Shown: positions 1 through 64,000 of the stretch, piece after piece
Position numbering within the stretch: the first letter of the stretch is position 1
Layout: every line of letters begins with the position of its first letter
Assembly (NCBI GenBank): GCA_965248535.1
Contig: CBDFJR010000002.1
Span: 480,001-544,000 of the forward strand
Length of the DNA stretch: 64,000 nt
Origin: Phormidesmis sp.
Lineage (GTDB): Bacteria; Cyanobacteriota; Cyanobacteriia; Leptolyngbyales; Leptolyngbyaceae
Direction of reading: 5' to 3'
Program-made: the position numbers and the translations under genes
Notes under the pieces: generated by a model
Databases searched by the model: none
What the model was told of the DNA's origin: nothing
The model's input: only the letters and a program-made list of their open reading frames with translations

Positions 1-1026
1 TTAAGCTGTGTAAACGGTGCCCAGTCCGAGGGCGCTTAAACCTTTGCGATAAGCGATCGAGGTTCTATCAGCCCGAATGTGCGCTTCAGCGATCAGATCT
101 AAAGGCAAATCTTCGGGATATTGGGCTTCTACCACTTCTTTATCTTCAGCAAACACCTGATAGTTAAATTCATAGACAGGTTCTAGGGGCATCTCGCGAT
201 CGAAGTTGCGACAAATCGGGCAAAAAACGCGAGTCTTGCGGGCAGACACCGGAGAGGCAGCATTGAGAATGCACAATCGTCCATCACCAGGGAAGTGAAC
301 CGTCAGCCGAGCCGTAAACGGAAAGTAAACATCAAAGACGCGCAGCCACTCAAAATCAGCAGGCGCGAGATCTTGCAGCCCTTTGGGAAAATTGCTGACG
401 GTGCTGAGATATTCAACATGAACCCCGTTTTTGGTAGGATTCACGTCATAGCGAGGCACGATCGGGTTATTAGAATCTCCAAAGGTGTTGGTATGCACCC
501 AGGCAAAATGCGCCACATCTAGAAACCCTTCCATCTGTCTACCTGCTGCCGCATTCAAATCGACGGCATCGGGCAAGATTTGCTGATAGCTGGCATCCTC
601 CCATTCAAAAAATTCGGGTAATGGATATGCGCCGCCCGCTAAAGAAGTCCAAACTAGGCCATAGGCTTCTTGAACCGGATAGGTCTTGAGACAAAGTTTA
701 GGCGGAATGCTAGCACCGGGCTGAGAAGGAATCAGCACACAGCGGCCATCGGCCGAATAGTGAAAGCCGTGATATTTACACACCAGTTGATCAGCGTGAA
801 CCTGTCCCATGCTTAGAGGAATGCCGCGATGCAAACAGATGTCATTGGCCACCGACAGCCCTGACGTTGTTCGCCAGATGACGAGACGCTGATCGAGCAA
901 AGTGGCTGAAACTGGCTCGTCTTTGACGCTGTGGCTAAAGGCGATCGGATACCAAAACTGAGACAGCACATCCCAATCAGGTTCAGCAAAGGTGCACCCT
1001 TTGGGGTAAGTCGTTGGATGGGTCAT
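1..1026 (-). CDS. Rieske non-heme iron oxygenase alpha subunit (VanA / methylxanthine N-demethylase-like)
   Basis: Rieske motifs CLHRG...CKYHG; mononuclear Fe motif EGFLDVAHFAWVH; C-terminal EDK..VEAQ.PEDLPLD. Confidence 0.85.
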   Translation of the reverse strand: MTHPTTYPKGCTFAEPDWDVLSQFWYPIAFSHSVKDEPVSATLLDQRLVIWRTTSGLSVANDICLHRGIPLSMGQVHADQLVCKYHGFHYSADGRCVLIPSQPGASIPPKLCLKTYPVQEAYGLVWTSLAGGAYPLPEFFEWEDASYQQILPDAVDLNAAAGRQMEGFLDVAHFAWVHTNTFGDSNNPIVPRYDVNPTKNGVHVEYLSTVSNFPKGLQDLAPADFEWLRVFDVYFPFTARLTVHFPGDGRLCILNAASPVSARKTRVFCPICRNFDREMPLEPVYEFNYQVFAEDKEVVEAQYPEDLPLDLIAEAHIRADRTSIAYRKGLSALGLGTVYTA

Positions 1027-1080
1027 CGTGATGAATATGACAATAGTCTGTAGGAGAGCAAAGCATTGATCAAACGATTA

Positions 1081-1533
1081 TCAAGGGGTCTTTTTCAGGT
1101 TTATCCCGTCGCTTATTTTGGCAGAAATCTCCTCAGGCGTGGGACTAAACATCTCTTTTTTGTTCATGAAAAACTGCTTCTTTTGCTCTGGCGTTAGGGA
1201 GGTCAAAAAGTCTTTTGCGGGCAGGGACTTGAATAGCGCCGCTAACTTCGTTTTTTGAGCCGGAGTTAGGGTAATAGATTTAAATGCTTTGCGTAGGCTG
1301 GTTTTGTTTTCTACAACGGCCGCTTCAAGTTGGGTGCGTTGCTCTGGGGTCAAAATGCTTTCAATCTGCTGCAAAAACTGCGCTTTTAGTTTCTCCATCA
1401 AATCGGCTGGTTTGTCAACGGTTGCAGTCCCAGCCGAGACAGCGACCAGAGATTGAGCGTGGGCAGTGTCTACGATAGCAAAGCTGACCAAAACTATCAA
1501 ACAAGCAACGATCGCGGTCAATAAGCGCTTCAT
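1081..1533 (-). CDS. Secreted helical protein, Spy/CpxP-like
   Basis: Signal peptide MKRLLTAIVACLIVL..AHA from ATG 1533; repeated LTPEQ/LTPAQ motifs. Confidence 0.6.
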   Translation of the reverse strand: MKRLLTAIVACLIVLVSFAIVDTAHAQSLVAVSAGTATVDKPADLMEKLKAQFLQQIESILTPEQRTQLEAAVVENKTSLRKAFKSITLTPAQKTKLAALFKSLPAKDFLTSLTPEQKKQFFMNKKEMFSPTPEEISAKISDGINLKKTP

Positions 1534-1580
1534 AGTTTGGGTTCCTCTTGGCTGGGGTGATGGTTCAATAGCCTTTGCGC

Positions 1581-2366
1581 CTAAACCTTTGCAGGAGACA
1601 AATGGTGCTGCGTATAGGCTGCGATCGCCAACAGACTCACGGCTGACAGAGGCAAAATGAGACTCCACCAAGACTCTGCTAGCAGCACAAAAAACGCGGC
1701 CGCTAACCCTCCTAAGGCAAACCCTGTAATGACCGGAATAAACCGACTCATGCGCTCAAGGGCTTCCTCAGCTTCCTGTTTGGACTCACTTTGAGACGGA
1801 GACAACCGAGCACACAGAAACTGTACGAGGTCGATCGTCAGTTGCGTCGTGTTTCCGGTCATCACCGTGGTGGGAATGTAGCTTTTGAAGACTCCTTTCG
1901 CCTCCTTCATCAGGGCGTTTTGAATCGCCATTGCCACGACTCCTGCCATCCCGATCGGCAGAATATATTCTTCCTGTACGTCTAGCAGCAGCGCTGGCGA
2001 GAGACTGGTGCCAATGACTAAGAAAACCCCTAACGCGATCGCTTCTGCCGTTAAAAGAACTGCAAAAACTGACCACTGTTTGCGGCGGGCATAGCGGGCT
2101 AGCAGCGAAGTTAACGCAACGGTTAGCATGAAAGTAGGCAGCATCAACAGGCGGGTCAGCGTCGTCTCTGCGTCTGAACTCACAAAAGATGAGCCTGCTA
2201 GGGCAATGTTGCCCGTGACGTGAGCGGTGAAGATGCCAAACAAAATAATAAACGCTGATGTATCAACAAACCCCGCAACCCAACTGAGCATAAAGCCAGC
2301 AGGTGCATCGCTGATTAAGAAAGCGCTAAGACTAAAGGTGCGATCGCGACTTTGAACGACGGTCAT
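1581..2366 (-). CDS. YoaK/DUF1275 family membrane protein
   Basis: AGFVD, FTAHVTGN, AMAIQNA and TTVMTGN motifs; multiple TM helices; ATG 2366 with GGGGGAG upstream. Confidence 0.85.
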   Translation of the reverse strand: MTVVQSRDRTFSLSAFLISDAPAGFMLSWVAGFVDTSAFIILFGIFTAHVTGNIALAGSSFVSSDAETTLTRLLMLPTFMLTVALTSLLARYARRKQWSVFAVLLTAEAIALGVFLVIGTSLSPALLLDVQEEYILPIGMAGVVAMAIQNALMKEAKGVFKSYIPTTVMTGNTTQLTIDLVQFLCARLSPSQSESKQEAEEALERMSRFIPVITGFALGGLAAAFFVLLAESWWSLILPLSAVSLLAIAAYTQHHLSPAKV

Positions 2367-2491
2367 GACTCCCCCTGGTGCAGGTCTATATCGTGTGGGC
2401 AATCTGGATGATCAGCGTGTCAGAAAGGCTTGAAAAAGGAATGAGGGATGGAAATTAGGTTTCCACCTTTCGTCCCTCTTTCTAAAGTCCT

Positions 2492-2980
2492 CTACAGATC
2501 GGTTGCTTCGTCTGCTTTCGCCTCTACTGGTTTCGCTTTCGCCTCAGCTTTTGCCGCTTCCTTGAGTTTTTTGGCTTCCGCTTTGACTTTCTTCGCCTCA
2601 GCTTTGGTCGCCTCTTTGACTTTCTTTGCCTCAGCCTTTGCCGCTTCTTTGGCTTTCTTCGCCTCAGCCTTTGCTGCCTTCTTCGCGGCTTTTGCCTCAG
2701 CTTTCGCGGTTTCCTCGGCGGTTTTCTCTAGGTCTGCCGCTTTAGCTTCAACGGCTTTAGCATCCACTGCTTCAACGACTTCAGGAGCCTCGACAACGGC
2801 CTCAGCCACTAGCATTGATGCTGGACTGATGAAATCTTCGCTCTGAGACAGCCCAACTTGAACAAGTTTATCTGCCTGTGCTGCGCTGGGAGCGCCAACC
2901 AGCAAGCCTAAACAGAGTATAAGGGATAGAACAAATGCGTTAAATTTTGCGTTAAATTTGCGGTTCGTCAATTTAGCCAT
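2492..2980 (-). CDS. Secreted Ala/Lys/Glu-rich low-complexity protein
   Basis: Signal peptide followed by repeated KAEAKK(A/V/L)KEA units; co-oriented in operon. Confidence 0.65.
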   Translation of the reverse strand: MAKLTNRKFNAKFNAFVLSLILCLGLLVGAPSAAQADKLVQVGLSQSEDFISPASMLVAEAVVEAPEVVEAVDAKAVEAKAADLEKTAEETAKAEAKAAKKAAKAEAKKAKEAAKAEAKKVKEATKAEAKKVKAEAKKLKEAAKAEAKAKPVEAKADEATDL

Positions 2981-3011
2981 GAGTCATCAGTCCTCTCAAT
3001 TTCAAACCTGA

Positions 3012-4457
3012 TTAATCTGAAAAGCTCGACTGTTCAAGATGTTCAGCCGATTCTGCTAGGGCTTCCATTGTCGGGTTGAGCGGTGAGGGTTGGGGCAACA
3101 CCAGATTTAAGACCAGAGCACAAATAGAGCCTGTCGCAATTCCTGACTCTAAAATGGTGTGAATCAGAGGCGGGAAGGCTTTTAATGACTCAGGGGCAAA
3201 CGTCACACCCAAACCGAGTGACAGAGAAACCGCTAAAATCACGGTTGATCGATTGTCCATTGGAATCGATCGCAGAATGTTTAAACCCGCTACGGCAACG
3301 GTGCCAAACATCAGCATCACGGCTCCGCCGACGACGGGCATGGGAATGGTTCTGAGAACGCCGCCAATAATCGGAAACAATCCCAAAAACGACAAAATCG
3401 CTGCCACATAGTAACCAACGTAGCGACTGCCTACACCCGTTAGCTGAATGATGCCGTTGTTTTGAGCTAGGGTGACCACCGGAAACGTGCTGCAAATGGC
3501 AGCCATGAGCGAATTTACGCCATCGCCCAAAATCCCACCTTTGAGCCGTCGAAAAAAGATGGTGCCTGCGATCGGTTCACCTGTCACCATTGAGGTGGCG
3601 GTGATATCACCAATCACTTCTAGGGTCAGAGTTAGATAAATAATGGCGAACGGAATAAAAGTCGGAAGATCAAACGCTAAACCAAACCTGAAGGGAATGG
3701 GAAGATTAATGATCGGCAGAGTGCCAATGCTGCTGAAATTGATCAAGCCCATGAACAGCGAGATGACAAACCCGATCACCAAGCCAATGATGATGGAACC
3801 CATCTTCAAATATTTGTTAGAACTGGCGCTACAGAGGGCTACGATCGCAAACACGGTTCCCGATAGCCCCCAATTGGGTAGACTGCCCAAGGTCTTGGTT
3901 GCCAAGGCGGGGCCACCACCTGCCATATAAAACATGCCGACTTTGATCAGCGTTAGACCAATGAGAGTTACGGCAACGCCCGTCACCAGGGGAGTAAAGA
4001 TTTTACGGGTCAGGTGCAAAAAGCGGCTCATGATAATGGGAATAAATGAGCCAAAGAAACACATTCCCAACACCAACGCTAGGGCTTGTTCAGGAGTCTT
4101 TCCCTGGTCTAGTGACGAGTTAACCACGGCAAGAATCGCGCTCACAAACGCAAAACTTGTTCCTTGGATGCTGAGCAACCCCGACCCCAAGGGGCCGAAT
4201 GTGTAAGCTTGAATGAACGTGGCCACCCCAGAAACGAGGAGAGACATTCCTAGAATGTAGCTGGTTGTCGGAACGTCTAATTTCAGTGCTCCGGCGATGA
4301 TTAAGCCTGGGGTGACGATCGGGATAAAAATCGCGCAAACGTGCTGCAAGGCGACAAAAATTCCGTCTCCAATCGAGGGCTTATCATTTAAGCCATAGAG
4401 CAGTTTGGGAAGAGGAGCAGTCAGACTGCTTTCGGAGTGAGTATCTACATGGGTCAT
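3012..4457 (-). CDS. NCS2/NAT family xanthine/uracil permease
   Basis: QH in TM1 (ALQHV), NAT signature AQNNGIIQLTGVGSR, many TM helices. Confidence 0.9.
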   Translation of the reverse strand: MTHVDTHSESSLTAPLPKLLYGLNDKPSIGDGIFVALQHVCAIFIPIVTPGLIIAGALKLDVPTTSYILGMSLLVSGVATFIQAYTFGPLGSGLLSIQGTSFAFVSAILAVVNSSLDQGKTPEQALALVLGMCFFGSFIPIIMSRFLHLTRKIFTPLVTGVAVTLIGLTLIKVGMFYMAGGGPALATKTLGSLPNWGLSGTVFAIVALCSASSNKYLKMGSIIIGLVIGFVISLFMGLINFSSIGTLPIINLPIPFRFGLAFDLPTFIPFAIIYLTLTLEVIGDITATSMVTGEPIAGTIFFRRLKGGILGDGVNSLMAAICSTFPVVTLAQNNGIIQLTGVGSRYVGYYVAAILSFLGLFPIIGGVLRTIPMPVVGGAVMLMFGTVAVAGLNILRSIPMDNRSTVILAVSLSLGLGVTFAPESLKAFPPLIHTILESGIATGSICALVLNLVLPQPSPLNPTMEALAESAEHLEQSSFSD

Positions 4458-4549
4458 GGTTGAAGCCTCGGCTTTTCCTAAGGCAAAAGTTCAGGATGAT
4501 GCAAATAGTGAGTGAATGCTAGGGTGTTCGACCGGGCCGAACCTACTTC

Positions 4550-4562
4550 GTATACGGTATAC
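4550..4562. promoter_or_regulatory. Palindromic operator candidate GTATAC-G-GTATAC (GntR-like)
   Basis: Palindrome about 95 bp upstream of the permease start. Confidence 0.4.
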
Positions 4563-4833
4563 AATTCAGTCATAACGCTTGCTGTGTCTGGCAATACATT
4601 CTAGACCTAGTTCAGTCTTACGATCGAGTTGTCCTTGGCTTCTGAGGAAATTTGGCGGTGCGTTAGAAACGAGACTTTTTGAACCCGATCGATATCGTTA
4701 GATAGAAATTTGAGACCTACAGAATAATTAAAACTAGGATTCTTTACGGATAGCTCGACGATTGTTTGAATTAATCTAAAGGACAAGAAATTTTAATTCT
4801 AAACTTAACCATCTCTCAGAACCAGCCTAAAAA

Positions 4834-6117
4834 ATGAATGTCAAAAAAGTTGCTGTCTTGACTATGCTGGTACTGAAGCGACTGAGGTTTGAAATGGTTC
4901 TAAAAACAGGTTCAACTCGATTTTTTGGGTTGCTATTTAGCTGTGGGGTCATTTGGGTTAGCTGCGATCGCCACCCAGTCGCTGCCTCACCTGCTCCGCT
5001 GCAACTAGCGCAATTTAATATCAGAATCCCCGGCATTAATATTCCTGGAATTCCGTCGGTTGATGGGGTGATCAAGGGCGCGATCGCTGACCAGATTACT
5101 CAGTCTTTGGGGCGCACCCTACAAACCGAAGCGCCGATTGCCTCCAGCGCCCAAGACACGTTTCCTACGGTTGCCCAACTTCCAGGCGGGACGTTTCGCC
5201 CCAGTGGTGATCTGCGCTCGATCGCGTCACAAATTCGCGCTAGCCGCAATGGGGCGGTCATGCTAGCGCCGGGTGACTATGCCATTCCAGTGGACGTATT
5301 TTGCATGAAACACGCGGCTTCTAGCCCTTCAGGACATCGCTATTTGCTGGCTCCCCTCAAGGGCAAATTGGCGGATGTGATCGTCGCTCTCAACTCGCGC
5401 ACAGTGGGGTCAAACCTGCCCCATCAGCAGTTGCAAGTGCTGTCGTGGAATTTGCAGGCAGGCATGAAATATGAGGAAATGACCCCAGAACTGCGAACGA
5501 TCGTCGATCAAGTTCTGCCAGACTTTAAACCCCGGTTCACCCGCAGCTTTTTAGAACAGATTGATGCTAGCTGGAGTCAACTTTCCAGCACGATTCCCGG
5601 TTTGCCGTCGATGGATTCTAGCCTCGATCGCTTGGGCAGCGTCGGCAAAACCGTGGTGACCCTCAAGCAAACCCGCGAAACACTGCTGCGCTATGGCAAT
5701 AACTATGAGTCGCTGTCTCGTGCTCTGGTTAATCAAGAGACTCGTGCTACCTCTGGCGAAACGCCTTGGAGTCGCATCAGCGATCGGGTTTATGCCCGCA
5801 TGGTGACCCAGGGCAACTACAGCACGCCTGCTCAACTGCAAGTGCGCGTTGTGAATGGAGTTAACGCGATCGTGCCGCAGCAAATTGCCTCCAGTCAAGG
5901 CATGGCTAGCATCATTCTCGCGGCTTCTCCCGTCCCGGTGAGTTTGACAAATCTGGTGGCCGATCCGCAAAACGCAGGCATCCAGCCCTTGTCAATGTCG
6001 CCCCAGCCGCCCAAACCCGACGAAGATGAAGACGAAAGCGGCTCTGGCACTCTAGAACTCAAGGGTGAAGGCTATACGGGGAATCAATCGCCGCCGCGAG
6101 GTCTGCCCCAAGTCTAA
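4834..6117 (+). CDS. Hypothetical, probably exported protein
   Basis: 427-aa ORF with a hydrophobic N-terminal segment and an FCM motif; start uncertain. Confidence 0.6.
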   Translation: MNVKKVAVLTMLVLKRLRFEMVLKTGSTRFFGLLFSCGVIWVSCDRHPVAASPAPLQLAQFNIRIPGINIPGIPSVDGVIKGAIADQITQSLGRTLQTEAPIASSAQDTFPTVAQLPGGTFRPSGDLRSIASQIRASRNGAVMLAPGDYAIPVDVFCMKHAASSPSGHRYLLAPLKGKLADVIVALNSRTVGSNLPHQQLQVLSWNLQAGMKYEEMTPELRTIVDQVLPDFKPRFTRSFLEQIDASWSQLSSTIPGLPSMDSSLDRLGSVGKTVVTLKQTRETLLRYGNNYESLSRALVNQETRATSGETPWSRISDRVYARMVTQGNYSTPAQLQVRVVNGVNAIVPQQIASSQGMASIILAASPVPVSLTNLVADPQNAGIQPLSMSPQPPKPDEDEDESGSGTLELKGEGYTGNQSPPRGLPQV

Positions 6118-6118
6118 A

Positions 6119-6727
6119 TTAAGGAAACTTTGCGCCCTGAGTTTCGCCGTGCTGGGTGCTAGCGTCATATTTTACGTGGTTTGCATCCAAGGTCGCCTGG
6201 GCTTGCTGCTGCACCTTCTTGGCTGACTCTAATAAGGCTGGACAAGAAGCCGCCTCCGGCAAGGCTTTGATCTTTGCTAGCAGATCTTTGCCTGCATCAA
6301 TGCTTAACTGTTGGTGCCCCGTCTCGTGGGTCTGCACCTTGGCCAAAAAAGCAGTCCACTTAGCTACCAAAGCCGGATCGGTGCCAGCAGGCGGGGCCCA
6401 TTGCGGTAAAACGAACTGCGTTGTAACGGTGACTTTGACCGACTTAATGCGACAACTCTTGCCTTTTTTGCCCCCGGACGTAAAGTTAGCCAAGGGGTTA
6501 GAAACCGTCTTGGCATCAAAGCGACGATTTTCTTTAGCGCTGAAGGGGCCTAGCTGATTCATCTGCGATCGTAGCTCGGCCGCTGTCGAGCCTTTAATCA
6601 CATAGGGGGCTGGGGTGGGCGGTGACACCACCAAATCTGGATCGTCTGCCCAGGCCGCGATCGCCCCCCAACCAAGAAAAGCCGGAGTTAGAGATAGAGC
6701 GATCGCGATCACAGATTGAGTAGACAT
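6119..6727 (-). CDS. DUF922-like secreted Zn-dependent protease
   Basis: Signal peptide; Y.I.G.T..EL, LP.W and HETGH (HExxH) motifs; YD..T.HG.TQG C-terminus. Confidence 0.75.
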   Translation of the reverse strand: MSTQSVIAIALSLTPAFLGWGAIAAWADDPDLVVSPPTPAPYVIKGSTAAELRSQMNQLGPFSAKENRRFDAKTVSNPLANFTSGGKKGKSCRIKSVKVTVTTQFVLPQWAPPAGTDPALVAKWTAFLAKVQTHETGHQQLSIDAGKDLLAKIKALPEAASCPALLESAKKVQQQAQATLDANHVKYDASTQHGETQGAKFP

Positions 6728-6877
6728 GGGCTGCGATTAATCAATGATTGTTCTATCAAAGCACACCGCTATCTACTTAGTGCCAGATTTACGCTAGCAT
6801 TCTCTTGATGAATCGCGAAATGACAGCCGTCCGAATCCTCTAAGATTTATATCGCTTAGACATTTAACAACACACTA

Positions 6878-7408
6878 TTGAATCACTCTCAGACGAATTT
6901 GAATCAAGTCAACAAACCGGATATTGGCTATCTGCCAACGCCGCAGACAACGGTTGAAGCGATGCTGTCGTTAGGGAACGTGAATGAGTCTGACCTGCTC
7001 TATGACTTGGGAAGTGGAGACGGACGGATCTTAATCACGGCTGCTCAAAAGTTCGGCACTCGTGGAGTAGGGATTGATATTGATCCATTGCGGATTGGTC
7101 AAGCGATCGCCCAAGCTAACCAAGCAAATGTCAGCGATCGGGTCACATTCCTTCAGCAAAATCTCTTTGAAAGCGATTTTTATGAGGCCACGATCGTGGT
7201 GCTTTATTTGCTGCCTCACTTGAATCTCAGGCTTCGACCCAGACTCTTAGAGCACCTAAAACCAGGGACACGAATTCTCTCTCACAGCTTTGACATGGGC
7301 GACTGGCTGCCCGATCAAGTTCAGAGCGTAGAGTCTCCAGAGGAAAGCTCAACGATTTATCTGTGGGTCATTCCTGACGAGATTCCAGACTATTTGCGAT
7401 CGCCCTAG
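6878..7408 (+). CDS. Class I SAM-dependent methyltransferase
   Basis: YDLGSGDGR, GIDID, YLLP..NL.L, KPGTRILSHSF. Confidence 0.85.
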   Translation: MNHSQTNLNQVNKPDIGYLPTPQTTVEAMLSLGNVNESDLLYDLGSGDGRILITAAQKFGTRGVGIDIDPLRIGQAIAQANQANVSDRVTFLQQNLFESDFYEATIVVLYLLPHLNLRLRPRLLEHLKPGTRILSHSFDMGDWLPDQVQSVESPEESSTIYLWVIPDEIPDYLRSP

Positions 7409-7695
7409 CCTTCAACCGCGATCACCGACTCGATCAGGGCTTCGGCACTGGTGCTATATTCCCGATCGCTGATCCAATCTAGGTCGAGCCATTCTTCGAC
7501 GACATCAAGCAGCGCTCTCACGGCCAAATCACGCCGAATCAGTTCTACGATCGCATCCCAAGCAGCCGTTGCCGTGGGGAAAAATCCCATCTCTACGCGA
7601 TACCCGGCTGAGTGCCACCAAATGCCGACCCAGCCTGAGTTTTCTTGAGTCAGTTCGATTTGTTGTCCAAGATAGTGCATCATAGGTCTGATCAA
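7405..7695 (-). CDS. Hypothetical protein
   Basis: 96-aa ORF with protein-like composition, convergent with the methyltransferase. Confidence 0.45.
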   Translation of the reverse strand: MIRPMMHYLGQQIELTQENSGWVGIWWHSAGYRVEMGFFPTATAAWDAIVELIRRDLAVRALLDVVEEWLDLDWISDREYSTSAEALIESVIAVEG

Positions 7696-7808
7696 AGAGA
7701 CTGAATAGCATCAGGATAGGCAGTTTAATCAGGGTTAACATCTGTCCAAGAAGCGGAATCTCGCACTGTTATCTCATTCCATCGGAGTAAAACATCGAAA
7801 GGAGGCAG

Positions 7809-7970
7809 AAAACTCGGAGGTTTACGCAAGAATTCCGCATTTGAACTTAATGTTTGTCTCAAACCTCCGAGTTTTGTATACGCGAAAACTCGGAGGTTTA
7901 CACAGAAAACTCGGAGGTTTACGCAAGAATTCCGTTTGAACTTAATGTTTGTCTCAAACCTCCGAGTTTT
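7809..7970. repeat. Duplicated inverted-repeat element (five copies of 15-mer AAAACTCGGAGGTTT or its complement)
   Basis: 15-mer at 7809, 7885, 7906; complement at 7861, 7956; two near-identical internal segments. Confidence 0.85.
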
Positions 7971-7974
7971 GTAT

Positions 7975-8319
7975 TTAGAGGGTTTGTTCGTTCCAACGCA
8001 CCGTTAAGACCACTGAGTCTGTTTCAGCTAGCCAAGTGTGGGCCGTGTTGGGCAACCAGAGGGCATAGTCACCCGGCGTAGACAGCCAGACTTGGCGATC
8101 GGGAAATGTTAATAAAAACCGTCCGCTCACCAACACAGAAAGCGTCGTGGTGTCGGCAGGCGGTGACCACTGCGATCGGGCCTCTCCAGCCCTATGAGTG
8201 CCCCATTTGACTTCTAAACGGTCGGTCGATCGGGGGTCATCAGGCGTGATGAACTTGCCGACAAACCATCCCCAGTGGGTTTCTCCATCAATTTGAGCGT
8301 TGCCCGTGGTGACTGACAT
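7975..8319 (-). CDS. Small cupin-fold protein
   Basis: GWFVGKF, EVKWG.H..G, L...GDY.LW....HTW. Confidence 0.7.
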   Translation of the reverse strand: MSVTTGNAQIDGETHWGWFVGKFITPDDPRSTDRLEVKWGTHRAGEARSQWSPPADTTTLSVLVSGRFLLTFPDRQVWLSTPGDYALWLPNTAHTWLAETDSVVLTVRWNEQTL

Positions 8320-8621
8320 GAGGACGAAAATTGAATCGGTGAACCGCTAAATTTTGCAAAAATTAATAAAAGCAAAACTTTTTTCTGTCTTTAGAATGAT
8401 GCAGAAATTGAGATAGGATCTAAGAAAGAAAAGTTTTTTGACAACCTATTCTTAAACAACTCAACGTCTCACCAGATATTGAGAAAAGTTTGCGTTGTCT
8501 CCTATTGTTAAGTACGATTTCGCAAACGTTCTTAACAGTCATTTTTTAAGGCGATCGTCCCTTTGTGATCACGCCGTCATCAGATTAAACAACTTCCTCT
8601 CCATCCTGAAGGTTCTAGCCA

Positions 8622-10583
8622 ATGAGATTACTCGGTAGATGCCTAGAAAACGATTGCTCGGCTGATATGGGGTCTATTGCAATGGTTCGTCAACTCGAAA
8701 CGTCTTACCCTCGCCCTCAGCTTCAGCGAGGCAACTGGCTTAATCTCAATGGTGACTGGAGGTTTGCCTATGACGATGATGGGCGCTGGCAGCATCCCAG
8801 CCAAATTATAGACTGGAGCCACACGATCGCCGTTCCGTTTGCGCCAGAGTCAAAGCGCAGCGGCATTCACGATACGGGGTTTCATGCCAACTGTTGGTAT
8901 GAGCGATCGCTTAATTTAGAGCCAAGTCAAGACGCTAATCGAGTCTTGCTGCATTTTGGAGCGGTCGATTATCGCGCTCGTGTGTGGGTCAATCATCAGT
9001 TTGTCGGCGAACATGAGGGTGGACATACGCCGTTTAGTTTTGACATCACCGCCGTTTTGAATCCTAATGGCGAACAGATTGTCACCGTTTGGGCGCAGGA
9101 TGACCCCCACGATTTGGCCAAGCCGCGAGGCAAACAAGACTGGCAGCTAGACGCGCACAGCATTTGGTATCCGCGCACGAGCGGCATCTGGCAAACAGTT
9201 TGGGTTGAGTGTGTGCCCAAAACCTACATCAGTCGCCTGCGCTGGACTCCGCACCTAGAGCGGTGGGAAATCGGGTTTGAAGGCTTTACATCGGGCGAGA
9301 TGCTCGAAGAATTGCAGCTTAAAGTGCGGCTCTCGATCGAGGGTCGGCTCTTGGTCAATGATCTCTATGAAGTGCTGAATGGTGAAGTGCATCGCCGCAT
9401 TGCCCTCTCCGATCCGGGGATTGATGACTATCGCAATGCTCTGCTGTGGAGTCCTGAAAAGCCGACGCTGATCGATGCTCAGATTCAACTCTGGCATCAG
9501 GGCAAGTTGTTAGATGAGATCAAGTCTTATACCGCCATGCGATCGGTGTCGATTCAGCGCGATCGCTTTATGCTCAACGGTCATCCTTATTATCTGCGGC
9601 TGGTTCTCGATCAGGGCTATTGGGAAGACACGCTGATGACTCCACCGTCTGATGAAGCGCTGCGGTTGGACATTGAGCTAACTAAGCAGATGGGCTTTAA
9701 CGGCGTGCGAAAACACCAAAAAATTGAAGACCCGCGTTTCTTATATTGGGCAGATGCGATGGGACTGCTCGTCTGGGAAGAAATGCCCAGTGCTTACCGA
9801 TTTACGCCGCAAGCAGTAAAGCGCATTACGCAAGAGTGGACAGAAGCGATCGAGCGCGATGTCAGTCACCCTTGCATTGTCGCGTGGGTGCCCTTTAACG
9901 AGTCGTGGGGCGTGCCGAACCTGACCGAAACGGCGGCTCATCGTCACTATGTGCAGGCCCTTTATCATCTAACCAAAACCCTCGACCCAACGCGCCCCGT
10001 GATCGGCAATGATGGCTGGGAGAGCGCCACGACCGATATTTTAGCGATTCATGATTATGATCATCAGCCTCAGCGATTAGCCAAACGCTATGGGTCAGAC
10101 GTGAAACTCTCGGATTTGTTTGATCATCAGCGTCCCGGTGGTCGAATTTTGACGCTAGATGGTTATCCCCATCAGGGGCAGCCGATTATGCTCACTGAGT
10201 TTGGTGGCATTGCCTATGCGCGCCCTGATGACACCGATGCTGATAAGGCGTGGGGCTATGTGCGATCGCTCGACACCTCTGATCTTCAGCATCGCTATTC
10301 GTCACTGCTGGGGGCGGTGAATCGAGTTGAGATTTTTAGCGGCTTTTGCTACACGCAGTTGACCGATACCTTTCAAGAGGCTAACGGGTTGCTGTATGTC
10401 GATCGCACGCCTAAATTTTCGCTGGCGGCGATCGCGGCTGCCACTCAGGGCAGGGATGAACATCTTGACGACAACGCTATACTAACAGCGCCCGGAACAT
10501 GGTCAGAAGCCGAAAATGTACTTCCAGGAACTTCTCAAGCCGGATGGACGGAAACTCACTCTATACAGTCGGTGCCCCATTAA
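8622..10583 (+). CDS. Glycoside hydrolase family 2 (beta-galactosidase/glucuronidase-like)
   Basis: YPRPQ, LNG.W.F, LHFGAVDY, LDQGYW, GFNGVRKHQK, WVPFNESWG, TEFGG; true start may be slightly downstream. Confidence 0.9.
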   Translation: MRLLGRCLENDCSADMGSIAMVRQLETSYPRPQLQRGNWLNLNGDWRFAYDDDGRWQHPSQIIDWSHTIAVPFAPESKRSGIHDTGFHANCWYERSLNLEPSQDANRVLLHFGAVDYRARVWVNHQFVGEHEGGHTPFSFDITAVLNPNGEQIVTVWAQDDPHDLAKPRGKQDWQLDAHSIWYPRTSGIWQTVWVECVPKTYISRLRWTPHLERWEIGFEGFTSGEMLEELQLKVRLSIEGRLLVNDLYEVLNGEVHRRIALSDPGIDDYRNALLWSPEKPTLIDAQIQLWHQGKLLDEIKSYTAMRSVSIQRDRFMLNGHPYYLRLVLDQGYWEDTLMTPPSDEALRLDIELTKQMGFNGVRKHQKIEDPRFLYWADAMGLLVWEEMPSAYRFTPQAVKRITQEWTEAIERDVSHPCIVAWVPFNESWGVPNLTETAAHRHYVQALYHLTKTLDPTRPVIGNDGWESATTDILAIHDYDHQPQRLAKRYGSDVKLSDLFDHQRPGGRILTLDGYPHQGQPIMLTEFGGIAYARPDDTDADKAWGYVRSLDTSDLQHRYSSLLGAVNRVEIFSGFCYTQLTDTFQEANGLLYVDRTPKFSLAAIAAATQGRDEHLDDNAILTAPGTWSEAENVLPGTSQAGWTETHSIQSVPH

Positions 10584-11604
10584 GGCGGGCTTAGTAGCGC
10601 CTAGCCCTGGGAGTGAGCCGATTCAGGCAATGCCTCATCTGCGGTGGCACCCTCTCAGGGGGGAGTGGGTGGCTTATGCGAGTCATCGCCAAGGGCGCAC
10701 CTTTTTGCCGCCGCCGGAATATAATCCGCTTGCGCCGACCACCGATCCAAACTTCCCTACCGAGTTGCCGATGGGCGATTATGATGTGGCGGTGTTTGAC
10801 AATCGCTTTCCGTCAATGACTCCGGCGGTGGAGACCGCCCCGATCGAGATTGTCGAAACGCTTCCGGCTAATGGGGCTTGTGAAGTGGTGGTTTTTACTC
10901 AAGATCCGCAGGCTTCGCTCGGTTCATTAGCTCTGAGTCATTTGGAGTTGTTGCTGCAAGTTTGGGGCGATCGTACTCGCGTGCTCAGTCAACATCCTCA
11001 AATTCAGTATGTATTGCCCTTTGAGAACAAAGGTGTCGAGGTAGGCGTAACGCTCAACCATCCCCACGGACAAATTTATGCCTATCCGGTTGTGCCGCCT
11101 GTGCCTGCCAAAATGTTGGAGTGTCAGCGATCGTATTATCAAACTCACCAGCGCGGGCTTTTAGCCGATTTGATTCAGCGCGAAATTAAGGACGATCGCC
11201 GAATTCTCTATCAAGATGAATGGGCGATCGCCTTTGTTCCGGTGTGCGCTCGGTATCCTTACGAGGTTTGGGTTGCGCCGATTCAGCCTGTTGCAGCGTT
11301 TTCAGATCTGACTTCTGAGCAGCGATCGAGCTTGTCCAAAGCGCTCAAAACCGTGACCCTAAAATTTGATGGGCTATGGAGTCGTCCGTTTCCTTATTTA
11401 ATGGCGTGGTTTCAGGCACCGACTGATGGCGAACTCCATCCAGAATGTCATCTTCACGCCGAGTTTTATCCGCCCTATCGCACTCGCGATCGTTTGAAAT
11501 ATCTGGCGGGCACCGAGCTTGCAGCCGGGCTATTTGCCAACGATGCCCTCCCAGAAGACAAAGCCAAAGAACTGCAAGCGGTGTCAATAACGCTAGAAGT
11601 CTGA
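10516..11604 (+). CDS. galT: Galactose-1-phosphate uridylyltransferase
   Basis: [16 protein letters not shown] catalytic HPH motif; KYLAGTE. Confidence 0.9.
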
Positions 11605-11732
11605 TTAAGCTTGGGGTTTGTGCTTAATCTCGTCGGCGATCGCGGATCAACCGGAAAGATATCGATGATGGGCAGAAATTGTGACCCATTTCTCAATCCC
11701 TTCGTTCACCAAAACCTCCTACAGTCAGACTT

Positions 11733-13391
11733 CTAGGGGCACAACGTCTCCCCTGCTTGCTTCATAAACACTTGCCGATAGGTGGGGCATTTCGCTAGCA
11801 CCATTTTGCGTTGTTCGTTGCTGCCATCGAGGGTGTTGATAAAACCGAGCATGGCATTTGGTTTAGTGACGGGTGATGGGTCATTGAGGGCGGTCAACAG
11901 TTGTCTGACTCCATCGGTGCCCAGCAGCAATAGTTTGCTCATGGTGACAGTGTTGTAGGCCGGGGCAACTTTCTGGTAGTCAAACTTTTCGTTGGGATCG
12001 GAACCGTTTAGCCGCAGATATTGGGTATTAAACGTGGTCAGATTCACAGATTGCCCAGACCCCTTTGTCATCACGTCATCAAAATAGAGCGCAGGGTTAG
12101 AGAAGTAGTTCTTTAACTGCTCCTTGGTCATGCCCGTGGCTCTGACAATCACCGCATCATAGATATTGTTTTTGAGTTGCTCGATCGGGGCCTTTAAAAA
12201 CGCTGGAATGATCTGGTCGATCACTTTTCCGGCGATCGCTCTCAAGTCTCCCGTCACATCAGGAAAACCGGACATCGAAATCAAATGTTCGTTCACATAA
12301 TTATTGAGCAGCGTTTGGGCTTTATCCACATCGGCTTTTTTCTCAGGGTTGAAGAACAGAGCTTTAGCAACCTCATGACTAGTGGCGGGCCAAGCCCTTA
12401 GCCCCGAATCAATGTCGGCCCGCCAATACTCTTTATAAGTCGTTGGCAGAGCATTGGCCGCCATATAAGCGCCCTTCTCAACCAAAACGGCGGCCGCCTG
12501 AATCTCTAATTTTCTGGCACTGCAAGAAAAGTCGTTCCAGCGACAGTTGCTGGCAGCCCTTAAGAGATCATCGCGGCGACGATCGTAGCCAGCTTTTGCC
12601 GCGTAGTAACCATCAATATCGCGCTGAAGGTTGGCTCTCAGCGTAGAGTAGACTCGCGGAACTGAATAAGTGGTGCCTTCGCCTCCTTGCCGCAGCAGGG
12701 CTTGATCGAGATAAGTTCCCGGTCGCGCATCGACCAGATTGCGATAGATAAAATCATCCACCCCCTGAATGCTCACCTCAAAGGTCGGATTGGGTGCCCG
12801 TTTATCAACATATCCCTCTGCCAAAATGTGCTTGATAGCGTTGTCGGGCGGTGTCAGAGTAAACGGTGCGCCTGTGAAGTTATTGATAAACGTGTGACCA
12901 TACATATCGCCAGCCGCATGGGTGAGATAGCCCACTACAAACGCTTTGATGGCAGGTGACTGATTGCTGTTTGCCCACAAATATTCTAGCCAACGGTTAG
13001 AGCCATCTGGGTTAGTGGGCGGGTGAATCACCTGTTGCCCCGTGAGAATATCGGGATAGGCATCAGGGCCCAAAATTCCGGCGCGGTATTGGGATGGAAA
13101 ATCACGAATTGCCGTCAAAATTGTGGGATCAACAGGGAACTCGCCGATCGTTCCCACGATTTCTCCGGTGGCAGGGTTGAGGCGATTAATGGTCACTTTG
13201 CCGTCGAGAGCATCGTTTCGGGCCTGTTCTCCTAAATAGACGTGGGTCGTGGGCTTCCAAGCCAGAGCCGGAGCCGGATTGAGGCACAGTCCTAACACGA
13301 GGACAGTGGCGACGATCGCACCTTGAAGCAGAGACTTCAGGCGATGCGATCGGGCAAACCATTCAAATAGAGCAACTTTCTTCTGCATCAT
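11733..13391 (-). CDS. Secreted zinc-dependent phospholipase C / S1-P1 nuclease-like protein
   Basis: Signal ending ALA followed by mature W-K-P-T-T-H; G..GPD; YLTHAAGDMYGH; HILAE Zn ligands. Confidence 0.75.
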   Translation of the reverse strand: MMQKKVALFEWFARSHRLKSLLQGAIVATVLVLGLCLNPAPALAWKPTTHVYLGEQARNDALDGKVTINRLNPATGEIVGTIGEFPVDPTILTAIRDFPSQYRAGILGPDAYPDILTGQQVIHPPTNPDGSNRWLEYLWANSNQSPAIKAFVVGYLTHAAGDMYGHTFINNFTGAPFTLTPPDNAIKHILAEGYVDKRAPNPTFEVSIQGVDDFIYRNLVDARPGTYLDQALLRQGGEGTTYSVPRVYSTLRANLQRDIDGYYAAKAGYDRRRDDLLRAASNCRWNDFSCSARKLEIQAAAVLVEKGAYMAANALPTTYKEYWRADIDSGLRAWPATSHEVAKALFFNPEKKADVDKAQTLLNNYVNEHLISMSGFPDVTGDLRAIAGKVIDQIIPAFLKAPIEQLKNNIYDAVIVRATGMTKEQLKNYFSNPALYFDDVMTKGSGQSVNLTTFNTQYLRLNGSDPNEKFDYQKVAPAYNTVTMSKLLLLGTDGVRQLLTALNDPSPVTKPNAMLGFINTLDGSNEQRKMVLAKCPTYRQVFMKQAGETLCP

Positions 13392-13735
13392 TTTTCATTC
13401 TCGAAATTATGAAAATTAGACACGAAAACCAGCGCCTCAGCAAAAAATGCGGGTCGTTGAGGGTGAAGGGAGGCGCGATGCTTTAGAAGCAAGCAATTTA
13501 CTGCGACGACAGCAACCTTGCTTTTCTATGGCTAGTTTTCTGAGCGGGTCTTGACTAAAGCAAGGACGATCACAGGAGCGTTGTCAACTGCTGTCCCTAG
13601 ATTTAGCTATGAACCCAGCAGCAACCGTGAGATGTTCACTTGTTCACAACTCTACGTCACAATTTAGGGGCCCCAAATTTTTTGTTATGAAAATTATGGA
13701 TGTGAGACGATGTTTGAAAAGTCTCTGTTCATTGC

Positions 13736-13766
13736 AAAACCCGCCCGGATCTCAATCACGGGCGGG
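13736..13766 (-). terminator. Intrinsic terminator after the DUF4079-like gene
   Basis: CCCGCCCG/CGGGCGGG stem followed by TTTT on the minus strand. Confidence 0.55.
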
Positions 13767-13810
13767 GCAAAACCGAAGTGAATAACCTTTCTGTAGGTTT
13801 CAAGCAGCCT

Positions 13811-14539
13811 CTAGGGGGTGCGTGGAGCAGGTTGAACACTGCAAGGCTTCGTATCACACTGTTGTTCATACAGCTTTTGCACATACGGTTCTTGCCAACT
13901 GAGGGGCACTTCTAAGAGCGCACGGGTTCCCGTGATGGCTTGCCCAATAAACAGCAGCGTTACGATACTGCTAACGCAAATATGAACCATCCGCCAACGC
14001 TGACTGCGATCGCGGTAGACGCTCTGCACGATCGACAGCGAGAAAATCATCAACAATGACGCGGTAATGCCGTAATAGTAGTGGGAGGTATACCACTGAT
14101 CAGTTTTACGATAGACCCCTTCTTGACACCCCAACACGACCAATCCCACACCTGTGAGGATCGCAAACGTTGCTCTCCACCGCACTTGAGTTGCTCTAAA
14201 CAATAACCCTAGGGATGCGATCGTGGCCAAAAATAACAAACCAATCAACCCCACCTGAGCCGGATTTTTGCTCCACAGTTGGCTGGTGATGGCGGTGCCA
14301 AAAATATCATTGGCTAGTGCGATTAGCGTAATGCCAACCACCCCGATCGTCAGCCAATGTCCGATCTGGACGTGTTCTTGTCCTACCACGGGCGGCACTT
14401 TGCTTTTGTCGCCAGCCGCTAGCTGCAATCGGCGTTGACGCACTTGCAGAGCGCGATTCACAATCATTCCCATCAGTGGAAAGACTACGGCGATCGCGAT
14501 GACTGGATGTAACAGCAAAACGGTATCTTTAAAGTCCAT
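13811..14539 (-). CDS. DUF4079-like membrane protein
   Basis: LLHP..A....P, EH..IG.WL, SHYYYG, WR..H, QAITGTR.LLE.PLSWQ. Confidence 0.75.
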   Translation of the reverse strand: MDFKDTVLLLHPVIAIAVVFPLMGMIVNRALQVRQRRLQLAAGDKSKVPPVVGQEHVQIGHWLTIGVVGITLIALANDIFGTAITSQLWSKNPAQVGLIGLLFLATIASLGLLFRATQVRWRATFAILTGVGLVVLGCQEGVYRKTDQWYTSHYYYGITASLLMIFSLSIVQSVYRDRSQRWRMVHICVSSIVTLLFIGQAITGTRALLEVPLSWQEPYVQKLYEQQCDTKPCSVQPAPRTP

Positions 14540-14605
14540 AAACCTCCTTCCCTGACGCTGAGTGTTCTGCTAAAAACTCGACCCATTGCACTCATAGAGC
14601 CTATC

Positions 14606-14642
14606 AAAATGCAGCCAAGGACCTAGATCAAGGCTGCATTTT
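14606..14642. terminator. Hairpin, possible terminator
   Basis: AAAATGCAGCC...GGCTGCATTTT 11-bp inverted repeat just after the 14659 gene. Confidence 0.5.
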
Positions 14643-14658
14643 GGCTTCTGAAGGGCAA

Positions 14659-15081
14659 TTACTTGACTTCGCTGGCGAGAAATTTTGTGACTTTGCCGGG
14701 CTTAATGGCAACCACTACATCATAGGTAGCACAGTAAGCAAAGGTAACATTGTTGGCTTTGTTATAGAGATTGACCACCATGCCTGCCCCACCTGGCTGC
14801 ACACCGAGCGGCTCTAAATCACCAAAGAAATAGCGTCGTAGTTCATCTCCACCGCCAAACTGCCCTTTGTGCTGGGTGACTTTGGCGATTTTTTGCGGCA
14901 CCGTCAAACCCGTGCTATCTTTCATCTCTTGAGCCGAGGCTTGCACAAGCTGAGGGTTGACGGCTTTGAGCGGGGCATCCCACACGGCGACCATCCCGAT
15001 TAAAGCAACGGTGGTAGCGGCGGTAGTGAACAAAGAGGTAAGTTTCATTGGGGTGAGTCCTAAGTTGTTGGGATGACTCAA
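14659..15081 (-). CDS. Small exported hypothetical protein
   Basis: Signal-like MKLTSLFTTAATT (probable true start downstream of 15081); globular C-terminus. Confidence 0.6.
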   Translation of the reverse strand: MSHPNNLGLTPMKLTSLFTTAATTVALIGMVAVWDAPLKAVNPQLVQASAQEMKDSTGLTVPQKIAKVTQHKGQFGGGDELRRYFFGDLEPLGVQPGGAGMVVNLYNKANNVTFAYCATYDVVVAIKPGKVTKFLASEVK

Positions 15082-15289
15082 GCATCTCAGCGATCGCTGA
15101 GGAGAATCTAAACCGAAGCTAGAAGTTCTCTGAATTTATTCGGTTAAACTATTCAGTTCAAACTCAGCCGTTTCTCAGATAAGTGTGCGATCGCGCTTTC
15201 AGTCGATTTCTCAGTGGAATTTAAGCTTGTGCTGCTTAAATCAAAAGCAGTCAGTTTCGGATACTCTTCACATTGGCGTTGTTTGACCT

Positions 15290-17578
15290 ATGATTCCACA
15301 GCAGTTCAAGCAGATTTTCTCGGCTTCGCGCTGGAAACGGCTGGCCTCTCCTCAAATCGCCACATTGCTGATGTTTAGCACGGTGGTGGTGTCGGGTGCG
15401 ATCGTGGCCGCGTGGTTTGCCGGGCAAGGAACTATCAGCACCCTTTTTCAGCAGCTTAACACGCTGCAAGAAAGCCCGCCGATGTGGATCGAAGCGCCGA
15501 TGATGATCGGAAATTATCTGCTGTTTTGGGCGGTTTTGCTGCTGCTGGGAGTGGTGCTGATCACAAAAGTCTCGCCCCGTCCTCAGCTTTGGTCGCGAAC
15601 GTTAGTGGTGGGAATCTTGCTTGTGTTGACGATTCGATATTTAGTTTGGCGATCGCTGACCACGTTGAATCTCAGCACTCCATTAAATGGTGTGTTCAGC
15701 TTAGGGTTATTTTTATTAGAGTTGCTGGTGCTGTCGGGCAGCATTATTCAACTAATTCTATTGCTGCGGGTGCGCGATCGTCAGTCTGAAGCCGATCATC
15801 ATTCTATTGATGTTCTCGACGGCAGGTTTACGCCCACGGTTGATATTATGATTCCGACTTATAATGAGCCGACTTTTATCTTAAAGCGCACGGTGATTGG
15901 CTGTCAGGCGTTAGATTATCCGCACAAGCGCGTCTATTTGCTGGATGACACGCGGCGATCGCAGGTGCAGGCATTGGCTAAAGAATTGGGATGTGAATAT
16001 GTGACTCGACCTGACAATCGCCACGCCAAAGCCGGGAATCTCAATCATGCGATCGCTCGCACTGACGGAGAATTGATTGTGGTGTTTGACGCTGACTTTG
16101 TGCCGACTAAAAATTTTCTCACGCGCACGATCGGCTTTTTTCAAGAGCCGCAGGTGGGGCTGGTGCAAACACCCCAGACGTTTTATAACCCTGACCCGAT
16201 CGCTTATAACTTGGGGCTAGAAGACATTCTCACCCCTGAAGAAGAGGTGTTTTATCGTCAGATTCAGCCGTTTCGCGATGCGGCAGGCGGGGTGATCTGT
16301 TCGGGAACGTCGTTTGTGGTGCGTCGCTCGGCCCTGTCTGCGATCGGCGATTTCTTTACCGAGTCTCTCAGCGAAGACTACTTTACCGGAATTCGGCTGG
16401 CGGCTAGTGGCTATCGATTGGTCTATCTGAACGAGAAATTAAGTGCCGGGTTAGCGGCTGAAAGCATTGGAGCGCAGGCTCTACAGCGAATTCGCTGGGC
16501 CCAGGGAACTTTGCAAGCATTCTTTATTCAAGCCAATCCTTTAACCATTCGCGGGTTGAGTTTAATTCAACGACTGGCCCATTTAGAAGGATTACTCCAC
16601 TGGTTCACAAGCATTTCGCGGCTTGGATTCCTGTTGATTCCTTTAGCTTATGCTTTTTTAGGTGTGATTCCGGTTCGGGCCACCACTGCTGAAGCGTTAT
16701 ATTATTTTTTACCCTACTATTTAGTTCAGATTACAACGTCTGCCTGGCTTAATCACCGATCGCGGTCTGCGATTTTGGGAGATATTTATTCTCTGGTGTT
16801 GTGCGTTCCTTTATCGATAACGGTGATTCAGACATTAATCAATCCATTCTCAAAAGGATTCAATGTCACACCCAAAGGTGCAACCAGCGATCGCTTCACG
16901 TTTAATTGGAAGTTATCGCTGCCGCTGATTATCTTGTTTTGTGCCAGCGCACTCAGTTTATGGATGAATTTAGGGTTCTACACTATGAGCGGCATGGCAA
17001 GCCCTAACGTTTCCGTTGACATTCTAGAACGGTTTAAAGGACTGAGCTTGGGTTTGTTTTGGAGCGTTTATAACTTGCTGATGTTGAGCATTTCTCTGCT
17101 GATTTTGATTGATGCACCGCGTCCATCGCAGACTGAATGGTTTCAATTGCGGCGCACTGTGCGCCTTCAGATCAATCAGCAGGAGTTTTGGGGAGTGACA
17201 ACGGTGATCTCAGAAGCGGGTGCAGAAATCGTTCTGACGCAAAACAATCTCCCCGATCGTCCCGATTTGCTGCCCGTTGAGGTCGAATTCATGGAGGAAA
17301 ACTTACCGATTCAAGCGCACATTGTGGTCAGCCAACCTCACGATCCAAAAGACGAACCCCATGAGGTTCCTACGGTGCAGGTGGTGTTTGATGCTCTCGA
17401 TCTCGACCAACAGCGCCGCTTAACTGAGCTTCTATTTTGTCGTCCGGGGCAGTGGAGAAGTCGGTGCGCGCCAGGCGAGTTGCGATCGCTGTGGCTATTG
17501 TTTAGAATCTTGCTGAAACCACGGGTGATTTTTGATCGACAGACTCGAATTCACGCGATCGCGGTCGCTCAAAGTTGA
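15290..17578 (+). CDS. bcsA: Cellulose synthase-like GT2 (BcsA/CesA) with degenerate PilZ-like C-terminus
   Basis: IPTYNE, LLDD, HAKAGNLN, FDAD, QTPQ, SED, QRIRW, F.VTPK motifs. Confidence 0.85.
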   Translation: MIPQQFKQIFSASRWKRLASPQIATLLMFSTVVVSGAIVAAWFAGQGTISTLFQQLNTLQESPPMWIEAPMMIGNYLLFWAVLLLLGVVLITKVSPRPQLWSRTLVVGILLVLTIRYLVWRSLTTLNLSTPLNGVFSLGLFLLELLVLSGSIIQLILLLRVRDRQSEADHHSIDVLDGRFTPTVDIMIPTYNEPTFILKRTVIGCQALDYPHKRVYLLDDTRRSQVQALAKELGCEYVTRPDNRHAKAGNLNHAIARTDGELIVVFDADFVPTKNFLTRTIGFFQEPQVGLVQTPQTFYNPDPIAYNLGLEDILTPEEEVFYRQIQPFRDAAGGVICSGTSFVVRRSALSAIGDFFTESLSEDYFTGIRLAASGYRLVYLNEKLSAGLAAESIGAQALQRIRWAQGTLQAFFIQANPLTIRGLSLIQRLAHLEGLLHWFTSISRLGFLLIPLAYAFLGVIPVRATTAEALYYFLPYYLVQITTSAWLNHRSRSAILGDIYSLVLCVPLSITVIQTLINPFSKGFNVTPKGATSDRFTFNWKLSLPLIILFCASALSLWMNLGFYTMSGMASPNVSVDILERFKGLSLGLFWSVYNLLMLSISLLILIDAPRPSQTEWFQLRRTVRLQINQQEFWGVTTVISEAGAEIVLTQNNLPDRPDLLPVEVEFMEENLPIQAHIVVSQPHDPKDEPHEVPTVQVVFDALDLDQQRRLTELLFCRPGQWRSRCAPGELRSLWLLFRILLKPRVIFDRQTRIHAIAVAQS

Positions 17579-17653
17579 GCCATGATTTTCAACTAGACTA
17601 GTTAAAAATAATCCAAGCTATCAGTCAACCCTTCCAGCAATCGGAACTCGATC

Positions 17654-18328
17654 ATGAGCGCTCACATATTGTTAGTCGAAGATGAAGTAAGACTCGCTCG
17701 ATTTGTTGAACTAGAACTGATCAGTGAAGGCTATACCGTGAGTGTGGCCCACGACGGCATGGCAGGGTTAACGCTTGCCCGCGAAGCCACCCTCGACCTA
17801 GCGATTTTAGATTGGATGCTGCCAGGGCTATCGGGTTTAGAACTGTGTCGGCGACTGCGCTCAACGGGCAGCAAAGTTCCGGTGATTTTGTTGACAGCGC
17901 GAGATGAAGTCAGCGATCGGGTCGCCGGGCTTGATGCTGGAGCCGATGACTATGTGGTCAAACCGTTTAGCATTGAGGAACTGTTGGCCAGAGTCAGGGC
18001 CCATCTGCGTCGCGTTCAAGACGGCAATGAAGACGTGCTACAGTTCAACACGCTGCGGCTCGATCGCAAAACTCGTGAGGTTCATCGTGGGGCCCGATCA
18101 ATTGACCTAACAGCTAAAGAGTTCGATTTGTTGGAGTATTTGTTGACGCATCCGCGGCAAGTGTTCACTCGTGATCAGATTCTCGAAAACGTTTGGGGAT
18201 ATGACTTTATGGGCGATTCTAATATCATTGAAGTCTACATTCGCTATCTGCGATTGAAGTTAGAAGAAAATCAAGAATCTCGATTACTCCATACGGTGCG
18301 CGGAGTTGGTTACACCCTACGCGACTAA
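17654..18328 (+). CDS. OmpR-family response regulator (MprA-like)
   Basis: Receiver LVEDE, LDWMLP, GADDY.VKPF; winged helix VWGYDF...NIIEVYIRYLR, TVRGVGY. Confidence 0.92.
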   Translation: MSAHILLVEDEVRLARFVELELISEGYTVSVAHDGMAGLTLAREATLDLAILDWMLPGLSGLELCRRLRSTGSKVPVILLTARDEVSDRVAGLDAGADDYVVKPFSIEELLARVRAHLRRVQDGNEDVLQFNTLRLDRKTREVHRGARSIDLTAKEFDLLEYLLTHPRQVFTRDQILENVWGYDFMGDSNIIEVYIRYLRLKLEENQESRLLHTVRGVGYTLRD

Positions 18329-18447
18329 TAGAAACCGAGGTTCTTGCGAAAGGGTCGAGTGCGAATATTTATGGCAGAATCCGGTTCCTGTTGATCATGA
18401 GAGCGATCGCTGTTTTCAAAGCCCTATTGATTCACGCTTTTGTAATA

Positions 18448-18879
18448 TTATGGACTGTGCTTTGGGGAAAATTTGATCGGTTCTCTTGTCTTGGGATCAC
18501 TGTTGAGATGATAGTCAATTATTCTAAGTAGATCATTCATTGAAAAAGGTTTAGTCAAATAGGTTCGTGCTCCTAGATCTAACGCTAATTGTATGCTCCA
18601 TTCATCTTGAGACACAATCACTATCAGTGGTATTTGATTACCAACTCTCTTTAACTGGCGGCAAACGTCACACCCTGATGACTGTCGCAGTTCCCAATTA
18701 AGAACAATCAGATCAGGGTTTAACTTTTGAAGACTTGACAACTCGGATAGGTCACAGTCAACGCTGACCTGATAGCCTTCTGCCTGAAGCTCTAGGGCAA
18801 TAAAGCGAGGCAGGCTGATTTGATCGTCGATGACTAAAATGTGAGGAATCATAACGCTAGAAGACAGTACACAGTCCAC
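18448..18879 (-). CDS. Single-domain pseudo-receiver protein
   Basis: Receiver fold (VIDD, YLTKPF) but the phospho-acceptor Asp is Asn (LIVLNW). Confidence 0.7.
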   Translation of the reverse strand: MDCVLSSSVMIPHILVIDDQISLPRFIALELQAEGYQVSVDCDLSELSSLQKLNPDLIVLNWELRQSSGCDVCRQLKRVGNQIPLIVIVSQDEWSIQLALDLGARTYLTKPFSMNDLLRIIDYHLNSDPKTREPIKFSPKHSP

Positions 18880-19118
18880 TATGTAGGGGATATCTTTGAA
18901 GAAGATGAGAAATAGATTAAAGCTTCTTAAACCAACAATGGTTAACTCCGTTGGTCGAGAATTCTCAGTTTTTTCAGACGATATTCAAGCCTTTCTCATC
19001 TGATATTTAGAAAGGAAAGGAATACTAGACGAATGCCCACCTTGCTGACGGATTAGAAAGCATTTTCTAATCGCTAACTGTCAATTAGTCGGGCACGATC
19101 GCTACTTTTCCTAAAGAT

Positions 19119-19718
19119 ATGAATTTTTCAGAAATGGATCAATTGCCTGCTGCTTTACAGACCGTCGCAACCTATCAACCTCTGTCAAACGGAGAAATTC
19201 TCTTTCACGGCGGTGAAGCCTCGCGATCGATTTACGCTGTGAAATCGGGGCAGATTCGACTGCTGCACTACACCAAAAGCGGTCAATCGATTAGCCATTA
19301 TGCGGTTAGGGCAGGCGAACTCTGTGCAGAAGTGTCCCTGTTTCTAGAGTCCTATACGTGTAGCGCGATCGCTGAAGAACCCACTCAAGTCTTGGTCTTT
19401 CCCAAGCTGGCTTTTTTGAGTGCCCTTCAGCAAAACTCTGAGTTTGCGATCGCCTTCATTATGCAATTGTCCTATCGATTGCACACCACAAAAGTCATGG
19501 TCGAGCTACGCAGCATTCGCTCTGCTCAAGAACGAGTTCTTCACTATTTGCGCTTGCTCGCGCTGTCTGACGAAAACACCGTCGCCTTAGAACAACCCCT
19601 TAAAGATATTGCTTTAGATTTGGGGATCAGTCCTGAAGCGCTATCTCGGACGCTCACCCAACTCGAAAGTGACGGAGCCATCGTTCGCAAAAAACGCAGA
19701 ATCACCCTGCTGGAATAA
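19119..19718 (+). CDS. Crp/Fnr family transcriptional regulator
   Basis: cNMP-binding domain (LFHGGE, VKSGQIRL) and HTH GISPEALSRTL with E--SR. Confidence 0.9.
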   Translation: MNFSEMDQLPAALQTVATYQPLSNGEILFHGGEASRSIYAVKSGQIRLLHYTKSGQSISHYAVRAGELCAEVSLFLESYTCSAIAEEPTQVLVFPKLAFLSALQQNSEFAIAFIMQLSYRLHTTKVMVELRSIRSAQERVLHYLRLLALSDENTVALEQPLKDIALDLGISPEALSRTLTQLESDGAIVRKKRRITLLE

Positions 19719-19779
19719 GCGCGATCTCAGTGAATTCTCAATTCTTTTTGCTTAAAAGAATGTAAAGAATCTGCCGAAC

Positions 19780-19793
19780 TTGATTTGAATCAA
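19780..19793. promoter_or_regulatory. FNR-type box TTGAT-N4-ATCAA
   Basis: Exact TTGATTTGAATCAA; TATGGT at 19813-19818 could be a -10 for the kinase gene. Confidence 0.6.
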
Positions 19794-19866
19794 AGACCGC
19801 ACCGGGTGCCGCTATGGTAGTCTCAGTGCAACAATTTGAACCCTTGCGAAATCTGGTTGCAGTAGC

Positions 19867-21099
19867 ATGACTGACTGGCACAGCGTTCTAGAGTCATTGA
19901 CCACGTTGAGTTATCGATCCCATAACCTCAGCAGCTATCTGCACGACATCACCTGCGGAGTCAGTCAATTGCTCAACTCAGATTGGTCGATCGTCACCCT
20001 CAATCACGGATCAACGGGGCAAATCGTCGCCAGCAACCTAGACCTAGATGACTCAGAGACGGGGTTTGCAGCCCATGAGAGCGTCTCAGAAGTTGTGGTG
20101 CAAAGTGGGCAGCCTTATTTTATTGAAGATGCCCAACAATATCCCGCCGAAGTGGGGCGCATGGCAGGCTATGTCTGCTATTTGGGGGTGCCCCTGCGGA
20201 TTTCCCAAGGAGACGTGATCGGCACAATTTGTTCCTTTAGTCAGCAGCCCCAGCACTATGATCCTGAGATTATTTCTACTGTAGAACTGTTTGCAGAACG
20301 GGCAGCCACCGCGATCGACAACTATCGACTCTATCAACAACAGCAGCAGTTTAATGATCTGCTAGAAGCCGAAGTCACCAAACGCACGATGGAACTGAGA
20401 GCCGCCCAAGCAAAGCTGATCGAGCACGAACGGCTGGCAGCGATCGGGGAATTTGCCGCGATGATTGTTCACGAAATTCGCAATCCTCTCACGACGGTTC
20501 AAATGGGTTTAACTTATTTCAAGAAGCTCGATCTGCCCCCACCTGCTCAAACGCGACTCTCGCTAGCGCTGGATGAATCAGAGCGATTGGCCAATCTCTT
20601 GCAGGAAATCTTATCCTATTCAAAACCTCAGATTTTGCAGCTTTCTGAAATCAATATTGATACCTTGATTCAGGAGTTATTAATTTCTCTGCGATCGCTG
20701 CCCGAATCCCAAGAGCGTTCGATCGAGTATTACCCTTCGCATTTGCCTATTGTGGTGGTGGGCGATCGCGATAAATTAAAACAAGTATTCATCAATCTAG
20801 TTCGTAATGCCTGTGAAGCCGTTAAACCGGGTGACACCATCCAATGGTCAGTCACCGACAACAGCGTGTTAAATCAGGTGGCGATCGCCGTTCAAAATCG
20901 TGGCTCTCCCATTCCGGCTGAGGTGTTGCCACGGTTAACTCAGCCCTTCTACTCCACCAAAGCAGAAGGCACCGGACTCGGCTTGGCGATCGTCAAGCGC
21001 ATCGTAGACGCTCACAACGGTGAGCTTCTGATCGAGTCATCCGACGCTAAAGGAACCATCTTTAGCGTCCAACTACCGCTTAAACGAGAGTTGACTTAG
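19867..21099 (+). CDS. GAF-domain sensor histidine kinase
   Basis: GAF (YLGVPL..IGTIC), H-box HEIRNPL, N-box NLVRNA, G-box GTGLGL. Confidence 0.92.
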   Translation: MTDWHSVLESLTTLSYRSHNLSSYLHDITCGVSQLLNSDWSIVTLNHGSTGQIVASNLDLDDSETGFAAHESVSEVVVQSGQPYFIEDAQQYPAEVGRMAGYVCYLGVPLRISQGDVIGTICSFSQQPQHYDPEIISTVELFAERAATAIDNYRLYQQQQQFNDLLEAEVTKRTMELRAAQAKLIEHERLAAIGEFAAMIVHEIRNPLTTVQMGLTYFKKLDLPPPAQTRLSLALDESERLANLLQEILSYSKPQILQLSEINIDTLIQELLISLRSLPESQERSIEYYPSHLPIVVVGDRDKLKQVFINLVRNACEAVKPGDTIQWSVTDNSVLNQVAIAVQNRGSPIPAEVLPRLTQPFYSTKAEGTGLGLAIVKRIVDAHNGELLIESSDAKGTIFSVQLPLKRELT

Positions 21100-21152
21100 C
21101 TCAAATCTTGCACCCAAATTTTGATCCCTCAAACCAACCTCTAGGAGAAGTC

Positions 21153-21650
21153 ATGAAACGTCTTATTTACGGTAGTGTCTCTGCTCTTTTATTTTCAGCC
21201 GCCGCGATCGCGCCCAGTTTGGCCACTCCTGCCCCCAAACTTGAAGCGATCGCCATGAGCCAAATGGAATTTAACTTCACGGCTCCGTTTATCAGCAGTT
21301 CGGGGCTATTAGGAAATCATCACCTGATTCGGATCACGGTGATTGGAATGTCTTTAGAAGATGTGATGATTAGAATTCCGCCCCAAATGTCCAAATATGG
21401 ACAGATTACCGTTACCGACGAATCGGGTCAAACAGTTCCCGCAAAAATCACCGACAACAAAGGACAGGTGGCGATCGTCTTCAGTCAGCCCATTCAGCCA
21501 GGTCATATCCTCAAAATTGATATTCCAGGGGTGCAAACTGAGCTAGAAGAAGGCGATATCTTGCTCTATGGCATTACGGCCAAGCGAGTCGGTGCTAACG
21601 GTCAAATTCCAGTCGGCACCGCGAGAATTCAAGTTCCTAGCAGAGGCTAG
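21153..21650 (+). CDS. DUF2808-like exported protein
   Basis: AGGAG RBS before ATG 21153; signal peptide; F..PI.PG..L and G..IPVGTA motifs. Confidence 0.6.
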   Translation: MKRLIYGSVSALLFSAAAIAPSLATPAPKLEAIAMSQMEFNFTAPFISSSGLLGNHHLIRITVIGMSLEDVMIRIPPQMSKYGQITVTDESGQTVPAKITDNKGQVAIVFSQPIQPGHILKIDIPGVQTELEEGDILLYGITAKRVGANGQIPVGTARIQVPSRG

Positions 21651-21692
21651 AACGCCTCATGTTTGAGCGTTGCCGCTAGGTATAAATGGCTT

Positions 21693-21735
21693 AAGCCCCC
21701 CTTACCTCTTCTCTACGAGCTGGTAAGGGGGGCTT
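21693..21735 (+). terminator. Intrinsic terminator
   Basis: 14-bp stem AAGCCCCCCTTACC/GGTAAGGGGGGCTT followed by TGTGT. Confidence 0.65.
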
Positions 21736-22023
21736 TGTGTAGTGATGTTCAATTGCGTCAGTGCAGAGCAATTCATGACAGCTAGGCGCAGTAAGGAATA
21801 GACCTCCGGCACAAATCTGAACGGCCCTCCTCATGGAGTGGGGCGAAACCACCAGATTTTCTCTCCAAGGAGAAGCTAGACCCTCTTGTTGTGCCGCTTG
21901 GTCATTGAAGGCACAGTTAGCGCATATCTGTCAGTATTAAATACTCAAGCGTTGTAACGCAGCGAACTGAAAGCCATTGAGAAAATAGTAAGTGCTAAAC
22001 TAGCTTGAAATCAGTACGAAAAA

Positions 22024-23479
22024 ATGTTTATGTTGTGGCAACCGATAGAAGATTTACCGTCGAACTGGCAAGATTTGGCAAGTTCTGAGTTGCCACCTCT
22101 AGTGACGGTTTGGAACGAGCAGGCAGATCGCTTACGTCAATCTGGTGAGTTCCAGTCTTTCAATGAGAAGCTACGCAGAGAAATAGCTATTGAAACTGGA
22201 ATAATTGAGCGTTTATACACCATAGATCGCGGTGTTACTCGTTTGTTGATTGAACAAGGAATCAATGAAGCGTTGATTCCTCATGGAGCAACAGATCGTC
22301 CTATCAGACAAGTAGTTTCACTTATCAAAGATCAAGAAGCCGCAATTGAAGGATTATTCGATTTTGTAAGTGGACAAAGACACGTCAAACTTTTACATAA
22401 AGCAGTTACATCAACTTCTAACTCAGAGTCAGGACAGCGAATCTAGACCCACTTACAGAAAGGATATTCCGTGTCTCCTTAATTAAAGGGGACTGGAAAC
22501 GTCAACCTAACAATCCTCTAAGACAAGATGGCACTGTTCATGAGTACTGTCCTCCTGAGCAAGTTACATCTGAGATGGATACATTAATTTCGCTACATCA
22601 TCAAATCGCGACCAAAAAATCCCTCCTGAAATCGAATCAGCATGGCGCATCATCGGTTCACTCAAATTCACCCATTTCAGGATGGTAATGGTCGTGTTGC
22701 TCGTTGTTTAGCTAGTCTAGTCTTCATTCAATCTAGCTTCCCTTTGGTTCTCACTCGCGATGATCGAGCAGTTTATATTGCAGGACTAGAAGCAGCAGAT
22801 CGATTTATCTGACTTGGTTAACCTCTTTGCCAAAAGCCAAAAGCAGGCTTTTCTGAGAAGCCTTGGTCTATCAGAGCAAGTTCTATCGGAGGCACGACGA
22901 ACTCAGGTTATCATTTCCTCTATTGCTGATAAACTGAGACAAAACCAGTCAGCATCTATTCAAGAGCGGTGCAAGAAAGCTGAAAGTTTTGCCACAAATT
23001 TATTTGATATAGCTTCTAGCCGATTACAGAATGTTGCTGATGAAATTAGACTATCTGTTCAAAATTTTGTAAGCGATGCACAAGTTTTTACGAGTTCTGC
23101 TCGTGCTGGCGATCCTCGCTCCTATTATCATCGCTACCAAATTGTGGAGACAGCTAAACAATTAGGTTACTTTGCTAATCTTCGGAACTATCATACCTGG
23201 ATTCAGTTAGTTATTAATGTAGAAACATCAACAACACTTCTCCTTTCATTTCATGCTCTTGGACATGAATATCGAGGGCTGCTTGTGTGTACTGCTTGTG
23301 CTTATCATAGAGATGATGCTGAGGAGGGCGAACGCAACATTAGCGATATTCAAACCCTGGCTGATTCTCCATTTCAGTTCTCCTACGCCGATGAAGAAGA
23401 GAATTTGGTAGAGCGTTTTAAGCAGGGGTTGGAAGATATAATTTTGACTGGGTTAGAATACTGGAACAAAAGTATTTAG
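22024..23479 (+). pseudogene. Fic/Doc family gene broken by several frameshifts
   Basis: N-terminal ORF 22024-22446 (AIETGIIE), Fic motif HPFQDGNGRVAR encoded from 22669, C-terminal ORF 22814-23479 in another frame. Confidence 0.8.
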
Positions 23480-23617
23480 GCAGACCACGCTGTGATGATG
23501 TGCGAGCATTGCTGAATTCAGATATGCATGGCCAAATTTGACCTCACCCTTACCAAGAAGGAGAGGAAACCAGAACTCTAGCTCTCCTCTGCTTGGGGGC
23601 GGGAGTCATTCATATCA

Positions 23618-25009
23618 TCATTCAGCAATGCCTGGATCGTCCACGCGCGATCGTCGCCCATACCATCTCAGCAACACCCGCGCCAACCGCTCCGAGTCGT
23701 GACGCACCCATCCCGTCTCGGCATCTTCGTGCATTACGTCCGCCCGAATGATGCGCCGCCCCAGCTTCATCACAGCATCGCGATCCAGCCCCACCGGGTG
23801 AGACTGCTCTTCAGCATAGCGAATCAACGCCCGCGCCGATGGTGGCTGCTTTTGCACCAACACTGCATCAAATAACGACTTGCCACAGGCGAGATCGATG
23901 GCTCGAATATGGTCTGCCACGCTGTAGCCATCCGTTTCGCCCGGCTGGGTCATGATGTTGCACACATAAACACAGGGCACCTGACGATCGGCGATCGCCG
24001 CCGCGATTTCGGGCGCTAACAGGTTAGGAATCACGCTGGTATAGAGACTTCCCGGCCCGATCACAATATAGTCCGCTTTATAAATGGCTTCTAGCGCTCT
24101 CGGCAAAGCAGGCGGGTTAGGGGGCGTGCAGCCGATTCTCACGATCTTGCCGTTAGCTTCGGTGATGCTCGATTCACCTTCGATGCGTCGTCCGTCTTCA
24201 AGCTCTGCCCAGAGGCGCACATCGCTGAGAGTCGCAGGCAACACCTGCCCTCGCACGGCTAGAACTTTAGAACTGGCGGTGATCGCTTGCTCAAAATCTC
24301 CGGTGATGTCGCTCAAAACCGTGAGAAACAAATTTCCAAAGCTGTGCCCGACCAATCCATCGCCTGCTTTAAATCGATATTGAAACAGTTCTGTTAGTAA
24401 TTTTTCTTCGTCTGCTAGCGCCGCGATGCAGTTGCGAATGTCTCCGGGCGGCAGCACGCCAATCTCACGCCGCAGTCGCCCTGATGAGCCGCCATCATCT
24501 GCCACGGTGACGATCGCCGTAATATTCGCACTCGATCGCTTCAACCCTCGCAGCAGCGTAGACAGCCCGGTGCCGCCCCCGATCGTCACAATTCTCGGGC
24601 CGCGATTTAACCGCCGCGCCGTCAGCAGCACATCGACTAGCTCTTCATCGCGATCGGTCATCAACACATTCGTGAGCGATCCAAAGGTGCGAGTTTGCCC
24701 CCACAGCACCAGCAGCACTCCTGCGATTAAAACCAGTGGGCCGCTCACATAGCTCGGCAACAGGCGAGTCAACTTTTCTAGCACATCGGCAGAAAACTGC
24801 ATCAGATAAAAGATCGGAGTCAGCTTGACCCAAATCGCCAGCCCCAAACTGACCAGCAGCACCCCCCCAGCGCTCATCAACATCCAGCGTTTGACCAACA
24901 GCCCCGGAGCGAGCCACTTAAACCACTGCCCCAGGCGGCTCGGAGCCAAATGGCGAGATTCTTGCCTGATTGTCTGCATGGTCTGCTTGAATAAACGGTT
25001 TGCTGTCAT
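23618..25009 (-). CDS. yvcK: YvcK/GlmR (CofD-related, UPF0052) protein
   Basis: [44 protein letters not shown]. Confidence 0.9.
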
Positions 25010-25325
25010 TGCGGCTCTATACCCCGGAACGGAAGGAAGGCTGACCAGAATTTTATAGAAATCACTTGCCTTTGACAGCAGGATAACTCAAGTTTCCCAT
25101 TCCTAATTGACAATAGAGAAGGAGGAAAGGTAGAACCAGAACCCTTGGTTTCACTTTAGAAAAAGGAAGAAGAAGGATTCTGATAAAGTCATAGAGGCGA
25201 CCGATCGAAATCATTGTCTTGAGCCAGTGGTTTTATGATTAGAACGATAATGCTCTTGAATCTGAATCGCTTTCTCGATCGCCAGTTCCCGATTTTCTCT
25301 AACCCTGTGATCTAAGTCTCAATCG

Positions 25326-26105
25326 ATGAGTGAACCGTTGATCGAACTGAAGGGAGTTTCTAAATCTTTTGGACAAACTATTGTCCTAGATCAGGCTGAT
25401 CTGACGATCTATCGCGGCGAAGCTGTCGCCATTATCGGCCCATCCGGCACGGGCAAGTCTACTGTGCTGAGAATTATGGCTGGGCTGCTGGCTCCTGATG
25501 CGGGCGAAGTCTATATCGGGGGACAACGGCGAAAAGGGCTGATCGAAGACGCAGCCGACCCGATCAATATCAGCATGGTGTTTCAGCAAGCGGCGTTGTT
25601 TGACTCGCTGACGGTCGAAGAAAACGTCGGGTTCTCACTCTATCAACGATCGCGGCTGCCAAGACGACAAATTCGCGAACTCGTGGCGCAGCGACTAGAG
25701 ATGGTGGGCTTATCGGGCATTCACGATCTCTACCCCGCCGCCCTCTCTGGGGGGATGCGAAAACGGGTCAGCTTTGCTCGTGCGATCATGTCAAACCCAC
25801 TCAACCCAGAGGATACGCCAGACATGTTACTCTACGATGAACCGACCGCAGGGCTTGACCCGATCGCCTCTACCGTGATCGAAAATTTGGTTAGACATCT
25901 CAATGACCAAAGCGGTTGCCAAAGCTATGTGATGGTGACTCACCAAGAAAGCACGATTCGTCGGACGGCCGATCGAGTGCTCTTTTTACATCAAGGCAAA
26001 GTGCAGTGGCAGGGCAAAGTTCATGAGCTTGACAGCACTGACAATCCACTGATTCGCCAGTTTTTGAGCGGTAGTGTCGAAGGACCCATACAGGTGGTTG
26101 GATAA
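25326..26105 (+). CDS. mlaF: MlaF/TGD3-type ABC ATPase
   Basis: GPSGTGKS, LSGGMRKRV, YDEPTAGLDP; upstream of an MCE gene. Confidence 0.85.
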   Translation: MSEPLIELKGVSKSFGQTIVLDQADLTIYRGEAVAIIGPSGTGKSTVLRIMAGLLAPDAGEVYIGGQRRKGLIEDAADPINISMVFQQAALFDSLTVEENVGFSLYQRSRLPRRQIRELVAQRLEMVGLSGIHDLYPAALSGGMRKRVSFARAIMSNPLNPEDTPDMLLYDEPTAGLDPIASTVIENLVRHLNDQSGCQSYVMVTHQESTIRRTADRVLFLHQGKVQWQGKVHELDSTDNPLIRQFLSGSVEGPIQVVG

Positions 26106-26109
26106 GCCT

Positions 26110-27303
26110 ATGCGATCGCGAATGGTTCGAGAAGGCTCAGTAGGACTGCTGATCTTAGGCGGCTTAGGGCTATTTGGCGGGTTGATTCTCTGGCTGCGAG
26201 GGCTAAACCCTGGCAATCGCAGCTTCTCAGTGACGGTAGAGTTTTCAACGACGGGCGGCGTTCAGCCCGGTTCGCCCGTCCGCTATCGAGGGGTGACCGT
26301 CGGCAGAATTAGTCGCATCACGCCTGATCCCAACGGGGTGGCGGTGCAAATTGACATTGCGCCTGCTGATTTGATCATTCCTCGTGACTCAGACGTGACG
26401 GTCAATCAGTCGGGGCTGCTGGGTGAAACCGTTTTAGATATTGTCCCTCGCAAGCCGTTGCCCGATGGCGCGACGGCGGCAAAACCCCTCGATCGTGACT
26501 GCAATAAAGAACTGATCCTCTGCGAAGGCTCTCGCATCAATGGTGCGTTGGGCATTAGCACCGATGAGCTAGTGCGGGCGAGCATCAAGTTTGCCACGGT
26601 TTATAGCGATCCGCAGTTTACGGGCAATATCAATTCGTTAACCAAAAACAGCAGTGATGCGGCGGCTCAGATCACCGTGTTGAGCAAAGAGGTGACGGGT
26701 TTAGTCAAATCAGCCAAGCAAGAAGTCAGCACGTTTTCGGGCACGGCGAAATCGATCAGCAATGCGGCCGATCAGTTTGGGCTGACGATCGCTCAGGTCA
26801 ATAGTTTAATCACGGCTAATCGAGCCACCTTGGTTTCGACGTTAGACAATCTCAATCAGACCAGCGGACAGTTGCGAGTGACCGTGACAAAGCTGAGTCC
26901 GACTCTCGATCGCATTCAGCAGGGGCAACTGATTCAAAACCTTGAAACGCTGTCTGCAAACGCGGCTCAGGCCTCCACCAATCTGCGCGATGTGTCTGTC
27001 AGGCTGAACAATCCTGCTAATCTGACGGTTTTGCAGCAGACTCTCGACTCTGCTAGGGCGACGTTTCAAAATGCCCAAAAGATCACGGCAGATTTAGACG
27101 AGTTGACGGGCGACCCTCAACTGCGCGACGATCTGCGAATTTTAATTAAGGGGCTGAGGGGTTTAACGTCTTCGACTCAGCAATTGCAGCAGCAGGCGCA
27201 GGTTTCTCAGGTGCTCGCACCGTTGGCGACGAGTCAACCCTCAGTGTTACAACCTCCGGCAGCGAGTGAAGTCGTTGAACCCGCTTCGAGTCCCGCCAAA
27301 TAG
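26110..27303 (+). CDS. mlaD: MlaD/MCE family protein (Ycf22/TGD2-like)
   Basis: REGSVGL TM anchor, G.PVRYRGV.VG MCE motif, helical C-terminus. Confidence 0.85.
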   Translation: MRSRMVREGSVGLLILGGLGLFGGLILWLRGLNPGNRSFSVTVEFSTTGGVQPGSPVRYRGVTVGRISRITPDPNGVAVQIDIAPADLIIPRDSDVTVNQSGLLGETVLDIVPRKPLPDGATAAKPLDRDCNKELILCEGSRINGALGISTDELVRASIKFATVYSDPQFTGNINSLTKNSSDAAAQITVLSKEVTGLVKSAKQEVSTFSGTAKSISNAADQFGLTIAQVNSLITANRATLVSTLDNLNQTSGQLRVTVTKLSPTLDRIQQGQLIQNLETLSANAAQASTNLRDVSVRLNNPANLTVLQQTLDSARATFQNAQKITADLDELTGDPQLRDDLRILIKGLRGLTSSTQQLQQQAQVSQVLAPLATSQPSVLQPPAASEVVEPASSPAK

Positions 27304-27425
27304 AAATGATCGTGCTCACGACAGGAATGATCGCGCAGGAATGACTCACGACAGGAATGATCGCACTCACGACAGGAATGACGCACTTACAACAGGAATG
27401 ATCGTGCTCACAACAGGAATGATCG
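27303..27425. repeat. Degenerate ~21-bp tandem repeat built from heptamers
   Basis: CAGGAATGA at 27322, 27336, 27352, 27373, 27393, 27414. Confidence 0.85.
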
Positions 27426-27472
27426 CCCGCCAAATCTGTCTTTAGGGTGCACCCATACCCGTAGACTGGTGA

Positions 27473-28456
<984 letters not shown>

Positions 28457-28498
28457 TTAGAGGTCAAAATTCTCATCTACATCGACGATCGATCGGGC

Positions 28499-28786
28499 CT
28501 AGCTCCAGTCGTCTCGCTTGGCCCCACGACCTTTATAAACTTGAGCCACGGCGTGAATTTCACGAGTCTTCTCATAGAGGGACTCTTCAGTCAGGTGCCA
28601 CTGGCTCAACACTTTCTCTAAGTCGGATTGAATGTCTCGCGCCCCCGGAAAGCCCTTATAGCGAATCTTCAGCCGAGCTAGCTCTGCCAGATTATAGTCT
28701 GTCGGTTCACCGCTCAAAAGGGCATCTGTGACCTGGCGATCGCTGCTCCATTGGGGGTGCCGTTGCTCTTTGTTTTCTTCTGCCAT
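28499..28786 (-). CDS. DUF3288-like cyanobacterial protein
   Basis: Q.HPQW..DR, ELARL.IRY.GFPGARDIQ. Confidence 0.8.
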   Translation of the reverse strand: MAEENKEQRHPQWSSDRQVTDALLSGEPTDYNLAELARLKIRYKGFPGARDIQSDLEKVLSQWHLTEESLYEKTREIHAVAQVYKGRGAKRDDWS

Positions 28787-28854
28787 GATTGCCCCGATCG
28801 CCGATAAACACCGTGATTATGATAATACGTCGATCGTCCCATCGAGAGAAGGAT

Positions 28855-30060
28855 TTAGGGCGAAGGCAGCAAGGGCGATCGCTGCGTCGCAAAATTGCTG
28901 GGAATGCGAATCCGGCTTTTGCGATCGTGGTGGTGCGATAGCAAATCACCATAGAGGGCAACAAGTTGGGTGATATTGCGGCTCAAAGTGTAGCGCTCCT
29001 CAGCCCGCTGCCGCGCTTTTTGCCCCAGCAGGTCTGTCCAACTCTGGTGATCGCGCAGTTGGGGCAACAGCGTTTTGAGCTGAGAGGCCACGCCTTGAGT
29101 GTTAATGATCACGCCAGCCTCGTCTTCTAGCACCTCGCCATCTGCCCCCGCATCGGTGGCCACGCAGGCCACTCCGCAGGCCATCGCTTCTAAAAGCGAC
29201 AGAGATAGCCCTTCTACTAGCGAAGGCAGCACAAAGACATCAGTGCCTCTAAGAATCTCAATCCGCTGCTGCTCGTCGGCAATAAAGCCCTGCCAGACGA
29301 TCCCATGTTCTTCGCCATAGAAGGGGATCAGAGACGAGGCTAAGGTGCCGTGGTTGCCGACGATCACCAGTTTGCTGTGTTCGCCCATTTCGGACTGTTT
29401 CCAGGCTTTGAGCAGAGACTCTACGTTTTTCTCAGGGGCGATGCGACCTTGATAGAGAAAGACGCGATCGGTGCCCAATCGCTGCTTAAAATCGGATGGC
29501 CCCGGAGAATATTTAGTAGTGTCAACGCCGTTGGGGATCACGGCAATGCGGTCAGCGGGCACACCCAACTTGATCAAAATATCGCGCTGAATCTGAGAAA
29601 AAATGATGATGCGATCGTACTTGGCCAGCGACGGGGCATAGAGTTGATACATCAAATGCTGAGTGCCAGAAGTCAGGTTGCGCCGCTTGCGATCGAAGGG
29701 GGGGTGAAACGTGGCAACCAAGGGCAAATTCAGCTTTTGACAGATCTCCGGCAGCAAAAAGTCTAAAGGAGACAGCGTAAGCGATGCGTGCACCAAATCG
29801 GGTTTAGGCGAGAGGTCTTGCAGCGCTTGAATCAGCACCTTACTCGACTTCCAATTGGGAACCGTGTAGATCTGAGACTTATAGAGAAACGGAATCGAAA
29901 CTTCGTGAATATCGGGCCAGTTATCAGGAGCTTCTTCCTCTTGGGCAAAGTGAAAGAAGCTAACTTGATGATCGTGTTCTAATAGCCCGTTGGTGACTTC
30001 TCGACCATAGGTGACATTGCCACAAAATGGCGTTTTTTTGCCCAGCCAAGCGATGTGCAT
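28855..30060 (-). CDS. Glycosyltransferase family 4
   Basis: HIAWLGKKTPFCGNV, IPNGVD, GRIAPEKN, EGLSLSLLEAMA. Confidence 0.9.
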   Translation of the reverse strand: MHIAWLGKKTPFCGNVTYGREVTNGLLEHDHQVSFFHFAQEEEAPDNWPDIHEVSIPFLYKSQIYTVPNWKSSKVLIQALQDLSPKPDLVHASLTLSPLDFLLPEICQKLNLPLVATFHPPFDRKRRNLTSGTQHLMYQLYAPSLAKYDRIIIFSQIQRDILIKLGVPADRIAVIPNGVDTTKYSPGPSDFKQRLGTDRVFLYQGRIAPEKNVESLLKAWKQSEMGEHSKLVIVGNHGTLASSLIPFYGEEHGIVWQGFIADEQQRIEILRGTDVFVLPSLVEGLSLSLLEAMACGVACVATDAGADGEVLEDEAGVIINTQGVASQLKTLLPQLRDHQSWTDLLGQKARQRAEERYTLSRNITQLVALYGDLLSHHHDRKSRIRIPSNFATQRSPLLPSP

Positions 30061-30137
30061 TCGAGGTATATCGTAAAAGGATGAATAATCAGACGTTAGC
30101 GGCTGGCGATCGCGGTGAGACGATCCGCAACTAACCC

Positions 30138-31820
30138 CTAACTACCCGGTTTAAAAATCGTTGTACGGGAAATATACCAGGTTAACGTTGCTCCTGCGAT
30201 CGTCAGGGCCGACAGGGCCAAAAACACGACTCGCAAGCCAAATAAGGTCTCAGACACCCCCGCCAGCACGAGGGGCAAACTCAAGGCAATGTTAATCGCA
30301 TTATTTTGCAACCCAAACACTTTACCGCGCATAGCTTCTGGCGTTTCTTGCTGAATGGTTGTCTGCATGGGGATGCCCACTAAAGAGGCAAACGCGCCCA
30401 GCGTCGCAATCAGCAGCAGCGAAGCCCAGAGATGCTGATAGAAAAACGCCAGTCCGATCAGCGAGGCTGACATCCCGATCGAGCCATATAGCCCCAGTCG
30501 AGCGTGGGCAAAGCGCTGCCCAAAGGTGCCCAGCACAGCGGCCCCCGCGGCCATGCCGACTCCGCCCGCCGCCAGCAAAAAGCCAAACTGAGAAGATTTG
30601 ATTTCTGGAATCACTTCCGCTAGCCGCACCGCTAACACCGCCAGCGCCGCGAAGATCGAAAACAAAATCACTAGCTGAATCAGCGCACTGCGAACGTGGG
30701 CCTCTTTGCCCAAATAGCGCAAGCCATCTTTAATGTCTTCCCAGACGTGGGGTGGCTCTTCGGCGGGCACCTCAACGCCATTGAGAACCACCGTTTTGGA
30801 TTTTTCTCCTGTCTTGAGAACAATCAGCAGCAGTCCGGCGATCGCATAGCCGCCCCCTACCAGCACTTCTTTGCCCACATCGGCAAAGCCCCCCAGTTGG
30901 CTAAACAGGGTGTCTGCCAGCGCTAAAAGCGGCTCACCGACGGCAAACCCAATAATCACCGAGGCCATCATCGTCGTGGTGTAGAGCGAGTTGGCTGACA
31001 GCAGATGCCGCCGCTCGACGATTAACGGAATCGCAGACTGCTCCGCTGGTGCAAAAAACTGAGTCAGGGTTGACACCAAAAACGTGATGCCCAACATTAA
31101 GCCAAAGCCGACGGGCAGGTTTTTCACGGTTGTCCAGTCTTTTGAGATCCACAGCAGGGGGGGCAACACAAACACCAGTGCGCCCCGCAGCAGATTAGTC
31201 GCAACTAGGACTGTTTTTTTAGACCAGCGATCGACAAACACCCCGGCCACTGAGCCAAACAGCACCGCCGGAATGGTGAAGGCAATCATGATCGACGACA
31301 CCCAGCCGCTAATAGTCTGACCTTCTGCCTGAAAGCGGCTCTCGATCAGGGCAATCATCAGCACCAAATAGACTTTATCGGAGAGTTGAGAAAAAACCTG
31401 CCCGGCCCACAGCGTCAAAAAGTTACGGTTTTTGAGCACGGGCGCAAACCCCCGCTCATCTGGCTCGTCATCGCCCGGTGGCTCAGGAGTTTCGTGAACC
31501 GGAGCTTCGTTAGATGGCTCTGGGGCAGGCAGCAGCCCCCCGATCGTGTCGCTTGACAGATGCTTGCCTGACCCATTGACGGTGTTATCTGACACATCTG
31601 GCTTAATCGACCCAGGTTGACTAGCCCCGTTGAAATCATCTGCTGGCGTTTCTTCGGTTCTGAGCATGGCTAAACTTCTCTCTTGACTTATACGATCGCG
31701 CTCAAACTCGATTCCTTCGACCCCACTGCGCCAAGGGTCGGGGACGGGCGGATAGGGGCGAGGGTCAGGGTGGTGGGGAGAAGACATCAGCACGTAATCA
31801 GATAGATGAGATCGCATCAT
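30138..31820 (-). CDS. MFS transporter
   Basis: NRNFL.LW.GQ, AGVFVDRW, many TM helices; disordered N-terminus so start uncertain. Confidence 0.85.
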   Translation of the reverse strand: MMRSHLSDYVLMSSPHHPDPRPYPPVPDPWRSGVEGIEFERDRISQERSLAMLRTEETPADDFNGASQPGSIKPDVSDNTVNGSGKHLSSDTIGGLLPAPEPSNEAPVHETPEPPGDDEPDERGFAPVLKNRNFLTLWAGQVFSQLSDKVYLVLMIALIESRFQAEGQTISGWVSSIMIAFTIPAVLFGSVAGVFVDRWSKKTVLVATNLLRGALVFVLPPLLWISKDWTTVKNLPVGFGLMLGITFLVSTLTQFFAPAEQSAIPLIVERRHLLSANSLYTTTMMASVIIGFAVGEPLLALADTLFSQLGGFADVGKEVLVGGGYAIAGLLLIVLKTGEKSKTVVLNGVEVPAEEPPHVWEDIKDGLRYLGKEAHVRSALIQLVILFSIFAALAVLAVRLAEVIPEIKSSQFGFLLAAGGVGMAAGAAVLGTFGQRFAHARLGLYGSIGMSASLIGLAFFYQHLWASLLLIATLGAFASLVGIPMQTTIQQETPEAMRGKVFGLQNNAINIALSLPLVLAGVSETLFGLRVVFLALSALTIAGATLTWYISRTTIFKPGS

Positions 31821-31822
31821 GG

Positions 31823-32680
31823 TTAAGCAGACGGTTCAGCGAAGAGGGCAGGAGCAAAGCAGCTATCAATCAAGACCGCAGAGCGAATGGGCTGATCGAA
31901 GTGATAGTGGGCATAGTGGCGCAGCAGACGCTCGATCGCAAACCAAGCTTCCTCTGTGGTGGCTGCGTTGGGGGGGAGGTCGGGGGCGGCGAGTTCTTGC
32001 AGCAGAGAAAGCTCGATCGCGCCAATGGGCGTGTTGAGGCGGTCTTTTTTGGCGTGGCGAGAAGGAATATAGTTGCCCGTGCCTTTGCCACCGTCTTGAA
32101 TCTGAAGCTGCTCTAAGGTGTCTAGAGTGACGGCCCCGCCGCCCGCCGTGCTGAACCCAGCTTGCCAGGTTGGGCTGTCTAAATCAGGCGTGAGCAGGGT
32201 CTGAGTCACGCAGCACTGATGCACCTGAGGCGCAATGCCTGCTAAGACTAATAGCTGAAAAACTCCGTGGCAGAGATGGGCTAACACTTCAGAGGAGGGG
32301 GATCGCTCTAACCGCGCTAAATGCTCATTGAGCAGATAGAACAGGTCATCTTGAGGCTGATCGCTAAGGGCCTGTTGCAGGGTCAACTCGGCCAGATATT
32401 GCCCGGCGGTGAGCTTTTTGAGATTGCCGCCCAGTTTAGGATGAGACTCTAAGGTTTCTGCTTGGGTGATTTTGTCGAGCGATCGCCCCTTAGCAATCAG
32501 CAGATCGTTAACCACAAACAATCCACTCCGACCGCCTAGTTTAGAATTTTGCTTGCGAGCACCGACCGCAACCGCCCGAATCAGGCCAAACTCCCGCGTC
32601 AGGACGGTTAGAAGGCGATCTGCCTCCCCAAACGGGATGCTTTTGAGGTTGATTCCGATCGCTTTATAGGTTCGACTCAT
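31823..32680 (-). CDS. recO: DNA repair protein RecO
   Basis: GEADRLLTVLT.EFGLIRAVA.GARK, GRSLD. Confidence 0.92.
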   Translation of the reverse strand: MSRTYKAIGINLKSIPFGEADRLLTVLTREFGLIRAVAVGARKQNSKLGGRSGLFVVNDLLIAKGRSLDKITQAETLESHPKLGGNLKKLTAGQYLAELTLQQALSDQPQDDLFYLLNEHLARLERSPSSEVLAHLCHGVFQLLVLAGIAPQVHQCCVTQTLLTPDLDSPTWQAGFSTAGGGAVTLDTLEQLQIQDGGKGTGNYIPSRHAKKDRLNTPIGAIELSLLQELAAPDLPPNAATTEEAWFAIERLLRHYAHYHFDQPIRSAVLIDSCFAPALFAEPSA

Positions 32681-32719
32681 CGATTCTTAGCTCTCCAAGG
32701 GGCGGGTCGAAGCCCTTTC

Positions 32720-33442
32720 TTATTGGTCTTTATCTAGGTTATCGCGCTGACGAATCAAATCGGGGCCGCGAGAAGTGCCGAGCCGAGTTGCGCCAGCCAA
32801 AACTAATTCTAGAGCCTGATCTACCGTGCGAATTCCACCCGAAGCCTTAATTCCGACCCGATCGTTGGCGATATCTTTGAGCAATCGCACATCGGCGATC
32901 GTGGCTCCTCCATTCCAGCCTGTGCTGGTTTTGAGAAAACTTGCGCCTGCATCCATGCAAATCTCGGCAGCGATGCGCTTTTCTGGCTCGGTTAGCAGCG
33001 ACATTTCTAAAATCGCTTTGATCACTAGCCCGGTTGCGTCTCTGATCTCCGCTAGTTCTCGATGCACGGCTTCGATGTTTCCAGCTTTGAGCCAGCCTAA
33101 ATTAATCACCACATCTAGCTCTTCGGCTCCATTTTCGGTAGCTTCTTGCGCCTCGTGCAGCTTGACGCTTGAGGTGGTTGCCCCTAGGGGAAAGCCAATC
33201 ACCGTGCAGACTTTGGGGCGTTTGTTGTGCAGATATTCGGCTGCCTGCCGAACGTGGATGGGATTGATGCACACCGCCGCAAAATTAAAGCGATCGGCAT
33301 CGTCACACCATTGCTCAACCTGCTCAGGGGTAGCAATCGGACTCAGCAAAGCGTGGTCAATAAACGGTGCCAAATCGATTTCGCGATGAGTTGCAGCCAC
33401 TGGGTCTCCTCTGGGCAATGTGCGCGATCGCTCATCTTTCAC
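32720..33442 (-). CDS. deoC: Deoxyribose-phosphate aldolase
   Basis: [26 protein letters not shown]. Confidence 0.93.
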
Positions 33443-33508
33443 TATCTATTAAAAAGCGACCGATGCTCCGCTTTCTCTCAGGTGTCTTGATCGTGGTTCC
33501 CAAAATAG

Positions 33509-33551
33509 AGTCCGCTCTTTGGGGGTTGTGCATCCCGACAAAGAGCGGACT
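33509..33551 (-). terminator. Hairpin after the small secreted peptide gene
   Basis: 13-bp perfect stem AGTCCGCTCTTTG/CAAAGAGCGGACT followed by CTATTTT on the minus strand. Confidence 0.55.
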
Positions 33552-33618
33552 GTTAGACGACTTGCCTGGGTACGATCGTGTGATTACGTAGACGCTGATG
33601 ATTTTGAGGGTTGAGTGT

Positions 33619-33885
33619 TTAACGAGTTCCTGTTCCACCTGTGCTGTGGGGGGCTGGGTTAGGCTCTGGGTGAAACTCGGCCGTATTAGATAAGGTCGCC
33701 TCGTCTGAAGATCGCACCCCTCTGTTACCTTCTATAAAGTTGGGTTTTAACTCTGAAGCAGGATGAAAGCTTTGAGTAAAATTACTGACGCTTTGACTGT
33801 AACCATAGACCCCGATCGCTCCCAGCAGCACTAGCCCGGTCGCGATCGTCATTTTGATAGCAAGGCTTGAAAAGGTATTTATCAT
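33619..33885 (-). CDS. Small secreted peptide precursor-like protein
   Basis: Hydrophobic N-terminus and Pro-rich C-terminus PEPNPAPHSTGGTGTR; own hairpin downstream. Confidence 0.55.
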   Translation of the reverse strand: MINTFSSLAIKMTIATGLVLLGAIGVYGYSQSVSNFTQSFHPASELKPNFIEGNRGVRSSDEATLSNTAEFHPEPNPAPHSTGGTGTR

Positions 33886-34835
33886 TTAAATCACCTGGAA
33901 TAGAGCAGCAAGCGAATAAATCTCGTAACTTATCTTAAAGAAGGTTGCTAGTAATATTACGGGGGCTTTACGAAGATTTACTGACCTTACAAATACGCAA
34001 CTTAATACTACTGGTATTTATACGCAAAAAACAGTCTTTTGGAAAGGTTTCAAAGGGCTAGAACCCCTCAGCCTTCGCCTCAGCTTGTGGTTTCAACCCG
34101 TAGTTATCCCCCTCTTGACGAGAAAATTTATGGAAATACATCGTACTATACAAATAGACATATATGTTTTCAAAACTTCAGACACTGCTAATATAGTCTT
34201 TATACTTTCTTAAGAATGATCTTCACGCATTCTTAAGAAATCAGGGTTTCAACGGATCTTTGTCAGTATCAGTGGGACTACTCAGTTGAGAAGTGGCGAA
34301 GCAAAAGCAGTCCGAGGATCGCGCCTCCCCTGCCAGGGACAAAGCCAGAATCTGCCTCAACTCGGAGCGATCGCTTACAAAATCTGCCCAACGTTAGCGA
34401 GATTGCTGCGGATAGCAAGCATACTCCAGTGCGGTCAACTTAATTAAATCGGCTCTAGAACCTAGCGAAATCTCTCAATGGTTAGAGATCGGTTGTTCAG
34501 CGATCGCCACCGTTTTGTCGGTCTAACCCCGCGTCAGGTCGTGATTTTTGGCAACTGCTCCAGGGAATTTTGCCGAATTCCCATTCACCCCAGTTTGGAC
34601 TCTGCCAGCCCACTGCTTGGCGCTACATCGGCAGCGACTCCTTTTCCTGAGCAAACCCGGAATTGATCAGGGTTTTGCACCCTTTGCTGATCAATTGTTG
34701 AGATTTGGATCAGGATTTTGATCGCGAGAGCCTACTTTGTTAAGCTCTGTTTCAACTTAGCGAGACTCCTAGCAATCGAACCGAAGCTCCGTGATACCAT
34801 TCATTTCGTAGCTTTTAGAGAATGGGAGAAAACCT

Positions 34836-36059
34836 TTGGCACTAAGGGTTGCAGTGGTTGGTGGAGGTCCGGCTGGGTCGTCTGCGGCTGAGATCTTAGC
34901 AAAAGCGGGAATTGAAACGTTTCTGATCGAACGCAAATTAGATAACGTCAAACCCTGTGGTGGTGCGATTCCTCTCTGTATGGTGAGCGAGTTTGACTTG
35001 CCCGATCGCATCATCGATCGCAAGGTGCGAAAGATGAAAATGATCTCTCCTTCTAATGTAGAGGTCAACATCGGTGGCACGCTCAAAAATGACGAATATA
35101 TCGGGATGTGCCGTCGTGAAGTTTTAGACGGGTTTTTGCGCGATCGGGCGATTTCCTACGGTGCGGTGCTGATCAATGGCACGATGCACAAGCTAGAGAT
35201 TCCGACGAGCAGCAAAGGAGCCTACACGCTGCACTATGCCGATCACTCTGACGGCAGCCTAGAAGGAACTGCTAAAACGCTGCAAGTCGATCTCGTGATC
35301 GGCGCAGATGGCGCAAACTCTCGCGTTGCCAAAGCGATCGATGCGGGCGATTATCGCTATGCGATCGCCTTCCAAGAGCGGATTCGGCTCCCCGACGACA
35401 AAATGGCCTACTACGAAGATCTGGCCGAAATGTATGTCGGCGATGATGTCTCGACGGATTTTTACGCTTGGGTTTTCCCCAAATATGATCACGTCGCCGT
35501 TGGCACTGGCACCATGTCACCCAACAAAGCCGACATCAAAAAACTCCAGGCCGGAATTCGCGCCCGCGCAGCCGCCAAACTCCGCGGTGGCAAAATCATT
35601 CGGGTCGAAGCGCATCCCATCCCTGAGCATCCCAGACCTCGCCGCGTCGTCGGTCGGGTGGCCCTGGTTGGAGATGCGGCTGGAACCGTGACTAAATCAT
35701 CGGGTGAAGGCATTTATTTTGCGGCTAAGTCGGCGCGAATGTGTGCCGAAGCGATCGTAGAGTTTTCTGAAAACGGCAGCAAGATTCCGACTGAGGCAGA
35801 TCTCAAGGTCTACATCAAACGGTGGGATCGGCAATATGGCATCACCTATAAAGTGTTAGACATTTTGCAGACGGTTTTCTATCGCTCAGATGCCACGCGT
35901 GAAGCCTTTGTTGAGATGTGCTCTGATCTCGATGTGCAAAAGCTAACGTTTGATAGCTATCTCTATAAGACGGTGGTTCCGGCTAATCCTCTGGTGCAGC
36001 TAAAAATCACGGCTAAGACGATCGGCAGTCTGATTCGTGGCAATGCTCTAGCACCTTAA
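34836..36059 (+). CDS. chlP: Geranylgeranyl reductase
   Basis: VVGGGPAG, KPCGGAIP, GDAAG..SGEGIYFA; TTG start after GGGAG. Confidence 0.95.
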   Translation: MALRVAVVGGGPAGSSAAEILAKAGIETFLIERKLDNVKPCGGAIPLCMVSEFDLPDRIIDRKVRKMKMISPSNVEVNIGGTLKNDEYIGMCRREVLDGFLRDRAISYGAVLINGTMHKLEIPTSSKGAYTLHYADHSDGSLEGTAKTLQVDLVIGADGANSRVAKAIDAGDYRYAIAFQERIRLPDDKMAYYEDLAEMYVGDDVSTDFYAWVFPKYDHVAVGTGTMSPNKADIKKLQAGIRARAAAKLRGGKIIRVEAHPIPEHPRPRRVVGRVALVGDAAGTVTKSSGEGIYFAAKSARMCAEAIVEFSENGSKIPTEADLKVYIKRWDRQYGITYKVLDILQTVFYRSDATREAFVEMCSDLDVQKLTFDSYLYKTVVPANPLVQLKITAKTIGSLIRGNALAP

Positions 36060-36109
36060 CGCGGGATTGCGTTTTTTGTAAGCGATCGCTCCATGCTGCT
36101 TAACCCAGT

Positions 36110-37126
36110 GTGGGGCGATTGTTGTTTATGGATGATGCGATCATGATTTCTTCAGTCAGCATTCCAAAGATCATTCTCGACACTGATCCCGGTGGAGACG
36201 ATATTTTTGCGCTTTTGTGGGTGCAAAGTTTGGTCAATCAAGGGTTGGCAGACCTGATCGCTATCACGGCCACGGCGGGCAACGTCTCCGCTCACAAGAC
36301 GTTTTCTAATGTCAGTCAGATTCTCAACTTGGTGGGGTCAGCCCCGATCGAGGTCGGCCAAGGAGTCTCTCTCGATCGCGACGCTAGCGACGATGCGGCC
36401 CACATTCACGGCAGCGATGGCATGGGCAACTTATCAAAGACGCTGCCACCGCCAACCCACGACTATCAAACCGCCCGCTATGCCGATGAGATTTTGATCG
36501 ACAAACTCACGCTTATGCCGGGAGAAATCACGCTGGTGGCGATCGGGCCTCTCACCAACTTGGCCGCCGCCGAAAAAAAGAGTCCGGGCATTCTCAAAAG
36601 AGCTAAAGAAATTGTGATCATGGGTGGCGGATTCTTCTGTCCTGGCAATGTCACCCCCCAAGCAGAATTTAACATCTGGTTTAACGCCGAAGCTGCCGAT
36701 GTGGTGTTGTCCAGTCGCGATGATGTGGTGATCCTGCCCCTGGATGTTACGAGAAATCTGATTTTCACACGAGAAATGGTGCAGACGATCGCTCCCCTTT
36801 CTTCAGCCAACGACAAGACTATTTTCATCAATCGTCTTTGCGAGTTTATGATCACCACCGCGATCGCTTATCGAGAAACCAACGGAGTTTCAGGATTTTT
36901 AGTCCACGATGCGGCCACGATCGGCTATTTGTTCTACCCCGAAACGCTGTTGATCAGCAGAGCCAGAGTTTGCATTGAGACGCGGGGTGAATGGACTCGC
37001 GGACAAACGGTAATCGATCGCCGAGGCGGAGCTAAACAGAGTGCAAATGCTTGGGTCGCGATGCAGGTTGACTCAACAGGATTTTTTGCCCGATTTATTG
37101 AAGATTTAAAGACGCTAGTGAGATAG
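36110..37126 (+). CDS. Inosine/uridine-preferring nucleoside hydrolase family
   Basis: DTDPGGDD, HG.DG.G, GPLTNLA, AEFNI, HDA; start probably slightly downstream. Confidence 0.9.
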   Translation: MGRLLFMDDAIMISSVSIPKIILDTDPGGDDIFALLWVQSLVNQGLADLIAITATAGNVSAHKTFSNVSQILNLVGSAPIEVGQGVSLDRDASDDAAHIHGSDGMGNLSKTLPPPTHDYQTARYADEILIDKLTLMPGEITLVAIGPLTNLAAAEKKSPGILKRAKEIVIMGGGFFCPGNVTPQAEFNIWFNAEAADVVLSSRDDVVILPLDVTRNLIFTREMVQTIAPLSSANDKTIFINRLCEFMITTAIAYRETNGVSGFLVHDAATIGYLFYPETLLISRARVCIETRGEWTRGQTVIDRRGGAKQSANAWVAMQVDSTGFFARFIEDLKTLVR

Positions 37127-37176
37127 CGAGCAACACCTGCTCAAATCGAACTGTAAACTGAGAGAAAGTCAAGACA

Positions 37177-37440
37177 GTGATCAGGAAACTGAAAGCAATG
37201 GATGCAGTCACCTTACGCGCTCATTTCGACGGTCAAAAAATTTGTTTAGATGAACCGTTTGAAATGGAGTTAGACGCAGAACTGATTGTCATGGTGTTGC
37301 CAAAGCGATCGTTGAGCGAAGAGCGGGCAGATTGGGCCAGGTTCTCTCAGCAAAGTTTAGAGGCTGCCTACGGAGCAGATGAACCGGACTACTCACTAGG
37401 CCAAATTAAAACACCAAATCCTGAGTATGAAGAAGGGTGA
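37177..37440 (+). CDS. Small antitoxin-like hypothetical protein
   Basis: L.AHFDG..I.LDEP N-terminus, W..FS..SLE.AYG.DEPDY C-terminus; overlaps a toxin-like start. Confidence 0.55.
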   Translation: MIRKLKAMDAVTLRAHFDGQKICLDEPFEMELDAELIVMVLPKRSLSEERADWARFSQQSLEAAYGADEPDYSLGQIKTPNPEYEEG

Positions 37441-37519
37441 TGTCGTTTTAGCGCCCCTTCAGCAAGCTGATCTCGGAAACGTTTTTCTTAAAGATAAATG
37501 TCAAACATTGTTGTTTTGA
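37427..37519 (+). pseudogene. Truncated PemK/MazF-like toxin remnant
   Basis: MKKGDVVLAPLQQAD matches a PemK-type N-terminus, but the expected K.RP motif is absent and a stop follows after 30 aa. Confidence 0.5.
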
Positions 37520-37803
37520 TACATTTTCCAGCCTCCTCTAAACCAGCTTATATGATGAGGTTGATCAGACCCACTACCAGCATTTCAACTCAGGGTGATG
37601 TAGCTTTTGCAGATGGGGATTACCCAAACGGGTACTGTCAACGTTGGTTAAATGCTTGAGAATTATTGGTATCAGACTTTACTCCCTGAAATCGTCATCA
37701 CTGAATCGATTAATCCATAACCTTGTTCACGATCGAGGGATTGGGAACGCGAATGGTTCATCCATCAGCAGCAATTTGCTAATGGAGACTCAAGTGAAAA
37801 CTC

Positions 37804-38388
37804 ATGGCAAACCTGCAATCTATTCACGCCGTTGGTGAATCGCTGCGGAACTACTTGCGGAATACCTATCCGTCTAGTGCTTTCGCGGGTCTGCCAACCT
37901 TTGATATTCAACTAATCTCTAGCGGTGAGTTAGCCACCCGCGACGAGCCAACTAATACGCTGTCGCTGTTTCTGCATCGCGTCACGGTAAATGAGCACCT
38001 GCGAAGCAGCAGACTCAACCATTCAACTCAAATCGGCATCCCTTTGTCGGTCGATTTGCACTATCTGATGACCGTTTGGGCAGACAGCGCCCTAGCAGAA
38101 CACCTCGTTTTAGCCTGGGCAATGCGGCAGTTTCACACCCGCTCAATTTTAGATGCGTCTTCGCTCTCGCCCGAAGCTGGATGGCAGCCAGACGACACGA
38201 TTCAACTCATTCCCGTCGATTTGAGCAATGAGGATATTATGCGAATCTGGGATCGGTTAAAGCCGTCTTATCGCCTGAGTGTGGCTTATGTAGCCAGAGT
38301 TGTGAGCATTGAGGCTGATAGCCAAGAGGCAGGTCGCCCCGTGGTGGCAACGCGGTTTAATGTGGACGATCGAGAGGCGCTGCCATGA
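37804..38388 (+). CDS. eCIS cap/terminator protein (DUF4255 / Pvc16 / Afp16-like)
   Basis: LSLFLHRV..N.HLR, LSVDLHYL.T, IW......YR.SV.Y.ARVV.I. Confidence 0.85.
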   Translation: MANLQSIHAVGESLRNYLRNTYPSSAFAGLPTFDIQLISSGELATRDEPTNTLSLFLHRVTVNEHLRSSRLNHSTQIGIPLSVDLHYLMTVWADSALAEHLVLAWAMRQFHTRSILDASSLSPEAGWQPDDTIQLIPVDLSNEDIMRIWDRLKPSYRLSVAYVARVVSIEADSQEAGRPVVATRFNVDDREALP

Positions 38389-39179
38389 CGCTGGTTCAGG
38401 TCGATCGCCGAGTGTTAGGAGCCATTCAACTCGTCAATGCCACGACGGGAGCGCCGATTCAACGACGGTTGCAGGTGAGCGGGCGCAATGTGCACTTAGT
38501 GTGGAATCGTGGCGGTTACGCGGTGATTTATGCCGCAGACGGGCTGCAAGCCTATAGCGAAAGCTTTCTAGCACCTGCAAGTCCGGCTTTGGCAACGGTA
38601 TCTATTCAAGTGAGCGTCATCGACCCCGAAGGACAGTATCTGCCTCGACAGGTGACGATCAAACTGCCTCGTGATTCTGATTCCACTAAAGCCACTGCTG
38701 TCGATTCTTTGTTTCAGCCGATTCGGGTTGCGGTGTATCGATCGCCTGCGGCTCAAGTGGCATCGGGTTGGGCGGTGATTCGGGCGACGGTGCTTGATAA
38801 AACCACCAGCCAGCGCCTACCGTGGGCATTGATTCGCGTCGTGCAATCCTCTCCGGCTAAGGTAACGCTTAGTTTAGCCGATTGGCGCGGTGAAGCATTA
38901 ATTAGCGTTTCTGGAATCCCAGTTACAACGCCTGGTGCAGGGGTGGGTGCCGTCTTAGTGAATGAGATTGATGTCACGTTAGAGATTGTTTTTAATCCAC
39001 TTTTAATAACCATTCCGATCGCGTCTGATCTATCGACGTTAACCGATCCCAATGCTGGCTATGTGCCCGATCCTGATGATTTAGACACTCGGCGGGCCAG
39101 CCTACGATCGGGCAGTCTTCCCTACAAACTCGCCTCTGGTCGCGATCGTGCAGACACGTTAGCCGTCACCTTGGCTTAA
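38385..39179 (+). CDS. eCIS-associated beta-rich protein (possible cap adaptor)
   Basis: ATGA coupling to the cap gene; carboxypeptidase-regulatory-like ADWRGEA segment. Confidence 0.55.
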   Translation: MTLVQVDRRVLGAIQLVNATTGAPIQRRLQVSGRNVHLVWNRGGYAVIYAADGLQAYSESFLAPASPALATVSIQVSVIDPEGQYLPRQVTIKLPRDSDSTKATAVDSLFQPIRVAVYRSPAAQVASGWAVIRATVLDKTTSQRLPWALIRVVQSSPAKVTLSLADWRGEALISVSGIPVTTPGAGVGAVLVNEIDVTLEIVFNPLLITIPIASDLSTLTDPNAGYVPDPDDLDTRRASLRSGSLPYKLASGRDRADTLAVTLA

Positions 39180-39206
39180 TTCCTCGTTTTTATAAGGAGA
39201 AACCCA

Positions 39207-40925
39207 GTGCCCGAATATTTAGCTCCCGGTGTGTATGTCGAAGAAACCAGCTTCCGCGCAAATTCCATCTCAGGCGCAGGAACCAGCACCACCGCGTTTG
39301 TAGGAACCACCCTCAAAGGCCCTGTTGGCGGCGTTCCAGAATTGATCACCAGCTTTGGTGAGTTTGAGCGCCTCTATGGTGGGTTAGACGACCTCAACGG
39401 CAAGACCAACTACATCGCCCATGCGGTGCGCGTTTTCTTCGACAACGGCGGCTCTCGTCTCTATGTCTCTCGCGTCGTCTCTGGCAGCGCAACGGCGGCT
39501 CAATCGGCTGATCTGCTCACTAGCGCGACGGATGAAGCGCGATTTGTGGCGCGGTTTAAGGGCGATGGTGGCAATGGCGAAGTCTTGCTCTATCAAAAAG
39601 AAACTCCTGTCAGCGTGGGCACGATCGCCAACGCCCCGTTAGGCAGTATTTTGCGAGTCAAAGCGGCTGACAGCAAATATTATCTCAAACAGGCCAATCT
39701 CAAAGCGGCAGGCGATTGGAAAGACTCGGCAGATGCTGCTTTGACCGATGCCATTTTAGGGACAAATCCCGCTCCTCAGCTAGATCTACTGACGCTGATG
39801 GTGGTGACTCGCGATCTCAGCGGCAGTGAAACCAGCTATGAAGACTTGGGATTTGATGCCAAACATCCCCGTTGGGTGGGCAGCGTTTTGTCTTCTCAGC
39901 CCAATCGTCGCACTGATGCGTTAACTAATCTCTTTGCAATTACCGTTACGCCCACTACTGTGACAGGTCTTGCGTTGCGCGAAGGATTATTTGCAGCGTC
40001 TATTCAACCGCAAAAAGTTTCTCTATCGGGTGGAACTAGTGGAGGCGATCCCGGCGTTGACGATTATAAAGCGGCGCTGAAACAGCTTGAATCATTAGAA
40101 GATATCTCGATCGTGGCCGCTCCGGGTCACTCAGCGTTAGCCGAGACGTTATTTCTAGGCATTCAGCAAGAGCTATTGACCTTTGTGTCTCGGCGACGGG
40201 CTTATCAAATTGCAGTGCTGGATACGCCACCCAATCAAAGCCTGAATGATGCGCGAACGGTGCGGAGTCGCCTCGATTCTTCCTATGCCGCTCTCTATTA
40301 TCCGTGGGTGGTCGTTGCCAATCCGCAAGCCCGATCGGGCAGTGCCGCCCTTGCCGAATTAACGCTGCCCCCGTCTGGTTTTCTGTGCGGCATCTATGGG
40401 CGCAATGACGTAGAGCGCGGTGTTTATAAAGCGCCTGCGAATGAGATCGTGCGCGGTGCAATTCGATTTGAGACGCAGATTAACTTTGCTCAACAAGAAG
40501 TTCTCAATCCTTTAGGGATTAACTGTCTGCGGTTTTTCCCTGGTCGGGGCTATCGCGTTTGGGGTGCCCGCACGATCAGTTCTGACTCGAACTGGAAGTA
40601 TGTCAACATCCGCCGTTACTTTAATTATCTAGAATCGTCGATCGATCGCAGCACTCAAAATCTGGTGTTTGAGCCGAATGGCGAACGCCTCTGGGCAAAT
40701 GTCCGCGATACGATTTCGGCGTTTCTCTATAGCGAATGGGTGTCAGGCGCACTGCTCGGCAGCAGCTATCAAGAAGCCTATTTTGTGCGATGCGATCGCA
40801 GCACCATGACGCAGCAAGATCTCGACGAAGGCAGGCTGATTTGTCTGATCGGGGTAGCAGCGATTAAACCTGCTGAATTTGTGATCTTCCGCATTGGTCA
40901 AAAAACGGCTGATTCTCGCGGTTAA
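39207..40925 (+). CDS. Contractile tail sheath protein
   Basis: MPEYLAPGVYVEE, YAALYYPW, PPSG, KAPANE, LNPLGINCLR, WGART, KPAEFVIFRI; AAGGAG RBS with GTG start. Confidence 0.95.
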   Translation: MPEYLAPGVYVEETSFRANSISGAGTSTTAFVGTTLKGPVGGVPELITSFGEFERLYGGLDDLNGKTNYIAHAVRVFFDNGGSRLYVSRVVSGSATAAQSADLLTSATDEARFVARFKGDGGNGEVLLYQKETPVSVGTIANAPLGSILRVKAADSKYYLKQANLKAAGDWKDSADAALTDAILGTNPAPQLDLLTLMVVTRDLSGSETSYEDLGFDAKHPRWVGSVLSSQPNRRTDALTNLFAITVTPTTVTGLALREGLFAASIQPQKVSLSGGTSGGDPGVDDYKAALKQLESLEDISIVAAPGHSALAETLFLGIQQELLTFVSRRRAYQIAVLDTPPNQSLNDARTVRSRLDSSYAALYYPWVVVANPQARSGSAALAELTLPPSGFLCGIYGRNDVERGVYKAPANEIVRGAIRFETQINFAQQEVLNPLGINCLRFFPGRGYRVWGARTISSDSNWKYVNIRRYFNYLESSIDRSTQNLVFEPNGERLWANVRDTISAFLYSEWVSGALLGSSYQEAYFVRCDRSTMTQQDLDEGRLICLIGVAAIKPAEFVIFRIGQKTADSRG

Positions 40926-40975
40926 CGTTTGCTTTTTGAATGGACTGACCCTCGACATCCTTTGGAGAATTTCTT

Positions 40976-41452
40976 ATGTCCGATCGTACTTTTCCCTATA
41001 GTGCCTTTAACTTTTTGGTCAAATGGGATAACAGCGTTGACCCAACGACTGCACTGGGCGGCTTTTCAGACGTTTCGGGCATCAACACCGAGATGACGAT
41101 GGCCGAATATCGCAACGGCAATGAACTCGAAAATCACGTCCGCAAAGTGCCGGGATTGCACAAAGTGGGTGACGTGACACTCAAGCGCGGCATCATCAAA
41201 TCAACCGACTTTTGGAACTGGATTAACGCAACTCGTCGCACGGGAGTGAATGCAAAACGCGAAGTGATGATCACACTCCAAGATGAATCAGGAAAACCCG
41301 TGCAGTCATGGAAATTACGCGGTGTAGTGCCGATGAAATATACGGGGCCAACGCTGACGGGCAAAGGCGGTGGCGACGTGGCAATGGAAGAATTAGTGCT
41401 TTCAGCAGAAGGCTTGATTTTGGTCGATAGCACCGGGAATGACATCGGATGA
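40976..41452 (+). CDS. Tail tube protein (T4 gp19-like)
   Basis: PY..FNF.V, GGFSDVSG, EYRNG, KVPG, VTLKRG, VA.EELVL. Confidence 0.93.
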   Translation: MSDRTFPYSAFNFLVKWDNSVDPTTALGGFSDVSGINTEMTMAEYRNGNELENHVRKVPGLHKVGDVTLKRGIIKSTDFWNWINATRRTGVNAKREVMITLQDESGKPVQSWKLRGVVPMKYTGPTLTGKGGGDVAMEELVLSAEGLILVDSTGNDIG

Positions 41453-42981
41453 GCGGCTTAGTGTTTGAAACGGCACCGCCGATCGTGGCGAGTGCCCCCA
41501 ACCGATCGGATATCGCCTGCTTTATTGGCTTTGTGAGCAGGCGCAAAACGGCGTTGCCGTCTCAGCTAGAACGCTGGCTGCAAGAACAAGGCTGGAACTC
41601 GCCAGGAATCGGAGATCTACTCGATTTGCCTGTGCCGATCGAGGCATGGAATCAGTTTGATAACTTGTTCGCTTGGGATCAGCGACCTTTAGATCAGCCT
41701 AATCAAATCGGCAGCACTTATTTAGGCGCAGCGGTGCGATCGTTCTTTGCCCAAGGCGGGCGCAAATGCTATGTGATTAGAGTCGGTGATCCCTGGCGCT
41801 TGACGGCTCCAAAATCAGAGCGGTTGGAGCAGATTAAAAAGCTGATTCCCGGCTATCCAACGGGTTTTGAGGGTTCCGCCGTCGATCGGGCAAGCTGGCA
41901 CGGAGTCGGCCATCTGTTTGGCTTATCCGATGTATCGTTCCTGTGTTTTCCCGATCTAGCTGATGCCGTGGCAATGGATCGGCAGCGAATCGATCCGCCG
42001 AAATTGCCTGCTCCACCCCTAGAACAGTTTGTAGAATGCTCACAGCCAGTCCCTCAAATTGCCGATCGCTCGTCCCGATTATTTCAAGCTCCTCGCTGTG
42101 ATGAAGACGGCTATAAGGCTTGGACAACGGCTCTACAGCTTGTCGCAGATCTGCTAATTCGTCAACAGCGAGAGGTGCAGTTAGTTGCCTCGGTGCCGTT
42201 GCCGGAGCGCGATCGTGATTTACTCGCCTTCTTCACGCAGCCCACACCGGGATTTGAGCCGCCGCTAGCGATCGCCGTTCCTAATCAAGGATTGGCGAGT
42301 GCGTTTGTGCAGCTTGCTTACCCGTGGGTGCAAACGCCCGGATCGGCAAATTTGCCAGAGCAGTTAGAAAGCCCCGATGCGGTGTTAGCAGGCGTTCTAG
42401 CTCGAAACGCCTTGACTCGCGGCAGTTTTCGCAGTGCGGCTAATTTGCATCTCGCCGATGTGCAGCAGGTTTATCCGATTCTCACCCGCGATCGCCTCCT
42501 GCATTCTCAGCCCGACAGCGCGACGCGATTGACGCAGCACACTTTGCCCCAGCGCATTTCTATTTTTGGCACGACTCCGATCGGGCTGCGCTTGCTCTCC
42601 GATGTCACCACGAGTTTGGATGAGAGTTATCGTCCGGCTAGCGTTAATCGCTTGGTGGCGGCGATCGTGCGGGCCGCTAGGCGATTGGGCGAAGAGGTCG
42701 TGTTTGAAGCATCGGGGGAGCGTCTGTGGATGCGTCTGCGCGATAGCCTTACCACGCTGATGAGTGGCTTGCTTAAAGCCGGAGCGCTGCAAGATGCGGG
42801 GGCAACGGCCTTTGCGGTGCGCTGCGATCGCGACACCATGACCCAGCAAGATCTCGATCAAGGTCGCGTCATTGCTCATATAGAATTTGTGGCCGCCGCC
42901 CCGATCGACCAAATCACGATCGTGCTTGCCCTCAACACAGGCGGACAGGTGGCGCTGATTCCTGCTCAGGAGGCTGCATGA
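41449..42981 (+). CDS. Second, divergent tail sheath protein
   Basis: R.DIA.FIG, AVRSFFAQGG..CYVIR, YPW, VFE....LW, F.VRCD..T. Confidence 0.8.
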   Translation: MSGLVFETAPPIVASAPNRSDIACFIGFVSRRKTALPSQLERWLQEQGWNSPGIGDLLDLPVPIEAWNQFDNLFAWDQRPLDQPNQIGSTYLGAAVRSFFAQGGRKCYVIRVGDPWRLTAPKSERLEQIKKLIPGYPTGFEGSAVDRASWHGVGHLFGLSDVSFLCFPDLADAVAMDRQRIDPPKLPAPPLEQFVECSQPVPQIADRSSRLFQAPRCDEDGYKAWTTALQLVADLLIRQQREVQLVASVPLPERDRDLLAFFTQPTPGFEPPLAIAVPNQGLASAFVQLAYPWVQTPGSANLPEQLESPDAVLAGVLARNALTRGSFRSAANLHLADVQQVYPILTRDRLLHSQPDSATRLTQHTLPQRISIFGTTPIGLRLLSDVTTSLDESYRPASVNRLVAAIVRAARRLGEEVVFEASGERLWMRLRDSLTTLMSGLLKAGALQDAGATAFAVRCDRDTMTQQDLDQGRVIAHIEFVAAAPIDQITIVLALNTGGQVALIPAQEAA

Positions 42982-43463
42982 GCAATTCAGCCTATCCGCT
43001 ACAGGTGTTTCGCTTTCAGGTCACGTTTCAAAAAGATCCGTTGCCCAACAGTGGCGATACGGCTCCGGTGCAGATGAGCGCGGCGTTTTCAGAATGCACG
43101 GGGCTAGAAGCGACGATGGAACCGAAAGTAATCAAAGAAGGCGGACGCAACTATGGCGCAGCACAGCGTGCGGGACAGGTGACCTTTGCGACGGTGATTT
43201 TAAAGCGTGGCATGACCCGCGATCGTGACTTATGGAACTGGTTTACCCTGGTGACTCAGGGAGCCTATGCCCATCGCCGCACGGCCACAATCACGATGTT
43301 TGACACGAGCGGCGCGGGCGTTTTGTCGTGGCAGTTAGAGAAGGCGATGCCCGTCAAGTTTAAAGCCGCCGACCTGAATGCCAAAGGCACCGAGATCGGC
43401 GTTGAAGAACTGCATTTTGTCCATGAAGGATTAAGTTTGATCAGAGGAGAAGGAACGCTATGA
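42978..43463 (+). CDS. Second tail tube protein (Afp5-like)
   Basis: FRFQV, FSECTGLE, EGG.N, ILKRG, PVKF.A.DLNA. Confidence 0.9.
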   Translation: MSNSAYPLQVFRFQVTFQKDPLPNSGDTAPVQMSAAFSECTGLEATMEPKVIKEGGRNYGAAQRAGQVTFATVILKRGMTRDRDLWNWFTLVTQGAYAHRRTATITMFDTSGAGVLSWQLEKAMPVKFKAADLNAKGTEIGVEELHFVHEGLSLIRGEGTL

Positions 43464-44467
43464 GTGAACCTGTGACTCGCGCTACCTTCACGCCGCAAAC
43501 GGGAAGTAAAACGCCAATCGAAGTGCATTTTAACCCGGTTTCGCTTCAGATTTCGATTAGTAATTCTCTAGAAGATAAAGGCAAAGGGAAAGACAAAAAA
43601 CAATACATTTCTAAAACGGCGGCAACGCTGGCGATGGATTTAATTTTCGACACAACTCACAAGGGCAGTGACGTGCGGATAGAAACTCAAAAGATCGCCC
43701 GATTTATGGAGCCAGGAAAAGAACCCGGCGATCAAAAAATTCCGACGATCGTGCTGTTTGAGTGGGGCACGTTTAAGTTTCAAGGCTTGATCCAATCCTA
43801 TCGAGAGACGATCGATTTCTTTTCGTCAGATGGGGTGCCGCTGCGGGCCAGCATTAGCCTCACGATGTCGCGTCAAGAAGAAGTGTTTGAGCCGAGTCCC
43901 CAGCCGCCTCGTGATTCCTCAGTTCAGGTGTCGGCGGGCATTAGCGCTAGTGCTGCCGCTTCCCTAGGGGGAGCACCCGATGCAGGACGGGCGATCGCGT
44001 CGGCAAATGCCCAAGACAGCCTGCGGTTTTCGAGCGGTGCCTTTACGTTGGATGCTTCGATTACGCTGAGTCCTGCGATCGCGTTTGCGACAGGCGGCGC
44101 TGGCATTGGCGGCGGCATTGGCATCGGTGGCGGCATTGGTGTTAGCGGAGATATTGGAATTAGTGGCGGAGTCGGGATTAGCGGCGGGGTTGGCATTAGT
44201 ACCGGAGCCGGAATCAGCATTGGCGGAAGTGCTTCCGCAGGAATCTCTGCCAGTGAAGGAGCCTTTGCAGGATTGCGTCTCTCTAGTGATGTGCGTCCTG
44301 TTGCACAAATTGATACTAATCGATTCATTCAATCGAGTGAATCTGTAGGTTTTGCCACTAGTCGTAATGCTAGTTTTCAAGTCGGTGGACAGGCAGAAAT
44401 TGAAGGGTCTGCCAGCTTAAGCACCAACGTCCGATCGCGCTCCACGATTCAGTTTGAGGAGGATTAA
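43460..44467 (+). CDS. CIS tube initiator (Afp7-like) with Gly/Ile/Ala-rich extension
   Basis: V.FNP.SL, L.FDTT, P..VLF.WG.F.F.G, F..DG.PLRA. Confidence 0.8.
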   Translation: MSEPVTRATFTPQTGSKTPIEVHFNPVSLQISISNSLEDKGKGKDKKQYISKTAATLAMDLIFDTTHKGSDVRIETQKIARFMEPGKEPGDQKIPTIVLFEWGTFKFQGLIQSYRETIDFFSSDGVPLRASISLTMSRQEEVFEPSPQPPRDSSVQVSAGISASAAASLGGAPDAGRAIASANAQDSLRFSSGAFTLDASITLSPAIAFATGGAGIGGGIGIGGGIGVSGDIGISGGVGISGGVGISTGAGISIGGSASAGISASEGAFAGLRLSSDVRPVAQIDTNRFIQSSESVGFATSRNASFQVGGQAEIEGSASLSTNVRSRSTIQFEED

Positions 44468-44469
44468 TT

Positions 44470-44631
44470 ATGCCCGTTGTCTTTGATCAAGTGATTGGCG
44501 AAGTCGTTCCCCCAGAGCCGTCTCGCCAAGATGAGCCAGAAAATTCTCCCTCAGTTGCACCTAGCGATCGTAGGCTGCAAACCACCTTAAGGCAATTAGA
44601 AAAACGCCGTGCGAGATTAAAAGCCGATTAG
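44470..44631 (+). CDS. 53-aa eCIS small protein (Afp6/Pvc6-like candidate), absent from the ORF track
   Basis: GGAGG RBS; MPVVFDQVIGEVVP...RQLEKRRARLKAD; lies between the tube initiator and spike hub genes. Confidence 0.6.
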   Translation: MPVVFDQVIGEVVPPEPSRQDEPENSPSVAPSDRRLQTTLRQLEKRRARLKAD

Positions 44632-44668
44632 TTTCAAGTCTCTAGACATTTTGCCCTCTTTTTTAGCC

Positions 44669-45760
44669 ATGCCCGAAACTAAACTCAGTCCCCTTACCGT
44701 CTATAGCGCCCAGCCCACCGTGCGGATCAATGCTCAAGAATATCCCAAAGTGAGCGAATCGATTTTGGCGATGGAAATGGTCGAGCAAGACGGCGGGATG
44801 TCAGCCCTAGAACTTCGACTTAGCAATGTGGTTAGCGATCCCAATGGCGGGGCAAATTTGGCGTTTGAAGACAACCAAATCTTAAAGTTAGGAGCCACGA
44901 TCGCGCTCTATGCCGGGGATGCAACCGCTCCGCAAGAAATCTTTCAGGGGGCGATCACCGGGTTAGAAATCGACTTTCCAGAGAGCGGCCCACCCGACCT
45001 CACGATTTTGGCTGAAGACGTTTTTCAACGGGCGCGGATGGCGCGGCAGAGCAAAGTTCACACCGATGTCTCGATCGCCGATCTAGCCCGACAGCTTGCT
45101 AGTCAACTCAGCCTGACTCCGGTGATTACGGGGCTGACTCAACCGATCGGCACTCAAGTGCAACTCAACGAAAGTGATTTAGCCTTTTTGCGGCGATTGC
45201 TCGATCGCTACGATGGCGATCTGCAAGTGGTCGGCAAAGAGCTACACGTTTCGCCAAACGCTGAGGTGCGGCGCGGCAAACTAGAACTGGCGATCGATAG
45301 CCAATTACGGCGAGCAAAAGTTTTGGTTGATCTGGCGCACCAAGTCACCGAAGTCACCGTCAGCGGCTGGAATCCGGCTCAGGGCAGGCGGGTTAGCGCT
45401 AGGAGTCAAGGCGCACATCTGCGATCGGGCGCTGGTACTCGCGGTTCGCAAATTTTGCAGAAAACCTTAGGCGATCGCTCTCACCATTTATCTCACTTGG
45501 CAGTCACCACCGATGCCGAAGCGCGGGCGGTTGCCGATGCTGCGTTTGACGATCGGGCCCGGCAGTTTGTCTGTGTTGAGGGCACGGCTGACGGCAATCC
45601 GGCGCTGCGAGTCGGGACGCATTTAACCCTCAAAGGATTGGGCGATCGCTTCAGCAATACCTACTATGTGACTCGTGCTTGTCATCGCTTTAGCCTGGGC
45701 GCAGAGGGTGGCTATGTCACCGATTTTGAAGCCGAATCTGCCTTTTGGGGAGGGAACTAA
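44669..45760 (+). CDS. Baseplate hub (phage late control D / gp27-like, N-terminal VgrG half)
   Basis: IFQG.ITGLE, Q.NESDLAFLRRL, V.VSGW, GNPALRVG, FS..YYV....H. Confidence 0.85.
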   Translation: MPETKLSPLTVYSAQPTVRINAQEYPKVSESILAMEMVEQDGGMSALELRLSNVVSDPNGGANLAFEDNQILKLGATIALYAGDATAPQEIFQGAITGLEIDFPESGPPDLTILAEDVFQRARMARQSKVHTDVSIADLARQLASQLSLTPVITGLTQPIGTQVQLNESDLAFLRRLLDRYDGDLQVVGKELHVSPNAEVRRGKLELAIDSQLRRAKVLVDLAHQVTEVTVSGWNPAQGRRVSARSQGAHLRSGAGTRGSQILQKTLGDRSHHLSHLAVTTDAEARAVADAAFDDRARQFVCVEGTADGNPALRVGTHLTLKGLGDRFSNTYYVTRACHRFSLGAEGGYVTDFEAESAFWGGN

Positions 45761-46449
45761 TGCAGCCGATCTTTGAGCATCCAACGACAGCATTACACGG
45801 CAGCTATCTAGGAGAAGTAGTGTCGGTGAACGATCCTGACCATCTCTCTAGGGTGCAGGTGCGGCTGTTTAACTTCGATGGCGCAGGGCAACAAGATGCG
45901 CCGATTTGGGCAAGAGTGGCGGTGCCAGTGGCAGGAGCGAATTCTGGAGCGTTTCTGCTGCCCGATGTGGGAGACGAAGTGCTGATCACGTTTGTGAATG
46001 GGGATGCGCGGCTGCCCATGGTGATCGGGTCGCTGTGGAATGGCAACGCACCCGCACCTGAAACCCTAGGCGGAAGTGGTGAAACCGTCGATCGCTGGAC
46101 TCTAGTGGGAAAAGCCCAAACGCGGATCGCGATCGTCGAAGAATCTCCGGGCAATGCCACCATTTCTCTCACGACTCCGGGCGGGGTCAGCGGCATCCTC
46201 ACCCAAACCGCCGGAGGAAAAATCGAGTTTGAAGCCGCAGGCACGACAGTCACAGTAGACACCAGTGGGGTCACGGTGCAGAGTGCCGGACGGGTCAGCG
46301 TCAGCGCTAGCCAAGTCGAAGTCACGGCGGGACAGGTGACGGTGAACGCGGCGATTTCGACCTTTTCGGGGGTCGTCAAATGTGACACTCTGATTGCCAC
46401 CACCGTGGTCTCGACCACCTACACACCCGGAGCCGGAAATATATGGTAG
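45760..46449 (+). CDS. Spike protein (gpV / gp5 OB-fold plus beta-helix)
   Basis: V.DP..L.RV.V, WARVA...AG..SG...LPDVGDEVL..F..GD..P.VIGSLWNG; TAATG coupling. Confidence 0.88.
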   Translation: MQPIFEHPTTALHGSYLGEVVSVNDPDHLSRVQVRLFNFDGAGQQDAPIWARVAVPVAGANSGAFLLPDVGDEVLITFVNGDARLPMVIGSLWNGNAPAPETLGGSGETVDRWTLVGKAQTRIAIVEESPGNATISLTTPGGVSGILTQTAGGKIEFEAAGTTVTVDTSGVTVQSAGRVSVSASQVEVTAGQVTVNAAISTFSGVVKCDTLIATTVVSTTYTPGAGNIW

Positions 46450-48005
46450 ACCCTGCTGTGATTCTGCAAGCGGTGGGCGTGAGTCAGGTTGCCGACCAGC
46501 CCAATTTGCCTAAATCCTACGATCTGCGACCCACGATTCTTAAACGAACGGAGCAAGATTTTATTGGCTCTGTTTTAGATGAATTGCGGAGTGGAAAAGG
46601 AATTCAAGCGTTAACGGGAGTGATTGATTCTCATCAGTCTGGTGATACCTTAACGTTTCTTCAGCCAGTGCATCGCACGTTCTATCTCGTGATTTTAGAA
46701 ATTGCTTGTGATCCGTTTAATCAGCCCTATTTGCAGCCGCGTCTTGATCCTCGCAAAATCGAGAGTGCGGGGCTAGTGGTGCGTCGAGTCGCTGCCAATG
46801 GCAAACTCGAAGGCTGGCGCAAACAGGGGCACTCAGTGCGGGGCTGGATTCCCTTTGACACTGAGAATGCTGAGAAGCTTGATCCTGATCCCGATCGCCG
46901 CCCCCCGATCGCGTCGGGATTGCCAGACCTCGATCGCTTGTTGGCTCCCCATGCGCCGCTTTCTGAAAGTGTTGCGCCGCTCTATGTGGCTCCGCCCGAT
47001 GTCTGTCAGGCGGTGGGACGCACGATTTTGTATGGCGTGATTCCGGTGACTAGCTCAGAGTTTAGCGAAGCGCCCCCCGTCACGCCCACGCCGGAGGATG
47101 CTGACACGTTAAATCAGCTAAATGCCGCTATTAAAGATATGCTGCCGATTTATCTGCGATCGGGCGGCGATCGGCGAGAACCCCAAGGGGGTAGGGTGTT
47201 GACGGCTGATCTGGCGGATGATCTGAGCTTGCGCGGCTTTTTAGCGACGCTGCACCAGCTAAGATTTCAGTTTCGGCTGTTTGATGCTGATCTGGCGAGT
47301 GTTGCTTTATTCAACGCATTCAATCAAGCGATCGTGGCCCCTGACACGCCCAATGCTCAACCGTTGGGCGATCTGTTGTCTTTAGCGAGTCGCATTCTCA
47401 TCGATCGAGAAGCCGGATTAGAGGTGACGCTGCCTCAAAATTGGCCGACCTTGAGCGATTCCCAAAATCAGACTCTTTTAGATTTGTCGCGGGCGGCGTT
47501 GATGAGTCATTTATCGGCTTTGACGGCGGGTGAAAGTCGATTTGAGGCGTTAGAGTCCCGTTATCAAGTGCGGGCGTTTGTGCGGCTCAAATCTATTGAT
47601 GCTTGTGTTCATTCTCCGTTGTGGAGTGACTATAGTGCTGAGTTTACGATCGCGCCCTGGTATGAATCTGGCAGTCAGCCTCCAGTGAAAGTGGTGTTGC
47701 CTGACATTCTGAATCCTAAAGCGTTGGCAAGTCTTAAACCTAGCGTTGCTTTTTCGGTTCCACCTAAATTATTTAACTTTCTCAACAAGAACGATATCGC
47801 CAAATCTGTTTTGTCTGGGGATGTTAAAGATGGTGATGATGGCGGCATTGCCTGGATTTGTTCGTTTAATATCCCGATCATTACACTTTGTGCTTACTTA
47901 GTGCTGAATATTTTCTTACAACTCTTCAATATTATCTTTTGGTGGATTTTGATCGTAAAGATTTGTCTTCCTGTTCCTAAAAAGCTATTTCCCAAGCCGA
48001 AGTAG
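46443..48005 (+). CDS. Uncharacterised eCIS protein with a hydrophobic C-terminal membrane segment
   Basis: C-terminal WICSFNIPIITLCAYLVLNIFLQLFNIIFWWILIVKICLP followed by basic tail; no N-terminal signal. Confidence 0.7.
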   Translation: MVDPAVILQAVGVSQVADQPNLPKSYDLRPTILKRTEQDFIGSVLDELRSGKGIQALTGVIDSHQSGDTLTFLQPVHRTFYLVILEIACDPFNQPYLQPRLDPRKIESAGLVVRRVAANGKLEGWRKQGHSVRGWIPFDTENAEKLDPDPDRRPPIASGLPDLDRLLAPHAPLSESVAPLYVAPPDVCQAVGRTILYGVIPVTSSEFSEAPPVTPTPEDADTLNQLNAAIKDMLPIYLRSGGDRREPQGGRVLTADLADDLSLRGFLATLHQLRFQFRLFDADLASVALFNAFNQAIVAPDTPNAQPLGDLLSLASRILIDREAGLEVTLPQNWPTLSDSQNQTLLDLSRAALMSHLSALTAGESRFEALESRYQVRAFVRLKSIDACVHSPLWSDYSAEFTIAPWYESGSQPPVKVVLPDILNPKALASLKPSVAFSVPPKLFNFLNKNDIAKSVLSGDVKDGDDGGIAWICSFNIPIITLCAYLVLNIFLQLFNIIFWWILIVKICLPVPKKLFPKPK

Positions 48006-48077
48006 TGTTGTAGAGATCGATTTCTGAGTGTTCTTTTTTTAGTATCGCGACCTGAAATCTCAATCTAACGTGTCCTC

Positions 48078-48467
48078 ATGCCTCCTAACCCTCCCCCGAT
48101 CGGATTCCCTCTCCTCACTGTCCCCGATGCTAACGGACAGATTAACTTCCCTAGTCTCGAAGCCAGCGTTCGGCAAGCGATTCAGGTGATTTTGCAAACT
48201 CGACCGGGCGAACAGTTGAGACACCCTGACTTTGGGGCCGGACTGCAAACCTTTTTGCAAGAATCCAACACGCTGGTGACTCGTCGCCGCTTGCACGATC
48301 GCATTACCGATTCTCTAACGCGCTGGGAACCCCGGATTCTCATCGATCGCGTCGAAGTCGAAACGGTGCCCGATCAGCCGACGCATCTACGCATCGAAAT
48401 TTGGTATCGTCTGCGGCGCACGGGCGTAGCGCAACATCTCGGTTTAACTATGCAACTGGAGGTTTAA
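48078..48467 (+). CDS. gp25/GPW baseplate protein (Afp9-like)
   Basis: IGFP, IL.TRPGE...PDFG.GL, RWEPRI. Confidence 0.9.
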   Translation: MPPNPPPIGFPLLTVPDANGQINFPSLEASVRQAIQVILQTRPGEQLRHPDFGAGLQTFLQESNTLVTRRRLHDRITDSLTRWEPRILIDRVEVETVPDQPTHLRIEIWYRLRRTGVAQHLGLTMQLEV

Positions 48468-48468
48468 T

Positions 48469-50658
48469 ATGCCGATTCGCCCTCCAAATTTAGACGATCG
48501 CAGCTTTGATGATTTAGTCAACGAAGCGCTGGCGCGCATTCCTGCCCACACGCCCGAATGGACGCACGATCGGGTCGGCGACCCAGGACGCACGATCGTC
48601 GAGTTGTTTGCGTGGCTCACCGATACGCTGCTTTATCGCGCCAACTTGATCCCTGAACGGCAGCGATTGGCATTTTTGCGGCTGCTGGGTGTGCCGATGC
48701 GTCCGGCGCTGCCTGCTCAAGGCCTCGTCACCATCTCTGACGATCCCCAAGCGACCCAAGCCCTGATGCTGCAACCGTTGGCGACCGTTAAAGGAACCGT
48801 CAATTTTGAGACTCGTGCTGAAATGACGGTGTTTCCGGTCACGGCTGAACTTTATTACAAACGTCCGTTAGTTCCCACCGAAGCTGCAAAACTGGCCAAC
48901 ATTGTTCAAGGACTTCAGCAGGTTTATCAACTTCAAACTCCGGCGATTCCCTATGTGACCACGCCGATTTTTGCCGCCGCCAAACCTGAATCTCAAGGCT
49001 TTGATCTCGTTAAACAAACCATTGATCAGTGTGTTTGGATCGCCATTCTCGCGACGGAACCAAAATTTGTAGATGCAGCAAGACGGTCCCTCGGTCATAG
49101 TGCCGTGGGGCAACCTTTGCTGAATGTGGGCGTGATGCCCGCGACCGCCATCCCCGATTTATTTGAAGACATCGGCACTCGTGCCCGCATTCCTCACGTT
49201 TGGGAGATTAGCACTGGGCAAGAAATCGCCAATGTACCGCAATATCTAAGCCTGAATGTGATTGCCGATTCCACTGCGGGGCTGACGCGGCGCGGCGTTG
49301 TCAGGCTGGCGATGCCGTCACCGAATTATATCGGGGCACCGACCAACAATGTTCGAGATCGCCTCAACGCCGGAACGGGCGATCGTCCACCGCGCATTGA
49401 TGCGCCCGAAGTGGCGGCGCGACTGGTGACCTGGCTGCGGTTGCGTCCGAGTCGTCGCGATTTACAAACCCTGTCCCTAAGCTGGATGGGCATCAACGTA
49501 GTTGAGATTGACCAACGACAAACCCTGGCGGGGCGGGTGATTGGCGAAAGTGACGGCAGCGCTGACCAAGAATTTCAGCTACCCGGACAATCGATCGAGC
49601 CAACCACGCTGCAAATCCAAGTCGAGGAGGCGGGACGCGGCTATCAGCTTTGGCACCCGATCGACGATCTCGCCCTCGCCGGACAAAACGCTAGCGTCTA
49701 TCGGTTAGATAGCGAAGCGGGCACAATCCGCTTGGGCAACGGCATTCAAGGACAGATTCCTGAAGCCGGACGGCGAATTCGAGTGGCGTTGATGCGATCG
49801 GGCGGGGGAATCGCCGGAAATTTGCCAGCCGGATCGCTCAACAGCATTACGGCCACCGATTTGCAGGGCAATCTCGTCACCAAACTCAAGGTTCAGCAGC
49901 CGTTGCCGATGCAGGGCGGGGTTGAAAGTGAGACCCTAGCCGAAGCCGAAATTCGCATTCCGGGACTGTTTCGCCATCGCGATCGGGCGGTGACAGCCGA
50001 TGATTATCAGCGATTGGCGGCCGAGACTCCGGGGGTGCGGCTGGGTCGTGTCGAAGTGTTGCCAAAATTTAAACCGCAGCAGCGACGATTTGATATTCCG
50101 GGTGTGGTTTCAGTGATGGTGTTACCGTTCCAAGAGTCATTAGAGTTACCAAATCCGCGAGTGGATCGACCGCTATTAGAATCTGTACAGGCTTATTTAG
50201 ATTCTCGCCGTCCTTTAGCCACAGAACTCTATGTGATCGGCTGTGAATACATTCCCATTGGCATTAGCGTGGGCATTCAGATTCAAAACGGGTTTGGACA
50301 AGATGGTGTTTTATTAGCCGTGCGGAAGGCTCTGCAACGATTTCTGTTTCCGATCGCGCCCGGTGGCATTGATGAAAAAGGCTGGAGCCTAGGCAGAACG
50401 GTGAAAGCCAGAGAATTAGACGTGGTGGTAGCCAGAGTTCCGGGTGTCTTAGCCGTGTTGAATATTCGTCTGTTTCAGCAAATCGGCGCGACTGCTCGGT
50501 GGCAGTCGGTGTCTGAGGTCAGCCTCACCCCTTGGCAACTGCCCGAACTGCTGGCGATCGTGGTAGTTGCTGACGAAGATGCCCCCGACACGCTTGACCC
50601 GATTTCCTTTGGCGCTCAGTCAGGCGTTGCGGTTCCTGTCGTCCCGGAGGTGTGCTAA
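48469..50658 (+). CDS. Baseplate J / wedge protein (Afp11-like)
   Basis: PNLDDRSF.DLV, PEWT....DPG.T..ELFAWL, G.SDG...Q.F, RAVT..DY. Confidence 0.9.
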   Translation: MPIRPPNLDDRSFDDLVNEALARIPAHTPEWTHDRVGDPGRTIVELFAWLTDTLLYRANLIPERQRLAFLRLLGVPMRPALPAQGLVTISDDPQATQALMLQPLATVKGTVNFETRAEMTVFPVTAELYYKRPLVPTEAAKLANIVQGLQQVYQLQTPAIPYVTTPIFAAAKPESQGFDLVKQTIDQCVWIAILATEPKFVDAARRSLGHSAVGQPLLNVGVMPATAIPDLFEDIGTRARIPHVWEISTGQEIANVPQYLSLNVIADSTAGLTRRGVVRLAMPSPNYIGAPTNNVRDRLNAGTGDRPPRIDAPEVAARLVTWLRLRPSRRDLQTLSLSWMGINVVEIDQRQTLAGRVIGESDGSADQEFQLPGQSIEPTTLQIQVEEAGRGYQLWHPIDDLALAGQNASVYRLDSEAGTIRLGNGIQGQIPEAGRRIRVALMRSGGGIAGNLPAGSLNSITATDLQGNLVTKLKVQQPLPMQGGVESETLAEAEIRIPGLFRHRDRAVTADDYQRLAAETPGVRLGRVEVLPKFKPQQRRFDIPGVVSVMVLPFQESLELPNPRVDRPLLESVQAYLDSRRPLATELYVIGCEYIPIGISVGIQIQNGFGQDGVLLAVRKALQRFLFPIAPGGIDEKGWSLGRTVKARELDVVVARVPGVLAVLNIRLFQQIGATARWQSVSEVSLTPWQLPELLAIVVVADEDAPDTLDPISFGAQSGVAVPVVPEVC

Positions 50659-53190
50659 ATGGACGCAAACGGCCTGCGATTTTGGATGTTGGCAACTGCC
50701 GACCAGTGGACGAGTGTCAAGGATCTGCCGCCGCTTGAGTATGATCAGCCGTGTCAGCGCTTGCGTCTCGCCAGTGAGCGCCTTTTGCCGCCGTGGAGTC
50801 AGTCAACCTCTGAGCAAACGTCAGATACAGCGCTTTCTCGCTTAGAGCAGGTGCCGCAAACTTTGGATGGCTATGGCACACGAGCTTTTTGGGAGCCAAC
50901 ATCCGGCAAGATTTTGGCGACGGGCGCTCTGCCGCGATCGGTGCCCATTTTTACGCCCGAAGTGGGGAATCCGCCCACCGATTTGGCGATGGGTTACGAC
51001 GGCATTCTCTATATAGCGTTGCGATCGGGTGCCATCGTGCTGGTAGATCGCCGCGATCGCTGGTTGCCGATCACCCTCCAAACCGACGGCTTTAAAGCTT
51101 GGAGATTGGCGGCCGATCCGGCTGGAGGGGTTTGGGTATTGGATCGCGACGATCGCCAATTGGGAAAAGTGCTAGGCGTTCCCTTTCCGACCCAGCCCGC
51201 CGGAAAGTATGCTGACGATATTTTTCGCCCCTGTGATGAGAATCCCAATCCGCCCCGTTTAGTCGTTTGGCCAACGTCGAGCCTGCCCAGCGATGAAAAA
51301 TGGGTGGCGATCGCCACGAATCCCGACGGACATCTAGCATTGCTCACCTGGTTAAACGATGGAACGCCCAGAGTTCGCACGTTGCAATCTCACCAGTGGA
51401 CTGCTCCGATCGCTCTGATGGGCTGTCGCTATCCCTTTAGTTTGAGTTGGGTAGCGGTGGATCGAATCGCCGTTCTCGTCAGTGATTTGTTAACCGAGGC
51501 TCCCGTTTATGCCATGCCCAAACTGGCTATCGGTCAAGCTGAGGCGACCCAAGTGCAGCCTGTGGGCGATCTTTACCCGTTGCATGATCATACGGGCAAT
51601 CCTTTTTTACACGGCTTGAGTTTGCCGCCTCACTACCCAACTGCGATGGCAAGCGCGCCGCTTTATCCCCTTTCGCTGCCGTCTTATGCGCGTCAGGGAA
51701 CCGCGATTAGCGCTGGGCGCAACTCCGAAGGAACCGCTCCGACCCCTTTAGACAGTGGCAGTTTGCAAACCGAGTGGCATCGGCTCTATTTAGAAGCCGT
51801 TATTCCCGCTAAGGGTGAGATTCGGGTAGATTTAGCGGCGACCGATCAGCCGACCTTGCCCGATCAGCCGGAGTGGTTTGAGCATTGCTTTGGGGCAGTT
51901 CAATCGTCGGGTCTGCCCTGGGGCGCTTGGGTGTCTGCGCCGTCTGAGATTCCGTTTCATCCTGGTTTGTTGAGCGAGCGGGAAAAAGACCGATCGGGCT
52001 TATTTACGGTGCTGATTCAGCGGCACGATCGCCGGGTCAGAACGCTGCAAGGACGCTATCTCTGGGTGCGAGTGCGGATGGTTGGCGATGGGCGCACGAC
52101 TCCAGAATTAGCAGCGCTGCGCGTTTATGGATCACGATTTTCTTATGTTAATCACTATTTACCCGAACTTTATCGTGAAACCGTGTTCGGCAGCGATCGT
52201 GATGCTGTTACCGCCGCGACTCCGGCTGACTTTTTAGAGCGATTTTTAGCTAACTTTGAGGGAATTCTCACTCCCATTGAAGATCGTATTGCTAATAGTC
52301 ATCTTCTCACCGATCCTCGCACGACTTCTGAAGACGCGATCGAGTGGTTAGGAAGTTGGATCGGCATCACGTTTGATCCGGCTTATTCGTCGGCTCGTCG
52401 TCGCCGTCTAATCGAGGCTACGCCTTCACTCTATCGTCATCGCGGCACCTTACTGGGATTGCAGCAAGCCCTCGATATCGCCACCGATGGAGCCGTGAGC
52501 CGAGGCGCGATCGTCGTCTTAGAAGATTTTCGACTGCGCCGCACCTTTGCCACGATTTTAGGAGCCGATTTAGCCGACGAAACCGATCCCCTGCTGGCCG
52601 GATTGGTGATTAGCGGTAATTCCTATGTGGGAGATACGCTGTTTTTGGGTGACGACACGCGGCAGGAATTTTTAGCCCTATTTCGGGCAGACATTGAGAC
52701 AAATTCGTTTAAAAAACAGGCTGAAGAAACGGCGATCGCGGCATTTTTTGATCAGTTAGCCTATCGCACTACCATTTTTGTCCATTCAGAAGTCACGCCC
52801 CAGGATTTGGGCTTAATTCGTCGCGTCGTTGAGCTAGAAACCCCGGCTCACGTTTTGTCTCGCGTCGTGTCTGCGAGCAGTGCGTTAATGGTCGGCGTTG
52901 CCTCGCTGGTGGGCGTTGACACCTATCTCAGCGCTAAACCCAAGCCCCAGGCGGTTGCCCTCAACAAAAGTCAGGTAGGAGTGCGCGATCGCGTGCTGCG
53001 TCCTGCCAGTCTTGATCCCCGTTTAGAAGGAGGCATTGATGAACTTGAATCCGTTTCGCCACCCCCGATCGCGCTGCTTAAATCACGCCCGATCGCCGAG
53101 TTTGGACAGTCGTTTCAGCTAGATGGCAATCAGTCTCAGGCTTTCGACGGCCACACGATCGTGCACTACAAATGGACAAAATTACAATAG
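50659..53190 (+). CDS. Phage tail / P2 gpI-like wedge protein with propeller-like N-terminus and C-terminal PKD-like segment
   Basis: SY..YLPE.YR, FLERFL..FE, DP......WLG.W.G, R.RGT..GL, E.PAH. Confidence 0.78.
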   Translation: MDANGLRFWMLATADQWTSVKDLPPLEYDQPCQRLRLASERLLPPWSQSTSEQTSDTALSRLEQVPQTLDGYGTRAFWEPTSGKILATGALPRSVPIFTPEVGNPPTDLAMGYDGILYIALRSGAIVLVDRRDRWLPITLQTDGFKAWRLAADPAGGVWVLDRDDRQLGKVLGVPFPTQPAGKYADDIFRPCDENPNPPRLVVWPTSSLPSDEKWVAIATNPDGHLALLTWLNDGTPRVRTLQSHQWTAPIALMGCRYPFSLSWVAVDRIAVLVSDLLTEAPVYAMPKLAIGQAEATQVQPVGDLYPLHDHTGNPFLHGLSLPPHYPTAMASAPLYPLSLPSYARQGTAISAGRNSEGTAPTPLDSGSLQTEWHRLYLEAVIPAKGEIRVDLAATDQPTLPDQPEWFEHCFGAVQSSGLPWGAWVSAPSEIPFHPGLLSEREKDRSGLFTVLIQRHDRRVRTLQGRYLWVRVRMVGDGRTTPELAALRVYGSRFSYVNHYLPELYRETVFGSDRDAVTAATPADFLERFLANFEGILTPIEDRIANSHLLTDPRTTSEDAIEWLGSWIGITFDPAYSSARRRRLIEATPSLYRHRGTLLGLQQALDIATDGAVSRGAIVVLEDFRLRRTFATILGADLADETDPLLAGLVISGNSYVGDTLFLGDDTRQEFLALFRADIETNSFKKQAEETAIAAFFDQLAYRTTIFVHSEVTPQDLGLIRRVVELETPAHVLSRVVSASSALMVGVASLVGVDTYLSAKPKPQAVALNKSQVGVRDRVLRPASLDPRLEGGIDELESVSPPPIALLKSRPIAEFGQSFQLDGNQSQAFDGHTIVHYKWTKLQ

Positions 53191-53284
53191 TGGAGGTAAT
53201 AGAAACTACTACGCGGACTGAAATGCAAACTGGACAGTTCTTGATTGCAATCGATAAATTTTATAAATTCCTCAGGAGACTCTC

Positions 53285-53677
53285 ATGGCAGAAGCAGAAC
53301 TCAAACTTAATACGCCCGTCGAAACCACCGATCCCGTTTTAGTGGTCAAAGTCGATCCCGCTAATCCCTTATCCAACGGGGTGCACCGATTTCAGCTAGT
53401 CGTCGTCGATGACTCTGGCAATGAGTCAGATCCGGCGATCGTAGAAGTGATTATTCGCGACACGCAGCGACCCACGGCGGTGATCGATGCTCCCCAAACC
53501 GCCGAAACGGGACAGAGCTTTAAACTCAGTGGCGAACGATCGAGCGATGTGGCTCCCGGCAAAGTCGTTAAATATACCTGGACGATGATTCCGATTATTG
53601 AAAGACCGCCGATCCGACCCACGCCGCCGCTCACGCCGCCGATTATTCCGGTGCCGATTCGTCCTCCGATTCAATAG
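53285..53677 (+). CDS. Small two-module Ig/PKD-like protein
   Basis: AGGAG RBS; HRFQLVVVDDSGNES.P then PTAVI...GQSFKLSG..S.D...Y.W; Pro-rich tail. Confidence 0.7.
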   Translation: MAEAELKLNTPVETTDPVLVVKVDPANPLSNGVHRFQLVVVDDSGNESDPAIVEVIIRDTQRPTAVIDAPQTAETGQSFKLSGERSSDVAPGKVVKYTWTMIPIIERPPIRPTPPLTPPIIPVPIRPPIQ

Positions 53678-53681
53678 CCCT

Positions 53682-53855
53682 ATGCCAACCTTTGAGCCGC
53701 AAAAACCGATCGTTACCGCTACCCCGATCGTGGTCGTCGATGCCAGCCTCGCGCCGGGTCGCTATCGCTTTCAGCTAGTGGTCGAAGACGATGCCGGAAA
53801 CCAAAGTCAGCCGACCGAGCAAATTGTTGTCATCAATCCCCCCAGGATTCGCTAA
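53682..53855 (+). CDS. 57-aa Ig-like module protein
   Basis: GRYRFQLVVEDDAGNQSQP, paralogous to the upstream gene; TAATG coupling to the next gene. Confidence 0.6.
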   Translation: MPTFEPQKPIVTATPIVVVDASLAPGRYRFQLVVEDDAGNQSQPTEQIVVINPPRIR

Positions 53856-54724
53856 TGAGCACTTTTAAACCCCCCGATCCCCTAGCGGCTGCGCCTCTCT
53901 CGCCCGATCGCGTCTATTACGCAACTGGCGTTTCTCTCGACGCAGAAGACTTTTTGGCAGAGCAACTCTATCACCGCAGCCGCCTAGCCCGCGCTCTGTT
54001 CTATCTGCATGGCAGCGGCACCGCCGCCGGGCTGCGCGTTGATTGGAACAAAGCCTTAAAACCAGGAGACGATCCCAAGTTTCCTCAAGGGCGTGACGAA
54101 GAAATTGTCGTGCAGCCCGGCTTGGCGATCGACCGACTCGGACGATTAATTGAGCTTCCGCGATCGGCGTGCATTCGCGTTGATCGCTGGTATCAATCCC
54201 AAATTGCCGATGAGTTAACCAAAGGGTTTCATCTCGATCGGGGTGGCATTGTCGTGGATGTGTTTGTGCGATTCCTATCCTGTGAGCGCGGCAAAACTCC
54301 AGCGTTTGCGGCGGGGGCATTTGATGCGTTAGATGCAGTGATTCCGTCTCGGTTGCGAGATAGTTACGAATTGACCCTCGTGACTCGTCAAGAAGCCAGC
54401 GCCGATCTCAATCAACATCTGCCTCAAAACCCTTGGGGCGATTTTGGCACGGGCGATCGCAAGGCTGCTCTGCAAACCGCCATTCTCAACGCCTGGCACG
54501 AAGGCTCTGACCAGTGGGATAAAACCGGACTCAAGCCCCTGCCAGAACACGCCATCGGTCAAGATCCCACGGCGCTTTTTCTGGCTCGACTCGTGGTGCC
54601 TGCGGCGGCAGCCCTGCCAGAACAACGCCCCGTTCGCACCGCAGATGCCACGATCGTGCCCGACAATTCTCAGCGATCGTTTGTCTACGCGGCTGGGGCG
54701 ATCGCTCGTTGGTTAGCGCTCTAA
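53855..54724 (+). CDS. eCIS fibre-attachment-domain protein 1 (Afp13-like N-terminus)
   Basis: RV.Y..G..L.A.DF..EQ.Y, G.G...GL.V, V.PGLAID..GR.I. Confidence 0.65.
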   Translation: MSTFKPPDPLAAAPLSPDRVYYATGVSLDAEDFLAEQLYHRSRLARALFYLHGSGTAAGLRVDWNKALKPGDDPKFPQGRDEEIVVQPGLAIDRLGRLIELPRSACIRVDRWYQSQIADELTKGFHLDRGGIVVDVFVRFLSCERGKTPAFAAGAFDALDAVIPSRLRDSYELTLVTRQEASADLNQHLPQNPWGDFGTGDRKAALQTAILNAWHEGSDQWDKTGLKPLPEHAIGQDPTALFLARLVVPAAAALPEQRPVRTADATIVPDNSQRSFVYAAGAIARWLAL

Positions 54725-54778
54725 ATCTTCTATTTTGTCTGTTTTAAAAGACAGTGACCCGCTACCCCCTTACGCCTT

Positions 54779-56668
54779 ATGTTTACTCAAGGTTCTTCTC
54801 GCTCTCGCGTTGACGCTGCCGAACTCGCCGCCATGATTCAGGCAGGAACGGTAATTCTCGACGATCGCCGCACGCGCCCATTCTATTTTGATGGTCGATT
54901 TTTAACGGCGAAAGATCTCACCCGCGACCAAAACTACTTTCTGACCCGACAGACCGATCTGGCGCGGGCGAGTGGGTTTGGCATTGTGCAGGGTCTGTTG
55001 GTCAAGCGTCCGCCTAGCAATGCTGCCAGCGCCATCTATATCGAAGCGGGGCACGGAGTCACCCCCGGCGGCGAACTGGTGGTTTTGCCCCAATCGCGCA
55101 CGGTTAACCTAGTAGACATTCCTGAGATTCAGCGCTTAGATGCGGCGTTTGGGCTGGCTCCGGTGCCGCGAGAATCGGCTCGAAATGCGTCTGGGTTGTT
55201 TGTGATTGCGCTGCGATCGGTGGAATACACTGCGAACCCGATCGCGTCTTATCCGACCTCGCTGACGGCACCCCGATCGGTGAATGATGGCGACATTATC
55301 GAGGCGGTGGCGATCACGCTGATTCCCTATGCTGACAGCGGCGGTGGCGGATTAGAGGCGCGGAGATCGCGGGTGGCACGAGATATTTTTGTCGAAGGAT
55401 CGGTGCGCGGGTTGCCTGCCAATGCGCTGCCCCTGGCGATGGTGGGCTTAAATCGCGGCGTGGTCGAGTGGATTGATCCCTATTTGGTGCGGCGAGAAGT
55501 GGGGGCCGAGCAAAAAAGTCTGTTGAGCTTTGGGGCAACCCCTCGCGGTCTGCGAGAAGCCTATGTGCAGCAATATGATCAGCAGTTGCAGGAGGTGTTG
55601 CAGTCGCGCAGCCAGAGCAATCAAGGGCGACGATTTAGCGCCACCGATTATTTTGCGGCCTTGCCTCCGGCGGGTCAGATGCCCAGCGCCACGATCGACC
55701 CCACGAATTTCACGCAGATCTATTTTCCCTCCACGGTGGATGTCAGTCTCTCGCTGGTGCCCTCTGATGAGTTGGCGGCCCTGGTTGAGGAGAGTCTGCT
55801 GTTGCCCCCGATCGATCTAACAATGACGAACGAAGCCCTCGATTCCGTCGGCGTTTTGGTGTTGATGCCCGTCAATCGTCAACAGTTTCAGCAATTGCAG
55901 GGGACTCTGAGCAGCCTGACCCGATCGCTGCCTGCGGTCGCTCCCGGATTGGTGGCAAAACGCACGCCGCTGCTGTCATTGCAGCAGATTCGGCTGCCCC
56001 GATCGCCGATCCCGATCGTCAATCCTCAAGAGTTGGTTGATGCAGAATGGCGCAAAGCCTTAGCGAGTTCAGATCTACTCTGGTTTATTCGCAGACGCAA
56101 CTTGCCCTATCACGCGACAAATGTTGGATTTAATATTCGCATTGTGACCAATGAAGTGATCACTGAACGAAATTTAGTCACGACGCTCAATCAAGCAGGA
56201 TTACTCAGTCGGGTAAACACGATTAGAAACACGGCAACCGCCGCAGCGAATGCAGATGTGACATCGCTATTGAGTTCTCCAAAACTCACAGGTTCCAAAC
56301 TGCTGTTGAGCGGTGCGATTAAAGAATTAGAAGCGGCAAAAACCAATGACACTTCTACTGATCAGCCATCAGAAAAACTCGATCAAGCCGGAGTGCTGCA
56401 AGTCTCTAATCGCTTTGGTGATCCTAAGCTGGGAGAAGGAATTCTGCGGTTAGAGGCGACCAATTCTCAGCTAAAAGATGACACGATCGCGGCCACTGTT
56501 GCCCAATCTGGCACCATTCCCGAACTCGATCGCTTGTCGAGTCAGCTTTCAGACACAGAACTGCGAACGTTTTCATCCCAATTAACTGACGTTGCCAGAA
56601 CCAATCCCAGCGGCGTTGGCAATTTGATTAAAACGACTTTAAACAACCGATCGGGAGGGCTGCGATAA
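54779..56668 (+). CDS. eCIS fibre-attachment-domain protein 2
   Basis: RPFYFDGRFLTAKDL..DQ.Y, GFGIVQGL.V, I..GHGVT..GE. Confidence 0.65.
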   Translation: MFTQGSSRSRVDAAELAAMIQAGTVILDDRRTRPFYFDGRFLTAKDLTRDQNYFLTRQTDLARASGFGIVQGLLVKRPPSNAASAIYIEAGHGVTPGGELVVLPQSRTVNLVDIPEIQRLDAAFGLAPVPRESARNASGLFVIALRSVEYTANPIASYPTSLTAPRSVNDGDIIEAVAITLIPYADSGGGGLEARRSRVARDIFVEGSVRGLPANALPLAMVGLNRGVVEWIDPYLVRREVGAEQKSLLSFGATPRGLREAYVQQYDQQLQEVLQSRSQSNQGRRFSATDYFAALPPAGQMPSATIDPTNFTQIYFPSTVDVSLSLVPSDELAALVEESLLLPPIDLTMTNEALDSVGVLVLMPVNRQQFQQLQGTLSSLTRSLPAVAPGLVAKRTPLLSLQQIRLPRSPIPIVNPQELVDAEWRKALASSDLLWFIRRRNLPYHATNVGFNIRIVTNEVITERNLVTTLNQAGLLSRVNTIRNTATAAANADVTSLLSSPKLTGSKLLLSGAIKELEAAKTNDTSTDQPSEKLDQAGVLQVSNRFGDPKLGEGILRLEATNSQLKDDTIAATVAQSGTIPELDRLSSQLSDTELRTFSSQLTDVARTNPSGVGNLIKTTLNNRSGGLR

Positions 56669-59600
56669 TGGACGTGAATCCGATTAAAAAATCGCTCAAC
56701 GGTGAGCATATTGTGGATGTCTCTCCGCCCATGCAGCCCGATGCTAATTTAGGCTGGCAGCGTCGCCTTAATTTGTATTCTGGACGGGCCCTCAGCGATC
56801 GGGCTTTAATCACCGAACAACAGGGACGATCGGGCATTTTGGCAACGCGGGGACAGTTGCTCTCTCCGGGCGTGATCACGGGGCTAGAAGTCGATCTAGA
56901 ACAACCGGATTCAACCCATTATCAGATTGCGGCGGGCACAGGTGTGACGGCAATGGGCGAAGATGTCTTGATCCCTAGAACGCTGAGAGTGGCGGCGCAG
57001 GATCTTCGAGTCTATGCGGCGGCGGCGATTTTAGACGGAGCAACGCCAGCGCCAACGCCAACGCCAACCGGAATCTTAACGCCGCGAAAATTAGGGAAAA
57101 CGCTAGGAGAATTAATCACTAACGGCATTGCTGCGACACTGCCACGAGTCGGAATCCTAGTCCTTCAGCCGATCGTAGCAGAACTAGTCGGACGCAACGA
57201 CCCCAAAGATTCCTGTGAGACAGATCCCCAAAATGATGCCTTTGAAGATTGGCAAATTGTGGATGGCTGCCGCCTAGTGCTCTATCCTTGGGCTTCTGAG
57301 TGGCTGGCACTGCCCGAAGCAGGCGATCTCACGCCTCCAACCGCCCTGGGACGGTGGCGAAATCGGTTAGCTTACACAATTTTTAGTGCTGAAAAAGCCA
57401 ACACGCCTGATCAGCTATTGCCCTGGGAACAGGTCGGAGTGCCGATCGCGCTGGTCGGATTTGATGCCGCCTGGAAGCCGTTGTTTAGCGATCGCTACTC
57501 TGTGGTGCGGGCTGGCGGTCTGCCCAAACGTCGCCATCCGCTAGTTGCCAATGCAGGAAGTCCATTTTTGTGGCAGGCGCGAGTTCAGCAGTTTGCCGAA
57601 CAGCTATCAGAGCTTGACCTGGCAACGGTTTCGATCTCGCAAGTGGCCGACCAATTTCTCTCGTTGCCGCCCGTGGGAATCTTGCCTACATCCGCGATCG
57701 AGGTGCGATCGTCCAATCCCAGCTTGGGGCAAAATCACTTCTTCCCCAGTTCTTATCAGATTCAAGCGGCTCCCGTTCCCCTAGAACAACTGGATGCTGT
57801 TTTAGAATCGAGTGCGTCCCTCGTGCCCTTTGATGTGTCTAAACCCGATCAGGTGCAGGTTTTAGTGCCCGTTCCGCAAGCGTGGTATGAGCCTGATTTG
57901 CTCAAAACAGAAGCCGTCGATTCGGAGTTTCAGCGCACGATCGATCAGATGGTGATTCGGCGATCGCAATGGCTCAATCGTCGCACGATCGTGCGATCTC
58001 GCAACACGCTGATTGCTCAAGCGATCACCGGAACTGCGCCAGACTATGCCGACCCCGATCGCTTAGAAGACGAACTCGCCCAGCCGCCCACACCGTTCAC
58101 TAGCACTCGCGCTCACCAATCCAATTTAGCCTCTGGGCTGCATCAACATTTTTTTGATGGCGCAACCGCCGGATTGGTTGTCGCGACGGGCGATCGCTTG
58201 ACCACCTATATTTACCTCGATCCTGATCATCCGCCCCGCGAAATCATGGTGCAGTGGAACGTCGGCGGAAGCTGGGAGCATCGCGCCTATTGGGGTGAAA
58301 ACTTACTTAATCTCGGCATTGCCGGAACCGCCAGCCGTCAATTTTTGGGAACACTGCCCGCGATCGCATCCTGGGTGCGGTTAGAAGTGCCTGCCAGTCT
58401 GGTCGGGCTAGAAAACACAACCGTCACCGGACTCTCCTTCACGCTCTATGATGGTCGCGCCGCTTGGGGACACACGGGCAAATCGGCGATCGGTGCTCTG
58501 CCCGCCAACGACACAGTTTGGGTGGGCGACACGCTGCCAGCCGGAGCAACGCCGCGCACTAACAACGATGCTTGGACGTGGATTCAAGATGCTGAGTTGC
58601 TCACGCCTTTTGAAGAAGATTTTGCCACCGCCGTTGCCAACAATGTCAGAGGCGTTACGCCCTTGCAAACGTTGAACAGTCAACTCGCCGCGCAGCTTCC
58701 CGCCGAAGCCAGCCAACTCACCACGCTGGGACTCGAACGGTTTATCGCTCTTCTTGACACCAAAGTTAAGCAAGCCAACGATCGCATCGACTTCCACTTT
58801 TTGCGAGTGCAAACCGATATTTATCGAATTCGTCAGTTTGTGTTGGGCACCGCTCAAGCGGCTCGATTGGCCACGTCTCCGACACTGGCGGCGATCGCTG
58901 AAGGCGGTCAAAGTGCCCGCGTCACGCAAGAGCAGCTAAACACCTTCTTTACTCGTGCCAAGTCTACCGCGTCAGTTCCGGTGGGTGCAACATCTCCAAG
59001 TTTCACCATTTTGGCGGCAGAAAATGTCCAGTTTGCGGCGGCTCCCCGCAAGGCAGCATTGGTCGAACCCCTGTTCACGCAGACCGCTTTCACTAACTTT
59101 AGTGATGTCGGGTTTGCAAAAACCTCCGCCTTTGAACTCAAACAAACCCAAAACACTCAAACTCGCATCGGGGTGATCAATGAGCAAACGGCTGATAACA
59201 CAGAGCTATTTGCTTCTAAACAAGTTTTTCAGCCCAGCGCTGTTGACGTGTTAGAACAGTCGCCCTTGGTCGGTGCCGCCAGTCGCACTGTGACAGTTGC
59301 CGAACGGCTGCAAGCCTCTGCCTCAGTCGAAGCCAGAAACTTCACCCTGTCGAGTCGGGCAGACACGATCGAGAGTCTCGCTGATCTGGGGGTCGATCTC
59401 GGTGAGGTGAGCATTCCGGGCACTACGTCTAAATTCAAAGACGTGAATGCCGCGCTGCTCAAGCAGATTCGGTTAGGCGACACGCTGACCAGCACCGATG
59501 AATCCGCGCAGTTTTCCGATGGGGTGAAAGTGTTAGACAACACGGTTGCCGCGCTGCGATTGGCAGAAGGACGGGTGCAAGATTATCGCACGGCGATCGT

Positions 59601-60885
59601 CGCTTGTCAGATGGTGCTGACGCAGCTTCGGGGCGTAGTCGGTCAGATCAATCAACGTCTGAGCGCGATCGCAAATTATTTGGCAGAGGTCCGCCATGAT
59701 GTCGCAGTAGCGCGGGCTTTACTCGCTGAAGAACAACTGCGAATTGACGGCATTAATCAACGTCGCGATGCCATCTTGCAGCAATATGTGACGTTTTTGG
59801 TGTTTCATCGGCTGCGATTTACTCAAGTCATTCTCGATGCGCCGACTCGTCCGCTTGATCCGGGCATCACATCTTCACCGATTCCGGTCTGCCTGAATCG
59901 TGAGATTGCGGTTCCGGCGGCGCTGCGATCGCTGACCGAGACCTTGCGAGATGCGCCTGTGAAGTGGTTTACTCACATTCCTCGTTTGATTGATCGGCTC
60001 GATCGCTTTGAGACGATTTTTGCCACCCTGCAAGGAGCCAAGCAGCGCGCTATTCGGTCTTATTCGGCTGACATGGTGAATGTCACTTCGACGGCAACTC
60101 AGCTAGGGCAGCGCATTCAGCAGACGGTGACGACTCAGCGCACCTCTATGGCGGCGGCGCGATCGCAAGTGGCTCAACTCAATCTCAGTCTCTATTCGGG
60201 GCTAACCTGGACTCAACTGCGAGACCAATCAACGGCTGTTCTTTCTCTCGGAGACTTGATCGATGGCGGTCACGGACGTAGCGATGTGTCTCAGCGCGCC
60301 GCCCAAGAACTGGATCAAATTGCTCACGTTGCGGCTTGTTTATATGCCAATTTTGGCGACGTGTTGCCCGTGATTCGCTTAGAGTGGGCGGAGCGTCTGA
60401 GCCAATATGATGCCCCCGTCAACCTGCGAAATCTAGCGAGTTTACCTCGTTGGGGCGAGATTGCTCTGTTAGATCGCCGCGAAATTCAAACAATAGTGGA
60501 TTGGCTTTATCAACAGATTGACGCACTTCAGCCTGATGCTGTGGCGTTGATCAGCGATCTCGTGCGGGTCTGCATTTTGTTGGCGAGTCATGCACCTGTG
60601 AATCAAATTATTGCGGGTCGGTTGAGCAAACCGACGATCGTCAATTTGGGCAGCCGAGTCGAACTCGCGATCGACGCTGCAACGGTGAGAGTTGGGATGC
60701 AAGTGTTGCTCTATTCAGCGCTGAATCGCGTGGTGGCTCAGGGTGTGGTCGAAGATTTAGCATCGGGTCAAGCATCGGCTCGAATTGTTCATGCCTACGA
60801 GACGAATGTGCAGTTAGCAGCAGATTCGCGAGTGCAGTTTGCCGAAATTGGTGCATTTAACAAGACTCTGATTGCCCGATCGTGA
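56668..60885 (+). CDS. Large (1405 aa) eCIS fibre-like protein 3 with inserted beta domain and coiled coils
   Basis: RLN.Y.GR.L...L..EQ, PGVITGLEV, I..G.GVT..GE; long helical segments. Confidence 0.65.
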   Translation: MDVNPIKKSLNGEHIVDVSPPMQPDANLGWQRRLNLYSGRALSDRALITEQQGRSGILATRGQLLSPGVITGLEVDLEQPDSTHYQIAAGTGVTAMGEDVLIPRTLRVAAQDLRVYAAAAILDGATPAPTPTPTGILTPRKLGKTLGELITNGIAATLPRVGILVLQPIVAELVGRNDPKDSCETDPQNDAFEDWQIVDGCRLVLYPWASEWLALPEAGDLTPPTALGRWRNRLAYTIFSAEKANTPDQLLPWEQVGVPIALVGFDAAWKPLFSDRYSVVRAGGLPKRRHPLVANAGSPFLWQARVQQFAEQLSELDLATVSISQVADQFLSLPPVGILPTSAIEVRSSNPSLGQNHFFPSSYQIQAAPVPLEQLDAVLESSASLVPFDVSKPDQVQVLVPVPQAWYEPDLLKTEAVDSEFQRTIDQMVIRRSQWLNRRTIVRSRNTLIAQAITGTAPDYADPDRLEDELAQPPTPFTSTRAHQSNLASGLHQHFFDGATAGLVVATGDRLTTYIYLDPDHPPREIMVQWNVGGSWEHRAYWGENLLNLGIAGTASRQFLGTLPAIASWVRLEVPASLVGLENTTVTGLSFTLYDGRAAWGHTGKSAIGALPANDTVWVGDTLPAGATPRTNNDAWTWIQDAELLTPFEEDFATAVANNVRGVTPLQTLNSQLAAQLPAEASQLTTLGLERFIALLDTKVKQANDRIDFHFLRVQTDIYRIRQFVLGTAQAARLATSPTLAAIAEGGQSARVTQEQLNTFFTRAKSTASVPVGATSPSFTILAAENVQFAAAPRKAALVEPLFTQTAFTNFSDVGFAKTSAFELKQTQNTQTRIGVINEQTADNTELFASKQVFQPSAVDVLEQSPLVGAASRTVTVAERLQASASVEARNFTLSSRADTIESLADLGVDLGEVSIPGTTSKFKDVNAALLKQIRLGDTLTSTDESAQFSDGVKVLDNTVAALRLAEGRVQDYRTAIVACQMVLTQLRGVVGQINQRLSAIANYLAEVRHDVAVARALLAEEQLRIDGINQRRDAILQQYVTFLVFHRLRFTQVILDAPTRPLDPGITSSPIPVCLNREIAVPAALRSLTETLRDAPVKWFTHIPRLIDRLDRFETIFATLQGAKQRAIRSYSADMVNVTSTATQLGQRIQQTVTTQRTSMAAARSQVAQLNLSLYSGLTWTQLRDQSTAVLSLGDLIDGGHGRSDVSQRAAQELDQIAHVAACLYANFGDVLPVIRLEWAERLSQYDAPVNLRNLASLPRWGEIALLDRREIQTIVDWLYQQIDALQPDAVALISDLVRVCILLASHAPVNQIIAGRLSKPTIVNLGSRVELAIDAATVRVGMQVLLYSALNRVVAQGVVEDLASGQASARIVHAYETNVQLAADSRVQFAEIGAFNKTLIARS

Positions 60886-60913
60886 ACCCTAGATTCCAAA
60901 ACTACTCACTGCT

Positions 60914-62302
60914 ATGAAACGCCATGTTCACACGGTTCGTCTGCGATCGCATGATGAAGCCCTGATTCATCAAGGGGCTGTGTTGTTAGAAGATGCGCTG
61001 CACACGGCATCGTTGCCCGAAAGTGGGCGGCTGTTGGTGGTGCGATCGCTGAATGTTGGCAAGATTCACAGTCAGCACAGTTCGGCGACGTTGGCTCTTG
61101 TGGTAGAGCAACAATTGGCGCAGATTGGCATGATGGCAGTTCATGCTGAAGATCCGGTGGCAAAGGATGCGATCGCGGTCTATTTTCGAGATTCAATCGA
61201 GCCTTATCTTTGTCTGGCGGTGAGGTTAGCAAATCACCGCAGCACCGAGGAATGGTTTTGGCGGTTAGCGGTGGTGAACTGGCAGCCTCATTTGTCTAGA
61301 GAAGAAGGATTGCGACGGGTGCTTTATGGGGTAATGCAGACGGCGATCGGGGTCGCTGCGATCGTGCCTTTAATGCAGGAGTTATTGGCTAAAAGTTCAA
61401 TCATGCCAATGCTTTTGGCGCTGACTGAGAAAGACGGATCTGCTTTATTGCAGGTCTGCGGATGGATACAATCAGAGACTCCAATTGGATTAATAAATCC
61501 ATTATCAATTTCATTCTTATCCAGAGATTGGATTGATTTACTTCAGCATTGGGTTGCGGTTTGGGGTGTTGAAGATGCCCGATCGCTTTGGTTGACTACT
61601 ATTGTTCTACTTGCAGAACAACCTGCGTTTAGGATCGATCCGCAGTTGATTGCCCGATCGCAGCAGATCATTCAACAAATTAGCGATTCTAGAAAGTTGT
61701 ATTTGTCTGATCAGTCAGTGTTAATGGAGAATCCAGCTACGATTATAAGAAGTTTTCCCTTAGTGTTAAACGAATCATACTTATCCAGCAATAGTTTATC
61801 ACTTCAGAATTCTTCTTTAGATCCTCATCGATTTATAGATACTCCTCAATTAACGGTATTTGCCGGATTATTTTTCCTGTTACCTTTAATGACTTACTTA
61901 AAAATCGAATCCTTTTTAGAATCGAATCCTCATTTAATTGAGTTTGATTTACCTGGAATGTTGCTCTATACGATCGCTCAACGATTAGATATTCCTGAAA
62001 CCGATCCCGTTTGGGAGGCATTGCCTGAACCTTCAAACGATTTCATAGACTCCACTTTGCTTCGCTCTTGGCTCAACTCAATGCGGCGCTGGTGCCGTCT
62101 CAATGCCGAAATGGGACTACACAATTTAGTGACTCGATCGGGGCAGATTTTAATCACCCGCACCCACCTTGATATCTGGTTTAACCCGCAGCAAGCCGAC
62201 CTGCGGATTCGTCGCATCGGACTAGATCTCAATCCGGGTTGGGTGCCCTGGTTTGGACGAGTCGTTGCCTTTCACTACACAGGAGCCGGGTATGGAAATT
62301 GA
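60914..62302 (+). CDS. CIS tape-measure-like protein (Afp14-like)
   Basis: Position directly before the ATPase; AGLFFLL and C-terminal GLDLNPGWVPWFGRVV.FHY. Confidence 0.55.
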   Translation: MKRHVHTVRLRSHDEALIHQGAVLLEDALHTASLPESGRLLVVRSLNVGKIHSQHSSATLALVVEQQLAQIGMMAVHAEDPVAKDAIAVYFRDSIEPYLCLAVRLANHRSTEEWFWRLAVVNWQPHLSREEGLRRVLYGVMQTAIGVAAIVPLMQELLAKSSIMPMLLALTEKDGSALLQVCGWIQSETPIGLINPLSISFLSRDWIDLLQHWVAVWGVEDARSLWLTTIVLLAEQPAFRIDPQLIARSQQIIQQISDSRKLYLSDQSVLMENPATIIRSFPLVLNESYLSSNSLSLQNSSLDPHRFIDTPQLTVFAGLFFLLPLMTYLKIESFLESNPHLIEFDLPGMLLYTIAQRLDIPETDPVWEALPEPSNDFIDSTLLRSWLNSMRRWCRLNAEMGLHNLVTRSGQILITRTHLDIWFNPQQADLRIRRIGLDLNPGWVPWFGRVVAFHYTGAGYGN

Positions 62303-64000
62303 GAACTTAGGGAATCGTCCGATCGTGACTCTTCACACCGTTGCGTTTGCCGCGATCGCCGCCACGCTAGACCCGTCGCTTCTCGTCAATCCAACGGTTT
62401 CTGAGTTAGAACACTTACGTCACTATCAAGCGATTGTGACGGCTAATCATGCTAATTGGATCGATGCCCTCAAAAACTATCTTCGCCACCCTGCCGTTTG
62501 CGATTATTCCCTGTTGCAATTAGCAAAACCACTGTCCTTGTCAATCATTGAAGTATTAGCAATTTCACTATCAATAGCGGTTGAGCAAGACACGATCGCA
62601 GGTCGAATTTTAGCTTATCTACAAGCTCCTCTAGGTGGTTCGCGTCCTACTTTAGGGTTACTCTCTTTAGCATTCTCGCCGCTATCAGGCAGCGTTTCTG
62701 TGATCGATCGCTTCATGATGGGCAACGCGATCGCCAGCGGATTGCTGCAACTCCTCAACGAATCGGCACCGCTCCCAGAGCAGTCTATCAAAGTGCCTCT
62801 GCACATCGGTTTGGCGCTGCGAGGCCACGATCGCTCCCTTCCAGACCTGACGATCGGGCTAGATGATTACGCTGTTCCGTTAGCCGCTTCGATGCTGATT
62901 GAGGCGCAGCGCTGGGCTACCAGTCTTCAGTCGGGCACTCAGCGAGTTTTAGTCTTACGCACCGGGTCACAGATCGAAGGAAAATCAGTCGCCCACACGA
63001 TCGCTACAATTCTTCAGCGTCGCCCCCTGTTCATTGCGACGAATCAACCCGATCAAACCGTCAATCTCGCCCCGTGGCTGTTGCTCAGACAGTTGCTCCC
63101 GGTTTTTTGCTATGACCTCGCCCCCGGAGAACGCAAGAGTTTGCCGCCCATGCCGTTTTATCGCGGCCCTATTCTCGTCGTCTGCGGCATTGATGGCAGC
63201 GTCGAAGCCTTGGGCGAAACCGTGCTCAACTGGGTGGTTCCCGTCCCCAATGTTGAAGAACGACAGCAGCTTTGGCACCTGGCGATCGCTGACGAAACTC
63301 TAGCAGCAGAGTTAGCGCAACAACATCGCCACAGCAGCGGCCGCATTGCCCAACTAGGTCGATTAACGCAGCACCATCAAATTCTCCAACAGCAAGACAA
63401 ACCCCAACGAGAACACGTTATCGCCGCCGCCTGGACAAGCGAAGGAATCGGACTCGGTGCCCTAGCTCAACCTCTAACCGATGCTATTCCCGATGATGCG
63501 CTGGTGATGACTCCGGCTCTGCGCGACGAACTTCAGATGCTCTTTTTGCGCTGTCGTCACCGCGATCGCCTCGTCACCGGACTCGGACTCTCAGCCACCG
63601 TGCGCTATCATCCCGGTGTGCGATCGCTGTTTGTGGGCCCATCGGGCACGGGCAAAACTCTGGCGGCAGGCTGGTTAGCCACAAAATTAGGAATGCCGCT
63701 CTATCGCGTCGATCTCGCCTCGATCACCAGCAAATATATTGGTGAAACCGAAAAGAATTTATCACAGTTACTCTCGCGAGCCGAACAAGCCGAAGTCGTC
63801 TTATTATTTGATGAAGCCGACTCACTGTTTGGCAAACGCACTGATGTACAGCAAGCCAACGATCGCTTCGCCAATGCTCAAACTAACTATCTGCTCCAGC
63901 GCATTGAGTCGTTTGACGGCATCACTCTGCTCACCAGCAACAGCCGCAGTCGCTTTGATTCTGCCTTTTCTCGCCGACTGGATATGATCATTGAGTTTCC
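62292..64000 (+). CDS. eCIS AAA+ ATPase (Afp15-like), runs off the window end; absent from the ORF track
   Basis: ATG 62292 in frame with Walker A GPSGTGKT (63636), [37 protein letters not shown]. Confidence 0.9.

Follow-up and report, generated by a model that had tools for sequence, protein, structure and literature searches.

A headless contractile injection system locus with subtype IIb-like gene content in a cyanobacterium, with a predicted tail-anchored protein encoded beside the spike

Running past the end of the 64,000-nt stretch of Phormidesmis sp. DNA that we analysed (the window) is a complete, intact and headless injection-machine locus of the Afp/PVC ('eCIS') superfamily, with 24 ORFs in ~30.4 kb. 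As judged from sequence, it has the gene content given for dbeCIS subtype IIb in the part of Chen et al. 2019 available to us (PMC6899500); the gene set is complete, and the catalogued subtype is recognisable by a conserved membrane-anchored protein, here g11, encoded beside the spike. We consider it about 75% probable that the whole is best explained as a IIb-matching contractile injection system (CIS) locus, with the machine that its parts suggest and a g11 tether.

Extent and gene content of the locus

Twenty-one CIS genes lie on the plus strand at positions 37804-64000 of the window (ORF list, Pfam, NCBIfam), and many of their junctions overlap by 1-16 nt (ORF coordinates), in agreement with the first-pass annotation, which had described about 20 co-oriented, often overlapping genes. 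The locus continues ~4.2 kb beyond the window end, where g21, g22 and g23 follow g20, with a fasciclin gene as well as dnaN and dnaA further downstream. Eleven matches to the phycobilisome family PF00502 mark the genome as cyanobacterial; the host is related to filamentous Leptolyngbyaceae, and its CIS locus has its closest counterpart in Phormidesmis priestleyi BC1401. A second, IId-like CIS locus in the same genome is new here.

Table 1. Coordinates and principal matches of the CIS and cargo-candidate genes. Positions are those of the window, except for g21-g23, which lie outside it.
Gene	Assignment	Coordinates	Strand	Basis
g1	cap / tail terminator (Afp16/Pvc16-like)	37804..38388	+	Pfam Pvc16_N E 5e-38
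g2	264-aa lineage-specific protein	38385..39179	+	4-nt overlap with cap gene g1
g3	main sheath	39207..40925	+	Phage_sheath_1 E 1e-20, sheath_1C E 5e-13
g4	inner tube	40976..41452	+	Phage_T4_gp19 E 8e-35; TIGR02241 103.9 bits, above cut-off
g5	divergent second sheath paralogue	41449..42981	+	phmmer against solved sheaths E 8e-15
g6	second tube protein	42978..43463	+	Phage_T4_gp19 E 3e-32
g7	Afp7-like tube initiator	43460..44467	+	CIS_tube E 1e-20, residues 13-140
g8	53-aa protein, named by Afp6/Cis6 position only	44470..44631	+	iterated HMM
g9	baseplate hub (gp27/gpD-like half of VgrG)	44651..45760	+	Phage_GPD E 7e-8
g10	spike (gp5/gpV-like half of VgrG)	45745..46449	+	Phage_base_V E 1.5e-21
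g11	520-aa tail-anchored protein: soluble domain and C-terminal hydrophobic hairpin	46443..48005	+	
g12	gp25-like wedge initiator (Afp9)	48078..48467	+	GPW_gp25 E 9e-23
g13	single Afp11 / baseplate J	48469..50658	+	Baseplate_J E 9e-16; TIGR02243 265 bits, above cut-off
g14	Afp12/Cis12-like wedge, Tail_P2_I domain	50659..53190	+	Tail_P2_I E 1.5e-7
g15	Ig/PKD-like mini-protein, Pro-rich tail	53285..53677	+	PKD_4 E 6.7e-5, below its cut-off
g15b	second Ig-like mini-ORF, 57 aa	53682..53855	+	translation against g15 by eye
g16	shortest of three paralogous fibre/baseplate-anchor proteins	53855..54724	+	CIS13_fam N-terminus E 1e-8, far below cut-off
g17	second fibre-like paralogue, 629 aa	54779..56668	+	CIS13_fam N-terminus E 2e-6
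g18	third and longest fibre-like paralogue, 1405 aa	56668..60885	+	residues 191-408 common with g17
g19	conserved two-domain helical protein, upstream of ATPase	60914..62302	+	
g20	Afp15-like AAA+ ATPase	62253..64000, window-cut; full gene to 64103, 616 aa	+	AAA E 1e-24
g21	DUF4157 cargo candidate, 720 aa	L003:2314-4476, outside window		eCIS_core E 1.9e-27
g22	metzincin-like cargo candidate, 424 aa	L003:4679-5953, outside window		Reprolysin/Matrixin-type matches, HEVGH
g23	97-aa ORF	L003:5950-6243, outside window		

Cap, main sheath, two tubes, initiator, separate hub and spike, gp25, baseplate and ATPase, all listed in the earlier annotation, were identified by Pfam and NCBIfam. The second sheath of that list, g5, matched sheath_1C in Pfam at only E 0.006 and was recognised by phmmer against solved sheaths. 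By analogy with Cis1b/Cis5 (PMC12237407, available in part), g6 is likely a tube-initiator layer, and the C-terminal half of g7 is Gly-rich on inspection. The hub and spike genes cover positions 2-346 and 372-544, respectively, of the 547 in NF033848 VgrG_rel, and g14 reached 66 bits with TIGR02242 (above cut-off) and 144 bits with CIS12_fam (below its 860-bit cut-off). Full-length g20 matched AAA at E 1.8e-25; its start codon may be downstream of 62253, given that alignments with relatives begin at residues 17-72.

The fibre-like genes are true paralogues, as the first-pass annotation supposed: g17 matches g18 in BLASTP (E 3e-11), and the g16 and g17 families align in hhalign with 93.9% probability (E 1.6e-7, 220 columns). 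Searches of Pfam, NCBIfam and PHROG matched g18 to no family and revealed no recognisable receptor-binding domain in g16-g18. Hydrophobic stretches are absent from g16 and g17, and g18 has one, borderline and internal. The Ig mini-proteins noted earlier are also real, as two ORFs. The first, g15, had a tblastn match in 36 of 45 related loci, and a scan for the motif F.L.V.D..G likewise found small ORFs in the g14-g16 gap in 36/45, none of them in Myxococcota rows; g15b, read by eye, is a putative paralogue of the N-terminal unit of g15.

For g2 there was no Pfam, NCBIfam, PHROG or PDB match, and one of 35 orthologues gave a weak CarboxypepD_reg match (E 0.0028). A homologous 52-63-aa core of g8 lies between g7 and g9 in 45/45 loci (iterated HMM). 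Its conserved ends read MPIVFDEV... and ...ERxARLxAD, and in some loci the called ORF extends to as many as 100 aa owing to an upstream start. The g19 family comprises 3021 representative clusters at E<=1e-3, and its one Pfam match among 66 was spurious. Against the fold libraries used, the AF2 model of g19 (pLDDT 91.0, pTM 0.88) gave no clear match (Z at most 4.6; lowest Foldseek E 0.53); this confidently predicted structure without a clear match is new here. In 5/5 extended loci g19 adjoins g18 and g20.

Both cargo candidates, g21 and g22, begin with a leader, G-M-P-L-F/Y-L-Q ... PVQR, which is new here and whose only two occurrences in six frames of the 5-Mb genome are these two N-termini; the second CIS locus lacks it. 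A looser form occurs at the N-termini of seven ORFs downstream of three of five related loci, and tblastn links some of these to the DUF4157 part of g21. DUF4157 ORFs were found in 4/5 extended loci. In the five extended relatives tblastn at E<=1e-4 showed no conservation of g22, which is a candidate from its position and the common leader only. Behind its leader, g21 has a single hydrophobic segment, at residues 191-211, and a C-terminal domain that varies.

That the contractile-tail genes are of phage ancestry would fit a prophage tail module or an R-type tailocin, a reading to which we give almost no weight. A scan of ORFs in the 37 kb before and the 17 kb after the locus found no capsid, terminase, portal or integrase family, and the window has no tRNA; Pvc16_N, the AAA+ ATPase and the DUF4157/eCIS_core cargo are present, the lineage-specific genes have no PHROG match, and the same headless arrangement recurs in 45/45 related loci. 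The earlier assignment to Afp/PVC-type CIS rather than prophage, which capsid, terminase or portal genes downstream would have contradicted, is thus upheld.

Subtype assignment and distribution

In the accessible part of Chen et al. 2019 (PMC6899500), IIb has a split afp8, no afp10/PAAR, afp6 present and a single afp11, with divergent afp12/13 and two or three subtype-specific unknown genes. Here, where the subtype call is by gene content, the spike is split over two ORFs (g9 hub, g10 spike; Pfam, NCBIfam), a single Afp11 accompanies Afp12-like and Afp13-like genes (NCBIfam), the small conserved ORF g8 occupies the place of Afp6, and the PAAR motif (PF05488) was found nowhere in the 99.76%-complete genome, nor inside the related loci in 5/5 relatives' genomes. 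The supplement of the same paper, as far as available, lists Myxococcus xanthus DK1622 and M. fulvus HW-1 as IIb, and three of the syntenic relatives are Myxococcus loci. It also places Nitrospira defluvii in IIc, yet other Nitrospira species have the present arrangement, and therefore genus names do not settle subtype.

In the 45 related loci with complete flanks, which come from at least seven phyla, tblastn found g2-g7, g9-g14, g16 and g17 in all, g1 in 44 and g18 in 43, always collinear; g18, g19 and g20 were present in 5/5 extended loci. The proposal that the gene set is atypical was therefore not borne out, since its features are those of the published IIb description (as available in part) and the g1-g18 order, kept in 45/45 loci, is not peculiar to this genome. 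Nor is the subtype new, being catalogued as IIb in that source, but "uncharacterised" still applies, in that our literature search found no paper with an experimental description of any IIb system. In all, the earlier interpretation stands for an Afp/PVC-type, non-prophage system and falls for an atypical gene set and a novel subtype; the Anabaena tCIS that it cites is only distantly related (see below).

Relatives of g11 numbered 462 at E<=1e-3 and were found in 314 genomes of other groups and a few cyanobacteria, but in 0/400 other sampled cyanobacterial species. A quick sheath tree requires at least two origins for the cyanobacterial rows, and GC is ~54% in the locus against 50.4% in the genome. 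The locus was probably acquired horizontally by a Phormidesmis-like cyanobacterium. Its relatives belong mostly to non-photosynthetic phyla, and their hosts are mostly unicellular.

The membrane-tailed protein g11 and a possible mode of action

The membrane-tailed protein of the first-pass annotation proved to be g11, with one strong hydrophobic stretch, residues 468-515, and none N-terminal; its gene overlaps spike gene g10 by 7 nt. It is a member of a conserved family, new here, found throughout the lineage and always in the same synteny; among 120 listed relatives none had a Pfam domain, save one 706-aa probable fusion. In 117 sequences the hairpin is nearly invariant (W471, C473, F475, P478, I480, A484, L488, F499, W501, I507, C508, P510 and P512 are invariant). 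Such conservation goes far beyond the needs of a simple anchor, which counts against the tether proposed below and argues for a specific protein-protein or pore-forming function. Across 61 sequences the spike ends in YTPGAGNIW with little or no variation. For the AF2 model of g11 (pLDDT 85.8, pTM 0.80) the structure libraries searched gave no clear fold match; the best rows (Z 6.5) are in the noise range, and those to a T6SS VgrG-bound cargo/adaptor domain (9jg8_C, Z 6.5; 9jdh_A, Z 6.2) serve as a lead only.

We infer the mode of action from homologous parts. Assembly would start with a baseplate of hub g9, spike g10, plug-like g8, gp25 g12 and wedge g13/g14, with the three paralogous anchor/fibre proteins g16-g18. 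Initiators g7 and g6 would nucleate tube (g4) and sheath (g3, with minor sheath g5), ended by cap g1, perhaps with g2. The ATPase g20 may help to load cargo, for which g21 and g22 are candidates, and the contracting sheath would push tube, spike and cargo across a membrane. With its predicted cytoplasmic domain and membrane hairpin, g11, always encoded in this PAAR-less subtype and apparently translationally coupled to the spike gene, may anchor the particle, by its spike/baseplate end, on the inner side of a producer membrane, a role by analogy to which we assign about even odds. The machine would then act from inside the cell, as do the haloarchaeal T6SS-like CIS, the Streptomyces CIS with CisA and the Anabaena tCIS, instead of being released as a free particle. 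The tether is suggested by the C-terminal-only hydrophobic stretch, the overlap with the spike gene and the lineage-wide presence of g11, and also by the membrane-protein precedent and the intracellular action of the two nearest solved systems (see below).

The three fibre-like genes count against the tether and would fit a released, target-binding particle. In such a classical extracellular CIS, a less likely alternative, lysis-released particles would bind targets through g16-g18; in this reading g11 would sit on the spike in place of PAAR, which is absent, with its hairpin buried, and on firing would enter the target membrane as tip or translocon. The paralogues do lie downstream of a Tail_P2_I wedge gene, and in the available part of the fibre catalogue (PMC12923769) a Tail_P2_I baseplate may bear as many as four fibres, with multi-fibre loci enriched in Myxococcota and Pseudomonadota. 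The near-invariance of both hairpin and spike C-terminus is as expected for mutually packing parts, and the weak VgrG-bound-domain rows, within noise, lead the same way. Against this, g16-g18 have no recognisable receptor-binding domain, no lysis cassette was seen in the flanking regions scanned, g11-spike binding is putative, and both characterised lineage-II subtypes act inside the cell, according to the available parts of PMC10066040 and PMC11566945.

Comparison with characterised systems

Gene-for-gene orthology to an experimentally characterised CIS was not found, and the first-pass annotation fares well on this point: g2, g11 and g19 had no match among solved structures, including Streptomyces (8bky, 9gtp), Anabaena (7b5h), AlgoCIS, AFP and PVC entries. 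Nearest among solved systems are two intracellular ones, the cytoplasmic CIS of Streptomyces and the T6SS-like CIS of haloarchaea; the Anabaena tCIS that had been proposed for comparison is distant. Thus, g3 matched the sheath of Streptomyces CIS (8bky) at E 7e-101, that of Halogeometricum (9ezm) at E 7.5e-91 and Anabaena All3325 at E 2.7e-45, and g13 matched Streptomyces Cis11 (9gtp) at E 3.7e-39 but Anabaena All3317 at only E 3.8e-4.

Orthology to the thylakoid-anchored tCIS, for which the chances are very slight, would fit a cyanobacterial host, a membrane-anchoring element encoded in the cluster and the weak NCBIfam CIS12 and CIS13 family matches. The latter are far under cut-offs (CIS12_fam 144 against 860 bits, CIS13_fam 35 against 370 bits), and the relatives of the locus are mostly in non-photosynthetic phyla. 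Anabaena tCIS has Cis8 and Cis10, unlike the split spike without PAAR here, and its anchor is a C-terminal Cis13 helix (PMC8894136), whereas g16-g18 have no C-terminal hydrophobic helix. The sheath and Afp11 scores are also far weaker against tCIS than against Streptomyces, and the orthology is effectively refuted.

The sheath and Afp11 scores are closest to Streptomyces CIS, and the leader, hydrophobic segment and variable C-terminus of g21 resemble Sco4256-4258 (PMC10066040, in its available part). With a host related to filamentous Leptolyngbyaceae, these could suggest a Streptomyces-like cytoplasmic CIS, whose free particles g11 would recruit under stress to the cytoplasmic membrane, as CisA does, to kill the producer by regulated cell death within a filament. 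We find this unlikely: hosts of the lineage are mostly unicellular, Streptomyces CisA is bitopic with an extracytoplasmic domain whereas g11 is tail-anchored (PMC12237407, available in part), and Streptomyces CIS has no fibres and a fused spike, against fibre-like genes and a split spike here (available parts of PMC10066040 and PMC12237407). It overlaps the g11 tether reading, differing only in firing direction and outcome. For that tether there is precedent in 3/3 studied non-extracellular systems, where a membrane protein encoded in the cluster accompanies the mode of action: Hbor_38620 of the haloarchaeal T6SS-like CIS (PMC11566945), CisA of Streptomyces CIS (PMC12237407, in part) and the Cis13 transmembrane helix of Anabaena tCIS (PMC8894136).

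Gene content and subtype of the locus

The window spans G000:C2:480001-544000 of a host genome of 5.03 Mb in five contigs, which gave 11 phycobilisome-family matches, and the host is therefore a cyanobacterium. From position 37804 to the window end, 21 co-oriented ORFs occupy the + strand, many overlapping by 1-16 nt, and the locus continues past the window with g21 to g23. ORF calls and searches with Pfam and NCBIfam bore out every item in the gene list of the first-pass annotation, which had described a headless contractile tail with two sheaths, two tubes, hub and spike as separate genes and an Afp15-like ATPase. In the C-terminal half of g7, residues ~200-260 form a run of G-G-I/V-G-I-S-type repeats, a part in which Pfam found no LysM domain.

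Genes of the contractile injection locus and their assignments (L003, DNA fetched past the window end)
Gene	Position	Strand	Assignment
g1		+	Pvc16_N cap (Pfam/NCBIfam)
g3		+	Sheath (Pfam/NCBIfam)
g4, g6		+	Two gp19-type tubes (Pfam/NCBIfam)
g5		+	True but divergent second sheath (E 8e-15 vs solved sheaths)
g7	43460-44467	+	CIS_tube initiator, Afp7-like (Pfam/NCBIfam)
g8		+	53-aa ORF at the Afp6 position
g9, g10		+	GPD hub (g9) and separate Phage_base_V spike (g10) (Pfam/NCBIfam)
g12		+	gp25 (Pfam/NCBIfam)
g13		+	Baseplate J, 729 aa (Pfam/NCBIfam)
g14		+	Tail_P2_I/Cis12-like wedge protein (Pfam/NCBIfam)
g20		+	AAA ATPase, full length 616 aa
g21	Beyond the window, after g20		720-aa eCIS_core/DUF4157 protein
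g22	Beyond the window, after g21		424 aa; reprolysin/matrixin-type matches and HEVGH motif
g23	L003:5950-6243 (window-equivalent 67950-68243)		97-aa ORF

All eight eCIS core components, listed in the available text of PMC6899500 as the Afp1/5 tube, Afp2/3/4 sheath, Afp7, Afp8, Afp9, Afp11, Afp15 ATPase and Afp16 cap, lie in this one co-oriented cluster, and Pfam recognises each of them. No capsid, terminase, portal or integrase family was found among the ORFs scanned in the flanks (37 kb upstream, ORFs of at least 100 aa; 17 kb downstream, at least 80 aa), and this absence of head, packaging and integration genes sets the locus apart from a prophage. Upstream are ordinary chromosomal genes (nucleoside hydrolase, FAD oxidoreductase, recO, transporters, glycosyltransferases), and g23 is followed by a fasciclin gene on the opposite strand, two unrelated ORFs and then dnaN and dnaA. 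The latter two (L003:9281-12309, minus strand) lie ~7 kb beyond the locus end, which puts the locus near the likely origin of chromosome replication. In the interval from the locus to dnaN, an ORF of the PD-(D/E)XK/YhgA-like transposase family with a DUF4351 C-terminus (L003:8236-9189) might be the boundary of an acquired island.

The window held no tRNA and its segment 33000-64000 no Rfam family, and promoter and terminator scans gave counts not above those of shuffles (11 vs 11.0 and 17 vs 22.3). PHROGs returned nothing for 11 of the 13 unassigned proteins searched and marginal matches for g14 (to a tail family, E 8e-4) and g15 (E 0.0085). Paralogues of g2, g11 and g15-g19 were not found elsewhere in the genome. 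Judged from sequence, this is a real and complete CIS locus that is probably functional.

Its gene content places the locus in subtype IIb of dbeCIS (Chen et al. 2019). In IIb, as described in the available text of PMC6899500, afp8 is split into gp27-like and gp5-like ORFs, and here positions 2-346 of VgrG_rel fall on g9 and 372-544 on g10, with Phage_GPD and Phage_base_V on separate ORFs. The same text has IIb as the one subtype that lacks afp10/PAAR: at E<=0.01, PAAR (PF05488) matched nowhere in the 99.76%-complete genome, in a search where positive controls did match, and nowhere inside the locus in five of five relatives followed 20 kb further downstream; four of these five genomes lack it altogether, and the fifth has five matches, all outside the locus. 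IIb is also, by that description, the only lineage-II subtype to keep afp6, and a small conserved ORF, likened to Afp6 by its position, lies between the Afp7-like and hub genes in all 45 related loci that have both flanks. The remaining traits given there are a single afp11, divergent afp12 and afp13, and two or three more subtype-specific genes without known domains; the present locus has one Baseplate_J gene, g14 matches Tail_P2_I and TIGR02242 and, below threshold, CIS12_fam, and g16 and g17 have sub-threshold N-terminal matches to CIS13_fam. Myxococcus xanthus DK1622 and M. fulvus HW-1 are listed as IIb in the part of PMC6899500 available, and three Myxococcus loci are among the syntenic relatives. 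The IIb loci of dbeCIS have the same gene content as ours, with no difference in it, and are likewise spread over many phyla. The proposal of an atypical gene set and possibly a new subtype thus falls, since the gene content is that of the published IIb description (PMC6899500). Our literature search, which covered few subscription-journal papers and partly abstracts, found no experimentally characterised IIb system, and IIb and IIc are the two eCIS subtypes for which we found no studied representative. The locus adds a new member to a subtype that has been catalogued but not studied, and that is rare in the phylum of this host.

Relatives and horizontal acquisition

The nearest relative of the locus is that of Phormidesmis priestleyi BC1401, with 81-96% amino-acid identity over g1-g18. 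Among 8000 candidates scored, g11 had 462 relatives at E<=1e-3, all unnamed 'hypothetical' proteins, and the 120 listed showed no Pfam domain, bar one 706-aa probable fusion. An alignment of 21 relatives (A1) led to 314 g11-encoding stretches in the species-level genome collection, the best 80 of which were retained for locus comparison. By record title, these 80 comprise 15 cyanobacteria (Phormidesmis, Leptolyngbyales, Elainellales, Cyanobium, Synechococcales), 4 Nitrospirota, 5 Acidobacteriota, 7 Myxococcota or 'delta', 2 Chloroflexia, 3 Planctomycetota/Verrucomicrobiota and 44 Pseudomonadota (Thauera, Accumulibacter, Variovorax, Methylococcaceae and others).

Synteny was counted by tblastn of the window proteins in the 45 loci with both 10-kb flanks, leaving out the other 35, which are cut by a contig end. 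All 45 are collinear on one strand and contain g2-g7, g9-g14, g16 and g17, while g1 was found in 44, g18 in 43 and g15 in 36. For g8, whose product is too short for this search, tblastn gave 4 of 45, whereas iterating an HMM on the ORFs that lie between g7 and g9 recovered a homologue in 45 of 45, with the shared ends MPIVFDEV... and ...ERxARLxAD. In the five relatives extended downstream, g18, g19 and the ATPase were present in every case and DUF4157 ORFs in four.

The rarity of g11, the sheath tree and base composition point to horizontal acquisition of the locus. No g11 relative at E<=1e-10 occurs in 400 other cyanobacterial species genomes sampled evenly across the phylum, and mean G+C is ~54% in the locus vs 50.4% in the genome. 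In a quick maximum-likelihood sheath tree of 58 rows (in 57 of the 80 loci the sheath ORF was full-length, with at least 480 aa and at least 40% identity, and the others were dropped; support is SH-aLRT only and phylum labels are from record titles), the window grouped at support 100 with P. priestleyi, Leptolyngbyaceae UHCC 1019 and a Leptolyngbyales MAG. The Cyanobium clade lies among Acidobacteriota and Myxococcota, across a fully supported branch, a placement that implies at least two cyanobacterial origins. In the same tree, the sheath from a record titled Comamonas sp. KCTC 72670 (L060) groups, fully supported, with Myxococcus sp. CA023 on a branch that is short (0.12 vs 0.057), reflecting either recent transfer of the locus or a doubtful organism label on the record.

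The genome holds a second CIS locus (G000:C5:2229734-2259487 and C5:2347240-2350712, minus strand). Its first part has a cap gene fused to CarboxypepD_reg, a sheath gene, two tube genes, an AAA ATPase gene and a pair that code for DUF4157 proteins. FHA, WD40 and Ser/Thr-kinase genes are inserted next, and past them lie genes for a tube, a protein of 1065 aa, a CIS_tube protein and a VgrG of 667 aa that is fused; those for gp25, baseplate J and a Cis12-like protein are ~88 kb away on the opposite strand. The sheath matches that of the Streptomyces CIS over its full length (E 2e-122), so that this second locus looks IId-like, and it looks split. We considered g2 as a counterpart of its cap-fused CarboxypepD_reg and rejected this (hhalign probability 0.1%; one of 35 orthologues with a weak Pfam match). 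For the cyanobacterium, the IIb locus would be a weapon or a cell-death device, rare and gained by horizontal transfer, alongside a second CIS locus of another type.

Candidate proteins for membrane coupling, assembly and cargo

The 520-aa product of g11, the membrane-tailed protein of the first-pass annotation, is encoded with a 7-nt overlap with the spike gene. Its only hydrophobic stretch is C-terminal (residues 468-515), preceded by an acidic stretch and followed by a short basic tail, and this hairpin is the most conserved part across 117 aligned relatives, with W471, C473, F475, P478, I480, A484, L488, F499, W501, I507, C508, P510 and P512 invariant. Such extreme conservation suggests that the hairpin does more than anchor. 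At the C-terminus of the g10 spike, YTPGAGNIW shows no or almost no variation in 61 sequences. With the relatives' alignment as input, AlphaFold2 confidently predicted g11 as a globular alpha/beta protein (mean pLDDT 85.8, pTM 0.80) whose hairpin is of lower confidence. Foldseek gave no convincing fold match in the PDB (best E 0.45) or a viral library (best E 0.1), and exhaustive alignment to 48,161 representative chains (VIA wide) returned only generic beta-sandwich rows (best Z 6.5); g2, g11 and g19 also lacked matches at E<=1 among the sequences of solved structures. Two of the top five fold rows for g11 were the N-domain of a Bacteroides T6SS effector bound to VgrG, a lead only at Z <=6.5.

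We favour, with a probability of about one half, a reading in which g11 tethers the spike or baseplate end of the particle to the membrane of the producer. The parts list is that of a complete contractile injector, whose order of assembly and loading of cargo would follow those of its homologues, and g11 would tie its spike or baseplate end to the membrane. If so, this would be a T6SS-like mode without the TssJLM complex. Alternatively, the particle may be a released eCIS with g11 as PAAR substitute or translocon, its hairpin being shot into the target membrane; PAAR is missing, and the lineage-II subtypes so far characterised act within the producer, and we consider this alternative rather unlikely. 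Whether as tether or translocon, g11 would determine the mode of action of the whole IIb lineage (over 300 species-level genomes in at least seven phyla).

Directly before the ATPase gene, g19 encodes a 462-aa protein. Of its representative relatives, 3021 score E<=1e-3 and 624 reach E<=1e-30; in them N- and C-terminal parts are conserved and the linker between them is variable. In 66 relatives the sole Pfam match was one spurious hit. Its model is helical, two-domain and very confident (pLDDT 91.0, pTM 0.88), with no structural neighbour (Foldseek best E 0.53, VIA wide best Z 4.6). One language-model neighbour (0.84) is annotated as a CIS tape measure. We provisionally rejected that role for g19, as PF19268 (CIS_TMP) had no match at E<=10 in the genome or the 66 relatives and the model is globular, not extended.

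The products of g16, g17 and g18 (289, 629 and 1405 aa) have an N-terminal module in common, which weakly resembles the baseplate-binding end of Cis13; the kinship of g16 and g17 is absent by plain BLASTP and was seen only in profile comparison. Pfam, NCBIfam and PHROG recognised no receptor-binding domain in the three. According to the available text of the fibre catalogue PMC12923769, a Tail_P2_I baseplate may hold as many as four fibres, and loci with several fibres are enriched among Myxococcota and Pseudomonadota; these three fibre-like paralogues fit that picture. The Ig/PKD-like mini-ORFs g15 and g15b are a variable module that 36 of the 45 loci have and the Myxococcota rows lack.

The N-termini of g21 and g22 share a leader, ...G-M-P-L-Y/F-L-Q...P-V-Q-R, whose seven-residue pattern turns up only twice in the six-frame translation of the genome, once at each of these N-termini. 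A looser form marks the N-termini of seven ORFs that lie downstream in three of the five extended relatives (Leptolyngbyaceae UHCC 1019, four; Nitrospira, two; Sorangium, one), some of which match the DUF4157 part of g21 by tblastn, and is absent from the second CIS locus of the genome. PVC and Afp cargo carry N-terminal loading signals, and by analogy we infer that the shared leader may be the cargo-loading signal of this lineage. g21 has one hydrophobic segment (residues 191-211). g22 and g23 had no match in the five extended relatives. The g23 ORF overlaps the g22 stop by 4 nt, has a C-x-x-C-H motif near its C-terminus and matches no family; it could act on g22 as inhibitor or immunity partner, or else be a fragment of a gene.

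The locus and its 45 collinear relatives thereby supply concrete candidates for IIb in g11, in g19 with its confident unmatched fold and in the cargo leader, the leads being a conserved tail-anchored protein, two unmatched folds and the leader. Taken jointly, they might be read as a so far undescribed CIS-membrane coupling in which g11 is a new fold replacing PAAR at the spike end (as tether or translocon), with g19 a new-fold assembly factor and G-M-P-L-F-L-Q the loading signal, a combination that we put forward tentatively and hold to be somewhat doubtful as a whole. Since the relatives include genetically tractable Myxococcus, the question of how machine and membrane are linked is directly testable.

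Likeness to solved contractile injection systems

The nearest CHARACTERISED systems by the g3 sheath are those of Streptomyces (8bky, 7e-101) and Halogeometricum borinquense (9ezm, 7.5e-91), with Afp3 (2e-55), Pvc2 (4.5e-50), the Anabaena tCIS sheath (2.7e-45) and AlgoCIS (8e-44) following, and for the Afp11 protein g13 the order is Streptomyces Cis11 (9gtp, 3.7e-39), AlgoCIS (2.2e-8) and Anabaena All3317 (3.8e-4). Because sheath and Afp11 score best against Streptomyces or Halogeometricum, and far worse against tCIS, this is a lineage-II system.

The thylakoid-anchored tCIS of Anabaena sp. PCC 7120 (Ib; 7b5h), which had been invoked for comparison, proved distant. To judge from the available text of PMC8894136, the two share a cyanobacterial host, DUF4157 cargo candidates, a spike plug and fibre-like proteins with a related N-terminal anchor domain, although here the CIS13_fam match is weak (35 and 27 bits for g16 and g17 vs a cut-off of 370). 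In tCIS, however, the spike is fused and comes with a PAAR-like Cis10, Cis11 (1231 aa) forms a cage, Cis19 is present as crown protein, the cap is made of two proteins, and the C-terminal helix of Cis13 is the anchor (PMC8894136), whereas our locus has a split spike, no PAAR, neither a cage-forming Cis11 nor the crown Cis19, and a g13 of 729 aa vs 1231 aa for All3317. Nor do g16 and g17 have any hydrophobic stretch that could correspond to the Cis13 transmembrane helix; g18 has a single borderline internal one (1291-1309 of 1405).

The T6SS-like CIS of H. borinquense (IIa; 9ezm, linked to PMC11566945 via text search) belongs to lineage II like our locus, has the second-best solved sheath and also encodes DUF4157 proteins in its cluster. 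IIa has two afp11 copies and keeps afp10/PAAR (PMC6899500), whereas our locus has one afp11 and no PAAR. [quoted passage not shown]

The S. coelicolor CIS (IId; 8bky, 9gtp), as described in the available text of PMC10066040 and PMC12237407, has the closest solved sheath and Afp11 and, like our locus, two tube paralogues and no classical tape-measure gene. It floats in the cytoplasm, and its firing needs the cluster-encoded membrane protein CisA (PMC10066040, PMC12237407). Both characterised lineage-II subtypes thus act inside the producer cell, and related systems of Chloroflexota and Deinococcota are also cytoplasmic, as far as the available text of PMC12998442 goes. A Streptomyces-like, stress-triggered self-killing device is a variant of the membrane-tether reading, within its share, and one that we regard as improbable: both clusters encode a membrane protein, its firing role being taken from Streptomyces, but CisA is bitopic and encoded at the cluster edge, whereas g11 is tail-anchored and next to the spike, the topologies being compared by description. 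Moreover, in the Streptomyces CIS VgrG is fused, there is a single sheath, Cis16 makes up the cap by itself and fibres are lacking, and our locus, unlike it, has a split spike, a second sheath, g2, g8, three fibre-like paralogues and g19; the single contiguous afp8 and the lack of afp12/afp13-type fibres that define IId are replaced here by the split spike and the three paralogues. The nearest studied subtypes each turned out to have an unexpected mode of action, each dependent on one cluster-encoded membrane protein, and in the tether reading that we favour g11 would be the counterpart of that protein in IIb.
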